From IMG/VR virus record IMGVR_UViG_3300035670_000025: DNA of 64,000 nucleotides; one strand, given 5' to 3'. The DNA comes from a virus. The notes under the pieces were generated by a model. The model was not told the origin of the DNA and did not search any database. It was given only the letters and a program-made list of their open reading frames with translations. Of the stretch, positions 1-64,000 are shown one piece after another; positions within the stretch are counted from its first letter, which is position 1; each line of letters begins with the position of its first letter. The position numbers and the translations under genes are program-made.

Positions 1-407
1 CAGGAATGGTATTAAATGGTCCAGAACAACCTAACCCATTCGTCAGAATACCAAAAGCAGGAGATCATATCGATTTTGATGATCTTATGATTAACTATAA
101 AGTTGATGAAGATCTTCAGAACTATCTTGAGTTGTATAATTGGATAAGAGAACTTGGATTTCCAAATAGTTTTGATGAATACAAATCAATATCAGGAAAT
201 CCAGTTTATACTGGACTTGGAATAACTTCTGATATGTCATTGATTATTCTAACATCTTCAAGAAATCCAAATTATGAAGTAGTATTTAAAGATGCTTTTC
301 CTATTTCAATATCATCATTGATTTTCGATTCTACCCCACAAGATGTTCAATATCTTGAAGCATCAGCAACATTTAGATATAGATCATATAGTATCCAAAA
401 AATGTAA
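1..407 (+). CDS. gp3: T4-like tail completion/sheath stabiliser (gp3-like), probably 5'-truncated by the window
   Basis: PFVRIP..GDHIDFDDL..VDEDLQNYLELYNW..AFPISISSLIFD motifs; position upstream of uvsY-uvsW as in T4-like phages. Confidence 0.75.
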   Translation, partial: GMVLNGPEQPNPFVRIPKAGDHIDFDDLMINYKVDEDLQNYLELYNWIRELGFPNSFDEYKSISGNPVYTGLGITSDMSLIILTSSRNPNYEVVFKDAFPISISSLIFDSTPQDVQYLEASATFRYRSYSIQKM

Positions 408-416
408 AGGATAAAA

Positions 417-875
417 ATGTATACATTTAAACAGTTTATCACTGAAAATTATAAAGGACAGCATGAAGCGCCAGATAAGGAAACTGGAGCACCCTTACAT
501 GATGTTACTTCTAATGGAATTTATCCAAAAGATGTTTATTCACATAAAGGATTTGAATATTATGGAAATCAAGGAAATGATTATGATCAATCTAATTTTA
601 ATAAAATACAAAGGATGAAAGATAAACCAGACGAAAAAATTTATATATTTAGAGCAGTTCCGTTATCTGTTCGTAAAGAAGCAATGAAAAAAGAAATACC
701 AATAAGACATATGATTAGACCAGGAGATTGGGTAACAACATCAAAAGAATATGCACACGAGCATGGTAGAAATCATTTAAATGGCGAATATCATGTTGCC
801 GCAATGAGAGTACCAGCAAAACATATATTCACTGATGGCAATTCTCATTTAGAATGGGGGTATGATCCAAAATAA
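417..875 (+). CDS. Putative ADP-ribosyltransferase-fold protein with capsid-targeting-like N-terminus
   Basis: N-term MYTFKQFITE; R-S/T-E pattern (IFRAV, WVTTS, LEWGY). Confidence 0.45.
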   Translation: MYTFKQFITENYKGQHEAPDKETGAPLHDVTSNGIYPKDVYSHKGFEYYGNQGNDYDQSNFNKIQRMKDKPDEKIYIFRAVPLSVRKEAMKKEIPIRHMIRPGDWVTTSKEYAHEHGRNHLNGEYHVAAMRVPAKHIFTDGNSHLEWGYDPK

Positions 876-879
876 TTGC

Positions 880-908
880 TTGACATTACTCAACATATTC
901 AGTAGTCT
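880..908 (+). promoter_or_regulatory. sigma70-type promoter for uvsY-uvsW
   Basis: TTGACA-N17-TAGTCT followed by AGGAG RBS. Confidence 0.6.
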
Positions 909-931
909 CCTTACAAAAAGAGGAGAATATT

Positions 932-1366
932 ATGTATTTTGAAGATATACAAAAATGTTGGGATTCTGACTCTAAGATAGATAGCACCAATATCGGACAA
1001 GAGTCAATAAGAACCCCACAACTACATGCAAAATATATCAAACTATACTTTGCTGAAAAAACAAAATTACTAAAACATCAACACGCATATAAAACTCTAA
1101 GAGCAGAAAAGAAAGAGTTTTTTATTAATCCTACCAAAGAAGTAATGCAAGAAAAACAATGGAAAATTCCAGAAAGAGGAAAGATTCTCAAATCTGAAAT
1201 AGAATTTTTCCTTGATTATGATTCGGAATTGCTCGAAATGGAATTGAAAATTGGTGTGCAACAAGAAAAAGTAGAATATCTCAAAATGATTCTTCAATCA
1301 ATAAATGGAAGAACATTTGTTATAAAAAACTTTATTGAAGAAAGAAAGTGGTTATCTGGAGCATGA
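932..1366 (+). CDS. uvsY: Recombination mediator UvsY
   Basis: W..DSKID..ES.RTPQLHAKY..RTFVIKNFIE; synteny. Confidence 0.9.
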   Translation: MYFEDIQKCWDSDSKIDSTNIGQESIRTPQLHAKYIKLYFAEKTKLLKHQHAYKTLRAEKKEFFINPTKEVMQEKQWKIPERGKILKSEIEFFLDYDSELLEMELKIGVQQEKVEYLKMILQSINGRTFVIKNFIEERKWLSGA

Positions 1367-2793
1367 TAGAAATTTCAAAAATAAATGAAGTATATATTAA
1401 AGTCTCTTCAACCGATAAAGGCATCGAAGAAGAACTTAAAGAATATTTCACGTTCCAAGTTCCTGGATATAAGTTTATGCCCGCATTTAAACGTGGAACA
1501 TGGGATGGGAAATTGAGACTTTATAATCCTAGAAATAAGTCAATTTATCACGGACTTTTTCAAGAAATCGTAAAGTTTGCTGAAGATAGAGAATATAATA
1601 TATCGTATACTAACGAGTTTACGAATACCCCATTTTCACTCACTGAGAGTAGACATTTCTTTGATTCTCTAAACCTTCCTTTAGAACCAAGAGATTATCA
1701 AATAGATGCTTTTGTATCTGCCATAAGAAGCAGTAGAAGAGTATTATTAAGTCCTACTGGAAGTGGCAAATCTTTTATTATATATCTTATATCCAGATAT
1801 TATGCCAAGAAAACTTTATTTATAGTTCCAACAACAGGATTAGTTCATCAATTGGCATCTGATTTTAAATCATATGGTTATAATTTAAATTGTCATCTAA
1901 TTACTTCTGGAAAAGAAAAAGATACTGATTGTCAATATACAATTTCCACATGGCAAAGCATATATCGTATGCCACAAGAATGGTTTAATCAATTTGAAGT
2001 AGTGATATGTGACGAAGTTCATTTAGCAAAAGCAGCATCACTTACTAAAATTATGTGCAACCTTGCAAATTGTAAATATCGTTTTGGATTTACAGGAACT
2101 TTAGATGGAACACAAACAAATAAATTAGTTGTTGAAGGATTGTTTGGTCCTGTGAAAGAAGTAACAACAACTGCTAAGTTAATAGAAGAAAAACATCTTG
2201 CAGATTTTCGTGTCAAATGCATAGTATTTGATTATGCAGATGATGTTAAAAAAGCAGCAAAGAAACTTGATTATCAACAAGAAATTGATTATATTATATC
2301 AAATCAAAAAAGAAATAAGTTCATAGTAAACTTAGCAAATTCTCTTAATGGTAATACTCTAATATTATTTCAATATGTTGAGAAACACGGTGAAGTATTA
2401 CATCGTATGCTTCAATCTATTACTGATAGACCAGTATATTTCATACATGGTGGGGTAGATGGAGAAGAAAGAAATGATATGAGAGAAATTGTTGAATCTC
2501 AAACAAATGCTATAATTGTTGCTTCTGTTCAGACATTTTCTACTGGAATAAATATCAAGAGTCTTGAGAATATAATATTTGCATCACCATCTAAATCGAG
2601 AGTTAGAACGTTGCAATCTATTGGTCGTGTATTGAGAAAAAGTGAAAGTAAAGTAAAATCTACATTATTTGATATTGCAGACGATTTATCATGGAAATCT
2701 AGTAAGAATTATACTATTCTTCATTATATAGAAAGAGTTAAGATTTATAATCAAGAGAAATTTCCATATAAAGTTTATAGAGTTAGTATTTAA
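1363..2793 (+). CDS. uvsW: SF2 DNA helicase UvsW
   Basis: PRDYQ, SPTGSGKS, DEVH, QSIGRVLR; ATG at 1363 overlaps uvsY stop (ATGA). Confidence 0.95.
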   Translation: MIEISKINEVYIKVSSTDKGIEEELKEYFTFQVPGYKFMPAFKRGTWDGKLRLYNPRNKSIYHGLFQEIVKFAEDREYNISYTNEFTNTPFSLTESRHFFDSLNLPLEPRDYQIDAFVSAIRSSRRVLLSPTGSGKSFIIYLISRYYAKKTLFIVPTTGLVHQLASDFKSYGYNLNCHLITSGKEKDTDCQYTISTWQSIYRMPQEWFNQFEVVICDEVHLAKAASLTKIMCNLANCKYRFGFTGTLDGTQTNKLVVEGLFGPVKEVTTTAKLIEEKHLADFRVKCIVFDYADDVKKAAKKLDYQQEIDYIISNQKRNKFIVNLANSLNGNTLILFQYVEKHGEVLHRMLQSITDRPVYFIHGGVDGEERNDMREIVESQTNAIIVASVQTFSTGINIKSLENIIFASPSKSRVRTLQSIGRVLRKSESKVKSTLFDIADDLSWKSSKNYTILHYIERVKIYNQEKFPYKVYRVSI

Positions 2794-2810
2794 TCCTCAT
2801 AGGAGGAAGC

Positions 2811-3203
2811 ATGTCAGAAAACATACAACACATAAGACTTATTAACGGTGAAGAAATTATTGGAGACATAATAGATTATTACGATAATAAACTTCTTATT
2901 TCTTGTCCATTAGTGGTATCTGAAAAGATGACCCCTGGAGGCAAATCAGCAATAGTATTAACAAAATACATGCCTTTTGCAACAACAAATATATGTGAAA
3001 TATCAACCAATCATATTATTACTACAACAGATTTACATGAAGAAATGATAAGATATTATCATCATTCCTTAAGATTTTCTTTTGTACATGAAGAGAATAT
3101 GATTAAAGAAATACAATCAGTGAATATTATGATGGAAGCATCATTGATGGATAGTTATTCTAACAGCATTAAATCAAATGATGGTTCAGGATCATTACAT
3201 TAA
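2811..3203 (+). CDS. Sm-like-fold conserved T4-like protein
   Basis: IRLINGEEIIG N-terminal motif; between uvsW and gp55. Confidence 0.55.
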   Translation: MSENIQHIRLINGEEIIGDIIDYYDNKLLISCPLVVSEKMTPGGKSAIVLTKYMPFATTNICEISTNHIITTTDLHEEMIRYYHHSLRFSFVHEENMIKEIQSVNIMMEASLMDSYSNSIKSNDGSGSLH

Positions 3204-3263
3204 CATTTCACTGACACAGTCATTATACAGGCACCAGAAATCTCGTCAAGGAAAAAATACAGC

Positions 3264-3791
3264 ATGAGAAAAAGAAATTATGTGAATAACAAAAGATTGT
3301 ATGAAGTGATTTGCGAATATAAAATTGAATGCAATCAAAACAAACTTATGAACAAAGAATCTCCTCCAATTCCTTCATATATTGGAGAAGCAATATTATT
3401 GATTGCAACTAATCTGGCAAACAAGTCCAGTTTCTTTGCTTATTCATATAAAGATGAAATGATTTCTGATGGTGTGGAAAATTGTTTGCTATATCTTCAT
3501 AATTTTAATCCAGATAAAACAAACAACCCATTTGCATATTTTACACAAATAATTAAATTTGCCTTTATTAGAAGGATTGACAAAGAGAAGAAACAACAAT
3601 ATATAAAAATTAAAAATATGAAATCGTTGATGCTTGAAGATGTTGGAGATGATTTGTATAATTATGCTCAACAAGATTCTGTATTCAATGAAGTATCGGA
3701 TGAATTTGTCAGACAGTATGAAAATAAGTTGACAGAGAAAAAGAAAATTGCTAAGGTCAGTTCTAATACAATTCAACAATTTTTTGAATGA
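3264..3791 (+). CDS. gp55: Late-transcription sigma factor gp55
   Basis: YVNNK, YSYKDEMISDGVEN, NPFAYFTQI..AF.RRI.KEKKQ. Confidence 0.95.
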   Translation: MRKRNYVNNKRLYEVICEYKIECNQNKLMNKESPPIPSYIGEAILLIATNLANKSSFFAYSYKDEMISDGVENCLLYLHNFNPDKTNNPFAYFTQIIKFAFIRRIDKEKKQQYIKIKNMKSLMLEDVGDDLYNYAQQDSVFNEVSDEFVRQYENKLTEKKKIAKVSSNTIQQFFE

Positions 3792-4003
3792 GGTTAACTA
3801 TGTATATGAAAGAAGAAGCAAAAAACAAACTGCCACCTATCATCGTTGAATACATTGAAAAGTTGTCTGATGATAAGACAAATAAATGGCAAAGAGATAT
3901 GTATTGTGTGATGCTTGAAAGGATTCAACGTGCCTGTCAAGATGCAATTAATACACATAATATGAAAACCTTAAAAGCACCAAAAATTACAACAAAGAAA
4001 TAA
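3788..4003 (+). CDS. Hypothetical protein
   Basis: ORF coupled between gp55 and gp47. Confidence 0.6.
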   Translation: MRLTMYMKEEAKNKLPPIIVEYIEKLSDDKTNKWQRDMYCVMLERIQRACQDAINTHNMKTLKAPKITTKK

Positions 4004-4008
4004 ATATT

Positions 4009-5064
4009 ATGTTAATTGCTATTGTTTGTGACACACACTATGGTGCTAGATCAGATTCTACTATTCTTCTAGATAACCAAAAACAGTTTTTTGATAACAC
4101 CTTTTTCCCAACATTAAAGGAAAAGGGTGTGAATACTGTTATTCATTTGGGAGATTTAGTAGATAGAAGAAAATATATTAATTTTAATACATCAAAAAGA
4201 ATGAGAACAGATTTTCTCAATCCGTTGCAAGAATATACTGTTCATATGATTGTTGGAAATCATGATGTATTTCATAAAAATACGAACGAAGTAAACGCAT
4301 TGCAAGAATTGCTGAATAGTTATTCTTTTGATGTTTATACAAACACAACTAAAATTGTGATTGATGGTTCTCCTATTCTTTTAGTTCCTTGGATAACAAC
4401 ACAAAATGAATCGCATACAATGCAAATGATTGATGATACAAAAGCACAAATTTGTATGGGTCATTTTGAACTTTCAGGATTTGAATTTTATAAAGGTGTT
4501 GTATCAGAACATGGTATGTCTCCTGATACTTTAAGTAAATTTGATTTGGTATTTTCGGGACATTATCATCAGAAATCATCAAAAGGAAATATTCATTATC
4601 TTGGTGCTCCTTATCCAATGACTTGGGCAGATTATGATTGTCCTAGAGGATTTCATTTATTTGATACAAATATAAGAGAACTTACTTTCATTGCAAATCC
4701 TTATTCTATCTTTACACAAATTAATTATGATGATACAAACTGTAAGACATTAGAGGATATTATCCAACAGTTTGTATCATGTAATAATATTACTAACAAT
4801 TATTGTAAAGTTATTGTTAAGAAAAAGTCAAACCCATATTTGTTTGATCTTTTTATTAATGAGTTAGAGAAACAATCTCCAAACGAAATAAAAATCATTG
4901 AACATAGTATATTAGTTACTGAAGAAACGACTTTTGACCAAGCAGAAGATACAATTTCAATCTTAAGAAAAACGATTGATGGTCTTGATGTAGAAGTAAA
5001 TAAACCACAATTACAAGATTTATTTTCTGACTTATATCAGCAAGCAAGCAATATGGAAATTTGA
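4009..5064 (+). CDS. gp47: Recombination endonuclease subunit gp47 (Mre11/SbcD-like)
   Basis: DTHYG, GDLVDRRK, GNHD, GHFE, SGHYH phosphoesterase motifs. Confidence 0.95.
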   Translation: MLIAIVCDTHYGARSDSTILLDNQKQFFDNTFFPTLKEKGVNTVIHLGDLVDRRKYINFNTSKRMRTDFLNPLQEYTVHMIVGNHDVFHKNTNEVNALQELLNSYSFDVYTNTTKIVIDGSPILLVPWITTQNESHTMQMIDDTKAQICMGHFELSGFEFYKGVVSEHGMSPDTLSKFDLVFSGHYHQKSSKGNIHYLGAPYPMTWADYDCPRGFHLFDTNIRELTFIANPYSIFTQINYDDTNCKTLEDIIQQFVSCNNITNNYCKVIVKKKSNPYLFDLFINELEKQSPNEIKIIEHSILVTEETTFDQAEDTISILRKTIDGLDVEVNKPQLQDLFSDLYQQASNMEI

Positions 5065-5065
5065 T

Positions 5066-5287
5066 ATGTTGACTTTTGAAAAAATCCGATGGCAGAAAAG
5101 TATCATAAATACTCATAAAAGAACATTATCTGGGATTGATGGTGGTTATCAATTAGACCACATCATATCGATAAAATTTGGATTTGACAATAACATATCT
5201 CCTGAGGCATTATCAGAAAAAAGTAATTTGAGAATGTTGCCTTGGAAAAAGAACCTAGAAAGAAATTGGGTTAAAAATACCTTTTAA
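5066..5287 (+). pseudogene. Original gp46 N-terminus (MLTFEKIRWQ) fused to an HNH endonuclease remnant
   Basis: First 10 aa align with gp46 start; YQLDHIIS..NLRMLPWKKN is an HNH C-terminal fragment; AAAATCCGATGGCA repeated at 5081 and 5332. Confidence 0.7.
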
Positions 5288-5316
5288 GTTAAAATTATTA
5301 TGTGGAGGATGTGACC

Positions 5317-7023
5317 ATTCTTATATTTTCTAAAATCCGATGGCAAAATTTTCTGTCTACGGGAAACATGTTTACGGAAATCCAACTTAATTCTCATAAT
5401 AATACTTTAATTTGTGGGGTCAATGGTTCTGGAAAAAGTACTTTGATTGATGCGATAACATTTGTTCTTTTTGGAAAATCGTTTCGTAATATAAACAAAC
5501 CACAATTAATCAACAGTACAAATTCTAAAAATATGTTGGTAGAAATAGAATTTTCTATCAATGGAAACAAATACATAGTTCGTCGTGGAATGAAACCAAA
5601 TATATTTGAAATCTATCAAAACGGAACTTTGATAAATCAATCAGCAGACAGTAAAGATTATCAATCAATTTTAGAAAAAACAATTCTTAAAATGAATTAT
5701 AAATCATTTTGTCAGGTTGTTGTTCTTGGTTCTGCAAACTTTACTCCGTTTATGCTATTACCAGCAGCACAAAGAAGAGCATTTGTTGAAGATTTGTTGG
5801 ATATACAAATATTCACAACCATGAATGCTTTGCTTAAAGATAAAACAGCAGAAAACAAGTTTGAGATCACAGATTGTGATACCAAAATCAAGATTGCAGA
5901 AAATACTTTAGAAGTGAATAAAAAGCATAGAGAACGTGCTTCTCGTGATATCATGGAATTAATTTCTCAAAAAGAAACATTGATTAAAGAAACTCAATTA
6001 GAATTAGATACTCACAATTCTGAGTTCTCTTCCTTGGAAATTAAAAGCAATCAATTACAGTCAAAAATAAGCAAGAACAGGCAGAAAAATAAGAATGCAC
6101 TGGATAAGGCATACAATATGAGAACTGCCCTAGAATCTAAATTAAAGGGCAATGAGAAGGGTATTGCATTCTATCAGGGAAATGATTCTTGTCCCACCTG
6201 TGAACAACATATTACTTCTGATTTTAAAGATAAGAAATTGCTTGATATTTCTACAAAGAAAGAAGAAAACGAATCTATTCTCAAAGAATTATCAGAAAAG
6301 ATTTCAAAACTGGAAAAGAATCAAGAGCAAATTATTTCATGGGCAGATGAATTACAACAACTAAACAAAGAACTTATTGAACTTTCTTCTAAAATTAATT
6401 TCTGCATGAAAGTAATTTCTTCATATGAGAAAGATATCAAAGATTTGAACAATAATTCGTTGGTCGAAATTGATGATACAGAAACTATTAATAAATTGAA
6501 TTATTTGAAAAAAACAAAAGAACATCTTTTTGCTCAAAGAGAACTATATAATGTTGGTCTCGTTTTGTTGAAAGATGGTGGAATTAAGGCAAAAATTATC
6601 AAACAATATATTCCAGTTATCAATCAGATGATTAACAAGTATTTGGACGATATGGAATTTTTCTGTCAATTTACTATTGATGAAACCTTTGAAGAAAAGA
6701 TAAAGTCCAGATATAGGGATGCTTTTACCTTTGAATCTTTTTCTGAAGGAGAAAAAATGAGATTGAATCTTGCTATTCTTTTTACATGGAGAGAATTGGC
6801 AAGAATGAGAAATTCAGCAGCAACGAATCTTCTAATACTTGATGAAATCATGGATTCTTCTTTAGATTCATCTGGTACTGAAGAATTCATTAAAATTGTT
6901 CAATCGTTAACAAAACGAAATAATGTATTTGTTATTAGTCATAAGACGGATCAAATACAAGAACGATTTGAAAATATTATTAGATTTGAAAAGAAAAAGA
7001 ACTTTTCAAAGATTGTAGAATAG
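5317..7023 (+). CDS. gp46: Recombination ATPase gp46 (Rad50/SbcC-like); start uncertain (ATT 5317, GTG 5302/5311)
   Basis: GVNGSGKST, CPTC zinc hook, FSEGEK, LLILDEIMD. Confidence 0.95.
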   Translation: MLIFSKIRWQNFLSTGNMFTEIQLNSHNNTLICGVNGSGKSTLIDAITFVLFGKSFRNINKPQLINSTNSKNMLVEIEFSINGNKYIVRRGMKPNIFEIYQNGTLINQSADSKDYQSILEKTILKMNYKSFCQVVVLGSANFTPFMLLPAAQRRAFVEDLLDIQIFTTMNALLKDKTAENKFEITDCDTKIKIAENTLEVNKKHRERASRDIMELISQKETLIKETQLELDTHNSEFSSLEIKSNQLQSKISKNRQKNKNALDKAYNMRTALESKLKGNEKGIAFYQGNDSCPTCEQHITSDFKDKKLLDISTKKEENESILKELSEKISKLEKNQEQIISWADELQQLNKELIELSSKINFCMKVISSYEKDIKDLNNNSLVEIDDTETINKLNYLKKTKEHLFAQRELYNVGLVLLKDGGIKAKIIKQYIPVINQMINKYLDDMEFFCQFTIDETFEEKIKSRYRDAFTFESFSEGEKMRLNLAILFTWRELARMRNSAATNLLILDEIMDSSLDSSGTEEFIKIVQSLTKRNNVFVISHKTDQIQERFENIIRFEKKKNFSKIVE

Positions 7024-7031
7024 GAGACCTA

Positions 7032-7448
7032 ATGATAAGAATAGCATTAGCAATAGTATTAGCATTTTCAACCCCAACAATAGCAGAACCATATAAAGTA
7101 TTACGGGTGTTGGATGGGGATACTGTAGAAATAGAAGCAAAATTTTTACCAAAAGAATTGAAACAAACTTTGCTTCTCAGAATTTCTGGTATTGATAGTC
7201 CAGAAATTGGAGGAAAAGCAAAATGTCCAAATGAAAATAAATTAGCACAAGAAGCAAAATCTTTTGTTATTACAGAAATTAATAAAGCAAAAGTGGTTGA
7301 CATAAAACTTATAAAATGGGATAAGTATGGAGGCAGAATAGTTGGAGATGTTTATGTAGATGGTATTTTGTTGAGTAAGAAATTGATTGCAATGAAACTT
7401 GCAGTTTCATATGATGGAAAGAAAAAACCAGATTGGTGTAACAAATAA
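7032..7448 (+). CDS. Thermonuclease (SNase) family protein with signal peptide
   Basis: VLDGDT, LRISGIDSPE, DKYGGR. Confidence 0.85.
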   Translation: MIRIALAIVLAFSTPTIAEPYKVLRVLDGDTVEIEAKFLPKELKQTLLLRISGIDSPEIGGKAKCPNENKLAQEAKSFVITEINKAKVVDIKLIKWDKYGGRIVGDVYVDGILLSKKLIAMKLAVSYDGKKKPDWCNK

Positions 7449-7459
7449 GGATTAAAAAA

Positions 7460-7948
7460 ATGCATTATCGTATTTTTAGAGACATTTTATTTGCACTAGC
7501 ATTGACATTTTTAGTTTTTGTTATTTTTACAACAAAACCCGCAAGAGCACAAATAGATTGTTTTCCAAATTGTTTTTCTTCTGAAACAAGTCAACAAAAA
7601 CTTGTAAAGGTGAAGCAACAAAAACTTGCAAAAAAGAAAAGAATCAGAACAGTTGCAAGAACAAGAAATGTAGATTCTTCTGGGTTAGCATCCTATTATT
7701 GGCAACCACAAAGAGTTGCTTCAGGAGGATGGTTTAATCCAAATGCATTGACTGCTGCACATAGAACCTTGCCTTTTGGAACAAGAGTTAGAGTTACAAA
7801 TGTAAGAAATAATAAGTCTGTAATTGTAACAATCAATGACCGTGGACCTTTTATTAGAGGAAGAATTATTGACTTATCTCTTGCTGCTGCTAAAGTGATT
7901 GCGATGACAAAATCGGGAGTGGTTCCTGTTAAAATTGAAAGGGTATAA
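7460..7948 (+). CDS. rlpA: RlpA-family lytic transglycosylase (DPBB domain)
   Basis: ASYY, LTAAHRTLPFGTRVRVTN, INDRGPF.RGRIIDLS. Confidence 0.9.
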   Translation: MHYRIFRDILFALALTFLVFVIFTTKPARAQIDCFPNCFSSETSQQKLVKVKQQKLAKKKRIRTVARTRNVDSSGLASYYWQPQRVASGGWFNPNALTAAHRTLPFGTRVRVTNVRNNKSVIVTINDRGPFIRGRIIDLSLAAAKVIAMTKSGVVPVKIERV

Positions 7949-7949
7949 T

Positions 7950-8186
7950 ATGGATTATGAAACAGCAGTGAAAGCAGAAACAATTCTGGAAATGAAAGAT
8001 AGATTTCTCAAAACTGTTATTGATGTCATGAAAATGCATGGAGACGATAAAACAGGATTGCCAATGATTTCTGCTTCAATTGTTATGTTTGTACAAGAAT
8101 TGGATAGATCAATACATCCAGGATTTTCTTTAATTGTTTCTGAACAACTCATTTCTGATGTAAGAAAGAGAAAAGATAATGGATAG
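7950..8186 (+). CDS. Hypothetical protein
   Basis: ORF in operon context. Confidence 0.55.
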   Translation: MDYETAVKAETILEMKDRFLKTVIDVMKMHGDDKTGLPMISASIVMFVQELDRSIHPGFSLIVSEQLISDVRKRKDNG

Positions 8187-8673
8187 TTTGGTAAGACAAT
8201 TAGTTCCTAGTACAGATGAAATCTTATTTAAGAAAACGGAGAGATTTGATTTTTCAAATCCTCCTATTCATCCATCTGAACTGGCACACATTTTAGCACA
8301 AACTATGATTGCTAATAATGGAATAGGATTAGCAGCACCTCAAGTGGGTCTACCTTATAGAGCATTTGTTATGACAGGTAAACCTATCACGTGTTGTTTT
8401 AATCCTATTATTGTTGATATTTCTTCAGAAGAAATATATTTGGAAGAAGGGTGTTTAACTTTTCCAAATTTGATTGTTAAGGTCAAAAGACCTAAGATGA
8501 TTAGAGCAAGATATACTAATCCAGACGGGCAAACTGTAACAAATAAATTTATTGGTATGACTGCAAGAATATTCCAACATGAATTAGATCATTTAAATGG
8601 AATTCTATTTACACAAAGAGCAAACAGTTATCATTTAGAACAAGCAAGAAAAAAGAAAGTGAGGATGAAATAA
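8179..8673 (+). CDS. def: Peptide deformylase
   Basis: GIGLAAPQVG, EGCLT, QHELDHLNG. Confidence 0.95.
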   Translation: MDSLVRQLVPSTDEILFKKTERFDFSNPPIHPSELAHILAQTMIANNGIGLAAPQVGLPYRAFVMTGKPITCCFNPIIVDISSEEIYLEEGCLTFPNLIVKVKRPKMIRARYTNPDGQTVTNKFIGMTARIFQHELDHLNGILFTQRANSYHLEQARKKKVRMK

Positions 8674-8966
8674 TGGTTATGACTACATCATCTCTATACG
8701 TTGATCCGATACAACCACAAGTTCAACAAGAACAACCAAAGGTAAAATCTGATGGTGGATCTACATCATATTATGAATTACCAGATAGTGCAAAAGAACT
8801 GAATGATTTGATTGAATACAAGAATATGAATTTTGCATTGGGAAATATATTCAAGGCATGTTATAGATTTGGTGAAAAGGATGGTGCAGAAAAAATATAT
8901 GACTTGAACAAGATTATATATTTTGCAGAGAGATTGAAGACGATGGTTGAAAAAGGACAAGCATAA
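8673..8966 (+). CDS. DUF3310-like phage protein
   Basis: GGSTSYY..MNFALGNIFKACYR.G.K..YDLNKI. Confidence 0.6.
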   Translation: MVMTTSSLYVDPIQPQVQQEQPKVKSDGGSTSYYELPDSAKELNDLIEYKNMNFALGNIFKACYRFGEKDGAEKIYDLNKIIYFAERLKTMVEKGQA

Positions 8967-9008
8967 ATACTATCGTGATTATATCAATGATTAAGGAGAA
9001 ATAATAAT

Positions 9009-9875
9009 ATGGAAATCAAGATTCCCGTTGCAGAATTAAAGAAGAAAAAGTTATTCCTAGCAGTTCCGATGTACGGAGGAAATTGCAGCGGAATGTTTGC
9101 CAGATCGATTGCTGATTTATCTGCAATGTGTGTGCATTATGGTGTGGCATTGCAGATGTATTTTCTATTCAATGAATCACTAATTCCCCGAGCAAGAAAC
9201 TATTGTTGTGATGAATTTATGCGTTCTGATGCAACCCATATGATGTTTATTGACGCAGATATTGGGTTTAATCCACATGATGTTATTGCTCTGCTTGCAC
9301 TACAATCAGATGAATCCGAATATGATGTTATCGGTGGTCCATATCCCAAGAAGTGCATTGCATGGGAAAAGATTAAGATGGCAGTTGATAAGGGATTTGC
9401 TGATGAAGATCCAGGTAAGTTAGAAGCATTTGTTGGTGATTATGTTTTCAATCCAAAGGGAAATCAAACTTCAATTCCATTAGGACAACCAGTTGAAGTG
9501 CTAGAAATTGGCACTGGATTTATGATGATGCGTAGAAAGACATTCCAGACTTTCGTTGAAAAGTTCCCACAATATTCATATAAACCAGATCATGTTCGTA
9601 CTGAACATTTTGATGGTTCTCGTGAAATTATGATGTTCTTCCAAGCAGAAATCGATCCAGTTTCTAAAAGATATCTATCAGAAGATTATTGGTTCTGTCA
9701 AAAGTTGCAAGAAGCAGGGTTGAAGACTTGGTTATGTCCATGGATGAAACTGCAACACGTTGGTACAATGGTGTTTGGTGGATCATTAGTTGATCTTGCA
9801 GCATTGGGTGCTAGTGCTACTGCTGATGCTGGACAACTTGATGAAATTAAGAAGAGAAAAAAGAAGGCGGGTTGA
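9009..9875 (+). CDS. GT-A-fold glycosyltransferase-like protein
   Basis: NESLIPRARN, FIDADI (DxD), GTGFMM, YLSEDYWFC. Confidence 0.7.
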   Translation: MEIKIPVAELKKKKLFLAVPMYGGNCSGMFARSIADLSAMCVHYGVALQMYFLFNESLIPRARNYCCDEFMRSDATHMMFIDADIGFNPHDVIALLALQSDESEYDVIGGPYPKKCIAWEKIKMAVDKGFADEDPGKLEAFVGDYVFNPKGNQTSIPLGQPVEVLEIGTGFMMMRRKTFQTFVEKFPQYSYKPDHVRTEHFDGSREIMMFFQAEIDPVSKRYLSEDYWFCQKLQEAGLKTWLCPWMKLQHVGTMVFGGSLVDLAALGASATADAGQLDEIKKRKKKAG

Positions 9876-9930
9876 CCGTCTTAATTCCTTCTGATAAGGT
9901 GAGTTCCTTTTGCAATGATGGAGATATATT

Positions 9931-10578
9931 ATGAAATTAAACCAGCAAACCATTGCTGTTCTACAAAACTTTCAAACTTTGAACCCTTCGATTGTACTAA
10001 CTCCAGGAAACATTATTAAAACTATGACAAAAACCTCTGTCGCAAAGGCAGAGGTTTCTGATGTTTTTCCTATGAAAGTTGGTATTTATGATTTGTCTAA
10101 GTTTTTGGGTATTCTATCTTTAGATAGGGAATCTGATATAGATTTTCATGATAATCATATGATTATTAGACAAGGAAGAAGCAAGGTAAAATATAACTAT
10201 TGTGATCCTTCTCTGATTCTTTATCCAGAGAAAGAAATGAAGGATTTGCCTGTATATGTTGTGTTTGATTTGACCCCAGAAATTCTACAAGGGGTTACTA
10301 AAGCAATGTCTATTCTTGGATTTTCAGAAATTGAAATCCGTGGAGAAGATGGAGTTTTATCAATATCAACAGTTAACACAAAGAATAAAGGTTCGGATGT
10401 ATTCTCTACAGAGATTGGAGAAACCGATAAAACCTTTTCTGCTATTATTGAATCTGAAAAACTTAAGTTGATTCCTGCAACATATACTGTATCTTTAAGT
10501 AGTGAGGGAAGAGCACATCTTAAGAGTGATGTGGTTGAATATTGGATTGCACTAAGTGTCAAATCGGTCTTTGAATAA
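9931..10578 (+). CDS. gp45: Sliding clamp gp45
   Basis: MKL...T...L.NF..N, GIYDL..FL, EYWIAL; synteny. Confidence 0.9.
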   Translation: MKLNQQTIAVLQNFQTLNPSIVLTPGNIIKTMTKTSVAKAEVSDVFPMKVGIYDLSKFLGILSLDRESDIDFHDNHMIIRQGRSKVKYNYCDPSLILYPEKEMKDLPVYVVFDLTPEILQGVTKAMSILGFSEIEIRGEDGVLSISTVNTKNKGSDVFSTEIGETDKTFSAIIESEKLKLIPATYTVSLSSEGRAHLKSDVVEYWIALSVKSVFE

Positions 10579-10589
10579 GGATTTATATT

Positions 10590-11519
10590 ATGGAACATTA
10601 TTTGTTTGTAGAAAAGTATCGTCCAAAGACGGTTGCTGAAACCATTCTTCCTGAGAGACTAAAACAGACTTTTCTTGATTTTGTATCTCAGAAAAGCATT
10701 CCAAATCTGATTCTATCAGGTGCTCCTGGAGTTGGTAAAACTACTATTGCCAGAGCAATGCTAGAAGAACTAAATTGTGATTATATGATTATCAATGGAT
10801 CTCTTGATGGAAACATTGATACTCTTAGAACACAAATTAAGGATTTTGCTTCTTCCATGTCTATTTCTGGTGGAAGAAAGTATGTAATCCTTGATGAAGC
10901 AGATTACCTAACAACTGCCACACAACCTGCACTTCGTAATTTTATGGAAGAGTTTTCGGCAAACTGTGGTTTTATTCTTACTTGTAATTTTAAGCATAAG
11001 ATCATTGAACCTTTGCATTCTCGGTGTTCTACTGTTGAATTTATTTACAGTAAGCAGGAAAGATTAGAAATTGCTGCACAGTTCTATAAGAGAATCCGTG
11101 ACATTTTAACAAAAGAAAACATTGAGTTTGATAAGAATGCTGTTGCTGAAGTAATCAGAAAGTTCTTCCCAGATTTCAGAAAGATTCTGAATGAACTACA
11201 GAAGTATTCTGTATCTGGTAAGATTGATTCTGGTATTTTGACAGACTTTGAGACTGTTCAATTAAAGCAACTTGTTGGTATGATAAAGGAGAAGAACTTT
11301 ACGGGCATTCGTAAATGGTCGGTTGAAGCAGAATATGATGATACTACATTATATCGTAAATTGTATGATACTGCATCTACATATTTCACTCCACAATCAA
11401 TACCAACTTTAGTATTAATCTTATCAAAATATATGTATCAGGCAGCCTTTGCCGCAGATAAAGAGATAAATACAATGGCGTGTTTAGTTGAAATTATGTT
11501 GGAATGTGAGATGAAATAA
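10590..11519 (+). CDS. gp44: Clamp loader large subunit gp44
   Basis: VEKYRP, GAPGVGKTT, DEAD, SRC. Confidence 0.95.
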   Translation: MEHYLFVEKYRPKTVAETILPERLKQTFLDFVSQKSIPNLILSGAPGVGKTTIARAMLEELNCDYMIINGSLDGNIDTLRTQIKDFASSMSISGGRKYVILDEADYLTTATQPALRNFMEEFSANCGFILTCNFKHKIIEPLHSRCSTVEFIYSKQERLEIAAQFYKRIRDILTKENIEFDKNAVAEVIRKFFPDFRKILNELQKYSVSGKIDSGILTDFETVQLKQLVGMIKEKNFTGIRKWSVEAEYDDTTLYRKLYDTASTYFTPQSIPTLVLILSKYMYQAAFAADKEINTMACLVEIMLECEMK

Positions 11520-11539
11520 TTATTGTTGGGCAAGAACAC

Positions 11540-11713
11540 ATGTCTAAGATGGACAAATACTTCAAGAGAACTTGTCAACTTTGCGGGAGTGTATATTCTA
11601 AGACATTTCCGAATAAGATTAAAGTTAAAACCTCTGATGGGGTTTTAAAAATGAAGATATGTGATTCTTGTGCCAACACTCTTGAAGAGATAAAGTTGAA
11701 GGATATACAATGA
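11540..11713 (+). CDS. Small zinc-ribbon protein (57 aa, not in ORF track)
   Basis: CQLC...CDSC; stop overlaps gp62 start. Confidence 0.55.
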   Translation: MSKMDKYFKRTCQLCGSVYSKTFPNKIKVKTSDGVLKMKICDSCANTLEEIKLKDIQ

Positions 11714-12084
11714 CCCCTTTTGATTTTGTGAATGATATTATGTTCAAGAAAGAACATATAATGGTTGATGAATACCTAGAATCGTTATATGTGCCCTTTG
11801 TTTGTAATCGGGCACTTTCTCTATATCCAGATACACTATTTCATGCAAACGAGATGAATATCAATCATCATCTGGATAAAAAACTCCAATATGAATACCA
11901 TTATAACTCTATTCGTAAAAAGAAAAGGTTTGAAAAATGGCCTTGGAAAAAGACATCTGCCTCTGATGTTGATCTAATTTGTGATGTTTATAAATATAAT
12001 CGTGTCAAAGCAAGAGAAGTTCTTTCTATTTTGACCGATGAACAATTATCCGAATTGAAAAAACAACAAGAAAAGGGCGGATAG
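11710..12084 (+). CDS. gp62: Clamp loader small subunit gp62
   Basis: PFDFVN, YVPFVCNRALS..DT...ANEMN, RKKKRF.KW. Confidence 0.9.
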   Translation: MTPFDFVNDIMFKKEHIMVDEYLESLYVPFVCNRALSLYPDTLFHANEMNINHHLDKKLQYEYHYNSIRKKKRFEKWPWKKTSASDVDLICDVYKYNRVKAREVLSILTDEQLSELKKQQEKGG

Positions 12085-12480
12085 ATGATTGATAAGTTAG
12101 TTGAAGTGAAACTAGAAAAGGAACAAGATTTTCTTAAAATAAAAGAAACTCTAACACGAATCGGTGTTGCATCCAGAAAAGAAAATAAGTTATATCAATC
12201 TTGTCATATTTTACATAAACAAGGTAGATATTTTATAGTTCATTTTAAAGAATTGTTTGCATTAGATGGAAAACAAACCGATTTCTCTGATGATGATAAA
12301 GGTAGAAGAAATACAATTGCTGCTCTTTTAGAAGAATGGGGATTGTTGAAACTAATTTCTCCTGATAAAATTAAAGAACCTAGATCACCATTATCTCAAA
12401 TCAAAATTCTTTCTTTTAAAGAAAAACCAAATTGGGAATGCGTTGCTAAGTATACAATAGGTCGTAAAGGCAACTCATAG
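12085..12480 (+). CDS. regA: Translational repressor RegA
   Basis: DFLKIKETLTRIGVAS, LYQSCHILHKQGRYFIVHFKELF. Confidence 0.97.
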   Translation: MIDKLVEVKLEKEQDFLKIKETLTRIGVASRKENKLYQSCHILHKQGRYFIVHFKELFALDGKQTDFSDDDKGRRNTIAALLEEWGLLKLISPDKIKEPRSPLSQIKILSFKEKPNWECVAKYTIGRKGNS

Positions 12481-12558
12481 TAATCTGTATACATGTGGTA
12501 ATTGTGTTAAGTATTAAAGACAACTCATAGTAATCTGTATACATGTGGTAATTGTGTT
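12471..12558. repeat. Perfect 38-bp direct repeat x2 (50-bp period)
   Basis: CAACTCATAGTAATCTGTATACATGTGGTAATTGTGTT at 12471-12508 and 12521-12558. Confidence 0.95.
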
Positions 12559-12664
12559 GGGTTGTATCTAAATAATTGAGTTTAGTCCACCATATACAAC
12601 CTATATATACAACAAATCATATACAACCTATGCTTTTTTGCATACCTTTTATGCAAAAAAGTGC

Positions 12665-12693
12665 TTGACATTAGGTGTAGGGTTTGGTATTAT
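12665..12693 (+). promoter_or_regulatory. sigma70-type early promoter
   Basis: TTGACA-N17-TATTAT. Confidence 0.65.
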
Positions 12694-12699
12694 ACTTGT

Positions 12700-13041
12700 A
12701 TGAATAACGGACGCAAACGCAAAGGTCGAACAGACCGCACCCACATCATCTACGAGCTTAACGTAGAAGGTGATACCTATATCGGCATTACCTTCTTGAG
12801 GGATAAATCCGTTCGTAAGTCGATGCATAAACGCATCGGTCAGCATTGGTATAATGCTCATACGAGAGGATACTCCTGGAAGCTGTCTAAGGCTTTGCTA
12901 AGTCTTGAGACGGTAGAGGATGTTGGATACCGTGTACTGGCAAAGGTTCGTGGTAAAGATGCTGCTCATTTGATGGAGCGTGAACTTATCGCAGAACTGG
13001 AACCCACTCTCAACACGGATATACGAGAAATCGCAGAGTGA
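12700..13041 (+). CDS. GIY-YIG-like nuclease
   Basis: IIYEL...TYIGIT, conserved R..H, E..LI...PTLN. Confidence 0.65.
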   Translation: MNNGRKRKGRTDRTHIIYELNVEGDTYIGITFLRDKSVRKSMHKRIGQHWYNAHTRGYSWKLSKALLSLETVEDVGYRVLAKVRGKDAAHLMERELIAELEPTLNTDIREIAE

Positions 13042-13065
13042 GGGATTCGTTCCTCACTCTTTTTT
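13036..13065 (+). terminator. Intrinsic terminator
   Basis: GAGTGAGGGA-ttcgt-TCCTCACTC + T-tract. Confidence 0.7.
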
Positions 13066-13080
13066 CATATAGAGGAAACA

Positions 13081-13254
13081 ATGCAAAGTCCATGTATTAA
13101 GGTGTGTAAGATTGATCCACACACAGAGATGTGTGTTGGATGTAAACGATATGTTGAAGAAATTGAAGTTTGGTCTATCTTGACAGACGAGAATCGTTCT
13201 TCTATAATGGAAGAACTAAAGGAGAGATCAGATGAGAAAACAAAAGAAACCTAG
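13081..13254 (+). CDS. DUF1289/YdhL-like small Cys-rich protein (57 aa, not in ORF track)
   Basis: MQSPCIKVCKID...CVGCKR..EEI..W. Confidence 0.8.
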   Translation: MQSPCIKVCKIDPHTEMCVGCKRYVEEIEVWSILTDENRSSIMEELKERSDEKTKET

Positions 13255-13360
13255 AACAGCATATGTTCTTTTTGCTAAAGACACTCCTTTCAAACCAAAG
13301 GTAGTGCGAGACAAAACGAAATATACTAGAAAGGTAAAGCATAAAAATGAACGATATTGA
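13232..13360 (+). CDS. ArfA-like basic peptide (42 aa, not in ORF track)
   Basis: LFAKDTPFKPKVVRDKTKYTRKVKHK; AGGAG RBS upstream. Confidence 0.5.
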   Translation: MRKQKKPRTAYVLFAKDTPFKPKVVRDKTKYTRKVKHKNERY

Positions 13361-13805
13361 TCGACCGAGACGGCCACTGAAAGATAAGTCTTTCGGTGGC
13401 AGACACGATAAGTATATGAACATCCTGTCTAAGATGGCAAGTGCAGTTGAACCTGTTAGGCAAGCACGAATTGCTGCTTGTCTTGTTCTTAAAAATGAGA
13501 TCGTTTCGTTTGGTATAAATCAAATGAAAACACATCCGTTTCAAGCAATGTATGGTAAGAATAAAGAGTCTATTTTCTTACATGCTGAAACAGATTGTAT
13601 CAAAAATGCATTGAGAGAAATAAGTATTGACGATCTAACACGATGCACGTTATATGTATGTAGAATGAAGTACGAGACAAATGAAAAGAAAAAGTTTGTT
13701 TATGGTCTTGCGAAACCGTGTCCAGGATGTGCAAGAGCAATTGCAACTTTTGATATCAAAAATGTGTTCTATAGTTTAGACAATAATGGTTATGTGCAAT
13801 TGTGA
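13347..13805 (+). CDS. Cytidine/dCMP deaminase-fold protein
   Basis: HAE and PCPGC zinc motifs. Confidence 0.8.
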   Translation: MNDIDRPRRPLKDKSFGGRHDKYMNILSKMASAVEPVRQARIAACLVLKNEIVSFGINQMKTHPFQAMYGKNKESIFLHAETDCIKNALREISIDDLTRCTLYVCRMKYETNEKKKFVYGLAKPCPGCARAIATFDIKNVFYSLDNNGYVQL

Positions 13806-13811
13806 GGCAAA

Positions 13812-14093
13812 ATGAAAATTCAAATTGAATTAGATGAAACGCAGATGATCCCGTATCTAACAGAAATGGCAAGAGATCAAATCTGGCATATCAATTATAC
13901 AATTAAAATGCTACGGAATAATTATACAGATTCTGCATCTCCAATTCATTTGTTTAAAGATTTGCAAGACTTTTTTGCAACACTTGATGCGACAAATAAG
14001 TTACTTGTATATCACGGAGGAGAACCAGTAGAACTGGTGTGTGCTAATGTTGAAGTGGGATATGATTTAGACGGAGAACCCTTCAACAAATAG
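13812..14093 (+). CDS. Hypothetical protein
   Basis: ORF with GAGG RBS. Confidence 0.55.
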   Translation: MKIQIELDETQMIPYLTEMARDQIWHINYTIKMLRNNYTDSASPIHLFKDLQDFFATLDATNKLLVYHGGEPVELVCANVEVGYDLDGEPFNK

Positions 14094-14096
14094 GCC

Positions 14097-14125
14097 TTGA
14101 CATCTGTATTTGTGTGTGCTATATT
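14097..14125 (+). promoter_or_regulatory. sigma70-type early promoter
   Basis: TTGACA-N17-TATATT. Confidence 0.65.
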
Positions 14126-14149
14126 AGTATCACAATTAGGAGAGACGAG

Positions 14150-14419
14150 ATGAAAACCCAGGTTAAGATTGTTCCGATCTCTTACCGTTCTGTTATGCAT
14201 TCCAAGCATTTCAATCTTGGTGTGGATGATGTTGTGAAGAATAAAGGATGGAATATTCTTTATGATACTTGGACTGCAAACAAACAGTGGAACTATGAAC
14301 GTGGTCGTCTTTTTGCAGTTTATACTAAGGGCGGTGTGCCTGTAAAGGGAAACAAAAAAGTAACAAGTGAAGCAATTCGTGCAATGTTTGACGGATTTAT
14401 AGAGAAAGCAATTCTATAA
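14150..14419 (+). CDS. Hypothetical protein
   Basis: AGGAG RBS, ATG 14150; followed by hairpin 14421-14453. Confidence 0.65.
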   Translation: MKTQVKIVPISYRSVMHSKHFNLGVDDVVKNKGWNILYDTWTANKQWNYERGRLFAVYTKGGVPVKGNKKVTSEAIRAMFDGFIEKAIL

Positions 14420-14548
14420 TAATTACCCTCGGAATTTTATTCCGGGGGTAATTTTGTATATTGACAATGATTCTGAAGTTGCCTATATATATGTTGTGCT
14501 GCCTAATGGAGCACATAATTCAAACCTTGCTTAAATAGGAGGAATAAC

Positions 14549-15001
14549 ATGGGTTACAATTCTTTTCCAGACGTTTATCGTGCATTATCTGTTGGTTTTG
14601 AAGATACTGTAAAGCAACTTGATTCAATTGCACGAAATACCGCAAAGTCTTTTGGATATCCACCTTACAATATTGTGAAGGTTGATGAGAATAAGTATGT
14701 AATTGAAGTTGCCGTTGCTGGATTTTCCAAACAAGATTTGACTGTTGAACTAAAGGAAAACTCGTTGGTGGTTTCTGGTAACATTACAGCAAACACTCCT
14801 GCGGAAAATTATCTCTACAAGGGTATTGCAGATCGTGCCTTTACCCGTGCTTTCAATATTGCAGATACGGTAGAGATTCAAAACACACAACTTATGAATG
14901 GAATGCTTAAGATATTCCTAGAGAATATTATTCCAGAACATAAGAAATCACGAAAGTTTGATATTGAAGATGTACAGGATACCACAAAAACAAAAAAGTA
15001 A
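14549..15001 (+). CDS. Small heat-shock protein Hsp20 (IbpA-like)
   Basis: YPPYNI, IEVAVAGF, YKGIA.RAFTRAF, NGML.I. Confidence 0.95.
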   Translation: MGYNSFPDVYRALSVGFEDTVKQLDSIARNTAKSFGYPPYNIVKVDENKYVIEVAVAGFSKQDLTVELKENSLVVSGNITANTPAENYLYKGIADRAFTRAFNIADTVEIQNTQLMNGMLKIFLENIIPEHKKSRKFDIEDVQDTTKTKK

Positions 15002-15023
15002 CTTTTTTTGAAAAAGTATTTGG

Positions 15024-15055
15024 AAAGAGAAGGGGGTAACTCCTTCTCTTTTTTT
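15024..15055 (+). terminator. Intrinsic terminator
   Basis: AAAGAGAAGGGG-gtaa-CTCCTTCTCTTT + T-tract. Confidence 0.75.
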
Positions 15056-15126
15056 GTTATTGACGATTATTCATAAATGGATCATGCTAGTGCCATATGA
15101 CCTGTTTATAGATCAAGAGAGGTATA

Positions 15127-17619
15127 ATGAACTTCTATACAAATGTTGCACAATACAAGAGTCAAATTCTTGTACGTGGATACGATAATGGGAAAAGATT
15201 CAAGGAAGAAGTTCCTTACTGCCCGTATTTGTTTGTATCTTCAAGAAAAGATAGTAAGTATCGAACAATCGATGGTTCTCCTGTTATGAAAAAACAGTTT
15301 GAATCAATCTACGAAGCACATCAGTATTATAAAACACATAACAATGTTGATGGGTTCAATATCTATGGACTCAATCAATATGCATATACTTATATCCATG
15401 ATACCTTTCCAAATATCAAATATGATACAAATCTAATCAAAACTGTAGTGCTCGATATCGAAGTAAGCACTGATGAAAAATTCCCAAATATTCAAGAAGC
15501 AGATTGTAAAATTACTGCTATTACACTGTTGTATAATGACATCATCTTTGCTCTTGGGTATGGTGATTTTGCAACGAAAGATAATAAAGTGAAGTATATT
15601 CGTTGTAAGAACGAGCATGATTTGCTTCATAAGTTCATTAAGATCTGGTCATCAGAATTATATAGTCCTGATGTTGTTACAGGTTGGAACGTAGAACTAT
15701 TCGATATTCCATATTGCGTTAATCGTATTTCTAGGGTGCTAGGACGAGAATTTGCGGACATGCTGTCCCCATGGGGCATACTAGAAGAAAGAACTGTAGT
15801 ATCTCACGGGAAAGAGAATACGGCATTTACTCCTATTGGTGTGAATGTTCTTGATTATTTTCAGTTATATAAAAAGTTCACATATACACAACAGGAATCA
15901 TATAAGTTAGATAACATTTGTTATGTTGAACTTGGAGAGAAGAAATTAGATTATTCTGAATATGAATCGTTGGCAGGATTGTATCGAAACGATCATCAAA
16001 AGTTCATGGAATATAATATTCGTGATTGTTTGCTAGTAAAGAAACTAGACGACAAGATGAAATTGCTCGATCTTGTTTATACCTTTGCATACGATTCTGG
16101 AATTAATTTTGTTGACGCATTAACTACGGTGAGAACCTGGGATGTAATTATTCATAATTATTTGTTGGATAGAAATATCGTAATTCCACAAAAGAAAGAT
16201 AATAAAGCAGATCGTATTCCAGTTGGTGGATATGTAAAAGATCCGCAAACGGGAATGCACGATTGGATCGTATCTTTTGATTTGACGAGTCTATATCCAC
16301 ATTTGATTATGGGTTATAACATCTCACCAGATACTTATCGTGGTAAACTGGATAAGATTTATTCTACAGAAGAATTGTTGGAAGGAGTTAATCCTGACGT
16401 TCAACAATACTGCATAGATAAAAACTTATCCTTCACTGCAAATTCTTGTTTTTATACCCGAGAGTTTCAAGGGTTTCTTCCTGCATTGATGGAAGAACTC
16501 TTTAATAAAAGAAAAGAGTATAAGAATAAGATGCTTGATTTGAAGAAAGAATACGAGAAAACCAAGAATCTGGAATTGCAGAATGAGATTGCTAAGTATG
16601 AGAATCTACAGATGGCAGCAAAGATCAAACTCAATTCTGCCTATGGTGCTCTTGCAAATACTTATTTCAGATGGTTTGATTTTAATTATGCAGAATCTAT
16701 TACTATGTCCGGACAATTAACAATTCGTTGGGCAGAAAAGTATTTGAATGCATACTTAAATAAAATACTCAAGACAGATGGAATAGATTACTGCATTGCA
16801 AGTGATACCGATTCTGTTTATCTTAATTTTGGTCCTGTTGTTTCTAAATTTGGAACGACGGATAAGATAGAGATTATCAAAACGATTGATAATTTGTGTG
16901 AAAAGAAAATCCAACCGATCTTAGATAAGATCTATACCGATTTGTCAAACCAGATGAATGCTTATAAACAGGCAATGTTTATGAAACGAGAAGGCATATC
17001 AGATCGTGCAATTTTCATTGCAAAGAAACGATATATTACCAATCTTTGGAACAATGAAGGCATTCAATATGAAAAACCAAAGTTGAAAATGATGGGCATC
17101 GAAGCAGTTCGATCTTCAACTCCTGCTTCCTGTAGACTTGCAATTAAGAATGCCATACAAGTTATCTTGACTGGAACTGAGGATGATGCTATTAAATTCA
17201 TCAATGAGTTTAGAGACTCATTTGTAACTCTTCCGTTTGAAGATGTTGCTTTTCCTCGTGGAGTAAATGGCATGGATAAGTATTTTGATAGAGAAAACAT
17301 TTATAAAAAGAGTACACCAATCCATGTTCGTGGTGCATTACTTTACAACAAACTAATCAAAGATAGAAAATTGACTGACAGGTTTTCTGAAATCTTTGAT
17401 AAGGAAAAGGTAAAGTTCTGTTATTTAAAAATGCCAAATCCATTACAAGAAAATGTAATATCTGTGCCTACTGTTTTGCCCAAACAACTTGAATTAGATA
17501 AATATATAGATTACGAACTTCAATTCGAGAAAGCATTTCTTGAACCAATTAAAACCATCTTGGATGTTATTGGTTGGCAAACAGAAAAGAAAACCACAAT
17601 ATCTACATTTTTTGCATAA
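15127..17619 (+). CDS. gp43: Family B DNA polymerase gp43
   Basis: DIEV, GWN..FD, SFDLTSLYP, K..LNSAYG, SDTDS. Confidence 0.97.
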   Translation: MNFYTNVAQYKSQILVRGYDNGKRFKEEVPYCPYLFVSSRKDSKYRTIDGSPVMKKQFESIYEAHQYYKTHNNVDGFNIYGLNQYAYTYIHDTFPNIKYDTNLIKTVVLDIEVSTDEKFPNIQEADCKITAITLLYNDIIFALGYGDFATKDNKVKYIRCKNEHDLLHKFIKIWSSELYSPDVVTGWNVELFDIPYCVNRISRVLGREFADMLSPWGILEERTVVSHGKENTAFTPIGVNVLDYFQLYKKFTYTQQESYKLDNICYVELGEKKLDYSEYESLAGLYRNDHQKFMEYNIRDCLLVKKLDDKMKLLDLVYTFAYDSGINFVDALTTVRTWDVIIHNYLLDRNIVIPQKKDNKADRIPVGGYVKDPQTGMHDWIVSFDLTSLYPHLIMGYNISPDTYRGKLDKIYSTEELLEGVNPDVQQYCIDKNLSFTANSCFYTREFQGFLPALMEELFNKRKEYKNKMLDLKKEYEKTKNLELQNEIAKYENLQMAAKIKLNSAYGALANTYFRWFDFNYAESITMSGQLTIRWAEKYLNAYLNKILKTDGIDYCIASDTDSVYLNFGPVVSKFGTTDKIEIIKTIDNLCEKKIQPILDKIYTDLSNQMNAYKQAMFMKREGISDRAIFIAKKRYITNLWNNEGIQYEKPKLKMMGIEAVRSSTPASCRLAIKNAIQVILTGTEDDAIKFINEFRDSFVTLPFEDVAFPRGVNGMDKYFDRENIYKKSTPIHVRGALLYNKLIKDRKLTDRFSEIFDKEKVKFCYLKMPNPLQENVISVPTVLPKQLELDKYIDYELQFEKAFLEPIKTILDVIGWQTEKKTTISTFFA

Positions 17620-17628
17620 AGGTAACAA

Positions 17629-18570
17629 ATGAAATCTTTTAAAGAGTTTAGAGAACAATATCAAAATCTTCCTCTACTTACAGAGGAAGAGTTTCAAATC
17701 TTTCTTCAAATTTTACAAGAATCAGAAAATCCTGAAGATTATTATGAACAAACAAAAAAACAAATGGGTCCAAAGATGGGTCCATTATTGGGTAAAGGTT
17801 CTTCAAGAGCAGCACATGCTGGAGTAACTATTCCAATTAAATTGAGACAATATAGTAAGGATGGTGGTTCATATACTGTGGTGGACCATCATGTTCCTGT
17901 TGTTTATAAGTTTGCTATAAAACATTATAGCAGTTATGATTCTGTGCGTGAACCACATCAAAAAATGTTGGGTCAATTGCAAAATTTGAATGAAGTACAT
18001 CCTGTTTTTGATCCTCTGAGAACATATCACAAACATGAAGATGGTACATATTCTGCAAATCCACATGGTATTATACCAACGGTATTTCATGCACATCCAG
18101 AAGGATTATATTTAATATCAGAAAGAATTCGTCCTATTAAAACAGCAGATTTCCATAAGATTCATGGAATACATATGGATGATATGGGAGATTATTTAAA
18201 TGCTTTGCGTAATCATGCGATAAGGGGTCTTGGCAGTACAACTACTGGTATGGATATACAACAACACCAAGAATATGGTAAACATAATATAACAGAAGAT
18301 CATCCATTGGTAAAATCATGGAGGTCCGCTGTAACAGAAGCAGGACTTCATGGTGGAGACTTCAACGAAGATAATACTGGGATGAGCATAAATCATCCAC
18401 ACGGAGAAAGAGTATTGATGGCAGATTCTGGATTTCTTACACCACCTGGGCATGTAGAAGGATTACATAATACTGTTAAAGAATATGCTAAACGTAGTGA
18501 TAAAAAATATCAAGCTGATCGTAAAAAAATAAGAATGGGGATTCCATTAACTAATTATTCGAGAGAGTAA
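17629..18570 (+). CDS. Protein-kinase-like-fold protein with capsid-targeting-like N-terminus
   Basis: MKSFKEF; LGKGSSRAA loop, VYKFA, DFNEDN, MADSG. Confidence 0.55.
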   Translation: MKSFKEFREQYQNLPLLTEEEFQIFLQILQESENPEDYYEQTKKQMGPKMGPLLGKGSSRAAHAGVTIPIKLRQYSKDGGSYTVVDHHVPVVYKFAIKHYSSYDSVREPHQKMLGQLQNLNEVHPVFDPLRTYHKHEDGTYSANPHGIIPTVFHAHPEGLYLISERIRPIKTADFHKIHGIHMDDMGDYLNALRNHAIRGLGSTTTGMDIQQHQEYGKHNITEDHPLVKSWRSAVTEAGLHGGDFNEDNTGMSINHPHGERVLMADSGFLTPPGHVEGLHNTVKEYAKRSDKKYQADRKKIRMGIPLTNYSRE

Positions 18571-18572
18571 AA

Positions 18573-18839
18573 ATGATAAAAAATGATGATGATGATTTCG
18601 GTTTTACTATTGTTACTGAAGAAGAATTAAAAGAATATGAACGATTGCTTGAAAAGCAATTAGTTGAAGTTCAAACTTCTGCACAACAAAAAATGGAAGG
18701 ACTGAAAACACTATTTATGCCTTTACTTATTAATCTGATGAAAGATGAAGGCAAAACTTATATTTATTGGCCAAATCGAGTAGAAAAGATTAAAGCATTT
18801 ATACAGAAAATAGATAAGTATATACAAGACAACAAATAA
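18573..18839 (+). CDS. Conserved T4-like hypothetical protein
   Basis: DDFGFT..PLL.NL...YIYWPNR. Confidence 0.7.
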   Translation: MIKNDDDDFGFTIVTEEELKEYERLLEKQLVEVQTSAQQKMEGLKTLFMPLLINLMKDEGKTYIYWPNRVEKIKAFIQKIDKYIQDNK

Positions 18840-18909
18840 AAAAGACCTTGACTTTTGGTTTTGATTATGGTAATCTACACATACTGAAATCAGACCAAAA
18901 GGAGGACTT

Positions 18910-19866
18910 ATGGTTCTGAATCACGTCGCACGATTAGTTGCGATTATTATATCCATTGCTGCTGGAACGATCTCTGTGATCGGACTAGCATCAATGTTCT
19001 CTGGTGCCTTTTGGCCTGTCGTTATTGTTGCTTCATTACTTGAGGTTGCCAAAGTAGTAACTGCTGCTTGGCTGGAGCAACATTGGAAAACACTTGGGTA
19101 TAAACTCAAGAGTTATCTAGTTTCTGCTGTTATCGTGCTGATGTTAATTACATCACTCGGCATTTATGGGTTCTTCGCAAGAGCACATATTGAACAGCAG
19201 ATTCAAATGACAACCGGGGAAACTTCTCGATTGCCTTTGATTGAGAGTAAAATCAAGATCGAACGGCAAAAGCTTGCTGACCTTGACAAGCAAATTGCCC
19301 AGATAGATACTGCGGTATCTACTATGACAGAGAAGAGTAGGGCAACGAAAGACGCCAGATCGGCACTTGCTGCTGCACAACAGCAACGCAAGACACGTGA
19401 TGGGTTGGTCGCCAACAAAGATAAACTCTTTGTTGTTATTACAGAACTAGAAACGGAGAAATCACGACTAGAAAATGTAATAAAAAAGAATGAGGTTGAA
19501 GTAGGACCGTTGAAGTATCTTGCTAAACTCTATTATGGAGAGGCAAATGCTTCTAATCTTGAGCAAGCGGTTCAAATGCTCATCCTCACGCTAGTGTTTG
19601 TGTTCGATCCACTTGCAATTGCTCTATTGCTAGCATCGAATCATACAGCAAGCATTAGAAAACAAGAAACGCAATCTGTTAAACAGACCGTTTCTGCACC
19701 GGTAAATCGGCAATCCCGAGTTATACCGATGCCCGCAAAAGCGGCAAAATTGGCGAGTGTAAAAGCTCCTAAATTGCGCCGTGATAAGCGACCAACTTCC
19801 ACGCCGATTCTTAAGCGTCCTAGAAAAAAAAGAAAAGCACTAGATATGACTAATGCTAAATTCTGA
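18910..19866 (+). CDS. Membrane protein with coiled coil
   Basis: 3 N-terminal TM segments, coiled coil, EVGPLKY..VFDPLAI TM. Confidence 0.7.
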   Translation: MVLNHVARLVAIIISIAAGTISVIGLASMFSGAFWPVVIVASLLEVAKVVTAAWLEQHWKTLGYKLKSYLVSAVIVLMLITSLGIYGFFARAHIEQQIQMTTGETSRLPLIESKIKIERQKLADLDKQIAQIDTAVSTMTEKSRATKDARSALAAAQQQRKTRDGLVANKDKLFVVITELETEKSRLENVIKKNEVEVGPLKYLAKLYYGEANASNLEQAVQMLILTLVFVFDPLAIALLLASNHTASIRKQETQSVKQTVSAPVNRQSRVIPMPAKAAKLASVKAPKLRRDKRPTSTPILKRPRKKRKALDMTNAKF

Positions 19867-19874
19867 TTTTTCGG

Positions 19875-19906
19875 TCCCCATGGATTAGTTTCCATGGGGA
19901 TTTTTT
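19875..19906 (+). terminator. Intrinsic terminator
   Basis: TCCCCATGGA-ttagtt-TCCATGGGGA + T-tract. Confidence 0.75.
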
Positions 19907-19970
19907 ATTGACCTATACTTCAATTTGTATTATGATAATCCTATTATCCAAATAACATAGGAGACATTAT

Positions 19971-20978
19971 ATGTCATTAATGAAAAAACTAATGAGCAAT
20001 TCAAAGATAAAGAAAACATCAATCCTCACCGAAAGTGAAGTTTTCACAGATAAGGATGTAATTCAAACAGATGTTCCAATGATCAATGTTGCATTGTCGG
20101 GTAAACTTGACGGTGGATTATCTCCAGGTCTACTAGTAATTGCAGCAGAAAGCAAACATTTCAAAAGTTCATTTGCTCTAGTATTAGGCAGTGCATTTCA
20201 AAAGAAATATGCTGATGGTATTATTCTGTTTTATGATACAGAATTTGGAATGCCACAACAATATTTCAAACAGTTTGGAATTGATACGGATAGAGTAGTT
20301 CATGTTCCAATTACAGATGTTGAAGAACTAAAACACGATATTGTTAATCAATTAGATAATATTAATCGAGGAGAAAAGGTTTTCATTATCCTTGATTCTC
20401 TCGGCAATCTTGCTTCAAAGAAAGAAGTTGAAGATGCTATGGAAGGAAAAAGTGTTGCTGATATGTCTCGTGCCAAGCAATTCAAATCCTTGTTTAGAAT
20501 GGTTACTCCGCATCTTACACTAAAGGATATTCCTATGGTTGTTATCAATCATGTGTATAAGGAAATCGGAACTATGTTTCCAAAAACTATTCCAGGTGGT
20601 GGAACAGGTGCTTATTATTCAGCAAGTGATATTTGGATCATTGGTAGGCAACAAGAGAAAGAAAAGGGGTCTTCTGAAGTTGCCGGGTTTAACTTTATTA
20701 TCAACATTGAGAAGTCTAGAACAGTGAAAGAGAAATCAAAGATACCAATTACTGTAATGCTAGAATCTGGTATAGAAAAATGGTCAGGATTGTTTGAAGT
20801 TGCTTTGGCAGGAGAATATATTAAAGAAATGTCTTCTGGATGGTTTTCTACAGATGGTGAAAAGAAACGAAGAAGGGCAGACATTGAAAATGACAATGAG
20901 TTCTGGCATAATCTATTACAAGACGATAAGTTCAAAACATTCGTTCAACAAAAGTATTCTTTGGTAAAAGGAGAATAA
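19971..20978 (+). CDS. uvsX: RecA-like recombinase UvsX
   Basis: NVALSG, SKHFKS, FYDTEFG, DSLGNLASKKE, ADMSRAK. Confidence 0.95.
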   Translation: MSLMKKLMSNSKIKKTSILTESEVFTDKDVIQTDVPMINVALSGKLDGGLSPGLLVIAAESKHFKSSFALVLGSAFQKKYADGIILFYDTEFGMPQQYFKQFGIDTDRVVHVPITDVEELKHDIVNQLDNINRGEKVFIILDSLGNLASKKEVEDAMEGKSVADMSRAKQFKSLFRMVTPHLTLKDIPMVVINHVYKEIGTMFPKTIPGGGTGAYYSASDIWIIGRQQEKEKGSSEVAGFNFIINIEKSRTVKEKSKIPITVMLESGIEKWSGLFEVALAGEYIKEMSSGWFSTDGEKKRRRADIENDNEFWHNLLQDDKFKTFVQQKYSLVKGE

Positions 20979-20979
20979 C

Positions 20980-21222
20980 ATGAGTGATATGTATGAAATT
21001 ATCTTCAAAGAAGATGAAATTCAATTAAATCTGACATCATGCAAACAACCTTGGGCATGTTCATGTAAAACAAAAGTAGACGGTGAACCAAAGTGTGGAT
21101 ATAGTCCAGATGAAGCAAAGCAAAGATTTATTCAATATTTCCAAAGAAGAATAAATCATCTGAATACAATATCTACTGCACAGTTTATGAGAGAACTCGG
21201 TTATTATTCATACGAGGAATAA
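20980..21222 (+). CDS. Hypothetical protein
   Basis: ORF with GGAG RBS. Confidence 0.55.
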   Translation: MSDMYEIIFKEDEIQLNLTSCKQPWACSCKTKVDGEPKCGYSPDEAKQRFIQYFQRRINHLNTISTAQFMRELGYYSYEE

Positions 21223-21230
21223 CACAATTC

Positions 21231-22625
21231 ATGGAACAACTAATACTATCGCATCTAATTGAAAACGAAAGTTATGGAAGAAAGGTTCTTCCATTTCTTA
21301 AACTAGAATATTTCCAGTCAGAAACCGATAAGACGGTTTTTGACCTAATCGATTCTTATGCAAAGAAGTATAATCAATTTCCTACAAAAGAAGCTTTGTT
21401 CATTGATTTGGAAAACAAAACAAATCTTAACGAACAGTCTTTCAAAGATGTGAGAGATTTGATTTCAAGACTATCAATCGATAAAACAACAAACCTTGAT
21501 TGGTTGTTAGATAAAACTGAAGAGTTTTGTCAGGAAAAAGCATTATTCAATGCTCTAAGACAATCAATCAAAGTTATGGATAAGGATTCAAAGACACCAA
21601 AGGGAACTATTCCTAAACTATTACAAGATGCTTTGCAGGTATCCTTTGATTCTCATGTTGGACACGATTTCGTTGAAGATGCATCAGATCGATTTGATGT
21701 ATATCATAAAAAAGAAATCAAACTCGATTTTGATATCGAATATCTAAACAAAATTACAGGTGGTGGTGTACCACAAAAAACACTATGTTGTCTTATTGCA
21801 ACAACAGGTGGTGGTAAATCATTAGCAATGTGTCATATGGCATCACATAATTTGATGTGTAATAGGAATGTATTATACATCACACTAGAAATGGCAGAAG
21901 AACGCATTGCCCAACGAATAGATGCGAATCTATTAGATGTTGGCATTCAAGATTTGATGCAACTATCAAAACTTGAATATCAGAAGAAGATGGATAAGAT
22001 TAAGAGAACAACGAAAGGCAAATTGATTATCAAAGAGTATCCAACAGCATCTGCTGGTTCTGCACATTTCAGACATCTTCTAAACGAATTGAAGATTAAG
22101 AAGAATTTTGTTCCTGATGTCATATACATAGATTACTTGAATCTTTGTATATCTTCAAGAATCAAACCGGGTTCTCAAGTGAATACTTATTCATATGTTA
22201 AAGCAGTTGCAGAAGAATTGAGAGGATTGGCAGTAGAGTTCAAGGTTCCAATTTGGACTGCAACACAAGCAAACCGTGGAGCATTTAATGCATCTGATGT
22301 TGGTCTTGAGAATACTTCTGATAGTATTGGATTGCCAATGACGGTTGATTTGATGCTGGCATTAATTGCAACAGAAGAACTTGACGATCTTGGACAGATT
22401 ATGGTAAAACAATTGAAGAATAGATTTGGAGATCCAAATATCAACAAGAGATTTGTTGTTGGGGTTGACAGATCTAAAATGCGATTGTACAATGTAGAAA
22501 ATGCTGCACAGGATGATGTCCTGGATGGTCCAGTATTTGATGGAAGTAAATTTGGTGAGGAGGAAGAAGAGAGAAAGAAACCAAAAAAGAAATTCAACAA
22601 AAATAAATTCAAAGGATTTGTATGA
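21231..22625 (+). CDS. gp41: Replicative helicase gp41
   Basis: TGGGKS, LEMAEERI, IDYLN, TATQANR, QLKNRF. Confidence 0.95.
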   Translation: MEQLILSHLIENESYGRKVLPFLKLEYFQSETDKTVFDLIDSYAKKYNQFPTKEALFIDLENKTNLNEQSFKDVRDLISRLSIDKTTNLDWLLDKTEEFCQEKALFNALRQSIKVMDKDSKTPKGTIPKLLQDALQVSFDSHVGHDFVEDASDRFDVYHKKEIKLDFDIEYLNKITGGGVPQKTLCCLIATTGGGKSLAMCHMASHNLMCNRNVLYITLEMAEERIAQRIDANLLDVGIQDLMQLSKLEYQKKMDKIKRTTKGKLIIKEYPTASAGSAHFRHLLNELKIKKNFVPDVIYIDYLNLCISSRIKPGSQVNTYSYVKAVAEELRGLAVEFKVPIWTATQANRGAFNASDVGLENTSDSIGLPMTVDLMLALIATEELDDLGQIMVKQLKNRFGDPNINKRFVVGVDRSKMRLYNVENAAQDDVLDGPVFDGSKFGEEEEERKKPKKKFNKNKFKGFV

Positions 22626-22837
22626 TGGTATCATTTAGTCGTTCTATTAATTCAACCATTATCAGGTTGCAAAATTTGCATTCTGCTCTTGCATTTGTAA
22701 CTGAATCTACAAAGTATGATATTGATATTAGAGATTATATGTGTGAATCTTTAATGAAAGAAATTAAAGATATTGAAAATGAGATTGGGTTAGTTATGTC
22801 TGAAGAAGCATGGGAAAATTATAGAGGGGTGATCTAA
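22622..22837 (+). CDS. Hypothetical protein
   Basis: Coupled to gp41 stop. Confidence 0.5.
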   Translation: MMVSFSRSINSTIIRLQNLHSALAFVTESTKYDIDIRDYMCESLMKEIKDIENEIGLVMSEEAWENYRGVI

Positions 22838-23031
22838 TGAATTATGATATTTCTCGCACAAACAAAATTTTTAATGTAATTGAAAAGCAAACAGGACATT
22901 GTATTAAATCTTTTGAAACTCAAAAGAAAGCATTTGAATATTGTTGTTTTCTTAATGCGGGAGGTGGATTTGATGGATTTACACCAGAATTTTTTATCAA
23001 AAATGTAAAAATTATAAATAGTGAACAATGA
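22837..23031 (+). CDS. Conserved T4-like small protein
   Basis: LNAGGGFDGFTP.F motif. Confidence 0.65.
   Translation: MNYDISRTNKIFNVIEKQTGHCIKSFETQKKAFEYCCFLNAGGGFDGFTPEFFIKNVKIINSEQ
23013..23020 (+). promoter_or_regulatory. T4-type late promoter
   Basis: TATAAATA upstream of structured intergenic region. Confidence 0.6.
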
Positions 23032-23126
23032 GTCGTGTTTATGGTTTTCCATAAGAGGCAAGTGTTTATTTAGTTTAGACGCAAGGAAGTGACGAGACCA
23101 CAGGTGGGGTTCCTCTCGTTCACGAC
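23032..23126 (+). ncRNA. Candidate structured non-coding RNA
   Basis: GTCGTG/CACGAC closing helix with internal hairpins, between late promoter and terminator, no ORF. Confidence 0.45.
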
Positions 23127-23159
23127 ATTTTTGTTTTTAATAGGCATCGTATTGCCGAT

Positions 23160-23196
23160 AAGGGAAGTAGAGGCAACTTTACTTCCCTATTTTTTT
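23160..23196 (+). terminator. Intrinsic terminator
   Basis: AGGGAAGTAGAG-gcaa-CTTTACTTCCCT + T-tract. Confidence 0.8.
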
Positions 23197-23230
23197 ATGC
23201 TATGATCCTTCATCAACAAGGAGATTGACC

Positions 23231-23323
23231 GTGAACATCTTTTATATTTCGACCGATCCAATCATTGCTGCTCAAATGATGGTAGATCGTCATGTAGTAA
23301 AAATAATTTTGTGTAATTTCTAA
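23231..23323 (+). pseudogene. Orphaned 5' fragment of the denV-like gene
   Basis: AGGAG RBS; (V)NIFYISTDPIIAAQMMVDRHVVK then stop; paralogous to start at 23912. Confidence 0.8.
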
Positions 23324-23366
23324 ATTTACTAAATAATAAAACAGAAATTGCACAAAGGAAAATTTT

Positions 23367-23915
23367 ATGACAATTCAAACCCCCCCACCAAGAAAAATGC
23401 CACAGATGGCAAGATCAGGCAAAAATAAGTATGGGAATCCAAAACCAAAAATACAATGCCAAAAATGTAAAGAATATTTGCGTGAAAATAAATTTTCTTT
23501 AATAGACAAAACAGACAGCAAAAAAGGTCGGAGGTCAAATTGCAAATCTTGTTCTGCAAAAAAAGCAAAAATAGAACGAGATAGAAGAAAAAACGATTGG
23601 AAATATAAACCGACCTTATCTATGCTGAATAACTCAAAGCAAAGAGCAAAAAATAGTAATTTGGAACATACTTTAGTTATTGAAGATATAGTTATACCGG
23701 ATTATTGTCCGGTGTTCGGCATTAAGTTAGAAACAGGAAATAGAAAAAATCATATAAACGCACCCAGTATTGATAGAATTGACAACACTAAAGGTTATAT
23801 TAAAGACAATATTTTAATTATGTCAGTAAAAGCAAATATATTAAAAAAAGATGCAACGTTAGATGAATTGATTATGCTTGGAAAATGGGCAGAAAAAATG
23901 AAAGACAAACTATGA
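23367..23915 (+). mobile_element. Free-standing HNH-type homing endonuclease
   Basis: CxxC pairs; CPVFG..PSIDRIDNTKGY..N....S..AN..K. Confidence 0.85.
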
Positions 23916-24448
23916 ATATTTTTTATCTATCACCAAATGCAAAACTATCAGCACAAACGTTGGTCAATAGACATGTTGTTTCTCAAACAAAAGAAACAGC
24001 ACAACTATTATCTACAGCACACAGAGTATTAGATGGTAATATGGTAGTTGTTCCAAATGAAAATGGAAGGAAAATGAAACGGTGGGTATTACGAGATGAT
24101 AGAGAAACCAAGTTATATCTTGCTTCTCACACAAATCATCCAAGTGCAATTTGGTGTAGAGAAACATCTGCTAACTATCAGTGGTTGTATTGGCATTTTG
24201 TTGGATTGTTGGATGAATATACTCACAGATATGGCAAAGTTCACAAATGTGCATCTATGAAAGATGTATTATCGGAGTTGCCAAAGAGCATTAAGTTTGG
24301 TGGATTTAGTGAACCAACTCCTGCTATGGATGAGCAGTATATTGTGAAAGGTAACAGTTTGAAGTCGTATATGAATTATTATAAATATGGTAAAGTGCAT
24401 TTGCACGCATGGACCAACAGATCACCACCGGACTGGATTAAGGAATGA
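23912..24448 (+). CDS. Pyrimidine-dimer DNA glycosylase (DenV-like) family
   Basis: MNIFYL..HVV..E.AQLLSTAHR, H.NHPS..W, EYTHRYGKVH, PAM. Confidence 0.75.
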   Translation: MNIFYLSPNAKLSAQTLVNRHVVSQTKETAQLLSTAHRVLDGNMVVVPNENGRKMKRWVLRDDRETKLYLASHTNHPSAIWCRETSANYQWLYWHFVGLLDEYTHRYGKVHKCASMKDVLSELPKSIKFGGFSEPTPAMDEQYIVKGNSLKSYMNYYKYGKVHLHAWTNRSPPDWIKE

Positions 24449-25479
24449 TGAGATTTAAAACCTTTATAAATGAGTCTTATGGAAGATACTTTCGCAGAGA
24501 AAAAGCAAGAAAAAAAGGAAGCAGAGTAAACAAAACTGTTTCCGATTATTTTGAAATGGCCACGGTTGTGCACACTCACAATTCATTAAGTCATCCAAAT
24601 CAACATCCAGAATATTTAGATCACATTGAAGATTTAAAAACAAAATTGGACACGATCAGAGCAAACAATCCTCATTTAAAAGACAGGTTGGATTCTCAAG
24701 ATTCTTTAGCAAAAAAATCTTCAAAATTATTAATAGATAAATTGTCTGAAAAAAGGTCTAAGGAAAAAGATTTTACTTTACAAGATGTATCTGAAGTAAG
24801 GCATGTAAAAAATGCTAGACATTTATTTAGTTTAATAGGAAGAACCCCTGACAGTTCTTTTAGTGCTAGAAGATATCCACACGATTTAATGTTTAAACTA
24901 AGAACCGGTTCTTTTCATGGAGCATCGTTGAAAGGATCAGAAAAAGATTTTGGAACATACAACAATCTTGGGGCTCGCAGGCATTCATCAGAGGACACGA
25001 CTGGAATAGCATCTCATGCGTATGCTGATTATAATTCTGCAAGAACCAGAGAACTTGGTTCAAACAAGACAAAAGAAAATAAAGAAAGCAAAAGATCTTC
25101 TTATTTAGAAACAAGAAAAGGCATTGTTGATAAAATAACAAAGAATTTCAATGGTGCAAATTCAATAGATCAACAAAGAAAATATCTTCATTCTTTATTA
25201 AAACCAGAATCGGATATACCATATTATACTGTTTTGCCACATAGAAATCAAGGACAGGGTGAAGCAATTCTTCATGGCAGAGGAACAATGAGAAAAAGGA
25301 TCAATTCTGCTACAAGATTGTCTGCTACCCAACATGGAAACGGAGTTATACAATATCATACGCATCATGAAGATGGACGAAAAATACCTCTATTTTATGT
25401 AGAACACCGGTCTACAAAAGGTCCATGGGGTTCATTACAATTTAATGTAAAACTGGGACAATTTAAGAAAGAAGAATAA
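24445..25479 (+). CDS. PD-(D/E)xK-like nuclease candidate with capsid-targeting-like N-terminus
   Basis: MMRFKTFINE; YFEM...PHDLMF...GASLK. Confidence 0.45.
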   Translation: MMRFKTFINESYGRYFRREKARKKGSRVNKTVSDYFEMATVVHTHNSLSHPNQHPEYLDHIEDLKTKLDTIRANNPHLKDRLDSQDSLAKKSSKLLIDKLSEKRSKEKDFTLQDVSEVRHVKNARHLFSLIGRTPDSSFSARRYPHDLMFKLRTGSFHGASLKGSEKDFGTYNNLGARRHSSEDTTGIASHAYADYNSARTRELGSNKTKENKESKRSSYLETRKGIVDKITKNFNGANSIDQQRKYLHSLLKPESDIPYYTVLPHRNQGQGEAILHGRGTMRKRINSATRLSATQHGNGVIQYHTHHEDGRKIPLFYVEHRSTKGPWGSLQFNVKLGQFKKEE

Positions 25480-26186
25480 TGTTACCATTTAAATCATTCA
25501 TTCAATTAGACGAACAACTACTAAAATCCATAATGAAAAAACTGTATGGAGGAAAAAAATTTGTAAGTTGGTTTGATCTGGACGACACACTGGTCAAACA
25601 TGACCCAGAAAAAGGAGCAAAGGTTCATGTAAATGATGAAAAAGGAAACAGAGTGGAAACTCTATCCACCTCTGAATTTAATACTCATGTCAAGGGAGAC
25701 AATCTAAAACCAGGACATAGTTATGACTTCAAAGAATTTAAAGATCCAAAGGTGTTTGCTAACTCTGCACACCCAATCAGAAAAATGATTAACCACGCAC
25801 AAAGATTATTAGATAACGGACATCATGTTCATATCATCACCGCAAGAAGTGATTTAGAAAATCCAGAAATTCTATTGGGATCTTTGAAACAAATGGGATT
25901 GGATACTTCACATCCTAATTTCCATTTACACAGAGCAGGAAATTACGGCAAAAACCCAACACACATTAATAAAGCAAGAATGTTGCATCGCATATTGACA
26001 GAACCAAAGTTTGGTTTATCTGGAGTTAAAAAAATCGTTGGATACGATGACCATAAAGCAAATGTTGATGATATTCACACAACCCCCCTTGAAGAGTTGG
26101 GCGGAAAATCTCTTAGAGATCATCACACAGATAAAGAATTTGTTGGTATACACTTCACCAAAGGAAAAGTTAAGAGAGTATCATAA
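25479..26186 (+). CDS. HAD-superfamily hydrolase with capsid-targeting-like N-terminus
   Basis: FDLDDTL, IITARS, K, YDDHKAN. Confidence 0.75.
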   Translation: MLPFKSFIQLDEQLLKSIMKKLYGGKKFVSWFDLDDTLVKHDPEKGAKVHVNDEKGNRVETLSTSEFNTHVKGDNLKPGHSYDFKEFKDPKVFANSAHPIRKMINHAQRLLDNGHHVHIITARSDLENPEILLGSLKQMGLDTSHPNFHLHRAGNYGKNPTHINKARMLHRILTEPKFGLSGVKKIVGYDDHKANVDDIHTTPLEELGGKSLRDHHTDKEFVGIHFTKGKVKRVS

Positions 26187-27487
26187 TGGCACAATTTAGA
26201 AAAGATACCCACCAATACTTAAATGATGGAAAAACAGTATTTGAAGTAGTAATGCTTGCAGACCAATATGGTAATCTTGTTGGTGCTGCTAATCCAACAG
26301 GAACAACAGTAGATGCTTTTGGTAGAGCAAGAGTATCTACACCATTAACACTATTTGATTCATATCATAGATATGATCCAAATGGTAAATTTGATACTGC
26401 AAATACTGCTGGTGGTACATATACATTTAATGCAAATACTGCTGCATTTTCTATGACTGTAGATACTGCTAATAATGCACAAGTTGTTCGTGAGTCAAAA
26501 AGAGTTTTTGCATATCAACCTGGAAAAAGTTTACAAGTTCTTCAAACATTCGTTATGAATCCTGCACAAGACGGATTGAGACAGAGAACAGGTTATTTTG
26601 ATGATAGAAATGGTATTTTTCTTGAATTAGAAAATTCAACATTATCTTTTGTTAAAAGAAGCAATTCAACTAATACTCCTACTGATAATAAAGCATCACA
26701 GTCAGAATGGAATTATGATAAATTAGACGGCACAGGACCATCTGGGTTGACTTTAGATATTACCAAAGGTCAAATCATGTTTATAGATATTGAATGGTTG
26801 GGTCTTGGATCAGTTAGATGTGGTTTTATCATAAATGGTCAATTAATTCATTGTCATTCATTTCATCATGCTAATATTTCTGATGGACCATATATGACAA
26901 CAGCATGTTTGCCCGTTAGATTTGAAATAAAAAATATTGCAAATACAACAACTTCATCAACATTGAAACAAGTTTGTTCTTCAGTTATTTCTGAAGGTGG
27001 TTATGAATTGAAGGGCAGACCTAGATCAATAGGCACCCCAGCAAATAGCAATTTTAATATGGCAACAGCAGGAATATGGTATCCTATCGTATCTATTAGA
27101 TTAAAATCATCCCAAATTGATTCAATTGTTATTCCAACAAATATATCTTTCTTAGGAGAAGGAAATACCGGAAGAATAAAATTTGGATTAATTTCAGGTG
27201 GCACTTTAGGTGGTAATACTGATTTTACATCTGCTGCTAATGATTCTCCTGTAGAATATAATATGGTAGCAAATACAATAACTGGTGGTGATGTTATTCA
27301 ACAAGGATTTGTGGGAGTAACAAATCAATCATCATCTATTATTCAACTTGGTAAAGATGATTTATTTAAATTTCAATTACGAAGAAATGGTTTGACAAAT
27401 ACCCCTGAGATATTGACTCTTGCTGGCATGGCAGGAACTGCTGGAGATGATGCATCAGGTGCTATAGATTGGGAAGAAATAACTTAA
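26186..27487 (+). CDS. Putative virion structural protein
   Basis: DAFGRARVS, YQPGKS, EWLGLGSVR; beta-rich, late region. Confidence 0.6.
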   Translation: MAQFRKDTHQYLNDGKTVFEVVMLADQYGNLVGAANPTGTTVDAFGRARVSTPLTLFDSYHRYDPNGKFDTANTAGGTYTFNANTAAFSMTVDTANNAQVVRESKRVFAYQPGKSLQVLQTFVMNPAQDGLRQRTGYFDDRNGIFLELENSTLSFVKRSNSTNTPTDNKASQSEWNYDKLDGTGPSGLTLDITKGQIMFIDIEWLGLGSVRCGFIINGQLIHCHSFHHANISDGPYMTTACLPVRFEIKNIANTTTSSTLKQVCSSVISEGGYELKGRPRSIGTPANSNFNMATAGIWYPIVSIRLKSSQIDSIVIPTNISFLGEGNTGRIKFGLISGGTLGGNTDFTSAANDSPVEYNMVANTITGGDVIQQGFVGVTNQSSSIIQLGKDDLFKFQLRRNGLTNTPEILTLAGMAGTAGDDASGAIDWEEIT

Positions 27488-27495
27488 TATAAATA
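27488..27495 (+). promoter_or_regulatory. T4-type late promoter
   Basis: TATAAATA before 27515 ORF. Confidence 0.65.
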
Positions 27496-27514
27496 ATAAA
27501 TAAAAGGCATTTTC

Positions 27515-28681
27515 ATGAAAGATTTAGTTGTAGAAAAGGTTATGTCTATTGCTCAACGCAGAAAAAGAGCACAGCAATTAAGACGCATTGAACCTAAATT
27601 AGTAAGACAAAGAGCAATCAAAAGAAAACGTCTTGCTGATGAAAATGTAATATATGCCAGAGCACAAAAATTGGCAAGAAAAATGTTTCGCATTAAGTTT
27701 GCTGGACAACAAGGTGCTCACTATCAATCACTTTCTCCCACACAAAAAATTCAAATTGATAAACTAATCGATGAAAAAGGCAAAGCAATTAAAAGACTTG
27801 CTATGCGATTGGTTCCTGTAGTTCGTATGGCAGAATATAAAAGATTTCAAGCATTAAAAGGCAAACATGGAGAACCAACAGTTCCACATTTACAAAATGA
27901 AGAAAAGGTACACAATAACAATGGTGACCACGTTGGTGATATTATGAAAATATCAGGGACCCATGCTAAAATACCAACGAGAACCGTAACCAAGTATCGG
28001 GCAGAACGCAAAGCAGACGGCGAAACATTAATCACGACAAACAAGAAAACTGCGATCGATTTTTTAATTAATGAGCAAACAGAACAATTGGATGAAATAT
28101 CCAGATTAGAGCTATTAAGAAGAAAAGCACAATCTGAAAGAAATATTCATAAAAGAAAAAGAGGACAATATTCCAGACAACAAAGATTTGCTTCGCCAGA
28201 AGCAGAAGCAAGAACTGCTTGGAGAAATGTTCGCAAATCAAAAAAACATCTTAAAGGATTTGATGCAGCGGATGCAGATAATTGGACAATTGCCCAAATG
28301 ATTCGTGGTGTTTCCGGAAAATCTGCTAAGAAATCTGTTAGAAGAGGAAGAACAGCAACCGGACCAGAATCAATAACTGGAGCTGATACTCAAGTTGGAT
28401 ATAGAAATAAACTTATGACAGATGAAGTTGAAATCCTTACATTTGCAGAAGTAATCCTTGAAGATGATATGTCCAAATTCAATAAACTAATGGCAGTTGG
28501 TCTTGTAGATAAAAATAAGTATCTACAATATAAAAAAGCAATGTCTGACATTAGAAAGAATTCTAAAATTGCTGCCTATAGAGAAATGATTATGGATGTA
28601 TTAGATGAACTTATGGATGTTGTAACAAAAGATTCTTCCATTTATCAAAGAGTCAAAATGGCAGTTGAGAAAAATGACTGA
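27515..28681 (+). CDS. Basic putative internal head protein
   Basis: Late promoter; K/R-rich; several I/L/V-x-E motifs. Confidence 0.55.
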   Translation: MKDLVVEKVMSIAQRRKRAQQLRRIEPKLVRQRAIKRKRLADENVIYARAQKLARKMFRIKFAGQQGAHYQSLSPTQKIQIDKLIDEKGKAIKRLAMRLVPVVRMAEYKRFQALKGKHGEPTVPHLQNEEKVHNNNGDHVGDIMKISGTHAKIPTRTVTKYRAERKADGETLITTNKKTAIDFLINEQTEQLDEISRLELLRRKAQSERNIHKRKRGQYSRQQRFASPEAEARTAWRNVRKSKKHLKGFDAADADNWTIAQMIRGVSGKSAKKSVRRGRTATGPESITGADTQVGYRNKLMTDEVEILTFAEVILEDDMSKFNKLMAVGLVDKNKYLQYKKAMSDIRKNSKIAAYREMIMDVLDELMDVVTKDSSIYQRVKMAVEKND

Positions 28682-31085
28682 CATAAACGAAGACTTAAGA
28701 AAATGGTTTAAGGAAAAATGGGTTCGTTTTGACACCAAAGGGAAGATTAAAGGTGATTGTGCCAAAGAACCAGGAGAAGGCAAACCAAAATGTTTGCCTA
28801 GGGCAGAAGCACATGCTTTAGGTGAAAAAAGAAGAGCATCAGCAGCAAGAAGAAAAAGAAGAGAAGATCCAAATGCTGAAAGAAAAGGAAAGGCAAAATT
28901 CGTGAAAACTCATAACGAAGAAGTTCTTTTGGAAAAGAATGTACCCACAAATCCTAAACTATGGGCACAAGCAAAAGCACAAGCAAAGAAAAAGTTTAAG
29001 ATATATCCTTGTGTGCCAATGGACAGTCAAGCAATTACTAGAGAAGGATTGAAATCTTTTGATGAACTTTCTATAGGAGAAGAAATACTTACATACAATA
29101 TTAATAAAGATGTGTTGGAATGGGGTCCAATAACAAATCTACATTTTTATGAAAATGCTCCTTTGAAAAAAATATATAAATCAACCGGATTTTGTATTAA
29201 AGCAACAGAAAATCATAAATGGGTTGTCAAGACCGGAACTGCTTATGATCAAGTATCTTTGGTAGAAACTAAAGATATACATAAAAGAATGAGAATTGTC
29301 ACAGGAGCAGTTTTAGAGAACGAAGAAAATAAATTTTTAGAGGAAAATTGGTCTAAAAAGGATAATTGGGTATCTAAAGTTTTATCTTGGTCTAAAGAAA
29401 CGAGAGAAGTTTTCTTGGCATCTTCTATTATATATGATGGGCATGATGTTGGGGGATCATCAAAAATCAAAGATAGACATACTTTTGGATTTACTCAAAA
29501 AAACGATGATCATTTTTGGTCTGCGTTGTTTGCTGCGTATCTTAACGGTTATCATATCAGTTTTTATGAAAAAACAGAAAGTATATCTGGAGCATCTATA
29601 ATTAGAAATAAAAAATACCATAACACACAAAACCTAATTATAGAAGATGCGGGGTCTGAAGATGTTTGGTGCCCAACAACAGAAAATCAAACTTGGGTAA
29701 TGGTACAAAATGGATTTATAACCATTACAGGAAATTCTGCCTATGCGAATGGTTGGGCAGCAAAATGGTATAAATCTAAAGGTGGTGGATGGAAATCCTT
29801 GAATGAAGATTATGAACATGAAATGGCCAGAAACGAATTGCGAACAGCAATGAGAGGCATTGAAAGACTGATGAAGCATCTTGATGGTGAGGGAGAATTA
29901 GAAGCATGGGTACAGTCTAAACTGACTAAAGCAGCAGACTATATTGATACTCTTGCTGACTATATGGATTCAAGGGACGAAACAGTTAAAGAAGCATATG
30001 AACTAATAGAAGAAGCAAAAAAGAAAATGGATAAAAAAACAATTCCACAAACAGTTCAAATGATGACACCTGGATCAAATCCTTATGCTGATGATAGCAC
30101 ATCTCCTTCTTATGTTTCTACACCAGGACAAGCAATAACAGAAGCAAGAAGATCATTAAAGGGTGAATATAAAAGATTGAGTTCTGTAAAAGGACCAAAG
30201 GCAGCACGTGAAAGAGAACTTTTAAGAACTTTAGCAGCAGCAAGAAAAAGAAAAGCATCTGAAAAAAAAGCAGAAAAACAACCAGATCCACCTATGAAAC
30301 CAAAAGAAGATACTCCAAGAGAAAGAATTGCATCTGCTTTTAATAGACCAGGATACACTTCAAAACCAGAAGAAACTAAAAAAGAAACTGGACCAACTTC
30401 TCCTTTTTGGGCATATGTAAAAGATATTAAAAAATCAGGCGAACAATACAACCCAAAAAAAGGAAAACAACTGATTAAAGCAGAATATAAAGAAGCAAAA
30501 TCAAACATTCAACCAAACGATCAATTTGGTTGGTTGAAAAGACACAGTGCCGAAGAATCATATTTAAAACAAATGCAACACCACAGAGATTTAAAAAATT
30601 CTATAGTTCACAGATTATTGAAAGGAATTGGGTTGAGAGAAGAAGGGGGAGCAGGAGATATGGGAACCACAGAACTCACTAAGAACTATATTGAACATAC
30701 TCCAGGACAATTACCAATTGATGACAAGAAAAAGAAAATTACTGATACTATCAAACAAACAATAAAAGAAGAAGTATTGTGTGAGGCAGTTCCAAGAATA
30801 GGTGCTGGACAAACTACAAGAAGAACAGTTAGATTTCAAGAAAAGAAAAGATCTGCACCTCCTGGAAGAAAAGTTACTATAAAAAGACCAACAGCAAAAC
30901 ACAATGTTGCAACACGTGGACCAGGACCAATAAGAAAACCAAGACCAGGATCAACTGTTGCTGGTGGTATTCGTAATACAGCAAAATTTGTGAAAGCAGC
31001 AACAAAGAGCAGAAGAATGTCTCAAGTATCCATGAGAAATCGTCAAAATGCAAGACGAACATTAACAATGTCAGCAAGAGGATAA
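28674..31085 (+). CDS. Multi-module putative virion protein (DUF5872-like motifs) containing an intein
   Basis: LRKWFKEKWV..KPKCLP; exteins rejoin as KFKIYP-SAYANGWAAKWYK.KGGGW. Confidence 0.65.
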   Translation: MTDINEDLRKWFKEKWVRFDTKGKIKGDCAKEPGEGKPKCLPRAEAHALGEKRRASAARRKRREDPNAERKGKAKFVKTHNEEVLLEKNVPTNPKLWAQAKAQAKKKFKIYPCVPMDSQAITREGLKSFDELSIGEEILTYNINKDVLEWGPITNLHFYENAPLKKIYKSTGFCIKATENHKWVVKTGTAYDQVSLVETKDIHKRMRIVTGAVLENEENKFLEENWSKKDNWVSKVLSWSKETREVFLASSIIYDGHDVGGSSKIKDRHTFGFTQKNDDHFWSALFAAYLNGYHISFYEKTESISGASIIRNKKYHNTQNLIIEDAGSEDVWCPTTENQTWVMVQNGFITITGNSAYANGWAAKWYKSKGGGWKSLNEDYEHEMARNELRTAMRGIERLMKHLDGEGELEAWVQSKLTKAADYIDTLADYMDSRDETVKEAYELIEEAKKKMDKKTIPQTVQMMTPGSNPYADDSTSPSYVSTPGQAITEARRSLKGEYKRLSSVKGPKAARERELLRTLAAARKRKASEKKAEKQPDPPMKPKEDTPRERIASAFNRPGYTSKPEETKKETGPTSPFWAYVKDIKKSGEQYNPKKGKQLIKAEYKEAKSNIQPNDQFGWLKRHSAEESYLKQMQHHRDLKNSIVHRLLKGIGLREEGGAGDMGTTELTKNYIEHTPGQLPIDDKKKKITDTIKQTIKEEVLCEAVPRIGAGQTTRRTVRFQEKKRSAPPGRKVTIKRPTAKHNVATRGPGPIRKPRPGSTVAGGIRNTAKFVKAATKSRRMSQVSMRNRQNARRTLTMSARG
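29010..29735 (+). mobile_element. Intein (242 aa) with degenerate LAGLIDADG-like remnant
   Basis: Cys1 CVPMDS (block A), ATENHKW (block B), DVWCPTT...ITGN/S (blocks F/G, Ser+1). Confidence 0.9.
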
Positions 31086-31086
31086 T

Positions 31087-31524
31087 ATGGAAGAATTAAT
31101 CAATAAAATGAAAGTTGTGCTTGCTTCTTCATTTGCTTTTTATCTTAAAGCACAAAATTATCATTGGAATGTTGAAGGAGTAAATTTTCCTCAATACCAC
31201 GAATTCTTTGGTAATTTGTATGAAGAAGTTCACGGTTCGATTGATGTAATTGCGGAACAAATTCGTGCATTAGATTCATATGCTCCAGGTTCATTGAAAA
31301 GATTCTCTGAATTGTCAACAATCATGGACGAAACATCAGTTCCATCTGCTGTTATCATGTGTCAAAGATTGGCAAAAGATAACGAATCTTTATTGATAGA
31401 TTTAGAACTTGCTTATACAGAAGCAGAAAGAACAAAGCAACTCGGATTAGCAAACTTTCTACAAGATAGAATAGATGCACATAAAAAACATGCTTGGATG
31501 TTAAAAGCAGTACAAAAGGGATAA
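31087..31524 (+). CDS. dps: Dps ferritin-like protein
   Basis: HWNVEG..F...HEFF..LY..D.IAEQIR, H.KHAWML. Confidence 0.93.
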   Translation: MEELINKMKVVLASSFAFYLKAQNYHWNVEGVNFPQYHEFFGNLYEEVHGSIDVIAEQIRALDSYAPGSLKRFSELSTIMDETSVPSAVIMCQRLAKDNESLLIDLELAYTEAERTKQLGLANFLQDRIDAHKKHAWMLKAVQKG

Positions 31525-31525
31525 A

Positions 31526-32335
31526 ATGTCAAAGTATCGTTCATTAGAAAACACAATTCGTTTTGGTTCTATTAATGAGTTATCATCAACTCATGATCCA
31601 AGACACGGCAAAAAAGAAAAAGATATGAACGATCAAGTATATGCTGGTTCATATAGAAGTCAACATTTTGAAGTATCACCAGATGCACAAAGAATATATT
31701 CAGATATATCAAAAGACATTTCAGGAGATAAAGTAGAACGTTCTGTAAAAACACAGGATGAACTATTTGGTATAATGAAAAAAGTAATTGCTTCTGGTTA
31801 TTCAACAAAACAAGATATTGATACAGCAGAACAATTAGCAAATAAAATTTTTGATGTGACTGGAAGATTTGAAGTAAAAATTGACCATTCACACGTGGAT
31901 AAGATTGTCAATGAAATAAAATCTAAATATAAAGATATGCCACAAGTTGTAGATTCTATTACTCCAGAAGAATTAAGAAAAAGATTTTTGAATCCTGAAA
32001 AAGAATATATTACACAAGAACCAAATTCTGATTCTGATATGGATAATAAGAAGAAATTTCATATAACCAGAGCAAAAGCAGTTGCTAAGAAAAGATATTT
32101 AAATTTAGGAGTAGACGAACAGATGTCAATCAAAGATCTTCCTTCAGGATTAGTTGAAAGTGTTAAAAGTTTTCTTGAAGAAAAAAAACATGAAAGAGAA
32201 AAAGAAACAACCATTAAAATAGGTAAAACTGAGTTTAAAGTTGAAGTGGAAGAACCAGAAAGTCACAAGAAGAAATCAAAAGAAAAACACCCTCACATTG
32301 AGACAAGTAAGAAAAAAAAACAAGAAAAAGAATAA
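31526..32335 (+). CDS. Hypothetical (putative head) protein
   Basis: Long ORF in late cluster. Confidence 0.6.
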   Translation: MSKYRSLENTIRFGSINELSSTHDPRHGKKEKDMNDQVYAGSYRSQHFEVSPDAQRIYSDISKDISGDKVERSVKTQDELFGIMKKVIASGYSTKQDIDTAEQLANKIFDVTGRFEVKIDHSHVDKIVNEIKSKYKDMPQVVDSITPEELRKRFLNPEKEYITQEPNSDSDMDNKKKFHITRAKAVAKKRYLNLGVDEQMSIKDLPSGLVESVKSFLEEKKHEREKETTIKIGKTEFKVEVEEPESHKKKSKEKHPHIETSKKKKQEKE

Positions 32336-32553
32336 TGCCAATAATTTTGAAAAACAAAAATGAGTCTACTATAAATATACAAGATAACAAAGTAGATATA
32401 ATTGATGATAGAAACAAATCATCAGTAACTGCTATTTCAAAAAATGGAGATAGAGTAACTGACGATAAATTAAAGTTGTTTATTAATGGTGAAAGAGTAG
32501 TTCTTAATGATATATTAAGAAAAAAATTAATAGAACTTTTAATGGAAGTATAA
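32335..32553 (+). CDS. Hypothetical protein
   Basis: Coupled ORF. Confidence 0.5.
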   Translation: MPIILKNKNESTINIQDNKVDIIDDRNKSSVTAISKNGDRVTDDKLKLFINGERVVLNDILRKKLIELLMEV

Positions 32554-32783
32554 TGGAAAACTTAGAAGAAATTTCAAATTTAGATAAAAACAAACTTGCT
32601 TCTTTTCTTGGAATGCTTGCAACTCTGCAATCAGGAGACATTTCTTCTAAATTACATAAAATGGCAAAAGAGTCAAAATATCAATCAATAATATCAAATA
32701 AATCTAGTGGAAAATATGGCAAAGTGCCAGATAAATGGGGTACTCTTTTTAAGACAGCAATTAAAAATAAAAAAGGGAAGTAA
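32553..32783 (+). CDS. Hypothetical protein
   Basis: Coupled ORF. Confidence 0.5.
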   Translation: MENLEEISNLDKNKLASFLGMLATLQSGDISSKLHKMAKESKYQSIISNKSSGKYGKVPDKWGTLFKTAIKNKKGK

Positions 32784-32789
32784 AGAACA

Positions 32790-33650
32790 ATGTCTCAATG
32801 GAAAAACGACGATTCGGCAGCAAACTCTGTTCTATGGGGCGTTGCTCAATATAACAAGACTGCCAATACTACAAATCAAACAAACTTTTATAACAATACA
32901 ACATCAGGAGCATTTGTCTCTGGTGTTAGTGTAGGACAATTTGGTGTTGATACAGCAGAAATGGCAATTTCTGCTGGCAATCTAGCATTTGCATATGTCA
33001 CATCAGGTGGTTCTGGTTATTCAGCAAATGCTGTTGTTACTTTAACATTTGCCAACGGTTCAACAAATGCTACAGCAGTAAATGCTTTTGCTAATGTCAG
33101 TGCTGGTGTAGGTGGTTCTATCACATCACTATTAATTGAAGAAGCGGGTAACAATTATACAGTTGCTCCAGCAGTATCTATTGCTGCACCATCTGCAATC
33201 AATATCACTGCAAATACCACTGGATTTTCAAATACAGACAATGTAATTTTAGTTTCTACTGCCAATTCATTATTCCAGGCAGGAGATAGACTATTCTATA
33301 CTGTACCCACTGGAAACACTCCTATTGCCCCTCTAACAGGTAATGCATTTTACTATGTATCATTTGCTAATACTACTGCACTTGCTTTATCAGCAACATC
33401 AGGCGGAGCAAACATTGATATTACAGATGATAGAACAGACGATCCAGGAGAAACACACACATTTACTGGTGATACTGCTACAGGATATGTTGTTGTAGGT
33501 GGTGCAAAGAATACGGGTGTTACTCATGCTGGATGGGTTGTAAGAACAGAAGGAACTGGTGGCAGAGCAGGAAGAGTTTCTTATGAAACACTTGTTGCTA
33601 TGGGTTCAATGACATCTGATGCTTCAGATGATACTGTTCTTCCTGAATAA
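32790..33650 (+). CDS. Virion structural/decoration protein
   Basis: A/N/T/G-rich; C-term HAGWVVRTEGTGGRAGRV.YETLVAM. Confidence 0.7.
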   Translation: MSQWKNDDSAANSVLWGVAQYNKTANTTNQTNFYNNTTSGAFVSGVSVGQFGVDTAEMAISAGNLAFAYVTSGGSGYSANAVVTLTFANGSTNATAVNAFANVSAGVGGSITSLLIEEAGNNYTVAPAVSIAAPSAINITANTTGFSNTDNVILVSTANSLFQAGDRLFYTVPTGNTPIAPLTGNAFYYVSFANTTALALSATSGGANIDITDDRTDDPGETHTFTGDTATGYVVVGGAKNTGVTHAGWVVRTEGTGGRAGRVSYETLVAMGSMTSDASDDTVLPE

Positions 33651-33669
33651 TTAAAGGTTATAATATAAC

Positions 33670-33996
33670 ATGGCAGATAATGCAGTAACAATATCAGATT
33701 TACCAACACTTGCAGCACCTAATGCAAACACAGTGTTGGTAGTCAATCATACAGTTGGTAGTGTAGTTAATACCTACCAACTTTCTACAAATAATTTGTA
33801 TAGCAATGTTGCTGCTAATGTTACTTTAGTAAACACTGCCGTACTATCAGCAAATACTATTATTGTGAGAAATAAACAAACTCCAGCAAACTCAACCATT
33901 ACAGTTACTAGAGGCACAATTTTATTTGATGATAATTTCATCTATATTGCAATTGCAAACAATAGTTTGAAGAGAGTTGCTTTAAGTAGTTTCTAA
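33670..33996 (+). CDS. Small virion structural protein
   Basis: ISDLP N-term; G...DDNFIYIA...KRVALSSF C-term. Confidence 0.6.
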   Translation: MADNAVTISDLPTLAAPNANTVLVVNHTVGSVVNTYQLSTNNLYSNVAANVTLVNTAVLSANTIIVRNKQTPANSTITVTRGTILFDDNFIYIAIANNSLKRVALSSF

Positions 33997-34386
33997 ATGG
34001 ATGAAATACTTACTGAAAATAATTTCATTTTATATTGTGCGAAACATTATGATGGCAGACATTGTTCTTCTACAGAAGATTTTTATGAAGATTTGAAAAG
34101 AATTGCATATATTAAAAAATTAATAACCCGATATACAATATCTGGAGATTTGAAAGAAAGATTGATATTAAATCACATTATTACATTAAACAATGTTTTT
34201 GGTCCTACAGTAACATGTAGGATTTTGTATTTTAAGTTAAAAGATTATATGAAATACATCAAACCTTTCTTGATTTTGTTGAACATATTGCCAGAAAAAA
34301 TTTACAACATTGAAAAAATTAATAGCATAAATACCGATTGTATAGATATGGACCAAAATATAATAGAGGCACTACGAAGAATATGA
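33997..34386 (+). CDS. Conserved T4-like hypothetical protein
   Basis: NF..Y..KHY..EDF.EDLKR..YIKKL..ERLILNH..NVFG. Confidence 0.75.
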   Translation: MDEILTENNFILYCAKHYDGRHCSSTEDFYEDLKRIAYIKKLITRYTISGDLKERLILNHIITLNNVFGPTVTCRILYFKLKDYMKYIKPFLILLNILPEKIYNIEKINSINTDCIDMDQNIIEALRRI

Positions 34387-34547
34387 AGAAAGTAAATGAA
34401 GATCAAGTTCCTGTCAATGCTACAGGAAGTGGTGTTTCTGGTACAGACGGAGATAATTCTTTTTCTCCAAGATTGTTAGGTGTATTGAAGCGGGTATTGG
34501 AGAGAGCAATTCCGGAGAAGAAGAAAAAGAAAAATGGCAGAAAATAA
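34383..34547 (+). CDS. Small hypothetical protein
   Basis: VNEDQVPVNATG; coupled at both ends. Confidence 0.55.
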   Translation: MKKVNEDQVPVNATGSGVSGTDGDNSFSPRLLGVLKRVLERAIPEKKKKKNGRK

Positions 34548-34986
34548 TATAAACGAACTATACAAAGATGTGTATCAATTAAAAGCAGATATGCAACATG
34601 TCAATTCATTAATTGACAGATTAGATATCGCAATAAGTCAATTATCTAATGTTTCAAAAAATATTTCTGAATTATTGGCAGTTCAAGGAACTCGTCTACA
34701 ATATCAAGAAAAAATGTCTGAACAGTTATCACAACTTATTCAAAATACAGACAAAGAATCTGAAAAAAGCAATAATGAAATTGAAAGAAATTTCAATCGT
34801 AAAATTGATGACCTAGAATCTGAATTGCTTTCAGAAATCAAATCTTTAAAAGAAGAAAATAAAAAACAGCACGAAGAAATGAAAACCAAATTAGCACTTG
34901 TTGAAAAATGGATATGGGTTGTTACAGGTGGTGCTGCTGTTATTGGATTTCTTATCTCAAAAGCATCTTCATACATAAAATTCTAA
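34534..34986 (+). CDS. Coiled-coil protein with C-terminal TM helix
   Basis: Heptads then EKWIWVVTGGAAVIGFLI. Confidence 0.65.
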   Translation: MAENNINELYKDVYQLKADMQHVNSLIDRLDIAISQLSNVSKNISELLAVQGTRLQYQEKMSEQLSQLIQNTDKESEKSNNEIERNFNRKIDDLESELLSEIKSLKEENKKQHEEMKTKLALVEKWIWVVTGGAAVIGFLISKASSYIKF

Positions 34987-35067
34987 AATCTTACATTTTT
35001 CACTTGACAAGGTTTTTTTTGCCTGTATAATGACTATGTCAATGAAATGTAATGTAGGATTTATATT

Positions 35068-36111
35068 ATGATGTGGTTAGATAAAAAGTATATTCTATTA
35101 CTATCAAGTCAATTACCTCACTTTAAACAAAAATCAGAAAACTTGTTTAACTTTCGTTGTATCTTATGTGGTGATTCAAAAACCAATAAGAACAAAACAA
35201 GAGGTTATATCTATTTCAAATCTGGTAAATATGTTTACCATTGTCATAATTGCAATGCTTCACATCATTTTGTGACAATACTAAAGAAAATTAATTCAAC
35301 CCTGTATGATCAATATCTACAAGAAAAACTATCAAGTTCTAATGAACAACCAACGGTTGAACAAAAGAAAACTGTAGTAAAAAATTCTAATTCATACTTA
35401 TCACAACTTAAAAAAGTATCTCAATTAAATGCAGATCACCTATGCAAAAAGTATGTAGTATCTAGGCAAATTCCCACTACAATCCATTATAAATTATACT
35501 ACTGTTCCAAGTTCAAGGAATGGACAAATAATATACTCCCAGGAAAATTTAATGATCTGAAGATAGATTATCCAAGACTTATTATTCCAATGTTTTGGAC
35601 TGATGGATCTTTGATAGGATATCAAGGTAGAGCATTACATCCTAATGATTCTATCAGATATATTACTATTATGCTTGATGAAACGAAACCTAGAGTATAT
35701 GGCATAGATACAACCGATTTTAACTATAAGTATTACATATTTGAAGGACCAATAGATTCAATGTTTATTTCTAATTCTATTGCTACTTGTGGTGGTCAAC
35801 TTACACGAGAGATGGATTTGTTGAATAAAAATGTCTCAAATGCTGTTGTGGTTTATGATAATGAACCAAGAAATAAAGACATTGTGAAGAACATATTGAC
35901 TGCAATTCAAAAGGGATATAAGGTTTGCCTGTGGCCACCATCTATGGAGCAGAAAGATATAAATGATATGATATTGAAGAAAGTCTCTGGTACTTATTGT
36001 AAGACTGAAGTTATACAAAGAGCAGCAGAAAAAATCAAATCAATCATTGATGATAATACATATCAAGGATTGGAAGCAGAACTTAAATTTTCGTCATGGA
36101 GAAAAGTATGA
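35068..36111 (+). CDS. gp61: DNA primase gp61
   Basis: RCILCGDS..CHNC, GYQGRAL, EGPIDSMF, DNEPRN, KDINDM. Confidence 0.95.
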   Translation: MMWLDKKYILLLSSQLPHFKQKSENLFNFRCILCGDSKTNKNKTRGYIYFKSGKYVYHCHNCNASHHFVTILKKINSTLYDQYLQEKLSSSNEQPTVEQKKTVVKNSNSYLSQLKKVSQLNADHLCKKYVVSRQIPTTIHYKLYYCSKFKEWTNNILPGKFNDLKIDYPRLIIPMFWTDGSLIGYQGRALHPNDSIRYITIMLDETKPRVYGIDTTDFNYKYYIFEGPIDSMFISNSIATCGGQLTREMDLLNKNVSNAVVVYDNEPRNKDIVKNILTAIQKGYKVCLWPPSMEQKDINDMILKKVSGTYCKTEVIQRAAEKIKSIIDDNTYQGLEAELKFSSWRKV

Positions 36112-36166
36112 CATATAAAGTTTAATTTTAATTGGTCTTTAAAATATTCAAATGGAGACTAATGTT

Positions 36167-36721
36167 ATGCATTACAGGAAAATATGGGAATCATATCACA
36201 ACGAATCTATACCAGAAAAATATGAAATACATCATGTTGATGGTAATAGAAATAACAACCACCCAGATAATCTTTTATGTGTTTCTATCGAAGAACATTT
36301 AAAAATACATAAAACACAAGAAGATTGGGGGGCAGTACAAGCAATTCTTGCTAGAATGGAAAATAGAGATGGTATAATTGAAGCAGCAAGAAATTTTCAA
36401 TTGCAAAAATTGCAAGAAAATACTCACAATTTTCAACGCATGAGTAAAAAGAGACGAACTGAAATAAGTAAAAAAACTATGAAAAAAAGATTGAAAATAG
36501 AAGGGGTTGCTTTTTTAGGTATAGATGATGTTAAATTGAATAGTAAAAAAGCAGGGTTGGTTGCAGCACAAAAAAAATCAGGATTTTTAAACCCTGATAC
36601 TGATAAACACGGAAGCAATTATGTTAAAGATACTTTTTGGTGGACGAATGTTGAAACCGGAGTAAGAATTAGAAGTAAATTTGCTCCAAATGAAAAATGG
36701 AAAAAAGGAATGAAGTTATGA
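36167..36721 (+). mobile_element. Free-standing HNH homing endonuclease
   Basis: YEIHHVDGNRNNN.PDNL...EEH..IH. Confidence 0.85.
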
Positions 36722-37404
36722 CATATGATTGGCAAAAAGTAAAACTCGTAGCAATAACTCAACCAGATATTGATAATGAACAAGGAATAAAAATTAATGC
36801 AGAAGAATTTATTGCATATTGCGCCAGAGTTTCAAATAAATCAAATCAGATGAATGTTCAAACAGCAAACAAATTGTTGAAATATTGCATAACAAATAAT
36901 CATTGGAGCATTTTTGAAATGGTATCTTTAACCATGGAAATTGAGACTACCCGAGATATTGGTAGACAGATTCTACGACATCGTTCATTTAGTTTTCAGG
37001 AGTTTAGTCAACGATATGCAGAATCTGGTGAAGAATTTCCTGATAAGGATATGAGAGAATGCAGACTACAAGATATGAAGAATCGTCAGAATTCTCTTGA
37101 AACTGATAATGATATGCTGCGGATGAATTGGTTGCTTGCACAAACGAGAGTGCAAGAAATTGCATTGCGTGAATATAATTGGGCAATTAAAGCAGGTATT
37201 GCTAAAGAGGTAGCAAGATCAATTCTTGCAGAAGGTCTTACTATGTCCAGAATCTATATGAGTGGGACACTTAGGTCTTGGATTCATTATTGCCAATTGA
37301 GAATGGAAAATGGAACACAAAAAGAACATCAGGATATTGCTGACAAGTGTTGGAATATTCTGCTTGAAAAGTTTAAGTTTCTGAAGGATTTGAAAAATGA
37401 ATAG
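36718..37404 (+). CDS. thyX: Flavin-dependent thymidylate synthase
   Basis: HWSIFE, RQILRHRSFSFQEFSQRY, AKEVAR, TQKEH. Confidence 0.95.
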   Translation: MTYDWQKVKLVAITQPDIDNEQGIKINAEEFIAYCARVSNKSNQMNVQTANKLLKYCITNNHWSIFEMVSLTMEIETTRDIGRQILRHRSFSFQEFSQRYAESGEEFPDKDMRECRLQDMKNRQNSLETDNDMLRMNWLLAQTRVQEIALREYNWAIKAGIAKEVARSILAEGLTMSRIYMSGTLRSWIHYCQLRMENGTQKEHQDIADKCWNILLEKFKFLKDLKNE

Positions 37405-37915
37405 TATAGAAAGAATGAGAGAAAAAGAAAAACTTCTCACATATGAAGAAGTAAAAGAAATGTTTGATTACGATTCAGAGAAAGGAATATTGATTTGGAA
37501 AACACGCCCGATTAACTCAAAATATCTCATTGGAACTGTTGCTGGTAGTTTACACTCAACAGGATATGTAACTATAAGAATAAAAAAAATAGAATATAAA
37601 TCTCATAGAATTATATGGTTGTTGATGACGGGTAAATGGCCAGAAAACCAAATAGATCACATAAACGGCATTAGAAATGATAATCGTTTTTGTAATTTGA
37701 GAGAAGCAACCGGTTCTCAGAATAATGCCAACACTCCGAGAAGAATCAACGTTTCTGGATATAAAGGAGTTTCTAAAGAGCGCAAAAAATGGAGAGCAAG
37801 AATAAGTTTAAATAATAAACCGATGTCTATAGGATATTATGATACTCCAGAAGAAGCACATGCGGCATATGTTGCCAAAGCAAAAGAACTATTTGGAGAC
37901 TACGCAAAAGTTTGA
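37397..37915 (+). mobile_element. HNH endonuclease with C-terminal AP2 domain
   Basis: HRIIW, IDHINGIRNDNR..NLR, SGYKGV..KWRARI..GYY.TPEEAH.AY. Confidence 0.9.
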
Positions 37916-37958
37916 TATTATGAAGGTTTGAACTAACAATAAAACAAAGAGGTAAAAA

Positions 37959-39851
37959 ATGGATTTGTACCAGCAGTACATACACAAGAGCAGATACGCA
38001 AGATATCTTTCTAATGAAAATCGTAGAGAACATTGGCAAGAAACTGTGTCACGATATGTAGACTTTATGCAAGAACATATTAAGACACAATGTAATTATA
38101 CATTATCAAATTCTCTCAAAATAGAAATTTATGAAGCAATTTTGAACATGGAAGTAATGCCTTCTATGCGAGCAATGATGACTGCTGGAAAGGCACTAGC
38201 AAGAGATAATACTGCTGGATACAATTGCTCATACCTTCCTGTAGATGATCCTAAAGCATTTGATGAATGTATGCATATTCTGATGAATGGTACAGGTGTT
38301 GGATTTTCTGTAGAAAGACAATATATCAATAAATTGCCAGAAATCCCAGAACAAATGTTTGATTCTGATACAACAATTGTTGTTAAAGATTCAAAAGAAG
38401 GTTGGGCAAAAGCATTGAGAATGCTTGTAGCACTTCTATATTCTGGAGAAATTCCAAAGTGGGATTTGTCAAAGGTTCGTCCAGCAGGAGCACCACTCAA
38501 AACATTTGGTGGAAGATCATCTGGTCCAGCACCGATGAATGAACTATTTAAGTTTGTTATTCGTATCTTTACAAATGCAAGAGGACGAAAACTAACATCA
38601 CTTGAATGTCATGATATCATGTGTAAGATTGCTGAAGTGGTTGTTGTAGGTGGAGTTCGTCGTTCTGCAATGATTTCACTATCAAATCTATCAGATGATA
38701 GAATGAGAAATGCAAAGTCAGGAGCATGGTGGGAAGCAAATGTTCAACGAGCACTATCGAATAATTCTGCTGTCTATACAGAGAAACCCGAAGTCGGAAT
38801 GTTTCTTGAAGAATGGTTATCACTATATCAGTCGAAAAGCGGAGAACGTGGTATCTTTTCTAGAGAAGCTTCACAAAAAGTAGCAAAGAAAAATGGTCGT
38901 AGAGATGCAAATCAAGAATTTGGAACAAATCCATGTTCAGAAATTATTCTTCGTCCATATCAATTTTGCAATCTAACTGAAGTGATTGTTCGTGTTGATG
39001 ACACTGAAGAATCATTAGCAAGAAAAGTACGTTTAGCAACTATTCTTGGTACGTTCCAATCTACTCTTACATATTTTCCATATCTAAGAAAGATTTGGCA
39101 AAAGAATACAGAAGAAGAAAGATTGCTTGGTGTTTCACTAACTGGAATTTATGATTCTGCATTGACAAATAATTATAAAGATCCAGAACTACCACACAGG
39201 TTAGAAATGCTAAGACAGATTGCAGTTGATACAAATCAACAGTTTGCAGAAGAATTAGGAGTTCCTGTTTCTGCTGCTATTACTGCTGTCAAACCTTCTG
39301 GCACTGTTTCGCAATTGGTTGATGCTGCTTCTGGTATTCATCCAAGACACGATCCATATTATTTCAGAAGAGTTCGTTCTGATAATAAAGATCCGTTGAC
39401 TAAGCATATGATTGATGCTGGAATTCCACATGAACCAGATGTTACTAAACCAGATTCAACAACAGTTTTCACATTTCCAAAGAAAGCACCAGATAATGCT
39501 ACAATGAGAAGTGATGTTTCTGCCATCGATCACCTAGAACTATGGTTGAAGTATCAGCGTCATTGGTGTGAACATAAACCTTCTGTAACAATTTCTGTTA
39601 AGGAAGAAGAATGGCCAACTGTTGGTGCATGGGTATGGGAACACTTTGATGAAATGTCTGGTGTATCATTCTTACCGCATGATGGAGGAACATATCGTCA
39701 AGCACCATATGAAACTGTTTCAAAGGAACAGTATGAAGAACTATTGTCTATGATGCCAACTAACATTGATTGGACACAATTGGTTGAAAAGGAAGACAAT
39801 GTTGAAGGTGTACAGACATTAGCATGTGTTGCTGGTGGTTGTGAGATTTAA
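37959..39851 (+). CDS. nrdJ: Class II (B12-dependent) ribonucleotide reductase
   Basis: VMPSMR, YNCSY, GGVRRSA, TNPCSEI, KPSGTVSQL, C-term CVAGGCEI; no nrdB adjacent. Confidence 0.93.
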   Translation: MDLYQQYIHKSRYARYLSNENRREHWQETVSRYVDFMQEHIKTQCNYTLSNSLKIEIYEAILNMEVMPSMRAMMTAGKALARDNTAGYNCSYLPVDDPKAFDECMHILMNGTGVGFSVERQYINKLPEIPEQMFDSDTTIVVKDSKEGWAKALRMLVALLYSGEIPKWDLSKVRPAGAPLKTFGGRSSGPAPMNELFKFVIRIFTNARGRKLTSLECHDIMCKIAEVVVVGGVRRSAMISLSNLSDDRMRNAKSGAWWEANVQRALSNNSAVYTEKPEVGMFLEEWLSLYQSKSGERGIFSREASQKVAKKNGRRDANQEFGTNPCSEIILRPYQFCNLTEVIVRVDDTEESLARKVRLATILGTFQSTLTYFPYLRKIWQKNTEEERLLGVSLTGIYDSALTNNYKDPELPHRLEMLRQIAVDTNQQFAEELGVPVSAAITAVKPSGTVSQLVDAASGIHPRHDPYYFRRVRSDNKDPLTKHMIDAGIPHEPDVTKPDSTTVFTFPKKAPDNATMRSDVSAIDHLELWLKYQRHWCEHKPSVTISVKEEEWPTVGAWVWEHFDEMSGVSFLPHDGGTYRQAPYETVSKEQYEELLSMMPTNIDWTQLVEKEDNVEGVQTLACVAGGCEI

Positions 39852-40483
39852 TGCCATATTTAAATCATAACCTGCCGACATTTACTTGTTTCATCAGAAA
39901 TGAATATTTGTTCAATCACGAAAAAGGACACGGGGAATTTACCCCGTGTGATGTTCATTCTGTTGCATCTATAGAAAAGAGAGTTCCATTATTTGAGGCA
40001 TTTTTAGAAAATGGGGTCAATTGGACTCGTAGACCTATAATTGCTTTTTGTTGGAAAAAATCTGCACCAGTCGTTGCATTGGAAAATGCAATGTATTGGG
40101 ATTGTTTTTCTCCATATATAGATGTTCAAATTAGATCAAGATTATCAGGACTTAAAGCAGAACTTATAACCCCACAAAACACAAAAGAATTTGGTACATA
40201 TATGTTTACTTTGGATTGGTCTTGGGAAAATAAATCTACATTAGATACTAATTTTTCAGAGAGTCCTGAACACAAATGTGGACATTTTTTCAAAATGGAT
40301 AATGGTAATTTTTATTGCTATCCAAATAATAGAATCATTTGGTTTGATGATGCTTGGGTAGAAAATAGAATAACTCAAAATCCAGGATATATCATAGATC
40401 AAACTGTCTATAGTGTTGAAAATAAAAGACAAATTGAAACAAATAACAATTATATATATGGAATAAAATCAGATGTTAAATAA
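39851..40483 (+). CDS. Conserved hypothetical protein
   Basis: WDCFS, Y.FTLDW, EHKC.H, GN...YPNNR. Confidence 0.7.
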   Translation: MPYLNHNLPTFTCFIRNEYLFNHEKGHGEFTPCDVHSVASIEKRVPLFEAFLENGVNWTRRPIIAFCWKKSAPVVALENAMYWDCFSPYIDVQIRSRLSGLKAELITPQNTKEFGTYMFTLDWSWENKSTLDTNFSESPEHKCGHFFKMDNGNFYCYPNNRIIWFDDAWVENRITQNPGYIIDQTVYSVENKRQIETNNNYIYGIKSDVK

Positions 40484-40769
40484 AACATTGATTGTTGTTT
40501 TTTTATTATATCTGTTTTCTCCAGCATCTTTATTTTTTATATTAAGAGAAAATGTTTTTTCTGGTATTGAATATCATGATACAGAAATTACGCAATTGGA
40601 AGAAATCAAAATAGTTGTTGAAGAAAAATTTATTCCGCAATCATTACTTCGTGGTGAAGATATGACAATGTTTTATTTTAGAAATATTAGACCAACTTTG
40701 CCAGATTATAATAAAAATTATAGACCTGTTGTTGTTAAACCAAAACAAAAAAGCATACGAACTAATTAA
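40473..40769 (+). CDS. Hypothetical membrane-anchored protein
   Basis: N-terminal hydrophobic segment. Confidence 0.5.
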   Translation: MLNKTLIVVFLLYLFSPASLFFILRENVFSGIEYHDTEITQLEEIKIVVEEKFIPQSLLRGEDMTMFYFRNIRPTLPDYNKNYRPVVVKPKQKSIRTN

Positions 40770-40780
40770 GGAGAATTTAA

Positions 40781-41026
40781 ATGGGATGGGCATCTGGATC
40801 AAGTTTGTTTTCTGATATCATTGAAGCATTTAATGATTGTGATGTTGATGTTGAAACAAAAAAAGCATTATATGAAAAGTTGATTCCAATTTTTGAAGAT
40901 GAAGATTGTGATACATTGCAAGAATGTTTGGGTGAAGATTCTGTTTTCGATCAAGTATATTATGCGTTATATCCAAAAGATGAAGATGATGATTTCTTAG
41001 ATTTTGAAAATGAAGATGGATGCTAA
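40781..41026 (+). CDS. Acidic hypothetical protein
   Basis: MGWASGS..D.DCDT..EC; GGAG RBS. Confidence 0.65.
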   Translation: MGWASGSSLFSDIIEAFNDCDVDVETKKALYEKLIPIFEDEDCDTLQECLGEDSVFDQVYYALYPKDEDDDFLDFENEDGC

Positions 41027-41028
41027 TT

Positions 41029-41775
41029 ATGTTAAAAACAAAATATAAGACTTTATTTGTTTCGGATATTCATCTAGGAACAAAGGCAAGCCAGACTACA
41101 CAATTTTTAGAATTTTTAAAAACCATTGATTGTGACAAAATATATCTGGTTGGTGATATAATTGATGGTTGGTCTATGTCTAGAACCAAATATTGGTCTC
41201 AACAACATAATGATACTATTCAGAAATTGTTAAGACAAGCAAGAAAAGGCACCGAAATTGTTTATATACCAGGAAATCATGATGAATTTTTAAGACATTT
41301 TTGTGATAAAAGTTTTCGGTTTGGTAATATTAGACTTGTTGATGATGATATACACATCACTTCTTCAGGCAAAAAATATTTGATAATACATGGTGATCAA
41401 TTTGATACTATTATCAGAAATGCCAAATGGGTAACAAAACTTGGTTCTTGGGCATATGAAATGTCAATCAATCTTAATATTGCTGTAAATTTTATTAGAA
41501 AAATTTTTGGATTGCCATTTTGGTCCCTTAGTTCTTGGGTTAAATATAAAGTTAAAAAAGCAGTCAATTTTATAGGTGCATATGAAGAAACTTTGAGCAA
41601 TTACGCAAAATATAGAGGTGTTGATGGTGTGATATGTGGTCATATTCATCATCCAAATATAACCATGATAAATGGTGTTGAATATTTAAATTGTGGAGAT
41701 TGGGTAGAAAGTTGCTCAGCAATAGTAGAAACACTAGACGGAAATTTTGAGTTAATCAAATGGAAACAATCTTAA
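41029..41775 (+). CDS. LpxH-like metallophosphoesterase, likely PlcP-type phospholipase C
   Basis: SDIHLG, LVGDIIDGW, PGNHDE, HGDQFD, CGHIH, NCGDWVES; overlaps GT4 gene. Confidence 0.75.
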   Translation: MLKTKYKTLFVSDIHLGTKASQTTQFLEFLKTIDCDKIYLVGDIIDGWSMSRTKYWSQQHNDTIQKLLRQARKGTEIVYIPGNHDEFLRHFCDKSFRFGNIRLVDDDIHITSSGKKYLIIHGDQFDTIIRNAKWVTKLGSWAYEMSINLNIAVNFIRKIFGLPFWSLSSWVKYKVKKAVNFIGAYEETLSNYAKYRGVDGVICGHIHHPNITMINGVEYLNCGDWVESCSAIVETLDGNFELIKWKQS

Positions 41776-42743
41776 TAGCAACAGATGCTTGGGAACCTCA
41801 AGTAAATGGTGTGGTAACCACACTAAAACAGATACAGAAAAATGCAATCAATCATAGATTGGTTTTTATTACACCTAATGATTTCACAACATTACCAAAT
41901 CCTTTTTATTCAGAAATTAGATTATCTGTCCCATCAAATAAAAAAATAAATGATCTGATTAAAAACATAAACCCTGATTACATACACATTTCTACAGAAG
42001 GTCCTATTGGATTCTATGTGAGAAAATGGTGTTTAAAAAACAATAAGAAATTTACTACCAGTTATCATACTAAGTTTCCAGAGTTGCTTCAAAAACAATT
42101 AAATATACCAACATGGATAACACGGTGGTATTTCAAACAGTTTCATGGTTCAGGTGCAGGCATGTTTTGTGCTACATCGTCGTTAAAAAAAGAATTAATT
42201 GCACAAGGATATAAAAATATTATTGATTGGTCTCGTGGGGTAGACACAGATAAATTTAAACCATCTTATAAGTCAAAAAAAACTCTACCAACTTTTCTGT
42301 ATGTTGGTAGAGTTTCTAAAGAAAAGAATTTGGAAGCATTTCTTGATTTAGATTTACCAGGAAAAAAAATAGTCGTTGGTGATGGTCCAGAATTAAATAA
42401 TTATAAGAAAAAATATCAAAATGTTAATTTCGTGGGCATAAAACAAAATTTAGAATTAATTGAATATTATCAAATGTCTGATGTATTTTGTTTTCCATCC
42501 AAATCAGATACTTTTGGTTTAGTTATATTAGAAGCATTGGCATGTGGTTTGCCTGTTGCTGCTTATCCTGTTACTGGTCCTAAAGACATTATTACAAGTA
42601 AAACCGGTGTTCTTTCTGATGATTTATATCAAGCATGTATAGATTGTTTGGAATTAAAATCAGACGATTGTGTTGCATTAGCAAAAAATTATGATTGGAC
42701 AGAAGTAACAAAAGATTTTATATCTTCATTGGTCAATATTTAA
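41760..42743 (+). CDS. GT4 glycosyltransferase, Agt-like glycolipid synthase
   Basis: IATDAWEPQVNGVV, HISTEGP.G, YHTKFPE, RGVD, VGRVSKEKN, DTFGLVILEA. Confidence 0.8.
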   Translation: METILIATDAWEPQVNGVVTTLKQIQKNAINHRLVFITPNDFTTLPNPFYSEIRLSVPSNKKINDLIKNINPDYIHISTEGPIGFYVRKWCLKNNKKFTTSYHTKFPELLQKQLNIPTWITRWYFKQFHGSGAGMFCATSSLKKELIAQGYKNIIDWSRGVDTDKFKPSYKSKKTLPTFLYVGRVSKEKNLEAFLDLDLPGKKIVVGDGPELNNYKKKYQNVNFVGIKQNLELIEYYQMSDVFCFPSKSDTFGLVILEALACGLPVAAYPVTGPKDIITSKTGVLSDDLYQACIDCLELKSDDCVALAKNYDWTEVTKDFISSLVNI

Positions 42744-42779
42744 GTACATAAATACCTTCATTAAAACAATGGAGGTATT

Positions 42780-43166
42780 ATGTGGTTATATAATGAAACA
42801 GAATTTACTGAAGATATGATTGGTGATAATGTTGGATTTGTTTATATAATAACAAATTTAACCAATGATAAAATGTATGTTGGCAAAAAATCCTTCACAA
42901 AATCAAAAACTTATCAGAAAAATAAAAAGAAGAAAAAAACTAGAGTATCATCTGATTGGATAACATATACGGGATCTAATGATCAATTAAATGAAGATAT
43001 TAAAAATGGAGATCAAATAAAAAAAGAGATCATTCATTTATGTAAGTCAAAGGGGTGGATGTCTTATATGGAAACGAAAGAAATTCTTGTTCGTGATTGT
43101 TTAATAGATGATATGTATTATAATACATGGTTGTCAGCAAGAATAAGAAGAACACATTTAAAATAA
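42780..43166 (+). CDS. GIY-YIG nuclease
   Basis: GFVYIITN...YVGKK, DW..Y.GS, YYN. Confidence 0.8.
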   Translation: MWLYNETEFTEDMIGDNVGFVYIITNLTNDKMYVGKKSFTKSKTYQKNKKKKKTRVSSDWITYTGSNDQLNEDIKNGDQIKKEIIHLCKSKGWMSYMETKEILVRDCLIDDMYYNTWLSARIRRTHLK

Positions 43167-43170
43167 GGAT

Positions 43171-43413
43171 ATGAATATGACACATGAAGCATATTGTGAA
43201 GATTTCTTTAAACCTGCAAATGAAAATGTTGTTAAAATAGTTGAACAAATATCTATGTGGAGTAGAAAATCTTATGTGTTATATCCCACTGATGTTTTGA
43301 ATATGTTAATTGAACACAATTTGATATCTCAAGTTGAAGTAGAAAAAATTGTTAATGATACTCGACAAAAACCACTTGACTTAACTCTCCCACAGAGATA
43401 TATTGGTGAATAG
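43171..43413 (+). CDS. Hypothetical protein
   Basis: ORF. Confidence 0.45.
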   Translation: MNMTHEAYCEDFFKPANENVVKIVEQISMWSRKSYVLYPTDVLNMLIEHNLISQVEVEKIVNDTRQKPLDLTLPQRYIGE

Positions 43414-43450
43414 AACGGGTTGAGGTTTTGCGTACTCGTTCAACTAATAT

Positions 43451-43528
43451 GTGGATGTAGTCCAATAGGTAGGAGACACGAAACTTAAAATTTTGACAGT
43501 GTGGGTTCGAATCCCACCATCCACACCA
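43451..43528 (+). tRNA. tRNA-Leu(TAA), short variable region
   Basis: GTGGATG/CATCCAC acceptor, loop CTTAAAA, TTCGAAT, CCA. Confidence 0.85.
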
Positions 43529-43554
43529 GTTTTTATATATAAGGAGATTTTATT

Positions 43555-43785
43555 ATGAAGAAAAATATGATTGAGCACGTTTTTGTTTTAAAAGTTTATG
43601 CTGAAAGTTTCATGGAAGAATTTGGTGAAAATGAAGGAAGAATGCACGATGCGCAATATCTTGATTATACACTTAATGGTATAAAAGAATGTTTGCTAGA
43701 AGAATTTGATAATGCTAAAGATATGTTTAATATTAATTTAGTTAAATCTACTTATTTAAAACATAATGACAGTGAATTGGTATAA
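43555..43785 (+). CDS. Hypothetical protein
   Basis: GGAG RBS. Confidence 0.55.
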   Translation: MKKNMIEHVFVLKVYAESFMEEFGENEGRMHDAQYLDYTLNGIKECLLEEFDNAKDMFNINLVKSTYLKHNDSELV

Positions 43786-43799
43786 TCTTTTTTAAACAT

Positions 43800-43883
43800 G
43801 GTAGATATGGCAAATGAGGTGCCCTGCGGCTCATAACCGTATGTCGAAAGACCGAGTTGGTTTGATTCCAACATCTACCACCA
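43800..43883 (+). tRNA. tRNA with CAT anticodon (Met or Ile2), long variable arm
   Basis: GGTAGAT/ATCTACC, loop CTCATAA, V-arm GTC-GAAA-GAC, T-loop TTTGATT, CCA. Confidence 0.75.
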
Positions 43884-43888
43884 TTTAT

Positions 43889-43979
43889 AGACCTATAGCA
43901 TAACGGTAATGCACCGGTTTTATAAGCCGTAACTCCAGATTAGAGGGTTATTCAGGTTCGAATCCTGATAGGTCTACCA
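43889..43979 (+). tRNA. tRNA-Ile(TAT), long variable arm
   Basis: AGACCTA/TAGGTCT, loop TTTATAA, 21-nt variable region, TTCGAAT, CCA. Confidence 0.75.
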
Positions 43980-44003
43980 GTATCAACAACAAATGGAGTT
44001 ATT

Positions 44004-44231
44004 ATGAGCGAACAAGTCAAATCCAAAGAAAAGACATACACACAAGAAGAACTAAAAAAACTTCTGACCGAGCAACTAAATGAGTATCGAGCAAAACATC
44101 CATTTGTCGAATATCGATATGGAGTCGATCACACAGGCAGATACGACATTCACATCAAGATTGTTCTTGGTGATGTATCCAAAGGAGAAGAAATGGTCAG
44201 GAAGTTTCAACAGATTATCGGAGAACTATGA
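44004..44231 (+). CDS. Hypothetical protein
   Basis: GGAG RBS; coupled to pstS. Confidence 0.6.
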   Translation: MSEQVKSKEKTYTQEELKKLLTEQLNEYRAKHPFVEYRYGVDHTGRYDIHIKIVLGDVSKGEEMVRKFQQIIGEL

Positions 44232-45265
44232 TGAAGTATAAATTTTTGTTGCCGTTGGCATTAATCTTGATATATATTCCACAATCAGAAGCACGTGATC
44301 AAATTCGTGTTGTTGGTTCATCAACTGTATATCCATTTACAACAACCGTTGCTGAAAACTTTGGACGAAATACACGTACAAAGACACCAATTGTAGAATC
44401 TACAGGCACAGGTGGTGGATTTAAACTTTTTTGTGCAGGTGTTGGAACATCACATCCTGATGTTTCAAATGCTTCTCGTGCAATCAAGAAGTCAGAATTC
44501 GAAATGTGTGTGAAGAATGGTGTAACAGAGATTGTTGAAATCAAAGTTGGTTTTGATGGTCTTACTATCACACAATCAAAGAATGGACCAAATATCAAAC
44601 TATCACTAGCACAAGTATTTCTTGCGCTAGCAGAAAAGGTTCCTGATAAGTCTGGTAATCTGATTCCAAATCCATATAAGAACTGGTCAGATATTGATCC
44701 GCAACTACCAAATGTAAGAATTGAGGTTCTTGGTCCACCTCCAACTTCTGGTACTCGTGATTCATTTCATGAACTATTCATGGAACCAGGAGCAGAAATA
44801 GTTCTCAAGGATCTAAAAAAGTCTAATCGCAAGGCATTTGAAACAGCATGGAAGTCTATTCGTCAAGATGGTGCATATGTAGAAGCAGGTGAAAATGATA
44901 ACGTAATAGTTCAAAAGTTACAAGCAAATCGTAATGCTTTTGGAATCTTTGGTTATTCATTCCTTGAAGAGAACATCTCAACCCTTCGTGGTGTAGCAAT
45001 TGACGGAGTTGTTCCTGATTTTGACAATATTTCAAGTGGTAGATATAAGGGTGCTAGACCACTATTTGTTTACATCAAGAAGCAACATATTGGTGTAATT
45101 CCTGGACTAAAGGAATTCGCAGAAGAATATGTATCTAATCGTGCAATTTCTCAAGATGGTTATCTTGCACGAAAGGGTCTAGTAGCACTTCCAAAGAAGG
45201 AACTTGATAAAGTTGTGAATAATGTTAAGAATATGATTTCCTTAACCACAAAAGATGTGAAATAA
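44228..45265 (+). CDS. pstS: Phosphate-binding protein PstS
   Basis: Signal peptide; RDQIRVVGSSTVYPF, ESTGTGGG..FC, GPPPTSGTRD. Confidence 0.93.
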   Translation: MMKYKFLLPLALILIYIPQSEARDQIRVVGSSTVYPFTTTVAENFGRNTRTKTPIVESTGTGGGFKLFCAGVGTSHPDVSNASRAIKKSEFEMCVKNGVTEIVEIKVGFDGLTITQSKNGPNIKLSLAQVFLALAEKVPDKSGNLIPNPYKNWSDIDPQLPNVRIEVLGPPPTSGTRDSFHELFMEPGAEIVLKDLKKSNRKAFETAWKSIRQDGAYVEAGENDNVIVQKLQANRNAFGIFGYSFLEENISTLRGVAIDGVVPDFDNISSGRYKGARPLFVYIKKQHIGVIPGLKEFAEEYVSNRAISQDGYLARKGLVALPKKELDKVVNNVKNMISLTTKDVK

Positions 45266-45377
45266 TAGTGAACTAAATAACCCTACACCAAAAAGGTGTA
45301 GGGAATACCATCAAACAGAACAGTTTAACAAATATCAATCACATCAACTGTTCAAAAATAATAAAAAAGGAGCAACT

Positions 45378-45893
45378 ATGAAAAGTTATGTAACAATAAC
45401 TCTAATAGGTCTTTTTGTATTTTTTTCAGGAGTAAATACATCACAAGCAAGACCACATCCAACAACAATTGAAACCCAAGAAACTCGTAAGGTTATCAAA
45501 AAGAAAAAAAAGAAAAGAAGAATTTTACCACCAAAAACATCACAAATTGTGGCAGATTCTGGTTCTCCTATTGATAAAGCAAGAGCATATATAGGAATGA
45601 ATGCTAGACAACTTGGGTTGCCACTACGGTTATGGTGTGCAGATTTTATGAATATGTTGTTTGGAGGAAGAGATAGAAGAGCAATTTCATATGCTAGAAG
45701 AGGTTCACCCGCATCTCATGGATGCACAAATTGCATAGCAGTTACAAAAAGAAAAGGTGGACACCACGTTGGAATTGTGAAAGGATATGATGCTAAAGGA
45801 AATCCAATATTGATTTCTGGAAATCACGGAAGAAGAGTTGGTATTGGAACTTATTCTAAAAAAGTAGTTATAGCATATAGATATATGAGGTAA
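45378..45893 (+). CDS. Secreted CHAP/NlpC-like peptidoglycan peptidase
   Basis: Signal peptide; LWCADFMN, HVGIV, ISGNH. Confidence 0.7.
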   Translation: MKSYVTITLIGLFVFFSGVNTSQARPHPTTIETQETRKVIKKKKKKRRILPPKTSQIVADSGSPIDKARAYIGMNARQLGLPLRLWCADFMNMLFGGRDRRAISYARRGSPASHGCTNCIAVTKRKGGHHVGIVKGYDAKGNPILISGNHGRRVGIGTYSKKVVIAYRYMR

Positions 45894-45895
45894 TA

Positions 45896-46294
45896 ATGAA
45901 AACTAATTTTGAGATGGTAAAGGAGTTTCATAAATCATTCCTTAAGAATGATCCTGAATCTCCTATTGATATTACCAAAGAAACTCCTGAACTTTTAAAT
46001 ATGGTTAAGTTGCGTAAAACTTTGATTGAAGAAGAATATAATGAAGTTATGTATGAGTTAACAGAAGTAGAATCAATTGAACATCTAGCAAAAGAACTTG
46101 TGGATCTGTTATATGTAGTGTATGGTACTGGTTCGGAATTTGGCATTGATCTTGATGCATGTTTTGCCGAAGTCCATCGTTCAAATATGTCAAAATTAGG
46201 AGATGATGGCAAACCAATCATCAGAGATGATGGCAAATTCCTAAAGTCTGAAAAGTATGAAAAACCAAATTTGAAAAGGATTCTAAATGTATAA
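45896..46294 (+). CDS. MazG-like NTP pyrophosphohydrolase
   Basis: LIEEEY.E..KELVDLLYVVYG..EVHRSNMSK. Confidence 0.85.
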   Translation: MKTNFEMVKEFHKSFLKNDPESPIDITKETPELLNMVKLRKTLIEEEYNEVMYELTEVESIEHLAKELVDLLYVVYGTGSEFGIDLDACFAEVHRSNMSKLGDDGKPIIRDDGKFLKSEKYEKPNLKRILNV

Positions 46295-46667
46295 GATCGT
46301 TGTTACTACTCTAGCAGCAATTGTTCTTGCTGGATGTTCTACAACAATTGTAAAGCGTGAAATTAGAACTACACCAGAACATGAACACAACCAAGTCATT
46401 GAAAAACGTGTGACTTTTATGAGACTTGTAGAATTTATTCGTGTGAATCAGCATGTAAAACCAACTGAAGAACTCAAGAAGGAATTACATGCAATGATTA
46501 CATTGACAGGTTTGCGGTATTCTTGTTATTCTGGAAATCGTTGCTTTCTTCATAAGGAAGATATGAAGATTCAAATTCATCCGGAATATGTATATATTGA
46601 GTATCCAGATAAGTCTTATCGTAAAATTTACGATCCAAATGATGCAATTAGAGTAATTTATTCATAG
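46287..46667 (+). CDS. Putative lipoprotein
   Basis: LAGC lipobox. Confidence 0.6.
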   Translation: MYKIVVTTLAAIVLAGCSTTIVKREIRTTPEHEHNQVIEKRVTFMRLVEFIRVNQHVKPTEELKKELHAMITLTGLRYSCYSGNRCFLHKEDMKIQIHPEYVYIEYPDKSYRKIYDPNDAIRVIYS

Positions 46668-46676
46668 GAGTACAAA

Positions 46677-46766
46677 ATGTCGCATCCGCATAAAAATAGG
46701 CCACGTAAAGGTCGTAGAAAGTTAGGTAGTAAGAAACGGAAAGCAAGAGCAAACAGAAAGAAGTAA
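46677..46766 (+). CDS. 29-aa very basic peptide (not in ORF track)
   Basis: AGGAG RBS; MSHPHKNRPRKGRRKLGSKKRKARANRKK. Confidence 0.55.
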   Translation: MSHPHKNRPRKGRRKLGSKKRKARANRKK

Positions 46767-46815
46767 TTATTTGCCATACAGAATCAACACTGTATGGCAT
46801 TTTTATTGGTGTGCT

Positions 46816-47271
46816 ATGAATATAAAAGAAGTAAGACATTTCATACAAAATCAATCTCTTGAATCAAAAATCTATATTGGATGTGATTCGGAAGTATTTA
46901 AAAGAAATGATAAATGGTTAATCAATTATTATGCTGTTGTTGTTATTCATAAGAATAAACACAGTGGATGTAAAGTTTTTGGACAAAAGACTACAGAAGT
47001 TGATTATACCAAAGATAAGAGAAAACCACTTTACAGATTGATGCAAGAGGTATATAAAGCATCAGAATTATATTTGTTGTTGGAAGAATCTATTGGAGAA
47101 AGAGAAGTAGAAGTTCATTTAGATTTAAATCCATCAAAAAAACATATTTCAAATCAAATTGTAGATCAAGCAATAAGTTATATTAAAAGTACATGTAATG
47201 TTGTTCCGATGATAAAACCCAATGCTTGGTGTTCGTCTTCAGTTGCTGATAGGTTACTTAAAATATCATAA
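46816..47271 (+). CDS. RNase H-like YkuK family protein
   Basis: IYIGCDS, RL.QEV, EVHLD.N, KP.AW..S.VAD. Confidence 0.8.
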   Translation: MNIKEVRHFIQNQSLESKIYIGCDSEVFKRNDKWLINYYAVVVIHKNKHSGCKVFGQKTTEVDYTKDKRKPLYRLMQEVYKASELYLLLEESIGEREVEVHLDLNPSKKHISNQIVDQAISYIKSTCNVVPMIKPNAWCSSSVADRLLKIS

Positions 47272-47282
47272 AGGAGGATTAT

Positions 47283-47510
47283 ATGTCTGTAGTAAATAAA
47301 CTTAAAACTAAGGCAGAAAGAGAACGATATTTGATGTATAAACTTCCAGATTATAAACTTCTGGAAGAACAAGCGGTTGAAGAGATTCAAAATTTACAAA
47401 ATGTACTTGAAGAAATCAAAAAGTGGTATCATATACAAATGATGAATCATCATAGTTTTGATTCAAAAAATGCAGACTTACAAGGATTGGCAAGAATTCT
47501 CAAAATTTAA
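47283..47510 (+). CDS. Hypothetical protein
   Basis: AGGAGG RBS. Confidence 0.6.
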   Translation: MSVVNKLKTKAERERYLMYKLPDYKLLEEQAVEEIQNLQNVLEEIKKWYHIQMMNHHSFDSKNADLQGLARILKI

Positions 47511-47520
47511 GGAGATAAAA

Positions 47521-48216
47521 ATGGTTAGTGTACCAATCAATACTGGTGTTCAAGATGTCGGACTACGCAATTACTTTGTTAGTATTTACAACAATATGAC
47601 AATGGGTCTTATTTTCAGTGGTGGTATTGCATACTGGATGTCTACAAATCCTGCTCTTATGGCAACAATTTGGAAGACTCCACCATTAGCATATGCAGTA
47701 ATCTTTGCACCTCTTGTTCTATCACTAGGATTTATGTTTCTCATTGAAAGAATCTCTGCGGCAGCAGCACGAGTTTTCTTTTATGTTTTTGCTGCTGCTA
47801 TGGGGGTTAGTTTATCATCTATCTTTATGATTTATCAACTTGGTAGTATCTTTCAGGTATTCTTTATTACATCAGCAACTTTTCTTACAATGTCAGTATA
47901 TGGTTATACAACCAAAAAGGATTTGACATCATTGGGGTCATTTCTTATGATGGGTGTTATTGGTATCATTCTTGCAGGTATTGTAAATCTATTTCTACAA
48001 AGTTCAGCACTAGCATTTGCAATTAGTTGCATTTCTGTTATTGTATTTACTTTGCTTGTAGCATTTGATACTCAGCAATTGAAGGATACATATTATACAA
48101 CATATGGTGAGGAAAGAGAGAAGTTAGGTGTTGTTGGTGCTCTGAGTTTGTATATTAACTTTATTAATATCTTTATTAGTTTGTTACAATTGCTTGGTGA
48201 GAAAAATAGTGATTGA
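47521..48216 (+). CDS. Bax inhibitor-1/YccA membrane protein
   Basis: DVGLR.Y...YN.M, YGYTTKKDL, AFDTQ.LK, GALSLY.NFIN.F. Confidence 0.9.
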   Translation: MVSVPINTGVQDVGLRNYFVSIYNNMTMGLIFSGGIAYWMSTNPALMATIWKTPPLAYAVIFAPLVLSLGFMFLIERISAAAARVFFYVFAAAMGVSLSSIFMIYQLGSIFQVFFITSATFLTMSVYGYTTKKDLTSLGSFLMMGVIGIILAGIVNLFLQSSALAFAISCISVIVFTLLVAFDTQQLKDTYYTTYGEEREKLGVVGALSLYINFINIFISLLQLLGEKNSD

Positions 48217-48250
48217 CAAGAATTAGAAGGGTTGATATATATAATGAATT

Positions 48251-48325
48251 GCTCCATTAGTTTAGTGGTCAGAACACTGGGCTTTCAATCCGGTAGCGAG
48301 AGTTCGATTCTCTCATGGAGCGCCA
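48251..48325 (+). tRNA. tRNA-Glu(TTC)
   Basis: GCTCCAT/ATGGAGC, loop CTTTCAA, CCA. Confidence 0.9.
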
Positions 48326-48330
48326 AATAA

Positions 48331-48404
48331 GCAGAGTTGGCATATTGGTTGTGTCCCAGACTTCCAATCTGGCTAAATGAGTTCGATTCTCATACTCTGC
48401 TCCA
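48331..48404 (+). tRNA. tRNA-Gly(TCC)
   Basis: GCAGAGT/ACTCTGC, loop CTTCCAA, U73, CCA. Confidence 0.9.
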
Positions 48405-48499
48405 ACTAAATAAGTATAGTCTCGTGTACCATGAGTACAAGGAGCATTCGGTGTTGTTGATGGAACCTCGGCAACACCAGCATTAACAGAGGACCAATA

Positions 48500-48934
48500 A
48501 TGAAAAGTAATAAAAACATTGATTACTATTTGTCAGAAATGGTAAATGGTAATACAGTAGAAGTATTTGCCGAAAAACTATCATCTAATGATGATTTGAT
48601 TGAGAAATATGAATTTACATTCAAGATTAATCAATCAACATCTAAACAAGTATCTTTATACATTCCTGATTTGTATAAAATATTTGTGATTGTGCAAAAA
48701 TCATTGCTAGAATACATAAATGAAAATGTATTAAATAAAATAAATGATAACAAAATTGTACAATTGATGGTTGAAGCAGAAGGTAAAAATAAAACAGAAG
48801 TAGATTACAAAGATAAGTTATATGATTACCATTTCGACCGATTAGCAAGAAAATATACTGAAATGGATAATGATGTGTGTTGTGAACATACTAGAAATAA
48901 TTTATCACATTTTTTGACCTTCTCAAAGATTTGA
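48500..48934 (+). CDS. Hypothetical protein
   Basis: GAGG RBS. Confidence 0.6.
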   Translation: MKSNKNIDYYLSEMVNGNTVEVFAEKLSSNDDLIEKYEFTFKINQSTSKQVSLYIPDLYKIFVIVQKSLLEYINENVLNKINDNKIVQLMVEAEGKNKTEVDYKDKLYDYHFDRLARKYTEMDNDVCCEHTRNNLSHFLTFSKI

Positions 48935-48998
48935 TTCTTTGGGAAGGCATTTTTTTATATAAATATATGAACAAGCATTTTTAACAAAGGAGAATACA

Positions 48999-49232
48999 AT
49001 GTTACAAGGATATAAAACATATGTAGCAGCAGCATTGGTTGCAGCATTTGGTATTTTAGCACAGACAAATTGGGTAGAATTTCTCAACAATCCACAAGCA
49101 GGTCTTGTTGCATTAGGTTCAGCAATTCTTTTTGCTGTTCTTAGAGCAATTACAACAACTCCTGGTGCTATTCAAGTAGTAGTTAATAAACCAGAACAAA
49201 AAGTTGTTGAGAATAATACAGAGCAAAAATAA
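48999..49232 (+). CDS. Holin-like two-TM protein
   Basis: GYKTY..TM..TM..LRAITTTP; late promoter TATAAATA at 48958. Confidence 0.6.
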   Translation: MLQGYKTYVAAALVAAFGILAQTNWVEFLNNPQAGLVALGSAILFAVLRAITTTPGAIQVVVNKPEQKVVENNTEQK

Positions 49233-49465
49233 TGTTTGCTTCAATTACAGGATCAATCGTTTCTGCGGTTTCCTATTTTTTTAAATTTCTAAGTGGAATA
49301 ACTGAATATTTCAGAACAAAGTCTGCTGTTGATTCTGGTAAAGTTCAACAGCAGGCAGATAATATAGTTGCAAATCAAAAAATACAAGATGAACAAAATC
49401 AAATATTAATTCAAGATAGACCAAAAACTGAAGTTATAGATAAATTAGAAAAAGGTACATTTTAA
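49232..49465 (+). CDS. Possible inner-spanin-like protein
   Basis: Hydrophobic N-term plus helical tail between holin-like and lipoprotein genes. Confidence 0.35.
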   Translation: MFASITGSIVSAVSYFFKFLSGITEYFRTKSAVDSGKVQQQADNIVANQKIQDEQNQILIQDRPKTEVIDKLEKGTF

Positions 49466-49723
49466 ATGAAAAAACTATTATCTATATCTATTTTATCACT
49501 AATGTTAACAGGTTGTGCTAGTGTTACTAAAGAAAGAATTACTATTGCCTTAAATCGTTGTCCTGCGCTCAAACAATATACAAAAGAACAAATGATTCAA
49601 GCAGCAAATGAATTGAGATCTTTGCCTTCAGAATCACAAGTTGCATCAATGTTTTCAGATTATAGTAAATTAAGAGATGCTTGTAGAGTAGCAGAAAGAA
49701 AATTAAAAGAATTAAATAAGTAG
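49466..49723 (+). CDS. Lipoprotein, possible outer spanin
   Basis: LTGC lipobox; CP.L..Y...DY..LRDACR. Confidence 0.5.
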   Translation: MKKLLSISILSLMLTGCASVTKERITIALNRCPALKQYTKEQMIQAANELRSLPSESQVASMFSDYSKLRDACRVAERKLKELNK

Positions 49724-49731
49724 GAGATACA

Positions 49732-49896
49732 ATGAAAGTTCAAGATTTGCTAGATAAAGTTGGTGAAGCAGAAGTTGGATTGTGGGATATGCCACGATAC
49801 AAAATTATAATTCAAGATTCAAATCGTAAAACCGTTAATGTTGAAAACATTAAAGTTGATTCTGAAAAAGAAACTATCACTATACGACTTAAATAG
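49732..49896 (+). CDS. Hypothetical protein (54 aa)
   Basis: AGGAG RBS. Confidence 0.5.
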   Translation: MKVQDLLDKVGEAEVGLWDMPRYKIIIQDSNRKTVNVENIKVDSEKETITIRLK

Positions 49897-49899
49897 TGC

Positions 49900-49928
49900 T
49901 TGACATCACCCGAACACTATGCTACTTT
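49900..49928 (+). promoter_or_regulatory. sigma70-type early promoter
   Basis: TTGACA-N17-TACTTT with GC upstream of -10. Confidence 0.6.
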
Positions 49929-49970
49929 GTGGATGCTCAATGAAGAGCATGTAAAACAAAGGAGAATAGT

Positions 49971-50213
49971 ATGACAGGTGTTGATCGTGTTTATAATGCT
50001 CTGCTCTCTGGTGAAGCACTGACTGCAAAGCAAATTACTGCTCGTTATGGTCTTGCTAATCCTCGTGATGCTGTATATTCTATTCGTCAGAATGGTTATG
50101 CTGTTGCTCTGGTAGAGCATGTAGATACTAAGGGACGAGTTAAGCGTAAGTATACTCTTGATTCTACTGTTCCTTCTGTCACTTCTTATACTGTCAAGGG
50201 GATTGGTGTTTAA
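49971..50213 (+). CDS. Winged-HTH DNA-binding protein
   Basis: G..LTAKQI..RYG.ANP...V..IR..GY. Confidence 0.75.
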   Translation: MTGVDRVYNALLSGEALTAKQITARYGLANPRDAVYSIRQNGYAVALVEHVDTKGRVKRKYTLDSTVPSVTSYTVKGIGV

Positions 50214-50247
50214 ACACCAATCTCTTTTTTTATTATGGAGAACGATA

Positions 50248-50568
50248 ATGCCTTTTGTACCACTTACTGCCGATACCGATATTGAATTGATTCTTAATGA
50301 ACTTTGGATGTTTAATCCAAATGCAAACGGATCATATGCAACCAAACTTAAAAACCATTTTGTTAAATTGCATAAAGAAGGTACAATTAGAATTATTACT
50401 GATAATCTGCTTGAGGAAAATCGTTGGGATGCAACTTTAAATATTGACATTAAAGATATGTCAGCATATGGTGTAATTAAGCAAGTTATACAACCTTTAA
50501 TGGAAAATGCAAGATTTGATACAGTTCGTATGCTAAACAATAATGTTGTTGAGTTCTGGTGGGATTGA
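50248..50568 (+). CDS. Hypothetical protein
   Basis: GGAG RBS; ends FWWD. Confidence 0.55.
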   Translation: MPFVPLTADTDIELILNELWMFNPNANGSYATKLKNHFVKLHKEGTIRIITDNLLEENRWDATLNIDIKDMSAYGVIKQVIQPLMENARFDTVRMLNNNVVEFWWD

Positions 50569-50586
50569 TATGCAACTATAATGTGC

Positions 50587-50615
50587 TTGACATCCCGATT
50601 TGCCTGTGCTATAGT
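50587..50615 (+). promoter_or_regulatory. sigma70-type early promoter
   Basis: TTGACA-N17-TATAGT. Confidence 0.75.
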
Positions 50616-50645
50616 ATGTGCATAATCAAACAAAGGAGAAATGTT

Positions 50646-51005
50646 ATGGACATCCATAACGGTCTTGACATTATTGATTCTCGTGATATCGTTCATCGAT
50701 ATAATGAGATTGTTGGTGATCCTGAGTTTCTTGATGAGGCAACTCGTCTTGAAAAACTAATCCGTCAAGGTGAAACATCATCTGAATGGGATGATGGAAT
50801 TCCAATGATTCATGAGGATTTCTTTGTAGAATATGTAAAAGATCTGATTGATGATTGTTGGGATATCGCAGCAGATATAAATAAGTTCAGTTCTCAGTGG
50901 CCTTATCGTCATCTTAAGATTGATTATGATGCTGCTGCTGAAGAACTGAGGAGTGATTATACCAACATTGACTTTGATGGTGTAACCTATTACATCAGGG
51001 CATAG
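50646..51005 (+). CDS. Acidic ArdA-like protein
   Basis: D/E-rich; C-term IDYDAAAEELRSDY...FDG.TY. Confidence 0.45.
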   Translation: MDIHNGLDIIDSRDIVHRYNEIVGDPEFLDEATRLEKLIRQGETSSEWDDGIPMIHEDFFVEYVKDLIDDCWDIAADINKFSSQWPYRHLKIDYDAAAEELRSDYTNIDFDGVTYYIRA

Positions 51006-51019
51006 TCCCTGATGACTTT

Positions 51020-51043
51020 TCTAGTGTAGCTCAATGGTAGAGC
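51020..51043 (+). pseudogene. Truncated tRNA 5' half
   Basis: TCTAGTG-TA-GCTC-AATGGTA-GAGC: acceptor strand plus complete D-arm, then breaks off. Confidence 0.7.
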
Positions 51044-51062
51044 TTTTACTTGATTGTAATGC

Positions 51063-51136
51063 TCTGGAGAGCCGAACAAGGTGGACGGGACTGTCTGTTA
51101 AACAGTATACGGTAGGTTCGATCCCTACCTCCAGAG
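51063..51136 (+). tRNA. Divergent tRNA-Asn(GTT), no encoded CCA
   Basis: TCTGGAG/CTCCAGA, ACTGT-CTGTTAA-ACAGT, GTAGG-TTCGATC-CCTAC. Confidence 0.8.
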
Positions 51137-51194
51137 CATTACAATCAAAGTTATATAAATACTTTCAGTTCGAGATAAATTGGGAGTATTTACT

Positions 51195-51713
51195 TTGAAT
51201 AAAGGTTCAGAACGAGTCATAAAATGGAGAAGACGCACCAAACATAAAATGGTTGAAGCTATGGGAGGTTGTTGTAAATTATGTGGATATGATAGATGTC
51301 AAGATGCAATGGATTTTCATCACATTGATCCAAATGAAAAAGAGTTTAGTTTTTCATCTGTCAGAGCATCACCCAAATCGTTATTATCATTAATTAATGA
51401 ACTAAAAAAGTGTGTTTTATTATGTTCACGATGTCATAGGGAAGTTCATGCCGGGATGGTTAAAGTTGAAATGCCATCTGTTTTGGATGAAAGCAAATTA
51501 ATAAGTGAAGTTGAATTAAAAAGAAAATTAAAACAACAATACACAGTTGTTACTCAAAAACAAGATAGACGAAAGATATTTTTGACTGATGAACAATTGT
51601 TAGAGTTGTTGAAAGAATATGATGGTAATAAATCTGCTCTTGCCAGATACCTAAATGTTAGTGAAACTGCTATTAGAAAAAAGTTGAGTTCAATCCCTAG
51701 ATCTATTTTTTAA
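51195..51713 (+). mobile_element. HNH endonuclease with C-terminal HTH (start approximate, TTG)
   Basis: GGCCKLCGY..DFHHIDP..K..ELKKCVLLCSRCHREVH; NKSALARYLNVSETAIRK. Confidence 0.85.
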
Positions 51714-51735
51714 TTTGTTTTATTCGGAGATTTAT

Positions 51736-52041
51736 ATGTTCAAACTTTTCACACCAATCATTGCTTGTGCAGCATTGTTTCTATCAATTGCTCCCGCCGA
51801 AGCACAACATAGAAGGCATGGTTATGGTGGGCATTATTGGAACCATCATTCGCATTATTATAGATCACATAGACCCTACAGGCATTATCGGAGAAATAAC
51901 ATTGCTCCGTATGTTGCTGGTGCTATTGGTGCTGCAATCATTGGTGGGATCATCTATGATCAATATGGTCGTAGGTGTTTTCGTGAAGTTGTGGGATATG
52001 ACCGATTTGGTGATCCTATAACAAGAAGAGTTTGTGAATAA
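51736..52041 (+). CDS. Secreted His/Arg/Tyr-rich protein
   Basis: Signal peptide, GAIGAAIIGG glycine zipper, two Cys. Confidence 0.65.
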   Translation: MFKLFTPIIACAALFLSIAPAEAQHRRHGYGGHYWNHHSHYYRSHRPYRHYRRNNIAPYVAGAIGAAIIGGIIYDQYGRRCFREVVGYDRFGDPITRRVCE

Positions 52042-52048
52042 ACAAATA

Positions 52049-52124
52049 GCACATGTAGCTCAATGGATAGAGCCACCGGTTTCTACCCGGTAGGTTGTGG
52101 GTTCGAGTCCTTCCATGTGCGCCA
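52049..52124 (+). tRNA. tRNA-Arg(TCT)
   Basis: GCACATG/CATGTGC, loop TTTCTAC, CCA. Confidence 0.9.
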
Positions 52125-52154
52125 ATTCAATTCTCTAAAATAGGATTATTTAAT

Positions 52155-52244
52155 ATGCCAAAAGAAACAGCATTTGGTCGATTTGTTGCTCTCGTTTTAT
52201 TGTTCGTAATTGTCATGAGCATGTCAGGACTTTTCTATTGGTAA
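52155..52244 (+). CDS. 29-aa TM micropeptide
   Basis: AGGA RBS; single hydrophobic helix. Confidence 0.4.
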   Translation: MPKETAFGRFVALVLLFVIVMSMSGLFYW

Positions 52245-52248
52245 ATTA

Positions 52249-52323
52249 AGGGAAATGGTGTAATGGTTAGCACAGAAGGCTTTGAACCTTCTGGTCTGGG
52301 TTCAAGTCCTGGTTTCCCTACCA
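52249..52323 (+). tRNA. tRNA-Gln(TTG)
   Basis: AGGGAAA/TTTCCCT, loop CTTTGAA, CCA. Confidence 0.88.
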
Positions 52324-52421
52324 CAAATAAATGTAAAAACAGAATTGCTAATTACAAATTATCCTATTGACAGAATATCTATTTTGTAGTATGATACCAA
52401 ATATAAACAAGGATATATAAT

Positions 52422-52676
52422 ATGCTTGAAAAGATTCTTGATGCTTTTTTTCTTACTATGTTTTTTTTAGTTACGGGTATCTTAATACTTATGTTGTTAG
52501 CAGGTTTTATTCAGGCTTATCATAGCATTGTTTACAAAGTTTATAAAGAAGCAAATGATAAATGTTATGTGATGCATGGTAGACTTTTGACAACTGATAG
52601 TAAGTATATCTGTTATGGTGCGCCTGTGAATGGTCAACCCGTAGTTTATTTTGAAATGAATAAGCCATACAAGTAG
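52422..52676 (+). CDS. Hypothetical membrane protein
   Basis: N-terminal TM; upstream promoter and RBS. Confidence 0.55.
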   Translation: MLEKILDAFFLTMFFLVTGILILMLLAGFIQAYHSIVYKVYKEANDKCYVMHGRLLTTDSKYICYGAPVNGQPVVYFEMNKPYK

Positions 52677-52709
52677 AATAAGTGGGTTCGATTCCCACAC
52701 GGGTTTCCA
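52636..52709 (+). ncRNA. tRNA-like element (acceptor stem + T-arm + CCA; no D or anticodon arm)
   Basis: AACCCGT/ACGGGTT, GTGGG-TTCGATT-CCCAC, T-CCA. Confidence 0.55.
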
Positions 52710-52869
52710 AAATATTACTTGACAAGGAATCAAAAATGTGGTATCTTGCTCATACTCGTGAATACAAGTTCATATCTTGTAACTCTTATGAACAAGCAGT
52801 GAATGAGTACTACAGACAATATCGTGATGATGATGGTTCACTCCCTTGGACCATTGAATATAAAGTTTA

Positions 52870-52946
52870 GGACCCTTAGCTCAATCGGTTAGAGCAACTG
52901 ACTTTTAATCAGTTGGTTCTCGGTTCAAGTCCGAGAGGGTTCTCCA
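52870..52946 (+). tRNA. tRNA-Lys(TTT)
   Basis: GGACCCT/AGGGTTC, loop CTTTTAA, CCA. Confidence 0.9.
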
Positions 52947-52968
52947 CTCTTTTTCTATGGAAAACAAT

Positions 52969-53148
52969 ATGAAAATCTTTGTTGTTATGTCTACTGTAGA
53001 CTATGAAACTTATCAAACTTTTGAAGGTGCTTTTACTACTAAAGAAAAAGCAGAAGAATTTGTAGACAAGATGTTTGGAAATGATACATATAAGAATAAA
53101 ATTGAAATTCAAGAAGTTGAACTAGATTCAATGAAACGACGGATGTAG
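52969..53148 (+). CDS. Small hypothetical phage protein
   Basis: MKIFVV...GAFTTKEKAE...EI.E.ELD. Confidence 0.6.
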   Translation: MKIFVVMSTVDYETYQTFEGAFTTKEKAEEFVDKMFGNDTYKNKIEIQEVELDSMKRRM

Positions 53149-53206
53149 CAATTGATGATAAATATATCGTAATCCCTACCAATTATCTTTTACGATGGAG
53201 ATAGAA

Positions 53207-53746
53207 ATGAATATTAAGTCATTGTTAATTGCCACAACCGTCTGTTTGTTTTCTACAGTAGCACTAGCACAATCTGCGTTTTTTTCAACCCAAAATAAAG
53301 GTTGGGAAGTTGTCGGATATCCGCAAAGAAACGAATTGCATCCGGTTTGTCGTGGTGAAAGAAACTATAATGATGGATCGCAGTTTGCTTTAATCAAAGA
53401 TTTGGCAGATGAAGAACTTTATATTGTTCTTATGAATGCAACTTGGAATATTTCTGATGCCCCTGGAAATTATACCGCAAGGATTAATTTCTATTCTGGA
53501 AATCGAGTAACAGGTTCACACATTCAATATGAACTCTTGAATAAAAATACAATTAGAATTAGAAATATAACTGCTGAGAAATTCCTGCCAGACTTTATGG
53601 GATTTTCTAGAATGGTTATTCTAATGCCAGGGACAATTCAAAATGCAGAAATCAATTTGAATGGTTCTACAGACTTGATTGCTATTATGTCTGACTGCAT
53701 TCGAGTATTTAAATTGGGTAAAGGAAAACCTGGAACAAACCTTTAA
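53207..53746 (+). CDS. Secreted hypothetical protein
   Basis: Signal peptide ending ALA; two Cys. Confidence 0.65.
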   Translation: MNIKSLLIATTVCLFSTVALAQSAFFSTQNKGWEVVGYPQRNELHPVCRGERNYNDGSQFALIKDLADEELYIVLMNATWNISDAPGNYTARINFYSGNRVTGSHIQYELLNKNTIRIRNITAEKFLPDFMGFSRMVILMPGTIQNAEINLNGSTDLIAIMSDCIRVFKLGKGKPGTNL

Positions 53747-53858
53747 TTAGTATTTATATAAAATCTAAAAAGAGGTATGCGTTAAAAGCATGCCTCTTTT
53801 GTTTTTGCAGTGCATCATTTTTTGATAAATACTTATGTTATTAACAGAGGAGATAAAG

Positions 53859-53996
53859 ATGTTTGAATTTTTCAGTGCGGTAATATTGCTTGTTTGGTTT
53901 TCCGCATATTTTTTTGTAACAACGAGTAAAAGTGAAGTTCTGAAACTAATTAAAGAATGTGAAAAGAAAACTGGACGCAAGGTTGAGTTTTACTAA
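53859..53996 (+). CDS. Small membrane protein (45 aa)
   Basis: GAGGAG RBS; TM helix. Confidence 0.45.
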   Translation: MFEFFSAVILLVWFSAYFFVTTSKSEVLKLIKECEKKTGRKVEFY

Positions 53997-54008
53997 CAAC
54001 ATATGTAC

Positions 54009-54037
54009 TTGACATCTCCTGAAAGGTATGCTATAGT
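54009..54037 (+). promoter_or_regulatory. sigma70-type early promoter
   Basis: TTGACA-N17-TATAGT. Confidence 0.75.
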
Positions 54038-54064
54038 AAGGCATAATGAACAAAGGAGATGTAG

Positions 54065-54352
54065 ATGCCTAGACCAAAGGGTTCTAAAAACAAACCCAAA
54101 ACTACTGCAACTACAACTGTAAAACGAACAAGAAAACCACGTGAAAAGAAAGTAGCAAATACACTGCATGTAGGTAAATCAACTTGGGTTCGTCCTACAC
54201 ATTATTACGCAATCATACATCAGGTTGGAAAAGAAATGAACTTTTTCACCTATACAGAAAAAGAATCAGGTGCATATGATTTGTGTAGTAAATTAAATGC
54301 AGAAACAAATAAAGGCAAATATGTAGTTCATAAACTTGCCTACAACAATTGA
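54065..54352 (+). CDS. Basic protein with AT-hook-like N-terminus
   Basis: MPRPKGSKNKPK. Confidence 0.6.
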   Translation: MPRPKGSKNKPKTTATTTVKRTRKPREKKVANTLHVGKSTWVRPTHYYAIIHQVGKEMNFFTYTEKESGAYDLCSKLNAETNKGKYVVHKLAYNN

Positions 54353-54407
54353 CAATCAGGTGCTTGCATGTTAAAGTGCAAGCACCTTTTGTTTATGGAG
54401 AATTAAA

Positions 54408-55253
54408 ATGAAAATATCATATGTGTCCGATCTCCATCTTGAGTTCTTAGACTGGCCTGATTTCTCTAATGAACCTGGTGGAGATGTTCTATTGCTGGCT
54501 GGTGATATTACTACGGCAGCAATGCTTAGACCACATAGAACAGATAAGGATGCTAGAAAGCATTCAAAGTATATGAAGAAGTTCAAGAAGGACTTGATTG
54601 ATAAGTATGATGCTGTTTATATGGTCATGGGAAATCATGAACATTATAACTCTATCTTTGGCAATACTAAGCAAGAACTGATTGATGGTTTTGCTAATCT
54701 TGAACTAACAAAGATTCGGATTCTTGATAATGATACAGTCAAGATTCACGATTGGACATTGGTTGGTGCTACTCTATGGACAGACTTCTTCAAAGGCAAT
54801 TCGTTTGCTATGTGGGATGTTGAAAGAAAGATGAACGATTATAAGTTGATTGGCAAAGAAGATGTCAAGGACATGAACTATTTCAATCGTACATCTAACA
54901 GGAAGATTGATGCTGAGTTTATTTTGAATCAGCATAATATCTCAAGGGCATACATTGAGGAAGTTATCAAAAATAATGATAAAGTGATTGTTATGACACA
55001 TCATGCACCAACACATCTATCATTGAACCAAGAACATTCTGGTAACAGTTTAGACTTTGCTTATTTCTCAAACTTATCGGATTTGATTTTGGACAATCCA
55101 TCTATCAAGTACTGGATTCATGGACACACTCATATGAATGTTGATTATGTTGTTGGTGATTCGGAGTGCCGAGTTTTATCAAATCAACGTGGTTATCATT
55201 TTGAGAAGTGTGCTTATAACTTCACTGGTTTGAGGGACATTGAATTGCCATGA
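54408..55253 (+). CDS. Calcineurin-like metallophosphoesterase
   Basis: SDLHLE, AGDI, GNHEHY, THHAP, HGHTH. Confidence 0.9.
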   Translation: MKISYVSDLHLEFLDWPDFSNEPGGDVLLLAGDITTAAMLRPHRTDKDARKHSKYMKKFKKDLIDKYDAVYMVMGNHEHYNSIFGNTKQELIDGFANLELTKIRILDNDTVKIHDWTLVGATLWTDFFKGNSFAMWDVERKMNDYKLIGKEDVKDMNYFNRTSNRKIDAEFILNQHNISRAYIEEVIKNNDKVIVMTHHAPTHLSLNQEHSGNSLDFAYFSNLSDLILDNPSIKYWIHGHTHMNVDYVVGDSECRVLSNQRGYHFEKCAYNFTGLRDIELP

Positions 55254-55438
55254 AAAGAGATTGGATACATAGAAGAACACAAGATAAGACAACATTTATG
55301 TTGAATGATTATGTTATATGTTCTGCTATTGAATTTAGTATTGACCAGTATATCTTTGGTTATGTCTACAAAGATAGAATTATTGAAAGAGGAACTCTTG
55401 TTCTTGCTATTGATAGGATAATGATAGATGTCAAATAA
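55250..55438 (+). CDS. Hypothetical protein ending in a degenerate array junction
   Basis: Coupled; 3' end ATTGATAGG...ATGTCAAATAA. Confidence 0.5.
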   Translation: MKRDWIHRRTQDKTTFMLNDYVICSAIEFSIDQYIFGYVYKDRIIERGTLVLAIDRIMIDVK

Positions 55439-55622
55439 AACAAAAGATACAATTGATAATGCCACTTATAATGCCACTTGGGATGCCACTTGGGATGTCA
55501 CTGATAATGACACTTTGAATGCCACTAGAACTGCCACAATTGCATCTTGGACTGCCACTGGAAATGTCACTTTTAATGATACTAAAGATGCTATCAGGCG
55601 AGAACTAGAACATGTCAAATAA
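55428..55622 (+). CDS. Tetrapeptide-repeat mini-protein, unit 1
   Basis: MSNKTKD...NATY NATW DATW...RELEHVK. Confidence 0.75.
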   Translation: MSNKTKDTIDNATYNATWDATWDVTDNDTLNATRTATIASWTATGNVTFNDTKDAIRRELEHVK

Positions 55623-55797
55623 AACAAAAGATGTCACTTATAATGTCACTTATAATGCCACTATAAATGCCATTGATAATGTCACTTATGATGCCACTTG
55701 GGATGCCACTTGGGATGTCACTGATAATGACACTTTGAATGCCACTTATAATGCTACTTGGGATGCTATTGAAATGGAATTGAAAAATATCTCTTGA
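55612..55797 (+). CDS. Tetrapeptide-repeat mini-protein, unit 2
   Basis: Same architecture. Confidence 0.75.
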   Translation: MSNKTKDVTYNVTYNATINAIDNVTYDATWDATWDVTDNDTLNATYNATWDAIEMELKNIS

Positions 55798-55822
55798 CTT
55801 CCATCCTTCCATATGCTATAGT
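55794..55822 (+). promoter_or_regulatory. sigma70-type promoter for DUF6745-like gene
   Basis: TTGACT-N17-TATAGT. Confidence 0.7.
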
Positions 55823-55851
55823 TACATCCTAATCAACAAAGGAACTGATCA

Positions 55852-56889
55852 ATGACTAACAATATCGTTCGTACTCCTACTAAGGCTTCTGGTGGTATCA
55901 CTGAAGAGGAGAAGATACTGCTCAAGGAGCATACCGATAAGTGGATCAAGATGATTCTACGCACAACTCCTACGGACTTTACTAAACTAAAGCCTGCTAT
56001 TGAAGGTCTATATGCTGCTGCTGATCTAGCAAAGCCTATTGTTGTTCTTGCTAAGTCACCAATCCAGATGGTATTCATGTATGGTGCTGCTTCTGCCCTT
56101 CTTTCAAAGAAGAACGCACAGGATGCACAAACTGTAATGGATACTGTTACAGAAGCATTCAATGCCGTTGATACTTCTTCAGGTGGTGTTGTTTCAAAGT
56201 ATGTTGAAGTATGTAAGAAACTCGCAGGCAAGAAGGGTATTTCAGAAGCAAAGCAGTGGTCAAATGTGTATCAGGGTGGTGCATATTGGGCACAGTATGA
56301 TGTTTATCTTACTGCTATGCGGGATGTGATTGGTCTTCAACTTCCTGAGTATGAGAAGTATAAGTATTGGGAAGAAGCAGCCATTCATGGTACATTCCGT
56401 GTTATGCATGAGAAGTTCTGTATTGTTTCGGACTTTCCACAAGTGCTGAAGATTGATGACCAGAATCGTGCTCATTTACAGAATGGTCCTTCACATCGTT
56501 GGTCTGATGGTTGGTCACTATATCATTGGCATGGTGTATCTGTTCCTGAGCATTGGATTATGGATACCAAGTCATTGAGTGCCAAGGAAGCAATTACATG
56601 GCAGAATATTGAGCAACGCCGTGCGGCATGTGAGATTCTTGGTTGGGCAAAGATCCTGGCAGAACTTGATGCTAAGGTAATTGATACTGATGGTGATCCA
56701 GAGATTGGTGAACTATTGGAGGTTACATTGCCTGACATTGGAACTGAGAAGTTTCTTCGTGTAAAGTGTGGAACAGGTCGAGAGTTTGCTTTGCCAGTTC
56801 CACCTGATATGAAGACTGCTTTACAGGCCAATGCTTGGACTTTTGGAATGGATACGAATGAGTTTGTGGTTCCGGAAGTTCGTACATAA
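55852..56889 (+). CDS. DUF6745-like protein
   Basis: CIVSDFP..L.ID..NRAH...GP..RW.DG..LY.WHGV.VP, N.EQRRA..EI.GW, C.TGR.FAL.VPP...TA..A.AWTFG. Confidence 0.7.
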   Translation: MTNNIVRTPTKASGGITEEEKILLKEHTDKWIKMILRTTPTDFTKLKPAIEGLYAAADLAKPIVVLAKSPIQMVFMYGAASALLSKKNAQDAQTVMDTVTEAFNAVDTSSGGVVSKYVEVCKKLAGKKGISEAKQWSNVYQGGAYWAQYDVYLTAMRDVIGLQLPEYEKYKYWEEAAIHGTFRVMHEKFCIVSDFPQVLKIDDQNRAHLQNGPSHRWSDGWSLYHWHGVSVPEHWIMDTKSLSAKEAITWQNIEQRRAACEILGWAKILAELDAKVIDTDGDPEIGELLEVTLPDIGTEKFLRVKCGTGREFALPVPPDMKTALQANAWTFGMDTNEFVVPEVRT

Positions 56890-56896
56890 CTGAAAA

Positions 56897-56927
56897 GAGA
56901 ACGGGAGCAAAAATGTTCCCGTTTCTC
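56897..56927 (+). terminator. Hairpin after DUF6745-like gene
   Basis: GAGAACGGGAGCA-aaaa-TGTTCCCGTTTCTC. Confidence 0.55.
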
Positions 56928-56938
56928 ATATGGAGTGA

Positions 56939-57163
56939 ATGATGATTGATAAAACAAAAGATGCCACTAAGAATGCCACTAGGGTTGCCACTTATAATGC
57001 CACTAGGGTTGCCACTGAAAATGCCACTTGGGATGCCACTTGGAATGCCACTTGGAATGCCACTAGTAATGTCACTTATAATGCCACTTGTAATGCCACT
57101 TGGGATGCCACTAGGAATGCCACTTATAATGCTATTGATAGGGAACTAGAACATGTTGAATAA
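56939..57163 (+). CDS. Tetrapeptide-repeat mini-protein, unit 3
   Basis: GGAG RBS; about 14 tetrads. Confidence 0.75.
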   Translation: MMIDKTKDATKNATRVATYNATRVATENATWDATWNATWNATSNVTYNATCNATWDATRNATYNAIDRELEHVE

Positions 57164-57350
57164 AACAAAAGATGCCACTTATAATGCCACTTGGAATGCC
57201 ACTTGGAATGCCACTTATAATGCCACTGAAAATGCCACTAGTAATGTCACTTATAATGCCACTTGTAATGCCACTTGGGATGCCACTAGGAATGCCACTT
57301 ATAATGCCACTAAGAATGCTATTGTCAGAGAACTAGAACATGTTGAATAA
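57153..57350 (+). CDS. Tetrapeptide-repeat mini-protein, unit 4
   Basis: Coupled; 187-bp unit. Confidence 0.75.
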   Translation: MLNKTKDATYNATWNATWNATYNATENATSNVTYNATCNATWDATRNATYNATKNAIVRELEHVE

Positions 57351-57537
57351 AACAAAAGATGCCACTTATAATGCCACTTATAATGCCACTAGGGTTGCCA
57401 CTGAAAATGCCACTGAAAATGCCACTAGTAATGTCACTTATAATGCCACTTGTAATGCCACTTGGGATGCCACTTGGGATGTCGCTGATAATGACACTTT
57501 GAATGCTATTGTCAGAGAACTAGAACATGTTGAATAA
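57340..57537 (+). CDS. Tetrapeptide-repeat mini-protein, unit 5
   Basis: Coupled; 187-bp unit. Confidence 0.75.
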   Translation: MLNKTKDATYNATYNATRVATENATENATSNVTYNATCNATWDATWDVADNDTLNAIVRELEHVE

Positions 57538-57727
57538 AACAAACAAAATGACAAATCATATATCACATTTAGTAGATGAAAGAATTTATCACATATTGGA
57601 TTTTCGTTCATATATGGAAATTGATTCTCATACATGTGGAAAGATAAATAGAATATCTTTTCCAACAGATTTTATCATAAAACAAGAACTTCACAGAGTA
57701 TTATTTTCACTTGACAACATCACATAA
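57527..57727 (+). CDS. Divergent array member, unit 6
   Basis: Shares MLNKT start and IKQEL end, no repeats. Confidence 0.6.
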   Translation: MLNKTNKMTNHISHLVDERIYHILDFRSYMEIDSHTCGKINRISFPTDFIIKQELHRVLFSLDNIT

Positions 57728-57739
57728 GTAGTGTATAGT
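57711..57739 (+). promoter_or_regulatory. sigma70-type promoter
   Basis: TTGACA-N17-TATAGT. Confidence 0.75.
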
Positions 57740-57772
57740 TATACCATCATCAATAAAAGATAAATGTAATAA

Positions 57773-58384
57773 ATGATAAAATGTTCTGTAAACACATGTA
57801 AAAATAATGTTAAATCCAGAGGATTGTGTAAAAAACATTATCTATATTATAGTCGTCATAATATGTTACCTGAAAAACAACCATATAAAAGACCTAAAAG
57901 ACAAAAAGAAGAATCGGTTAGGTTCTGGGAAAAAGTTGATAAAAGTAATGAAAATGGATGTTGGGTTTGGTTAGGTAATAAAAATAAACAGGGTTATGGC
58001 GAATTTATATTGGACAACAAAAAGTCTGTTAGGGCACATAGATATTCTTTTTTGCTAAGTAATGGATATATTGACAACGATAAATTTGTGTGTCATACAT
58101 GTGATAATTCTAGTTGTGTAAATCCTAATCATCTTTGGCTAGGAACAGCAGCAGAAAATAATGCTGATTGTAGAAATAAAAACAGAGCAGTTTTACCTCC
58201 AGAACAAAAAGGAGAAAATCACAGTCAGCATATATTGAAAGAAAAAGATGTCTTAGACATAAGAAAGAGGTTTAACAATGGTGTAAAACAAGCAGACTTG
58301 ATGAGAGAATATAAAGTAAGCAGAAATACTATATATAAAATATGTCGTAACTTAACATGGAAAAACTTAGGAGAAATAAAATGA
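57773..58384 (+). mobile_element. HNH homing endonuclease
   Basis: RFWEKV..CWVW.G..GYG, AHRYS, VCHTCDN..CVNP.HL..GT...NN.D. Confidence 0.9.
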
Positions 58385-58728
58385 ATATTCGTCGATTTGT
58401 TAATTGTGCGGCTCAAGGTGATATTTACATCCGTCGCATTGATACACCAATTCCTGCAAATGCTGTTGAAGTGCCGCCAGTTGGTAAGTATGTAGTTGTT
58501 ACCCACTCCGAGACTGGTCATAATCATGTGATGGAGAAGGAGAAGGTAAAGATGTATCAACTTCCTGACTCTATCATGGATTGTCTACTTGTTGTAAATG
58601 ATCCTGTTGCTCTAGAGCATCTCCGTGATTATGATACACATGAACCCATTCTATTTGAGAAGGGAACATATCATGTTCGCCGTCAGAGGGAGTATGTACC
58701 AGAAGGATATAGAAGAGTTGAAGATTGA
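58381..58728 (+). CDS. Small His-rich beta protein of the type found next to DUF6745 genes
   Basis: QGDI, HSETGHNH, H..H.PI....G.Y.VRRQREY.P...RRVED. Confidence 0.7.
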   Translation: MNIRRFVNCAAQGDIYIRRIDTPIPANAVEVPPVGKYVVVTHSETGHNHVMEKEKVKMYQLPDSIMDCLLVVNDPVALEHLRDYDTHEPILFEKGTYHVRRQREYVPEGYRRVED

Positions 58729-58775
58729 TACTGAGAGAGTCCCGTAACTGGGACTCTTTTCATATGGAGAATTTG

Positions 58776-58961
58776 ATGATAGGTAAAATCAATGATGTAA
58801 CGGTCAATGCTATTTATGTTGCTACTAAGAATGTCACATGTGATGTTACTTTGGATGTCACTAGAAATATCACAATTAATGTCATTTTGAATGCCACAAG
58901 TGATTCTACTTTTAACGCAATTAGGAATGCTATTGATAGGGAACTAGAACATGTCAAATAA
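58776..58961 (+). CDS. Tetrapeptide-repeat mini-protein, unit 7
   Basis: GGAG RBS after hairpin; ends AIDRELEHVK. Confidence 0.7.
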   Translation: MIGKINDVTVNAIYVATKNVTCDVTLDVTRNITINVILNATSDSTFNAIRNAIDRELEHVK

Positions 58962-59181
58962 AACAAAGAATGCCATTTGGTATGTCACTAGAAATGCAAC
59001 TTGGATTGCCACTGATAATGCCACTAGAACTGTCACTGATAATGCCACTAGAACTGTCACTTATAATGCTACTTATAATGTCACTTATAATGTTACTTGG
59101 AATGCCACTGATAATGCCATTTGGAATGTCACTTTTAATGCTACTGGGAATGCTATCAAAAGAGAACTAGAACATGTCTAA
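58951..59181 (+). CDS. Tetrapeptide-repeat mini-protein, unit 8
   Basis: Coupled; repeats. Confidence 0.75.
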   Translation: MSNKTKNAIWYVTRNATWIATDNATRTVTDNATRTVTYNATYNVTYNVTWNATDNAIWNVTFNATGNAIKRELEHV

Positions 59182-59380
59182 ACCAGTGAACTTTGTGAAA
59201 ATCAAAACACATAAAGTAGGCACACATTATTTCGGAACTTCAACAATGACCTTTTTGGATGATTTGACACGTGATTATTTACAAGATATAGTACTTGATA
59301 ATGTAAGAGAACGAATGACAGAAGCAACATTTGATTCTCTTCGTCTTCAAATAAAAGAGACTCTGTATAATGTCAGATAA
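59174..59380 (+). CDS. Divergent array member, unit 9
   Basis: Starts in junction motif. Confidence 0.6.
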   Translation: MSKPVNFVKIKTHKVGTHYFGTSTMTFLDDLTRDYLQDIVLDNVRERMTEATFDSLRLQIKETLYNVR

Positions 59381-59561
59381 AACATGGAATGAAATTAGGA
59401 ATATAACAAATAACATCGGCAGAACTGTTACTGCTGCCACTTCAAATGATACATGGAAACCTGTTTATTATTCTACTTCATATGTTATTTTACATAAAAC
59501 AGATACATCAATATCTTGTATTTTGACTGCTATCAAAAGAGAACTAGAACATGTCAAATAA
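59370..59561 (+). CDS. Divergent array member, unit 10
   Basis: MSDKT...AIKRELEHVK. Confidence 0.7.
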   Translation: MSDKTWNEIRNITNNIGRTVTAATSNDTWKPVYYSTSYVILHKTDTSISCILTAIKRELEHVK

Positions 59562-59739
59562 AATCGTAGATGATATTAATACATATAATAGATTAATTCT
59601 TGATGTATCAATTTACCGTGCTACAAAAGAAGCAACATGGTCAGTTTTATATTTTACTGATTATTTTCATTTCACACGCAGTATTCTTGATAATGTTATA
59701 TTCAATGAAATTGAAAAGGAACTAGAACATGTTGAATAA
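59551..59739 (+). CDS. Divergent array member, unit 11
   Basis: MSNK...KELEHVE. Confidence 0.7.
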   Translation: MSNKIVDDINTYNRLILDVSIYRATKEATWSVLYFTDYFHFTRSILDNVIFNEIEKELEHVE

Positions 59740-59923
59740 AATCAAAGATGCCATTAGAATTTCGACTTGGAATTCGACTGATATTGCCACCCATCATGCT
59801 GCTTATCATATCATTGATAATTCCACTAAAAATGTTACTTTGTTTCCAGCTTATGAGGTCACTTATAATATCACTTGGAATATCACTAATAATGCCATTT
59901 ATAAGGAACTAGAAAATGTCTGA
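59729..59923 (+). CDS. Degenerate-repeat array member, unit 12
   Basis: MLNKIKD..NSTD..NITW NITN NAIYKELENV. Confidence 0.7.
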   Translation: MLNKIKDAIRISTWNSTDIATHHAAYHIIDNSTKNVTLFPAYEVTYNITWNITNNAIYKELENV

Positions 59924-60182
59924 ATTTACTGAATTAGATGAATTAGTCAAGAACTGTGATTATAGAACTAAATTAGCAATCACTGCTTGGGTAATGGAAA
60001 ATATTGTAGATAATGCTATTGAAGGTGGAACCTTTAGATATCTCATTTATAATAAGATGGGATTTGGTGGTGATGCCTATATGCCATTATATCTAGCAGG
60101 CGGTATGACTATTACTAATGAACTAGATTTGAAGGAGAAATCTAATGTCCAGATCCAGAAAGAAGACACCAATATCCGGTAA
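59916..60182 (+). CDS. Hypothetical protein
   Basis: GGTFRYLIY...GF..AY...Y.AGGM.I.N. Confidence 0.65.
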   Translation: MSEFTELDELVKNCDYRTKLAITAWVMENIVDNAIEGGTFRYLIYNKMGFGGDAYMPLYLAGGMTITNELDLKEKSNVQIQKEDTNIR

Positions 60183-60387
60183 CACAAAATCTCCATCCGA
60201 TAAACCATTTAAAATTCAAGAGCATAAGAGAGAACGGAGAGTTGTCAAACACAGATTGACAAGTGCTGTGGACTATGATAATATGGTTCTACCTGATAAA
60301 GAGAATTTTGGAAACGCATGGAATTCACCTAAAGATGGAAAGCATTGGTTACGTAGATCAATCAAAGATAAGTGGATGAGGAAATAA
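60145..60387 (+). CDS. Basic hypothetical protein
   Basis: MSRSRKKTPI..S.K..K....R..R..W...KDGK. Confidence 0.65.
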   Translation: MSRSRKKTPISGNTKSPSDKPFKIQEHKRERRVVKHRLTSAVDYDNMVLPDKENFGNAWNSPKDGKHWLRRSIKDKWMRK

Positions 60388-63366
60388 TGAAAAAATATAA
60401 TTGGGTCAATTATCCTGAAAATATCCCATCTGTTTCTGGTTATTACATGTGTGTATATTTTAATTTAGAACAAAAATGTGATTTGTTTAAAGCAATTTAT
60501 TGGAACAAAAAATGGATTCAATGGAATCCTAAAATTCAAATTGAAAATCAAGTAAAATCTTTTTTGCCTGATAGTATGGCAAAGTATTATACGACGTGTC
60601 TTTTTTGGTGGAAAGATAATTATGACAACGGATTGGTAGAGAAATATAAGGATGACTGATATTATTGAACTACTGAATAATATGAATATCAAGGATGATT
60701 TTGGATTTCCAAGAGATGATGTCAGGCAACAAGTAATTGGTGAAATCGTTAGATTGAGACTTTCTTTAGAGAGAATTTTGCTTGATGTGAAGTTCATGGT
60801 TGAAAATGATACGATACCTTATGTGCTAGATGATTTTATTTATCAACAAGCATTAGAACTAATGACACCAGAATTCATGAAAGAGTTTAATAATGACTGA
60901 CATTGTAGAGAAACTAGAAAAGTATGGTACTAAAGGTGATAAATGAAACCGGATAGGAAAATAAGAAATGTTTATAATTGTGTAGTTTTTAGTACATCAG
61001 ACTCAATTCAAGATGAAAAATTGTATAGTAGTGTATATTATTTAACAGATGTAATTTCTTCACAAAAAGTTTTATCTATAGCAACTATAAATTTGCAAAA
61101 CATTGTTAAAGATATGTTTAAGAGCATTTCAAATGACTGATATAGATTCTCTTATCAAGAAATTGATTAATATAGCAACACACAATTCAGTAGTAAATTC
61201 AACCGATTCAGTCACATATAATATGATTATGACTATTACACATCAAGCAAGTTATCTTGGTACACATAATCCTATAAGAGATGCTATTTATAGTGAGATT
61301 TGGAATGATCTTGAAAGGAATGCGAAATGAAAGACATAACAATGTCAGGTTGGATTTTCTTTATTATGTTGTTTGTGTTGTTTGTCTTATTGATCAAGGA
61401 TGTATTATGAATAGAGAAATGTGTAATAACTGTAAATTCTGGGAACAAGACTTGGATAGGGGTAAGTGTAGACGGTTTCCACCCCTACACTGGTTTGTGG
61501 GTGGAAAATGGGAACAACCAACAACAAACTTTAATCAATGGTGTGGAGAATATAAGCAAAATGAATCTTCAAGAAAAAGTTGATCTTGCGTATGAAGAAG
61601 GCAAGAACGCATATTATGATGGTAAGAAACCAGAAGATAATCCATATACTGGCATAGACCAAGATTATGAATTTGATGCCTGGAAAGAAGGATATTACAA
61701 TGCCGCATGGGACGATTGAAGGTTGAACAAAATGAAAATTCATAAGTTTGAAGTTTATGTTCTGGACTTTGAAGATTATGGTCCAAATGAATATAAGAAC
61801 ATCATTGAAAATAAAATTGATTTTGTCAAAGTGTTCGTTCAAGGTTCATCAAAAAAAATTAAATGGACAGATGAACATGAATTAAATAAGAATACTGCTA
61901 CAATTGAAACTTGGAGGAAGTATGTGATATGAATGATTATCAAAAAGAATATTGCTCTATGATTACATATAAAGTAATTCCCAGAGATTCATATGTTCAA
62001 TTGACAGGTAAAGTGATAGATGTCGAAATTATCATTTATCATATTGACGAAGAAGAAAGTCCTATTCTAACAGGTAGACTTGATTGGCAAGATGGTCTAC
62101 ATATCTGGCAGTCAGAATGTATTGATCCTTTCACATGGTCAACAGTTGCCAATCAAATGCTTTTAGCAATGAAAGCAGCAAAAGAACTGATAGATCCTGT
62201 GACATATTGTGCTGGTGAACCAGAATGAGTTATCATATCTTTGATGAAACAACATCTAAAATAAACAAAATATTTCATGATGTTTTAGATAAAACAGAAA
62301 TAAATTATGAATTAGAAAGATTGATGGGTTTAAGAGCATCACAATTTGTTGGTAATCTTATTGACAACAATGTTTATAATGCTATTAATAAGGAATTAAA
62401 CAATGTATCTTAGTTTCAATATTTCTTTTCCATATAAGAAACATACGAAACATATTGATTATGTAGTTAAAACATGGTCAATTAGTAAAAACAAATCACT
62501 AGAACTACAAATATCTAAATGGGGCAATTCATGGACTTTGTTTGGTATTATAATCAGTCCTTCTTGGTATAGATCACATTCTGGATTTCTATTTGATATT
62601 ACATTATTCAACTATTGTATGATTATTAACTTCTATGATAACAGACACTGGAATTATGAAGAAGGTAGATGGTGCAGAGATGACGAATACGACTAATAAT
62701 CAAATAGAACTATTCAAAGTTGTTTGTGATGAAACAAATAATACTAAAGAATCTCTTGAACAAGGATATCTAAAAGTTGATATTTTTGTTCCTCAATATT
62801 ATTATGAATTAAAATTTATAGTGAACAAAGATGGAAAAATAGAATATGAAGAATAGAACATGGATTTATGAATATCCTGGTGGTGAACGAGGTGAAATAT
62901 ACTGTTCTGAAACTATAACAGATAAAGAAATTCTAGAAGAACGTTGGGATTGGTGGAAAGAACTAATGATCAAAAAGCATGGTGCTAATTCAAAACTAAT
63001 TACAAAAGAAAACTGTATTCGTGATTGGGTTGTTGATAATTATGCTTGGGAATTGAAAGATGAGTAACTGATTGATTTTATAACAAAATTAGGTGCTTGA
63101 CATTCATGTTCCAGTATGATAGTATTGGAACATAATCGTTGCTATGGAGACTGGAAATGAACTATCAGCAATATTGGGAACAGTTTCTTCCACTTTTTCC
63201 AAAAGGATGGACACTGATTGATTATGATATTGATGCTGAAGCACTATACGGTGATGATAAATTAGTAGGAAAGACATTGACACTGACACATTTACATGCT
63301 AATCTTATCAAGAATGCTGTTGTGGCAGGTCGTATGGACTCTAAATTTATGGAAAATTTACTATGA
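60387..63366 (+). CDS. Run of short coupled hypothetical ORFs (about 12 genes)
   Basis: Overlapping start/stop ORFs of 60-105 aa; some resemble degenerate array members. Confidence 0.5.
63097..63125 (+). promoter_or_regulatory. sigma70-type early promoter
   Basis: TTGACA-N17-TAGTAT. Confidence 0.6.
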
Positions 63367-64000
63367 GAAAACTAGCATCCATCCGTCGTATTGCAGAAAT
63401 CAAGTCTATTGAAGGTGCTGATGCTATTGAGGCAGTCCGTGTAGACGGATGGTGGTGTGTATCTAAGAAAGATGAATTTCAAGTAAACGATCTATGTGTA
63501 TATTTTGAGGTGGATTCTTTTCTACCCGTTCGTCCTGAATTTGAGTTTCTAAGAAAGGCATGTTTTAAGTCAACAAAGCATCTTGGTGATGGTTTCCGTC
63601 TCAAGACTATTAAACTTCGTGGTCAGGTTTCACAAGGACTTGCTTTGCCTTGTCATATTTTTCCTTGGTTTATGCATGTCAACCCTAAAGAAGGTTATGA
63701 TTTAACTGAAGACCTTGATATAAAGAAGTGGGAAGTACCACTTTCACCACAACTTTCTGGCACTGCAAAGGGTAACTTCCCATCATTCATTCGTAAGACT
63801 GATCAAGAACGAATTCAAAACTGTTATAATGATCTTGTTAATACACACAAGAATACTTTGTTTGAAGCAACACTAAAACTTGATGGTTCATCCATGACTG
63901 TTTATTTCAATGATGGACAGTTTGGTGTATGTTCTCGTAATCTTGAACTAAAAGAAACAGAAGATAACACCTTCTGGAAGGTTGCTAGAAAGTTGAAGTT
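63363..64000 (+). CDS. RNA ligase (DRB0094-type), runs off the window
   Basis: MRKLASIRRI..IEGADAIE, LRGQVSQGL, FP.FI.KTDQERIQN, motif I KLDGSS, CSRN. Confidence 0.9.
   Translation, partial: MRKLASIRRIAEIKSIEGADAIEAVRVDGWWCVSKKDEFQVNDLCVYFEVDSFLPVRPEFEFLRKACFKSTKHLGDGFRLKTIKLRGQVSQGLALPCHIFPWFMHVNPKEGYDLTEDLDIKKWEVPLSPQLSGTAKGNFPSFIRKTDQERIQNCYNDLVNTHKNTLFEATLKLDGSSMTVYFNDGQFGVCSRNLELKETEDNTFWKVARKLK

Follow-up and report, generated by a model that had tools for sequence, protein, structure and literature searches.

How did four conserved genes of an uncultured T4-like phage come to lie beside endonuclease genes, each with what looks like a spare gene start close by? We analyzed the whole 64,000-nt stretch of DNA (the window), and find that four selfish endonuclease genes landed inside gp46, a denV-like repair gene, thyX and tRNA-Asn. 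Each insert supplied a substitute gene start or, at the tRNA, a whole substitute tRNA, so that the target gene still works and its native start persists only as a short orphan. This corrects in part a preliminary description, which had placed at all four loci an HNH element between an orphaned 5' end and a divergent second copy of it: denV and gp46 follow this arrangement, the thyX copy is identical, and the order of the parts differs at the tRNA. Sequence comparisons suggest, with a probability that we put at roughly three in four, that each locus is a free-standing homing-endonuclease gene physically coupled to one end of its target. At gp46, denV and thyX the nuclease gene lies immediately 5' of the target, with stop and start codons touching or overlapping, and at the tRNA locus it lies immediately 3' of tRNA-Asn.

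The denV-like gene is the strongest case of the four, and the decisive one. Its features are as follows.
23231..23310, + strand: an 80-nt orphan, natively the 5' end of the denV-like gene, that has a Shine-Dalgarno (SD) sequence and a GTG of its own
23311..23991, + strand: inserted cassette of 681 nt, made up of a hairpin that holds a late-promoter-like box, then the nuclease gene, then a substitute 5' end of 80 nt
23367..23915, + strand: nuclease gene, intact and free-standing, encoding 182 aa, with a stop that overlaps the denV-like gene's start
23912..24448, + strand: working denV-like gene (Pyr_excise, Pfam PF03013)

In two other metagenomes, contigs of a ~99%-identical strain run from 23310 straight into 23992. 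Runs X6 (depth 151) and X7 yielded contigs that omit exactly 23311-23991, at a joint without shared letters, and comparison with the empty-site strain reveals that no recipient bases were lost. The 681-nt insert thus entered the coding sequence as one unit, whose extent and exact position are thereby established, and the earlier claim of an insertion inside a conserved target that carries a replacement start is borne out. The site is empty in L048-L050 as well.

The orphan is identical to the relative L049 at 76 of 84 positions, the upstream region (86.8% identity) and SD are also the same, and the orphan frame meets a stop at 23321-23323. The working gene agrees with L049 at 47/84 of its first 84 nt and at about 86% beyond, with a sharp breakpoint. 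Its nt 1-80 (23912-23991), exactly as long as the orphan, are a foreign substitute start that matches the orphan at 46/84 positions. The substitute carries SQTKE, as against K-M-x-x-E in 81/82 relatives, and falls in a natural minority allele class of the family (9/120 hits). The replacement start is therefore divergent, as had been described, but de novo recoding is rejected. The nuclease keeps the columns conserved among its homologues, and L128 and L129 have 66-67% homologues immediately 5' of their denV-like genes. The hairpin around the promoter-like box has a z of -3.9, with partial SD pairing.

These comparisons bear on a purely local origin, in which the start was tandemly duplicated within the lineage and an endonuclease settled between the copies or was there already, with neither a donor allele nor a targeted cut. 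The denV substitute is about 55% identical to both the orphan and the lineage allele, to which the orphan is 90% identical, and the empty-site strain points to one single 681-nt insertion; both argue against such an origin. The same nuclease families are, moreover, tied to the same targets in unrelated phages. We regard a local origin as unlikely overall, including the points in its favor at gp46 and thyX given below.

At the tRNA locus a complete gene would have been exchanged.
51020..51043, + strand: orphan 5' part of the ancestral tRNA-Asn(GTT), 24 nt, acceptor strand and D-arm
51063-51137 within 51050..51148, + strand: substitute tRNA-Asn(GTT) (ARAGORN; Rfam tRNA, 46.5 bits)
51154-51161, hairpin 51154..51198, + strand: T4-type late promoter box TATAAATA, inside the hairpin 5' arm
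51195..51713, + strand: homing-endonuclease gene of HNH type whose product has a C-terminal HTH; TTG 51195 is the likely start, and the longest ORF begins at 51180

Over its whole length the orphan agrees, 24/24, with the beginning of the intact tRNA-Asn(GTT) in the syntenic relative L184, and L185 holds a shorter copy of the same orphan. The substitute, complete but with a different body, sits between the orphan and the HNH gene. Its acceptor stem, D-arm and anticodon stem are all different, which again speaks against local duplication; alignment marks this tRNA, like the denV start, as foreign. The orphan reported earlier is thus real, and its second copy is the tRNA-Asn at 51063-51137, before the HNH gene. 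The tRNA-Arg at 52049 was rejected as the second copy, having only a generic D-arm in common with the orphan. A 13-bp acceptor-stem extension (51050-51062 / 51136-51148) encloses the substitute, the region 51050..51148 folding with a z of -4.4, and the extension is retained with different sequence in L187 and L188. The promoter hairpin pairs with the HNH gene SD at 51182-51186 (fold -16.9 kcal/mol, z -5.0); equivalent promoter/SD hairpins occur in L185, L187 and L189. Homologues of the HNH gene follow tRNA-Asn(GTT) in four other contexts (L185, L187, L188 and L189).

Could the inserts instead be self-splicing group I or II introns with endonuclease genes, the upstream fragments being true first exons? 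Introns near endonuclease genes are common in phages, and short first exons are often missed, as in the ICP1 terminase (PMC10448857). However, a search for intron families with Rfam 15, over the whole window and both strands at E<=1, returned only tRNAs and noise, using models that may miss highly divergent introns. The downstream genes each have a complete start of their own that duplicates the orphan, needless for an intron; the denV insert itself contains the duplicate, the denV orphan hits a stop after three more codons, and the substitute tRNA-Asn is complete by itself. The nuclease ORFs have their own SD sequences and promoter boxes and are free-standing, not embedded in an intron or intein. 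We consider introns extremely improbable, and the Rfam result agrees with the earlier proposal that gene function is kept without splicing.

The third locus, gp46, follows gp47.
4009..5064, + strand: gp47 (Mre11-like nuclease subunit), 351-aa ORF; Metallophos in identical copies
5066..5095, + strand: orphan native gp46 start, MLTFEKIRWQ, 10 codons; ATG 5066 lies just past the gp47 stop (5064)
5096..5287, + strand: homing-endonuclease remnant, a C-terminal ~55-aa nuclease core only, with a D-H...N...N motif
5302..7023, + strand: working gp46 (Rad50/SbcC-like; SMC_N, AAA_23), its extreme 5' end replaced

In the closest relatives, L001 and L002, the site is empty and gp46 follows gp47 directly, so that gp47 fixes the ancestral gp46 start position. 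The orphan aligns with the gp46 start of both, at the same position and with similar sequence over 10 codons, and is fused to the nuclease remnant in a frame that runs on to 5287. About 140 N-terminal residues of the nuclease are missing: the remnant matches positions 143-200 of the 228 in phrog_5104 (E 2.4e-16), and its 739 library hits, mostly ~200 aa, are matched at their C-terminus. The insertion described earlier is thus confirmed, but what had been called HNH is a decayed C-terminal nuclease core without an HNH Pfam match. Truncated and probably inactive, it makes this locus a fossil. Full-length homologues lie directly upstream of gp46 in L177 and L178, and in L177 a 5-codon orphan situated at the stop of gp47 differs from that genome's real gp46 start by three synonymous changes.

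The working gp46 has candidate starts at GTG 5302, GTG 5311 and ATT 5317, with an SD at 5304-5309. It is 72% identical to L001 and L002, and its first 30 nt show 53-60% identity to relatives as against about 75-85% further on. The orphan and the substitute have in common a 14-nt exact repeat (5081-5094 and 5332-5345), a lineage-specific core that is absent from L001 and L002. This core favors local events, and would be better explained by local duplication, or by a donor very close to the recipient, than by a distant one.

At thyX, the instance of the pattern appears to hold only weakly.
36108..36116, + strand: ATGACATAT, a candidate orphan start of thyX that overlaps the stop of the primase-like gene (35068-36111)
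36152..36721, + strand: homing-endonuclease gene of the HNH_3 type, probably starting at 36167 and with a stop that overlaps the start of thyX
36718..37404, + strand: working thyX (Pfam Thy1, E 7.6e-39)

The duplicate consists of 9 identical nt only, at 36108-36116 and at the real thyX start, 36718-36726. The second copy is therefore not divergent, and the identity of the two copies is a further point for local duplication. The thyX orphan, and perhaps that of gp46, could also be chance similarity or leftover start signals beside ordinary intergenic free-standing endonucleases: the repeat is 9 nt long, random 9-mers recur in AT-rich DNA, and a possible 5-codon orphan in L158 is identical to that genome's own thyX start at just 11/15 positions. 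Yet both thyX copies lie exactly where the start codon meets the preceding stop, and two ATGA sites picked at random from the window agree over the following 5 nt with a probability of 0.0025. In gp46 the orphan stands precisely at the ancestral start and is matched by relatives across its 10 codons, and the denV and tRNA orphans are far too similar to their counterparts in relatives to be coincidental. We judge chance similarity very unlikely. In the empty sites of L151 and L159 the thyX start adjoins the stop of the primase-like gene, overlapping it in L159, and L158 has an HNH_3 homologue with a conserved 5' leader directly 5' of thyX. With the junction duplicate and the empty sites in its favor, the earlier thyX claim is weakly true.

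Assignment of all four elements to the HNH superfamily stands for two of them. The thyX-locus protein matches Pfam HNH_3 above the cut-off (E 1.7e-11), and the tRNA-locus protein matches phrog_35854 HNH (E 2.8e-32); in Pfam the latter matches HTH_8 and HTH_11, with HNH at 16.7 bits, below the cut-off. The gp46 remnant and the denV-locus nuclease are candidate HNH proteins. For the remnant, a Pfam search gave no match and phrog_5104 is a family of unknown function, but the D-H...N...N motif is conserved, and a model (pLDDT 79) gave weak matches (E about 3, Z up to 3.5), nearly all of them with the HNH DNases of colicins, pyocins and Cas9. The denV-locus protein is probably an endonuclease, to judge by its matches to phrog_3322 (E 4e-32) and phrog_1035 (E 2.5e-25), both annotated 'endonuclease'. 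It also matches an HNH phrog (E 1.2e-8), has no Pfam or PDB match and a poor AlphaFold model (pLDDT 58), and is without the D-H-x-H residues of the F-CphI/Endo VII family (PMC6083498).

The orphans had been expected to match HEG-less relatives up to the breakpoint. Our alignments confirm this at all four loci and identify the orphans as ancestral, weakly so at thyX. Presence/absence polymorphism among close relatives is found at all four loci, and an assembly artefact was rejected, the same arrangements recurring in contigs from several independent samples. By gene neighborhood, each nuclease family is coupled to its target in other phages too. Since L128, L129, L178 and L187 contain the same families without orphans, the element need not be accompanied by an orphan. 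A search for the exact denV or tRNA cassette in a donor genome found none.

We propose that the enzyme would cut HEG-less alleles within the conserved 5' part of the target, at or beside 23310|23311 in denV and after position 24 in tRNA-Asn. The gene-side broken end would then invade a co-infecting donor genome through homology, and copying would run back through the donor's target start, or its whole tRNA, and on through the nuclease gene with its promoter leader. With a donor that lacks far-side homology, the other broken end would be joined illegitimately at the break, so that the recipient's own start survives as an orphan and the gene then runs from the donor-derived start. The donor-derived piece would differ at the cut site (SQTKE against K-M-x-x-E; a tRNA-Asn with a different body), so that the new allele would be immune to recutting. 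Nuclease activity and repair pathway are in this sense what we infer, and cut sites and immunity are deduced from the breakpoints, which coincide in alignment with the points where the substitute alleles diverge. The substitutes may thus resist cleavage, as the preliminary description supposed.

We found no published phage description of such cassettes with spare gene starts in the literature. T4 free-standing endonucleases cut the HEG-less allele within a neighboring gene, and repair copies the nuclease gene with flanking donor sequence, flanking markers being co-converted; SegB targets tRNA genes and promotes the spread of those nearby (PMC2988022, PMC2790892, PMC2330249). As in this intronless homing by SegF, SegG, MobE and SegB, the endonuclease genes here adjoin conserved genes. 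The tRNA-locus HNH gene also has a late promoter and an SD-sequestering hairpin, the layout of T4 I-TevI to I-TevIII, segB and Aeh1 mobE (PMC2988022). However, the T4 cases have homology on both sides and clean intergenic insertion with no leftover, whereas here one junction is non-homologous and lies inside a coding sequence or tRNA, leaving an orphan. One-sided, illegitimate double-strand break repair at microhomology is reported for T4 intron homing (Parker, Belisle and Belfort 1999, as summarized in PMC2988022), and one-sided repair has been proposed as a route to ectopic sites (PMC2988022). According to that summary, homology on one side suffices for acquisition there, as we propose here, with the other junction at microhomology, but the donors were engineered introns in the laboratory; ours are natural products with intron-less nuclease genes. 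The mobA and gene 60 bypass cassette of T4 was reportedly described by Bonocora et al. in 2011. Together with the mobE split of nrdA in phage Aeh1 (Friedrich et al. 2007, as cited in PMC2988022), it resembles our loci in that an endonuclease gene accompanies, or brings about, an alteration of an essential gene. In those systems the change destroys the target site, as the substitute would here, and function is kept without RNA splicing. The rescue differs, being ribosomal bypass (gene 60) or two-piece subunits (nrdA) there and a duplicate substitute gene end here.

The closest known parallel is found in fungal mitochondria, where mobile endonuclease ORFs (mORFs) create gene hybrids, in Allomyces macrogynus atp6 and in Glomus atp6, atp9, cox2 and nad3 (PMC3630166). 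Partial C-terminal duplications of fungal cob and atp6 likewise lie beside degenerate endonuclease ORFs (PMC6279837). Like mORFs, the phage inserts place an endonuclease ORF inside a gene with an in-phase second copy of the gene end (gp46, denV, thyX), foreign in mORFs and at denV, and displace the native end as a leftover. In both, the native copy is nearer to sister taxa: 91-98% as against 64-81% for the inserted copy in Glomus, and 90% as against 56% here (denV, 76/84 versus 47/84; tRNA orphan, 24/24), gp46 and thyX being without a clear difference. Unlike mORFs, which replace the 3' end, the phage inserts are a mirror image and replace the 5' end, and in one case a whole tRNA. Their nucleases are HNH-type or unclassified rather than LAGLIDADG or GIY-YIG, they reside in phage genomes rather than mitochondria, and a ~99%-identical genome with a naturally empty site fixes the limits of the unit to the nucleotide. 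The phage cassettes thus act like mORFs but are not members of that class, differing in host, nuclease type and the end that is replaced.

The window comes from an uncultured T4-like myovirus with 33% G+C. A megablast search with 8 kb of the window against GenBank phages returned no close sequenced relative. In Stenotrophomonas phage DLP_6, Sinorhizobium phage phiM12 and cyanomyoviruses, gp46 has ~45% identity to the window protein. The IMG/VR and Logan contigs included near-identical strains as well as phages closer than these, at 70-85% identity (contigs of other phages, denoted by L numbers), which made locus comparisons possible. The genome also contains ~10 tandem small ORFs of 60-80 aa (55428-61330; 40-90% mutual identity by self-BLAST), an 84-nt tRNA-Met(CAT) called by ARAGORN (43800-43883) that gave no match to the Rfam tRNA model even at E<=1, and an 806-aa ORF (28665-31085) with a weak Intein_splicing match (E 0.04, residues 132-315). 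By eye, the latter has an insert bounded by Cys...His-Asn, and it may be a virion or internal protein gene with a putative intein.

At gp46, a denV-like gene, thyX and tRNA-Asn, the preliminary description had placed a nuclease gene between a leftover original 5' end (the orphan) and a second copy now in use (the substitute). At gp46, denV and the tRNA, this arrangement is real and far exceeds chance; at thyX, it is plausible. The denV-like locus is laid out as follows.

23231-23310: denV orphan, opening at GTG 23231 with a Shine-Dalgarno sequence; its frame runs on to a stop at 23321-23323
23367-23915: denV-locus nuclease gene, 182 aa, with its stop overlapping ATG 23912
23912-24448: working denV-like gene from ATG 23912, a complete Pyr_excise-family gene

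In L048, L049 and L050, the upstream genes are as in the window and the denV-like gene is uninterrupted. An orphan had been expected to match such element-less relatives as far as the breakpoint, and nucleotide alignment bore this out: the orphan and its upstream region track all three relatives up to a sharp break, and the working gene looks unrelated to them before the break point and similar past it. Identity to L049 is 76/84 for the orphan, 47/84 for the substitute start, ~86% for the remainder of the gene and 86.8% for the upstream 394 nt; orphan and substitute are identical to each other at 46/84 positions.

Public contigs were compared over window 22700-24600 for denV empty sites, that is, alleles without the insert. 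A lagoon metagenome contig (depth 151) has 6 differences over 22700-23310 and 7 over 23992-24455, with the two segments joined directly, and a marine run contains the identical 23310/23992 joint. Thus, 23311-23991 (681 nt) is one single insertion inside the denV-like coding sequence, and its nucleotide-exact natural empty site is new here. The earlier proposal of insertion inside the target together with a replacement start was essentially right. Read across the joint, the empty-site strain encodes a canonical, uninterrupted denV-like protein. The orphan and substitute are exactly 80 nt each, with 0 recipient bases missing. The joint has 0 letters in common, which argues against deletion through recombination between the two denV copies. 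It is also unlikely that the inserts are introns whose removal splices the orphans to the downstream genes, since no intron model matched at E<=1, the gene or tRNA downstream is in each case complete, and the duplicate lies within the denV insert. No RNA data set was listed among the public runs that contain this phage.

The denV substitute contains SQTKE, where 81/82 viral relatives have K-M-x-x-E; it retains the last Glu, which, by our alignment, would be the catalytic Glu23 of T4 endonuclease V. S-Q-x-K-E is found as a natural minority allele class (9/120 matches, in a search limited to the first 40 residues), and the substitute therefore appears to be a donor allele. The preliminary description had called the replacement recoded, and fresh recoding is not what the allele survey indicates. 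Three denV-like genes of the S-Q-x-K-E class have nuclease-like neighbours, a sample too small for an association: in L194 (at 1411-1731, minus strand) a 33%-identical homologue of the window denV nuclease domain on the opposite strand, in L196 (at 874-1353) an ORF with weak Phage_endo_I and TnsA-like matches that overlaps the denV start, and in L193 (at 565-1125) a Pfam HNH gene two genes upstream. The window nuclease is full length relative to its homologues. Homologues at 66-67% lie directly 5' of denV-like genes in L128 and L129, touching or overlapping the gene starts, and no orphans were seen upstream of them. The denV-like gene behind the L129 nuclease seems to start with ATT (~3010-3020). 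The window nuclease had no PDB sequence match, and its predicted structure is poor (pLDDT 58).

A 24-nt tRNA-like fragment in the window had one match in a search of viral contigs, in L184, a syntenic contig with 75-77% identity to the window. There, an intact tRNA-Asn(GTT) between tRNA-Asp and tRNA-Arg begins with it. As at denV, the orphan follows the element-less relative to a break, the match stopping after tRNA position 24. The tRNA now in use is the following.

51063-51137: substitute tRNA-Asn(GTT), complete, with acceptor stem, D-arm and anticodon stem all different

The substitute is followed by a TATAAATA box, then a hairpin, then the HNH gene. A protein search gave homologues of the HNH protein (59-95% identity) in L185, L187, L188 and L189, each with a tRNA-Asn(GTT) within ~65 nt ahead, so that tRNA-Asn and HNH form a conserved unit; L185 also retains a shortened copy of the orphan. 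Around the substitute, the acceptor stem has an extension of 13-14 perfectly paired bp, in which the discriminator base is paired too (window 51050-51062/51136-51148; L185, L187 and L188). Nine positions of the extension differ between the window and L187 with pairing kept; it is absent from the ancestral L184 tRNA-Asn and weak in L189. It might serve as a processing signal, e.g. an RNase III site. This recurrent unit with its covarying stem is likewise new here. The hairpin between tRNA and HNH gene pairs the Shine-Dalgarno sequence with sequence overlapping the late promoter (z -5.0) and is conserved in 3-4 of 4 relatives (L185, L187 and L189 at least). Its layout is that of the late-promoter switch known for I-TevI to I-TevIII, segB and mobE (PMC2988022).

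Direct searches of viral and metagenome contigs with the 148-aa ORF and the tRNA-locus HNH gave no matches, nor did a search of viral contigs for an exact pattern taken from the substitute tRNA-Asn. The tRNA-Arg at 52049 was rejected as a second copy, its match to the orphan being generic D-arm only, and a resemblance of the HNH ORF end (~51690-51712) to a 3' remnant of the old tRNA-Asn, seen by eye only, was not counted. HNH-coupled tRNA-Asn(GTT) genes in three relatives (L187:2352-2437, L188:2186-2271 and L189:1776-1863) measure 86-88 nt and have a class-II-like D-arm and a long variable arm, which is unusual for tRNA-Asn; the window substitute has a D-arm like theirs and a short variable region. 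The tRNA-Asp(GTC) just before tRNA-Asn in L184 (minus strand, 9128-9203) is cleanly absent at window 51005-51019. Shortly ahead of tRNA-Leu (43451) is a SegE-like GIY-YIG endonuclease gene (42780-43166; Pfam E 1.5e-33), whose end is covered, together with the tRNA-Leu region, by an alignment to L184 (window 42948-43528).

At gp46, the relatives L001 and L002 (gp46 72% identical) have the gene start directly behind gp47. Window ATG 5066 lies at exactly this ancestral position and its 10 codons resemble the L001/L002 starts; the rest of the frame, up to 5287, is foreign, the whole being a 73-aa ORF. The foreign part corresponds to the last ~55 residues of a ~200-aa nuclease family (phrog_5104, positions 143-200 of 228; 739 matches in the representative library). 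Since the match is restricted to C-terminal residues and the N-terminal Cys-rich region of the homologues is absent from the alignment, the gene is a decayed remnant. The orphan claimed for this locus is in place and the nuclease is reduced to its tail. Fold searches with a model of the remnant gave weak matches only. An invariant Leu column had suggested that the first 10 codons are themselves nuclease-family sequence; this was rejected, as their position and sequence match the relatives' gp46 start. Two other phages have a full-length family member directly ahead of gp46, and one of the two, L177, carries its own orphan, five codons overlapping the gp47 stop, whose peptide MINFK is that of the real L177 gp46 start with 3 synonymous differences.

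The first 30 nt of the new window gp46 start are 53-60% identical to relatives, rising to ~75-85% downstream. It has no in-frame ATG; candidate starts are GTG 5302, GTG 5311 (the gene callers' choice) and ATT 5317, with a Shine-Dalgarno sequence at 5304-5309. A 14-nt core common to both copies (5081-5094 and 5332-5345) is lineage-specific, which suggests that the donor was very close or that a local duplication gave rise to part of the repeat. Purely local duplication cannot explain the denV and tRNA loci, but may account for some of the repeated sequence at gp46 and thyX. All contigs encoding the exact window gp47 or the exact 73-aa ORF (n=6 for the latter) have the arrangement of the window, and exact-protein look-ups of gp47 for an empty-site strain gave the occupied arrangement only.

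At thyX, the stop of a primase-like gene (ending at 36111) overlaps an ATG that is followed by two codons and then junk. An HNH_3 gene (Pfam E 1.7e-11) comes next, its stop overlapping the real thyX start, which opens with the same 9 nt as that ATG. The primase-like gene adjoins thyX in L151 and L159, and in L159 the thyX start overlaps the primase-like stop. In L158, a homologous HNH_3 gene lies directly 5' of thyX with a conserved ~45-nt leader containing a late-promoter box, and the five codons just before the leader resemble its own thyX start (11/15 nt; MNSAK vs MNTAK). Taken alone, the window thyX locus is weak (P about 0.0025); in context, it plausibly fits the pattern. The second copies had been described as divergent, which holds at denV and for the tRNA-Asn with its different body, but not for the identical 9 nt at thyX. 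Exact-protein look-ups of the primase-like protein for a thyX empty-site strain gave the occupied arrangement only. Between thyX, whose stop it overlaps, and a class II ribonucleotide reductase gene (37959-39851) lies a second nuclease gene (37397-37915; HNH_3 and AP2 domains, phrog_99 E 1e-66). Candidate scars around it, a 24-nt repeat at 79% and ~12 nt resembling the thyX 3' end just behind, were too weak to be counted. The same nuclease families leave orphans in other phages, clearly so in L177 and L185 and suggestively in L158, which is also new here.

The usual view is that free-standing homing endonucleases move between phages with both flanks in common. The scars point to such genes entering genomes with one-sided homology, inside coding sequence, with the target gene still working. 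The simplest account would combine two established processes: intronless homing, in which the allele lacking the endonuclease gene is cut and donor flanks are co-converted (PMC2988022, PMC2790892, PMC2330249), and one-sided, illegitimate double-strand-break repair, reported for T4 intron homing when one exon is without homology (Parker et al. 1999, as related in PMC2988022). A cut at the orphan end would leave two 3' tails, of which the gene-side tail would prime copying of the donor gene start, nuclease gene and leader, and the other would be joined without homology. One-sided repair predicts the denV pattern of equal-length orphan and substitute, no recipient bases lost and divergence ending at the break. 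Orphan-less phages with the same nucleases (L128, L129, L178 and L187) may have arisen by two-sided homing or have lost the orphan afterwards.

We give a probability of roughly 0.45, a little short of even, to the reading that phages carry a distinct class of homing element, in which an endonuclease gene is permanently coupled to an immune substitute for the destroyed part of its target. The substitute would be either a spare start for the gene or an entire tRNA-Asn whose body is re-built and which has a covarying 13-bp acceptor-stem extension and its own late-promoter/hairpin switch, and such elements could enter essential genes internally with one-sided homology only. If so, homing endonucleases would have, besides introns or inteins and clean intergenic insertion, a third means of sparing their host any harm, and orphans would provide a sequence-only read-out of cut sites across metagenomes. 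Each orphan would mark a probable cut site and point to the immunising changes, so that thousands of unassayed nuclease genes from metagenomes would become enzyme/target pairs open to testing. At denV, the empty-site and occupied strains, ~99% identical, form a natural before-and-after pair. The tRNA-Asn cassette indicates that an iso-acceptor differing in its body can take the place of a phage tRNA, which bears on change in phage tRNA sets. Annotation is affected too, as restarts at non-canonical codons (GTG or ATT at gp46) and the short orphans lead to mis-called starts and spurious small ORFs.

Our literature search found phage papers on endonuclease-split genes, collaborative homing and nuclease genes at recombination boundaries, and none of those found describes orphan-plus-substitute gene ends. 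The layout mirrors the gene hybrids of fungal mitochondrial mobile endonuclease ORFs (mORFs), in which a foreign C-terminus is inserted in phase and the native C-terminus displaced (PMC3630166), and where partial duplications adjoin degenerate endonuclease ORFs (PMC6279837). The phage cases differ from mORFs in the gene end involved (5'), the host, the nuclease families and the existence of a tRNA version. Phage cassettes work like mORFs, but are not members of the mORF group.

What the first reader, a model, noticed from the sequence alone, without database searches (positions are those of the whole stretch)
41029..42743. Phage-encoded PlcP-like / Agt-like pair: possible host membrane lipid remodelling
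An LpxH-like phosphoesterase overlaps a GT4 gene with the TDAW.PQVNGVV signature. Established: in Alphaproteobacteria PlcP hydrolyses phospholipids to DAG under phosphate starvation, and Agt converts DAG to P-free glycolipids. Inference: the phage frees phosphate from the host membrane for DNA synthesis and may alter the cell surface.
Basis: partly seen in the sequence, partly recalled or inferred. Interest (0 to 1): 0.72.

Follow-up and report, generated by a model that had tools for sequence, protein, structure and literature searches.

The report
Phage-borne PlcP-Agt membrane lipid-swap genes
An uncultured T4-like freshwater phage carries its own copies of the two bacterial enzymes that strip the phosphate head off membrane lipids and put a sugar in its place, so it probably rebuilds its host's membrane and frees phosphorus during infection; public annotation calls the first gene the lipid A gene lpxH.

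Summary
ORF 41029-41775 is a metallophosphoesterase and ORF 41760-42743 is a GT4 glycosyltransferase. They overlap by 16 nt.

The phosphoesterase is a PlcP, not LpxH:
- It is 51-52% identical to the S. meliloti and P. aeruginosa (PA3219) PlcPs.
- It sits in their clade, split from 31 true LpxH with SH-aLRT 100.
- It has GNHD where every LpxH has GNRD.

The GT4 belongs to the Agt/GTcp glycolipid-synthase clade. It is 47% identical to its only strong Agrobacterium match. All 14 residues shown essential by mutagenesis in the SAR11 enzyme are kept, with one Thr-to-Ser change.

The plcP-agt order is shared with 58 of 80 bacterial loci. In phages, 77 of 80 Agt-like genes lie within 3 kb of a plcP. 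Both genes are under purifying selection.

No Pho box was found. The pair sits in a gapless array behind the ribonucleotide reductase gene, about 1.5 kb upstream of pstS.

Phosphorus mining is a plausible purpose but remains inferred. I found no paper on phage PlcP; viral gene surveys list "lpxH" under LPS.

This scan has noted the same cassette before on other phage DNA (226 notes, at least 163 genomes).

The parts
41029..41775 (+). plcP-like gene: intracellular phospholipase C type metallophosphoesterase, 248 aa (alternative ATG at 41020)
   Evidence: PF00149. 51.9% identical to S. meliloti PlcP and 50.8% to P. aeruginosa PA3219. Inside the PlcP clade, apart from LpxH. GNHD signature. Metal-binding residues D13, H15, D43, N83, H121, H205, H207 are intact.
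41760..42743 (+). agt-like gene: GT4 diacylglycerol glycosyltransferase, 327 aa
   Evidence: PF00534 and PF13439. 47% identical to the only strong A. tumefaciens match and 40% to P. aeruginosa Agt1 PA3218. GTcp key residues are conserved. AF2 model with pLDDT 92.8 has a GT-B fold.
41760..41775 (+). 16-nt overlap between the end of plcP and the start of agt (translational coupling is likely)
   Evidence: Read from the sequence. In P. aeruginosa the two genes overlap by 4 nt.
39851..41026 (+). Three small ORFs of unknown function (210, 98 and 81 aa) that fill the space between the reductase gene and plcP without gaps
   Evidence: No Pfam match. Conserved in the same order in relative L002. They leave no intergenic room for a dedicated promoter or Pho box.
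37959..39851 (+). Ribonucleotide reductase gene (context; named by eye from the translation, no family search run) at the head of the co-directional array
   Evidence: 630-aa ORF. 59-64% identical homologues lie beside plcP in related phages.
42780..43166 (+). SegE-type GIY-YIG homing endonuclease directly downstream (context; marks a plastic slot)
   Evidence: PF19835, E 1.5e-33. It follows plcP, or plcP-agt, in relatives L002, L024, L026 and L050.
44228..45265 (+). pstS phosphate-binding protein gene (context: phosphorus-acquisition theme)
   Evidence: PF12849, E 1.2e-40. 46% identical to the Mosig pstS, which lies next to the Mosig plcP homologue.

Best explanation
The two genes are a phage-borne copy of the bacterial PlcP-Agt lipid-renovation pathway.

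ORF A is a Mn/metal-dependent phospholipase C of the PlcP family. It should cut the phospho-head group (phosphoethanolamine, glycerol-3-phosphate, phosphocholine) off host membrane glycerophospholipids, leaving diacylglycerol (DAG).

ORF B is an Agt/GTcp-type retaining GT4 enzyme. It should transfer glucose, glucuronic acid or galactose from a UDP-sugar to that DAG, giving phosphorus-free glycolipid that keeps the bilayer intact.

In this phage the pair is translationally coupled. It sits in a gapless, co-directional array behind the thymidylate-synthase and ribonucleotide-reductase genes and about 1.5 kb upstream of pstS. It is therefore most likely made early or in mid infection under phage control, not under the host PhoB.

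Inferred benefit: the released head-group phosphorus feeds nucleotide synthesis for a roughly 151-kb genome while the membrane stays functional.

Shown here: family membership, intact catalytic residues, conserved gene linkage, purifying selection. Inferred: substrates in vivo, timing, and that phosphorus supply is the selected benefit.
For: PlcP identity:
- The window protein scores 58 bits on the LpxH model TIGR01854. That falls in the low-scoring second class (31-58 bits) of a bimodal distribution across 121 Pseudomonadota genomes, where true LpxH scores 198-369 bits.
- tblastn with the window protein gives 208-293 bits against that second class and at most 59 against true LpxH.
- The ML tree of 90 proteins splits LpxH from PlcP with SH-aLRT 100. 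The window lies with S. meliloti PlcP and PA3219.
- All 59 PlcP-clade rows have GNHD; all 31 LpxH rows have GNRD.
- Identity of 51-52% to characterised PlcPs exceeds the 46-47% they share with each other (PMC8528852).

Agt identity:
- There is one match at E <= 1e-10 in the A. tumefaciens genome: 47% identity, E 6.9e-95.
- The motifs are GRVSKEKN and FPSKSDTFG.
- Residues G17, G81, G84, H103, S158, R159, R184, K189, D250, T251, F252, G253, E258 and W313 correspond to the residues proven essential in GTcp.

Linkage:
- 58 of 80 bacterial plcP loci have this GT4 directly downstream.
- 77 of 80 viral Agt-like loci have plcP within 3 kb, mostly abutting.

Selection and context:
- dN/dS is 0.056 and 0.14.
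- pstS, ThyX and a MazG-like gene lie nearby.
- There is no late-promoter TATAAATA on the + strand between 32377 and 48958.
Against: - No enzyme activity, lipid data or transcript data exist for this phage; no RNA run holding the sequence was listed.
- No E. coli-type Pho box lies anywhere near. The window holds 6 weak matches against 9.2 expected by chance, none between 36.5 and 46.5 kb. So the link to phosphate starvation rests only on gene content.
- 26 of the 80 related viral plcP loci examined show no adjacent glycosyltransferase with my queries, and the isolate Mosig has no GT4-like gene beside its plcP (not tested for GT2). The GT4 is therefore not obligatory.
- No phosphatase that would release inorganic phosphate from phosphoethanolamine was identified in the window.
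- The host is unknown.
Confidence: 0.6

Rival explanations
1. The enzymes are PlcP and Agt biochemically, but the selected benefit is a changed membrane rather than phosphorus supply. Glycolipid-rich membranes might block DNA entry or attachment of competing phages (superinfection exclusion), tune lysis, or keep the membrane stable after host lipid synthesis is shut off.
For: The pair has no Pho box and is probably expressed in every infection. Related phages have recruited unrelated glycosyltransferases next to the same plcP: GT4 downstream, a small GT2 downstream, or a GT21-like GT2 upstream. That suggests selection on the glycolipid product itself. Published work shows that lipid composition changes phage attachment in Ruegeria (PMC9938194, listed).
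Against: 26 of the 80 viral plcP loci examined show no adjacent glycosyltransferase with my queries, and in Mosig the plcP homologue lies beside pstS with no GT4-like gene. That fits head-group release as the core function. pstS lies about 1.5 kb away here.
Confidence: 0.2
2. ORF A is a genuine LpxH and ORF B an LPS-core glycosyltransferase, as automatic annotation says. The phage would then boost or alter lipid A and LPS synthesis.
For: LpxH is the best NCBIfam match, the closest solved sequence and the closest solved fold. Public records name homologues 'UDP-2,3-diacylglucosamine hydrolase'.
Against: Scores are 58-67 bits against cut-offs of 134-190. The clade is separate, with a long, fully supported branch. 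The motif is GNHD, not GNRD. Genomes with a true LpxH carry this gene as a second, distinct paralogue. No match to the LpxH model was found in A. tumefaciens at E <= 1e-5, although it carries this gene; 141 of 401 sampled Alphaproteobacteria carry it too. The GT4 has the Agt-specific Asp dyad and the DAG-binding residues.
Confidence: 0.03
3. The pair acts on non-lipid substrates in the phage setting: a phosphodiesterase for a nucleotide or signalling molecule, and a glycosyltransferase that decorates DNA, a virion protein or a small metabolite.
For: Metallophosphoesterases and GT4 enzymes are versatile. The viral sequences form their own clades (SH-aLRT 94 and 97) away from the sampled bacteria, so some functional drift is possible. 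The helical cap of ORF A is modelled with low confidence.
Against: The cap insertion has the same length as in bacterial PlcP (83 residues). All DAG-pocket residues of GTcp are kept. The near-obligate plcP linkage of the viral GT4 (77 of 80) mirrors the bacterial operon. Purifying selection is strong.
Confidence: 0.07

Closest known systems
Bacterial PlcP-Agt lipid-renovation operon (S. meliloti PlcP SMc00171; Phaeobacter MED193 PlcP; SAR11 HTCC7211 PlcP and Agt/GTcp; P. aeruginosa PA3219-PA3218). Sources: PMC4796936, PMC8528852, PMC8231724.
   Same: Same two enzyme families in the same order (plcP then agt), with overlapping or abutting reading frames. Identity to characterised members is 40-52%. 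All catalytic and substrate-binding residues are kept.
   Different: It is carried by a lytic-type T4-like phage. Both proteins fall in viral and metagenomic clades separate from all sampled bacteria. No Pho box and no promoter space lie upstream; the pair is embedded in a phage nucleotide-metabolism gene array.
LpxH (UDP-2,3-diacylglucosamine diphosphatase of lipid A synthesis)
   Same: Same calcineurin-like fold, with a helical cap insertion of similar length. It is the closest solved structure (Foldseek E about 1e-11).
   Different: About 20% identity. Scores lie below the family cut-offs. GNHD replaces GNRD. It is a separate clade and coexists as a paralogue with true LpxH in several genomes.
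Phage phosphorus-stress auxiliary genes (pstS, phoA, phoH of cyanophages and pelagiphages)
   Same: Host-derived genes in T4-like aquatic phages that bear on phosphorus supply. pstS lies in the same region of this phage and next to the Mosig plcP homologue.
   Different: Those genes import or scavenge external phosphate. This pair would draw on the host's own membrane. I found no publication describing it.

Membership tests
PlcP (intracellular phospholipase C of lipid renovation) | Calcineurin-like metallophosphoesterase with all metal-binding motifs intact | tested here: met
   PF00149. D13, H15, D43, N83, H121, H205 and H207 are invariant across 38 homologues and align to the LpxH metal ligands.
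PlcP (intracellular phospholipase C of lipid renovation) | Groups with experimentally characterised PlcPs and apart from LpxH in a phylogeny | tested here: met
   ML tree of 90 rows: the split has SH-aLRT 100. The window lies in the clade that holds S. meliloti PlcP (L213) and PA3219 (L214). The bit scores are bimodal.
PlcP (intracellular phospholipase C of lipid renovation) | Sequence identity to characterised members within the family's own range (46-47% among them, PMC8528852) | tested here: met
   51.9% to S. meliloti and 50.8% to P. aeruginosa over 96-97% of the length.
PlcP (intracellular phospholipase C of lipid renovation) | Glycolipid or betaine-lipid synthesis gene adjacent (type-2 context: agt downstream, PMC4796936) | tested here: met
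   The GT4 overlaps the 3' end. The same order is seen in 58 of 80 bacterial loci and in P. aeruginosa.
PlcP (intracellular phospholipase C of lipid renovation) | Hydrolyses PE, PG or PC to DAG plus phospho-alcohol | not testable with these tools
   Needs an enzyme assay or mutant complementation.
PhoB-regulated plcP-agt operon (regulatory unit of the bacterial system) | Pho box upstream and induction by phosphate starvation | tested here: not met
   No match to CTGTCATNNNNCTGTCAT with up to 3 mismatches lies between 36.5 and 46.5 kb; the whole window has 6 against 9.2 expected. There is no intergenic space upstream of plcP. Caveat: the host and its Pho-box consensus are unknown.
Agt / GTcp clade of GT4 (DAG glycosyltransferase) | GT4 enzyme of about 330 aa with a GT-B fold | tested here: met
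   327 aa; PF00534 and PF13439. AF2 pLDDT 92.8. Top folds are BshA, MshA, PimA/PimB' and sucrose-phosphate synthase, TM 0.7-0.8.
Agt / GTcp clade of GT4 (DAG glycosyltransferase) | Catalytic dyad His104-Asp256, with Asp in place of the usual GT4 Glu | tested here: met
   H103 and D250, in the motif FPSKSDTFG, conserved in the alignment with P. aeruginosa Agt1 and the Agrobacterium match.
Agt / GTcp clade of GT4 (DAG glycosyltransferase) | UDP-sugar motifs GRVAxEKN and FPSxTDTFG, plus Gly16, Gly82, Gly85, Arg190, Lys195, Thr257, Phe258, Gly259 and Glu264 | tested here: met
   The motifs are GRVSKEKN and FPSKSDTFG, each with one conservative change. G17, G81, G84, R184, K189, T251, F252, G253 and E258 are all present.
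Agt / GTcp clade of GT4 (DAG glycosyltransferase) | DAG-pocket residues His104, Thr162, Arg163 and Trp320 | tested here: met
   H103, S158 (Thr to Ser, as in the Agrobacterium and most bacterial homologues), R159 and W313.
Agt / GTcp clade of GT4 (DAG glycosyltransferase) | 46-58% identity within the clade and under 25% to other GT4 enzymes (PMC8231724) | tested here: inconclusive
   42-50% to agt genes next to bacterial plcP, 47% to the single A. tumefaciens match and 40% to PA3218. In the Agrobacterium genome all 12 other first-look candidates score worse than E 1e-10. I could not obtain the HTCC7211 sequence itself or confirm that the match is atu2297.
Agt / GTcp clade of GT4 (DAG glycosyltransferase) | Makes MGlc-DAG, GlcA-DAG or MGal-DAG from DAG and a UDP-sugar | not testable with these tools
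   Needs heterologous expression and lipid mass spectrometry.
LpxH | Score above the curated equivalog cut-offs (TIGR01854 190 bits; NF003743 134 bits) | tested here: not met
   58.1 and 66.8 bits.
LpxH | GNRD motif (Arg replacing the canonical His) and membership of the LpxH clade | tested here: not met
   The window has GNHD, and 31 of 31 LpxH rows have GNRD. It lies outside the LpxH clade.

The most novel reading that the evidence does not exclude
Aquatic phages run a host-independent phospholipid-to-glycolipid conversion as a routine part of infection. They treat the host's membrane as an internal phosphorus store for genome replication. The module is a conserved viral PlcP with interchangeable glycosyltransferase partners (GT4 Agt-like here; small GT2 or GT21-like enzymes in other lineages). 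This would be a class of auxiliary metabolic gene not yet described in the literature I could search, hidden in virome surveys under the label 'lpxH / LPS biosynthesis'.
Probability: 0.45. Interest if true: 0.75.

Novelty: new variant of a known kind. Interest (0 to 1): 0.6.

Why it matters
Phosphorus limits both bacteria and their viruses in many lakes and oceans, and phage genomes are rich in it: a 150,937-bp genome holds about 302,000 phosphates.

Known phage phosphorus genes (pstS, phoA) work on external phosphate. A phage-encoded PlcP-Agt pair would add an internal source, the host membrane. It would also change the lipid composition of infected cells, with effects on lipid biomarkers, on grazing and on other phages.

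The gene is common: at least 184 viral contigs carry the Agt-like gene and at least 94 carry a close plcP. It is currently filed as lipid A or LPS biosynthesis in viral gene surveys, so those pathway summaries are probably wrong for this gene.

The hypothesis can be tested directly with existing mutants and with one cultured system, Pelagibacter phage Mosig, which carries the plcP homologue.

Tried and rejected
- **True LpxH:** rejected on scores, tree and motif.
- **Pho box:** searched with the E. coli-type consensus at up to 3 mismatches; nothing near, and fewer matches than chance. The sigma-70 promoter and terminator scan was at the chance level.
- **T4 late promoter TATAAATA:** none on the + strand between 32377 and 48958. 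I used this only as a weak hint of non-late expression.
- **Host or donor:** 401 evenly drawn alphaproteobacterial genomes gave at most 56% identity, and small-genome members were no closer. No recent donor and no host could be named. This tally includes one unpublished genome (G354, one of the 141 positives); no specific claim rests on it.
- **The look-up of encoding contigs:** I could not check whether the closest metagenomic homologues on long contigs are viral or bacterial.
- **Whole genome:** none is held for the window.
- **Control genomes of the genome search:** these give no loci. Characterised references came instead from mislabelled PLSDB records and from E. coli K-12.
- **Literature:** searches for phage plus PlcP found nothing. 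The Mosig and S-SRM01 genome papers were found but do not help: the S-SRM01 paper does not mention the gene, and I did not read the Mosig announcement.
Full report
**What is there**

The window has about 33% GC. Earlier work of this scan on the same contig describes it as an uncultured T4-like phage. The longest public contig with identical proteins is 150,937 bp.

On the + strand, ORF A (41029-41775, 248 aa; alternative ATG at 41020) and ORF B (41760-42743, 327 aa) overlap by 16 nt.

- ORF A is a calcineurin-like metallophosphoesterase (PF00149, E 2.7e-14). Its best named matches are the two LpxH equivalog models, but at 66.8 and 58.1 bits against cut-offs of 134 and 190.
- ORF B is a GT4 glycosyltransferase (PF00534 and PF13439). 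It carries TDAWEPQVNGVV at residues 8-19.

**Surroundings**

All genes called from 32790 to 48934 run on the + strand. In order they are:
- a Toprim primase-like gene, an HNH endonuclease, ThyX, and an HNH-AP2 endonuclease;
- a 630-aa ORF at 37959-39851 that I read by eye as ribonucleotide reductase (no family search was run on it);
- three small unknown ORFs (210, 98 and 81 aa);
- plcP-like and agt-like;
- a SegE GIY-YIG homing endonuclease and an 80-aa ORF;
- tRNA-Leu, a 76-aa ORF, tRNA-Met and tRNA-Ile(tat);
- a 75-aa ORF, pstS (44228-45265), a 171-aa ORF, a MazG-like gene, an RNase H-like gene and a Bax1-I family membrane protein.

From the reductase gene to SegE there is at most about 36 nt between consecutive genes, and only 2 nt before plcP.

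**Is ORF A a PlcP or an LpxH?**

I took named references from annotated records.
- E. coli K-12 lpxH came from the E. coli collection.
- The P. aeruginosa locus has a 'UDP-2,3-diacylglucosamine diphosphatase' that overlaps a glycosyltransferase gene, followed by cyaB. This is the PA3219-PA3218 arrangement of PMC8528852. That cyaB is PA3217 is from my memory.
- The only homologue on an S. meliloti chromosome record lies near the AHL synthase and LuxR genes. I take it to be SMc00171, because sinI and sinR are SMc00168 and SMc00170 from memory.

The window protein is 51.9% identical to the S. meliloti protein and 50.8% to the P. aeruginosa protein over 96-97% of its length. The characterised PlcPs share only 46-47% with each other.

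A scan of 121 evenly drawn Pseudomonadota genomes with the LpxH model gave a bimodal result. There were 29 matches at 198-369 bits, and a second class of full-length matches at 31-58 bits, often in the same genome as a true LpxH. The window's 58 bits falls in that second class.

With tblastn, the second class scores 208-293 bits against the window protein and at most 48 against E. coli LpxH. The true LpxH set does the reverse.

An ML tree of 90 proteins (IQ-TREE, LG+C20, quick search) splits 31 LpxH from 59 PlcP-type proteins with SH-aLRT 100 on a branch of length 5. The window lies inside the PlcP side.

A simple signature separates the two families perfectly in these data. All 59 PlcP-side rows have GNHD, including both characterised enzymes and 23 viral rows. 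All 31 LpxH rows have GNRD.

The metal ligands are intact and align with those of H. influenzae LpxH. The AF2 model (pLDDT 80.5, with the helical cap poorly defined) finds LpxH structures first at about 20% identity and E about 1e-11. LpxH is thus the nearest solved fold but not the family.

**Is ORF B an Agt?**

The biochemical study of the SAR11 HTCC7211 enzyme GTcp (PMC8231724 and its preprint) defines the clade by four features:
- a His104-Asp256 dyad;
- the motifs GRVAxEKN and FPSxTDTFG;
- a set of Gly, Arg, Lys, Thr, Phe and Glu residues whose mutation abolishes activity;
- DAG-pocket residues His104, Thr162, Arg163 and Trp320.

The window protein has H103 and D250. Its motifs are GRVSKEKN and FPSKSDTFG. 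It also has G17, G81, G84, R184, K189, T251, F252, G253, E258, S158, R159 and W313. The only change among the mutagenesis-tested residues is Thr to Ser, which most bacterial homologues share.

In an A. tumefaciens genome the protein has exactly one match at E <= 1e-10 (47% identity, E 6.9e-95) among 13 first-look candidates. I could not confirm its locus tag, so identity with atu2297 is inferred. It is 40% identical to P. aeruginosa Agt1.

The AF2 model (pLDDT 92.8) is a GT-B fold. It is closest to the retaining GT4 enzymes BshA, MshA and PimA/PimB' and to sucrose-phosphate synthase, at 15-21% identity. No Agt structure has been solved.

**Linkage**

- The best 80 bacterial genome hits for ORF A are nearly all Alphaproteobacteria, largely rhizobia and their relatives (51-57% identity); a few records are titled only 'Proteobacteria'. 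Of these, 58 carry the ORF B homologue (mostly 41-50% identity over most of the length) directly downstream. This is the 'type 2' plcP-agt context of PMC4796936.
- Twelve of the 16 second-class loci taken from the sample of Pseudomonadota genomes have a GT4 homologue of at least 39% identity beside them.
- At least 184 IMG/VR viral contigs encode a relative of ORF B. Among the best 80, 77 have a plcP homologue within 3 kb: 72 upstream, mostly overlapping or within a few dozen bases, and 5 downstream.
- Conversely, of 80 viral plcP loci only 18 have the Agt-like GT4.
- In another 32, a small GT2 glycosyltransferase (PF00535) follows plcP. In 4 close relatives (L003, L024, L026, L050) a different GT2 with a GT21 match sits just upstream.
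- So 54 of 80 viral plcP genes abut some glycosyltransferase. The other 26 show none with my queries. The cultured pelagimyophage Mosig has no GT4-like gene beside its plcP, which lies next to pstS; I did not test Mosig for a GT2.

**Evolution**

- The closest relative, L002, has the same gene order and 87% and 74% identity for the two proteins.
- dN/dS between the two phages is 0.056 and 0.14, with dS near saturation. Both genes are therefore maintained by selection.
- The viral PlcP rows form one group (SH-aLRT 94). The viral and metagenomic Agt rows form one group (SH-aLRT 97). Each is apart from the sampled bacteria.
- Among 401 alphaproteobacterial genomes, 141 have a homologue but none exceeds 56% identity. 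That tally includes one unpublished genome, G354, on which nothing specific depends.
- This points to an old acquisition that has spread among phages.

**Regulation and habitat**

- There is no E. coli-type Pho box near plcP or pstS, and no space for one.
- Promoter-like and terminator-like sites are at chance level.
- The T4 late-promoter octamer is absent from the + strand between 32377 and 48958.
- I infer early or middle expression under phage control, unlike the PhoB-controlled bacterial operons and unlike the Pho-box readings reported by this scan for other phages.
- Near-identical DNA occurs in subsurface (the likely source), lake and river metagenomes. This is a freshwater or groundwater phage. 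The host is unknown.

**How it most likely works**

PlcP cleaves host phospholipids to DAG and a phospho-head group. Agt glycosylates the DAG with a UDP-sugar. The membrane keeps its bilayer while phosphorus, directly as glycerol-3-phosphate from PG, becomes available to a phage that is replicating a roughly 151-kb genome and that also carries pstS, ThyX and ribonucleotide reductase genes.

The enzyme assignments are well supported; I put them at about 0.9. Phosphorus supply as the selected benefit is an inference, at about 0.55. A membrane-property benefit such as superinfection exclusion remains open, and the recruitment of three different glycosyltransferases next to viral plcP speaks for it.

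**Novelty**

The bacterial pathway is well known. I found no paper in the searchable library that reports it in phages. Viral auxiliary-gene surveys list 'lpxH' under LPS biosynthesis (PMC10653327 and PMC9611531), and GenBank phage records name it a UDP-2,3-diacylglucosamine hydrolase.

This scan has already noted the same cassette on many other phage contigs (226 notes, at least 163 genomes). This window is one more instance. It differs in having no Pho box and a SegE-flanked slot behind the ribonucleotide reductase gene.

Noticed in passing
L045 and L051-L081 (about 5650-6400 in most of these loci): In a divergent viral plcP lineage (40-44% identical to the window), a small GT2 glycosyltransferase of about 240 aa (PF00535) follows plcP directly, often overlapping it, in place of the GT4. 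This is an alternative PlcP-glycosyltransferase cassette in 32 of 80 viral loci.
   Followed up: partly
L003:4294-4995; also L024, L026 and L050: Close relatives with the layout ribonucleotide reductase ... plcP - SegE lack the GT4. They carry a different GT2 with a GT21 match (the family of the processive DAG glycosyltransferase Pgt) immediately upstream of plcP. The same slot holds different sugar-transferase partners.
   Followed up: partly
L001 (Pelagibacter phage Mosig EXVC030M, record 94129-94866): A cultured pelagimyophage has a plcP homologue (46% identity) annotated as 'putative UDP-2,3-diacylglucosamine hydrolase'. It is divergently adjacent to its pstS and has no Agt-like gene, which makes it a ready experimental system.
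   Followed up: partly
window 42780-43166: A SegE-type GIY-YIG homing endonuclease sits directly after agt. Homologues occupy the same position after plcP or plcP-agt in related phages. HNH endonucleases flank ThyX upstream (36152-36721 and 37397-37915). The region looks like a homing-endonuclease-rich plastic zone.
   Followed up: no
window 47458-48216: A Bax1-I family (BI-1/YccA-like) integral membrane protein gene (PF01027, E 4.7e-54) lies in the same co-directional array. It is an unusual phage gene that might also bear on membrane integrity.
   Followed up: no
window 40473-40769: A 98-aa ORF two genes upstream of plcP has a hydrophobic N-terminus (a likely membrane anchor). It is conserved in position in L002 but only 34% identical.
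   Followed up: no
PLSDB records CP090106.1 and CP075839.1 (L213, L214): CP090106.1 is a 3.72-Mb S. meliloti record labelled 'plasmid pSymB' that carries the AHL-synthase/LuxR region and the only plcP homologue, so it looks like the chromosome. CP075839.1 is a 160-kb P. aeruginosa 'plasmid' that carries the chromosomal azoR3 - PA3219 - PA3218 - cyaB region. Both annotate PlcP as LpxH.
   Followed up: no
Literature: PMC10734472: The phosphate islands of marine HIMB59 bacteria are described as holding 'LpxH' and 'RfaG' together with a diacylglycerol kinase. This is probably the same PlcP-Agt pair mislabelled in bacteria too.
   Followed up: no

Follow-up and report, generated by a model that had tools for sequence, protein, structure and literature searches.

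A DUF6745 gene and its histidine-bearing partner amid ten coupled small open reading frames in an uncultured T4-like phage

Introduction

Tweety gp54, a mycobacteriophage protein, is early and non-essential and carries a central, in-frame repeat of 12 nt that encodes a tetrapeptide in which some positions are fixed and others vary (PMC2884959, PMC9262239). Synonymous positions of this repeat are invariant, and the repeat number, which varies between relatives, tunes the escape from the Phrann gp29/gp30 defence (PMC9262239, PMC2884959). The Tweety authors cited variable region 2 of bbp36 from Bordetella phage BMP-1 as similar (PMC2884959).

DUF6745 proteins form a very large family in phages and prophages, which none of the papers found in our literature search mentions. 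Here we describe a DUF6745 locus of an uncultured T4-like phage, located at positions 55428–59923 of a stretch of 64,000 nt (the window). A DUF6745 protein of 345 aa (the core) and a His-bearing partner of 115 aa lie amid ten coupled ORFs of 61–78 aa (mini-ORFs). On balance we lean towards reading this locus as a split DUF6745 module, the detached variable tract of which would act together with core and partner in phage-host conflict.

Results

Organization of the locus

The mini-ORF family comprises ten members, which start at 55428, 55612, 56939, 57153, 57340, 58725/58764, 58951, 59370, 59551 and 59729. A preliminary description, made from the sequence alone, had counted about 12 coupled ORFs; the array is real, but besides the ten family members it contains a diverged ORF (57527–57727) and an unrelated one (59174–59380). 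Clean tetrads of the form x-[N/D]-[A/V]-T, 6–14 in each, were found in seven of the ten members. The bodies of the other three (59370, 59551, 59729) are degenerate, yet keep the shared termini. Shared ends are a feature of most members and not of all: M[SL][ND]K opens eight of the ten, and ELE[HN]V closes nine, the exception being 55612 (ELKNIS). The features are as follows.

55428..55622, + strand: mini-ORF 1, 64 aa, 8 tetrads, C-terminus ELEHVK (family profile, E = 5e-29)
55612..55797, + strand: mini-ORF 2, 61 aa, 9 tetrads, overlapping the end of mini-ORF 1 by 11 nt
55794..55822, + strand: sigma-70-like site (TTGACT-17-TATAGT) 5' of the core gene, a consensus match only
55852..56889, + strand: DUF6745 core, 345 aa; its slot (about residues 85–112) is short and non-repetitive
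56939..57163, + strand: mini-ORF 3, 74 aa, 14 tetrads
57153..57350, + strand: mini-ORF 4, 65 aa, 12 tetrads
57340..57537, + strand: mini-ORF 5, 65 aa, with a tail block also present in mini-ORFs 1 and 2 on the other side of the core gene
57527..57727, + strand: ORF opening with the family junction (MLNKTN), then diverging; 5' of the HNH gene
57773..58384, + strand: HNH homing endonuclease, C-terminal HTH, an insertion in the array (PF13392, phrog_3593)
58381..58728, + strand: conserved partner, 115 aa, predicted all-beta, four invariant His (phrog_27831 match)
58764..58961, + strand: mini-ORF 6; the ATG at 58764 (MENLM) agrees with the starts of relatives
58951..59181, + strand: mini-ORF 7, 76 aa, 13 tetrads
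59174..59380, + strand: unrelated 68-aa ORF in the array, joined by the family overlap junction
59370..59561, + strand: mini-ORF 8, degenerate body, family termini (E = 3e-17)
59551..59739, + strand: mini-ORF 9, degenerate body, family termini (family profile; P0125 is a close variant)
59729..59923, + strand: mini-ORF 10, partly degenerate (family profile)
61103..61330, + strand: distant family member beyond 55428–59923 (E = 6e-7)

A TTG codon at 58725 is a possible alternative start of mini-ORF 6. A further distant family member was noticed at 62225. The gene at 57773–58384 matches the HNH_3 profile (PF13392) with 35.7 bits (cut-off 24.8) and phrog_3593 with E = 2.5e-31; the ORF in front of it, 57527–57727, is probably a mini-gene broken by this endonuclease cassette. 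The array had been placed under early promoters, a claim that found no support: the sites are consensus matches no commoner at the locus than in shuffled sequences.

The DUF6745 core and its partner

A profile search confirmed the family assignment of the core, which matches Pfam DUF6745 (PF20530) over residues 179–338 with 77.4 bits (E = 1.2e-21), the gathering cut-off being 27 bits. We found 2023 homologues with E <= 0.001. A close relative in a cultured phage was not detected by tblastn, the best named matches being Microcystis phages at 24% identity, and none of 50,697 phage records matched the region in a megablast search. In the AF2 model (pLDDT 90.3) the slot sits between helix 70–84 and helix 113–134 of the N-terminal domain. 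With a lag-4 repeat score of 0, the window's core showed no cis tract. Since the core thus offers no acceptor tract, the mini-ORFs are unlikely to serve here as gene-conversion donors for it, as had been suggested.

The two genes were named in the preliminary description as usual companions, and this is what we observed: the partner is located directly 3' of the core almost everywhere among relatives, and the two adjoin in L020–L029 as well as in most of 80 partner-anchored loci. One viral collection alone contains 336 partner loci. Four histidines of the partner are invariant across 14 homologues. Neither protein resembles a known fold. Foldseek and VIA-align comparisons of the core with the PDB yielded generic helical matches only (best Z 5.9 over 71 residues); for the partner the best structural match had a Z of 4.0, and PDB sequence and Pfam searches were empty. 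PADLOC defence profiles matched neither core, partner, mini-protein nor the homologue P0047.

A multi-precursor RiPP cluster, too, could have this appearance, with numerous small ORFs of variable centre and conserved termini beside two conserved proteins. The mini-ORFs would then be precursor peptides (leader, variable core, follower) modified by the DUF6745 protein and the partner, whose four invariant histidines could hold a metal. However, the region is of the phage early type, Pfam searches of the neighbours detected neither a protease nor a transporter nor a known family of modifying enzymes, and most relatives carry the tract inside the DUF6745 protein itself. We regard this explanation as very improbable.

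Composition of the repeats

Tandem Repeats Finder detected a 12-nt period together with a 187-nt higher-order repeat (3 copies, 87% identity). The X residue, mostly W, Y, R or D, changes from unit to unit. The entropy is 3.27 bits at tetrad position 4 (X) and 1.82 bits at position 1; low values at positions 2 and 3 are partly due to construction, as tetrads were chosen by these positions. From one ORF to the next the frame shifts by +1 at the junction, and the tetrads shift with it, so that the reading frame of the mini-ORFs is conserved, as the preliminary description had anticipated. Units differ in length by multiples of 12 nt. The units are mosaics with exact blocks of 24–72 nt in common, some of them across the core gene; mini-ORFs 1 and 2 have an exact block of 56 nt in common.

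The tetrads of a genome evolve in concert. In the window, 48 of the 53 alanines in tetrads are encoded by GCC, against a background of 6% of alanine codons in the genome. Within a genome the tetrad codons are uniform and form a set of its own, used by cis and trans tracts alike. The fixed codons (GCC ACT, GCA ACT, GCG ACC or GCC ACG) depend on the genome and the amino-acid pattern is kept.

With nine of twelve nucleotides nearly invariant, synonymous positions included, and a rare codon in use, the 12-bp repeat might work as DNA, as binding sites or as a recombination signal, the ORFs being incidental. Against this, the fixed nucleotides vary by genome while the amino-acid pattern stays, the phase of the repeat follows the start codon of each ORF, and in relatives the repeat is read inside a conserved protein. 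A role as DNA is therefore hardly credible.

Another explanation regards the arrays as by-products of a tract that was broken up and then amplified by slippage and homing-endonuclease recombination, leaving the ORFs as neutral or selfish passengers. It would account for the HNH genes inside the array, which occupy different sites in the window and in its near-identical relative L036, for the interrupted appearance of 57527–57727 and for the three degenerate units. Neutral passengers would not be expected, however, to keep starts, stops and in-frame tetrads in at least 15 non-redundant lineages, in which junctions and repeat units differ, or to conserve the scaffold positions and vary X. Moreover, two mini-ORF paralogues differ in 11 codons, and all 11 differences are nonsynonymous. 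We consider a by-product origin improbable.

The ESM Atlas model of one mini-protein shows a long helix (pLDDT 0.79); the Atlas contains three viral mini-protein clusters of 80–100 members each. Each mini-protein is predicted to form one long helix; this model may be wrong, because a strict period of 4.0 residues fits canonical coiled coils poorly.

Two other readings of the repeat were discarded. N-glycosylation at N-A-T is not a general feature: GC-rich relatives have x-A-A-T and other clades x-N-Q-V. The alternative-frame MPLx ORFs are a product of the repeat, since ATGCCACT leaves that frame open; relatives translate the tract as N-A-T within a conserved protein.

Cis tracts and free-standing arrays in relatives

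An internal tetrad tract had been ascribed to many DUF6745 proteins, and it was found at exactly the slot named. The homologues P0047, P0048, P0073, P0109, P0081 and P0051 carry 16–59 tetrads in cis at the position of the window core's short slot, between the SP helix and the LAG/YQGG block; among DUF6745 homologues the tract reaches about 60 units. The mini-proteins are homologous to this tract: their profile aligns over the whole insert of P0051 (residues 87–148) with 98% probability.

Among 57 non-redundant loci, 32 have the tract in cis. Mini-ORFs stand beside 15 of the 25 tract-less cores versus two of the 32 tract-bearing ones, one of these two being a false positive (Fisher p = 1.6e-5, a value that overstates independence, as the loci are related). 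L029 has a cis tract and a mini-ORF together, and no mini-ORFs were detectable at ten of the 25 tract-less cores. Cis tracts and free-standing arrays are therefore largely, but not strictly, complementary, and the exclusive distribution expected earlier applies only in this weaker form. Two candidates proved to be false positives, L019 (a giant-virus PES repeat) and L013:3506 (a GYGSG repeat).

L001, L020, L025 and L026 share the order mini-ORFs/core/mini-ORFs/partner/mini-ORFs; their junction sequences are different. In other clades the units are x-N-Q-V or x-N-Q-L, and X has the spectrum seen in the window.

The mini-proteins could also work independently, making no contact with core or partner, as small helices that bind or inhibit host factors or serve as decoys for them; proximity would then reflect the origin of the tract and common early expression. 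In line with this, the arrays run well past core and partner, to 59923 and with distant members at 61103 and 62225, and unrelated small ORFs use the family junction. Furthermore, L027 appears to keep partner and mini-ORFs without the DUF6745 C-domain, and the ten clusters mentioned above have core and partner but no tract at all, which indicates that these two proteins can work without one. On the other hand, the near-exclusive distribution of cis tract and mini-ORFs is easier to explain by one function for one module, and the synteny of core and partner is kept across clades with different repeat units. Independent action deserves serious attention, but we judge it unlikely.

Turnover of cassettes

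The cassettes of the array turn over between close relatives, as a comparison of array content with a related phage revealed. In L036 the flanks are 95–98% identical to the window, different cassettes lie between the conserved junctions, and the breakpoint falls at such a junction; the unrelated 68-aa ORF (59174–59380) is missing. An exact junction search of metagenome and viral collections returned nothing. Contigs from other metagenomes with units joined in other orders were not counted, as their sides are short, with 85% likeness, and the joints may be repeat-driven assembly paths.

Discussion

Proposed mechanism

Based on these observations, we propose the following explanation for the locus. 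It would be a split form of a widespread two-gene phage module of a DUF6745 protein and a His-bearing beta protein of roughly 113 aa. In most relatives the DUF6745 protein has a fast-changing four-residue tract as an insert between two helices of its N-terminal domain. In the phage clade of the window the core would have lost this tract, which about ten translationally coupled mini-genes around core and partner would encode instead. The library would change by in-register recombination between 12-nt units, by exchange of blocks between copies, and by replacement of whole cassettes at the conserved stop/start junction, with selection holding the scaffold positions and diversifying the fourth. 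The mini-proteins would be made early in infection and probably present interchangeable variable surfaces that act with core and partner. The module may serve phage-host conflict, as the analogous, tunable Tweety gp54 does; this likeness to a non-homologous protein is the only link to defence.

A more specific version is possible, if doubtful: core and partner may use the many genome-encoded helices as specificity subunits. The phage would thereby hold a germline repertoire of recognition surfaces against varying host defences, diversified by in-register recombination of 12 nt and cassette swapping and not by reverse transcriptase.

The split form puts the variable and the conserved parts in different genes, so that the role of the tract and its partners become directly testable. 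Should the mini-proteins work for a single core, a virus would be maintaining its set of binding surfaces in a new manner. The small W/Y/R-rich helices could also serve as a natural binder scaffold.

Comparison with known systems

Diversification without reverse transcriptase, as put forward in the preliminary description, agrees with the pattern of variation. Adenine-directed variation as in diversity-generating retroelements (variable AAY codons) was not found; the AAT codon of the window is conserved, and the X codon varies at each of its three bases. No reverse transcriptase gene was seen among the ORFs examined at 53–62 kb.

In TAL effectors, repeats of 34 residues in one protein are nearly identical in DNA apart from the codons for the residues that set specificity, and their DNA-reading code is known. 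The window's locus, in contrast, gives no sign of a code or a nucleic-acid target. The similarity to bbp36, judged by description, is that a non-essential phage gene carries tandem in-frame repeats whose copy number varies (PMC2884959), but there the unit has 24 bp and lies inside one gene.

The closest known analogue, though not a homologue, is Tweety gp54 (with Che8 gp57 and PMC gp51; phrog_3416). This mutationally tunable counter-defence protein is the one protein of comparable design that has been studied. Its in-frame 12-nt units, fixed and variable codons and varying unit number are all found at the window's locus. The protein, however, has no homology to that of the window (no Pfam DUF6745 match, a different PHROG, hhalign probability 0.09%). 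Its unit is A-A-x-x with two variable residues, the repeat is in cis, and a His-bearing partner or a mini-gene array is not described for gp54.

The DUF6745 proteins with a cis tract (for example P0047, P0048, P0073 and P0109) have flanks 57–70% identical to the window core, the partner directly downstream and an x-[N/A/D]-A-T unit in which X has the spectrum seen in the window. They differ in that their 16 to about 60 units form an internal insert, with no mini-ORFs nearby.

Organization of the locus

The detached mini-genes surrounding the DUF6745 gene are a real feature of this window and recur in many uncultured phages. Their arrangement is as follows.

Features of the region (window coordinates)
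55428-55797: mini-ORFs
55852-56889, plus strand: DUF6745 core protein (345 aa), Pfam profile match
56939-57537: mini-ORFs
57527-57727: ORF just before the HNH gene, starting like a family member and then diverging
57773-58384: HNH endonuclease gene inside the array
58381-58728, plus strand: partner protein (115 aa), member of phrog_27831
58725-59923: mini-ORFs
59174-59380: unrelated small ORF on a family junction
59916-60182: unrelated small ORF on a family junction

The window is AT-rich (GC ~33%) and carries a T4-type replication module (family B DNA polymerase, gp41-like helicase, SMC-like gp46 and class II ribonucleotide reductase). Its polymerase shares 48-49% identity with its counterparts in Synechococcus T4-like phages, and a DNA-level search of the region against phage records gave no match. 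Three runs of one subsurface-metagenome study contained 96-97% of the window's sampled words, and partial relatives were present in lake, marine and sediment metagenomes.

The profile match confirms the family assignment made in the preliminary description. In the AF2 model of the core (pLDDT 90.3), the slot that corresponds to the internal tetrad tract of other DUF6745 proteins (~residues 85-112) lies between helices 70-84 and 113-134. The partner was modeled as all beta (pLDDT 81.9), and four of its histidines are invariant among the 14 homologues compared. A comparison with solved folds yielded no match for either model, nor did defence-related profiles match either protein.

Upstream of the array are a 183-aa protein with a signal-peptide-like start (53195-53746) and a calcineurin-like phosphoesterase (54408-55253). 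The former recurs upstream in L001 and L034, two related loci, and a Metallophos gene precedes the core in five others (L003, L004, L020, L026, L029); the neighbourhood is therefore syntenic. A 7-bp hairpin (AACGGGA ... TCCCGTT, 56900-56923) immediately follows the core stop codon; without a T-run, it does not qualify as a canonical terminator. Promoter-like sites precede the core, the HNH gene and mini-ORF 8; such consensus matches are no commoner here than in shuffled sequences, and the early promoters proposed previously are putative. From 53.8 to 61.2 kb the coding strand contains no T4 late-promoter motif.

Structure of the mini-ORF array

The ten mini-ORFs belong to one family. Seven are built from x-[N/D]-[A/V]-T units, the other three are degenerate in the body, and the termini are conserved: an M-[SL]-[ND]-K start (8/10) and an A-I-x-x-E-L-E-H-V-type tail (ELE[HN]V, 9/10). 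Within the tetrad, entropy is 3.27 bits at the variable position X compared with 1.82 bits at position 1. Successive mini-ORFs overlap by 11 nt, with the start codon located within the H-V codons of the preceding tail, so that the reading frame shifts by +1 per junction. The phase of the 12-nt repeat shifts along with it and N-A-T always remains in frame with the local start, in agreement with the reading-frame conservation expected earlier. Such coupling would be hard to explain unless the mini-ORFs are read.

Long open M-P-L-x frames also run over the mini-ORFs (56946-57502, 58970-59170, 59748-59912). In its +1 frame ATGCCACT has no stop codon and supplies an ATG every 12 nt, which accounts for these frames, and we regarded them as by-products of the repeat. 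Family-like tails were found in two more small ORFs, 61103-61330 (profile E 6e-7) and 62225-62413 (E 0.002), located 1-2.5 kb past the reported array end; the family may reach further into this block of small early-type genes.

The ESM Atlas model of mini-ORF 4 is a single long helix (pLDDT 0.79), and the Atlas includes three viral clusters, of 80-100 members, of small proteins resembling it. Coiled coils seldom have a strict four-residue period, and we therefore consider the predicted helix provisional.

The tetrad tract within DUF6745 proteins

The core sequence retrieved 2023 homologues at E <= 0.001. Several measure 380-560 aa compared with 345 for the window's core, the additional residues being 16-59 tetrads like those of the mini-ORFs (x-N-A-T in AT-rich contigs, x-A-A-T in GC-rich contigs). 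The site of this cis tract is exactly the interval separating the conserved S-P-L-V-M-A-F-A-Y-G-A helix from the A-C-x-x-L-A-G / Y-Q-G-G block, so the internal tract mentioned in the preliminary description does exist at the place named there. Likewise as described, the slot is short and non-repetitive in the window's core, and also in a 96% identical relative (P0001). The mini-protein profile aligns to the entire insert of one homologue, P0051, from entry S-N to exit N-V-I-E, with a probability of 98%, a type of score that low complexity inflates. The mini-proteins are thus detached counterparts of the cis tract, including its ends.

W/R-D-A-[AT] tetrad tracts also occur in three proteins of 115-156 aa (P0124, P0139, P0151), which have another small domain (A-L-I-A-[WY]-D-D ...), with no match in Pfam, at their end. 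The tetrad repeat is therefore not confined to DUF6745.

Distribution of cis tracts and arrays

Three arrangements were observed among related loci.

Arrangements of tract and array
L001, L020, L025, L026: tract-less core, tetrad mini-ORFs on both sides with the partner among them; own junction sequence each
L022, L023, L024, L028: long cis tract, partner directly adjacent, no mini-ORFs (L024 is a GC-rich prophage with integrase and cI-like repressor)
L029: mixed or partial, 16 cis units and one 46-aa mini-ORF
L027: mixed or partial, N-domain, 12 units and mini-type tail, then partner and three mini-ORFs (2-kb contig, may be chimeric)

The first group shows the anticipated co-occurrence of arrays with DUF6745 and partner in other genomes. 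For a census we scored 80 partner-anchored loci, of 336 found in the viral collection, applying a lag-4 repeat measure independent of residue type to every ORF and clustering cores at 90% identity. At least one tetrad mini-ORF accompanied 15 of 25 tract-less cores versus 2 of 32 tract-bearing ones (Fisher p = 1.6e-5, an upper bound on the strength of association as the loci are related); one of these two is a GYGSG false positive. The suggested alternation, cis tract where no array exists and none where arrays do, thus holds as a tendency with exceptions: L029 has both, and in ten tract-less clusters the arrays are missing too, so that some lineages can dispense with the tract. Mini-ORF units in other clades are x-N-Q-V, x-D-Q-V or x-N-Q-L, the variable position being likewise rich in W/R/Y/D/E/S.

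At L002 (69% core identity), runs of coupled 63-83 aa ORFs (4493-5912 and 7029-8110) flank a tract-less core. Tetrads are not detectable in them, and their tails are similar (…I-E-R-R-L-D-V, …A-I-D-R-G-L-E-D-V). It may be that these ORFs are family members degenerated so fully that the repeat measure missed them; the census would then undercount arrays.

Evolution of the array

Each fixed tetrad position uses one codon, AAT-GCC-ACT accounting for nearly all window units; among the alanine codons of the window's long ORFs, just 6% are GCC. Other genomes have their own uniform sets (GCA-ACT in L020, GCG-ACC in L022, GCC-ACG in L010), common to cis and trans tracts where both coexist. This codon pattern is that of homogenisation within genomes rather than of a DNA motif common to all. 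Homogenisation has spared the X codon, which points to selection for diversity at X. Between two equally long paralogues 11 codons differ, all nonsynonymously; six of these are at X, and the 17 codons lying outside the tract show no difference. Units have identical stretches of 24-72 nt in common, some across the core gene.

In L036, a 2-kb contig, the flanks match the window at 98.5% and 95.4% identity. The sequence enclosed by them has another HNH gene following the partner and, where the window has 58789-59524, other mini-ORFs; its right-hand breakpoint lies at the conserved junction. Turnover of array content can thus be seen between very close relatives, whose neighbouring genes stay in place. 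The homing-type HNH genes of these two arrays occupy different sites (57773-58384 in the window, 203-652 in L036), and endonuclease-induced breaks may drive cassette turnover.

That the tract left the core to become a set of mini-genes with rapid turnover is well supported. The mini-proteins may provide variable surfaces working with core and partner in phage-host conflict.

Comparison with known systems

The feature is without description in the literature searched, in which no paper contained 'DUF6745'. The nearest studied protein is Tweety gp54, in which 48 A-A-x-x units separate an N-domain from a short C-tail. The synonymous positions of its repeat do not vary, and relatives differ in the number of copies (PMC2884959); mutants that escape the Phrann gp29/gp30 defence differ in gp54 repeat number (PMC9262239). 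Because homology comparisons showed gp54 to be unrelated to DUF6745, the likeness is an analogy of design only.
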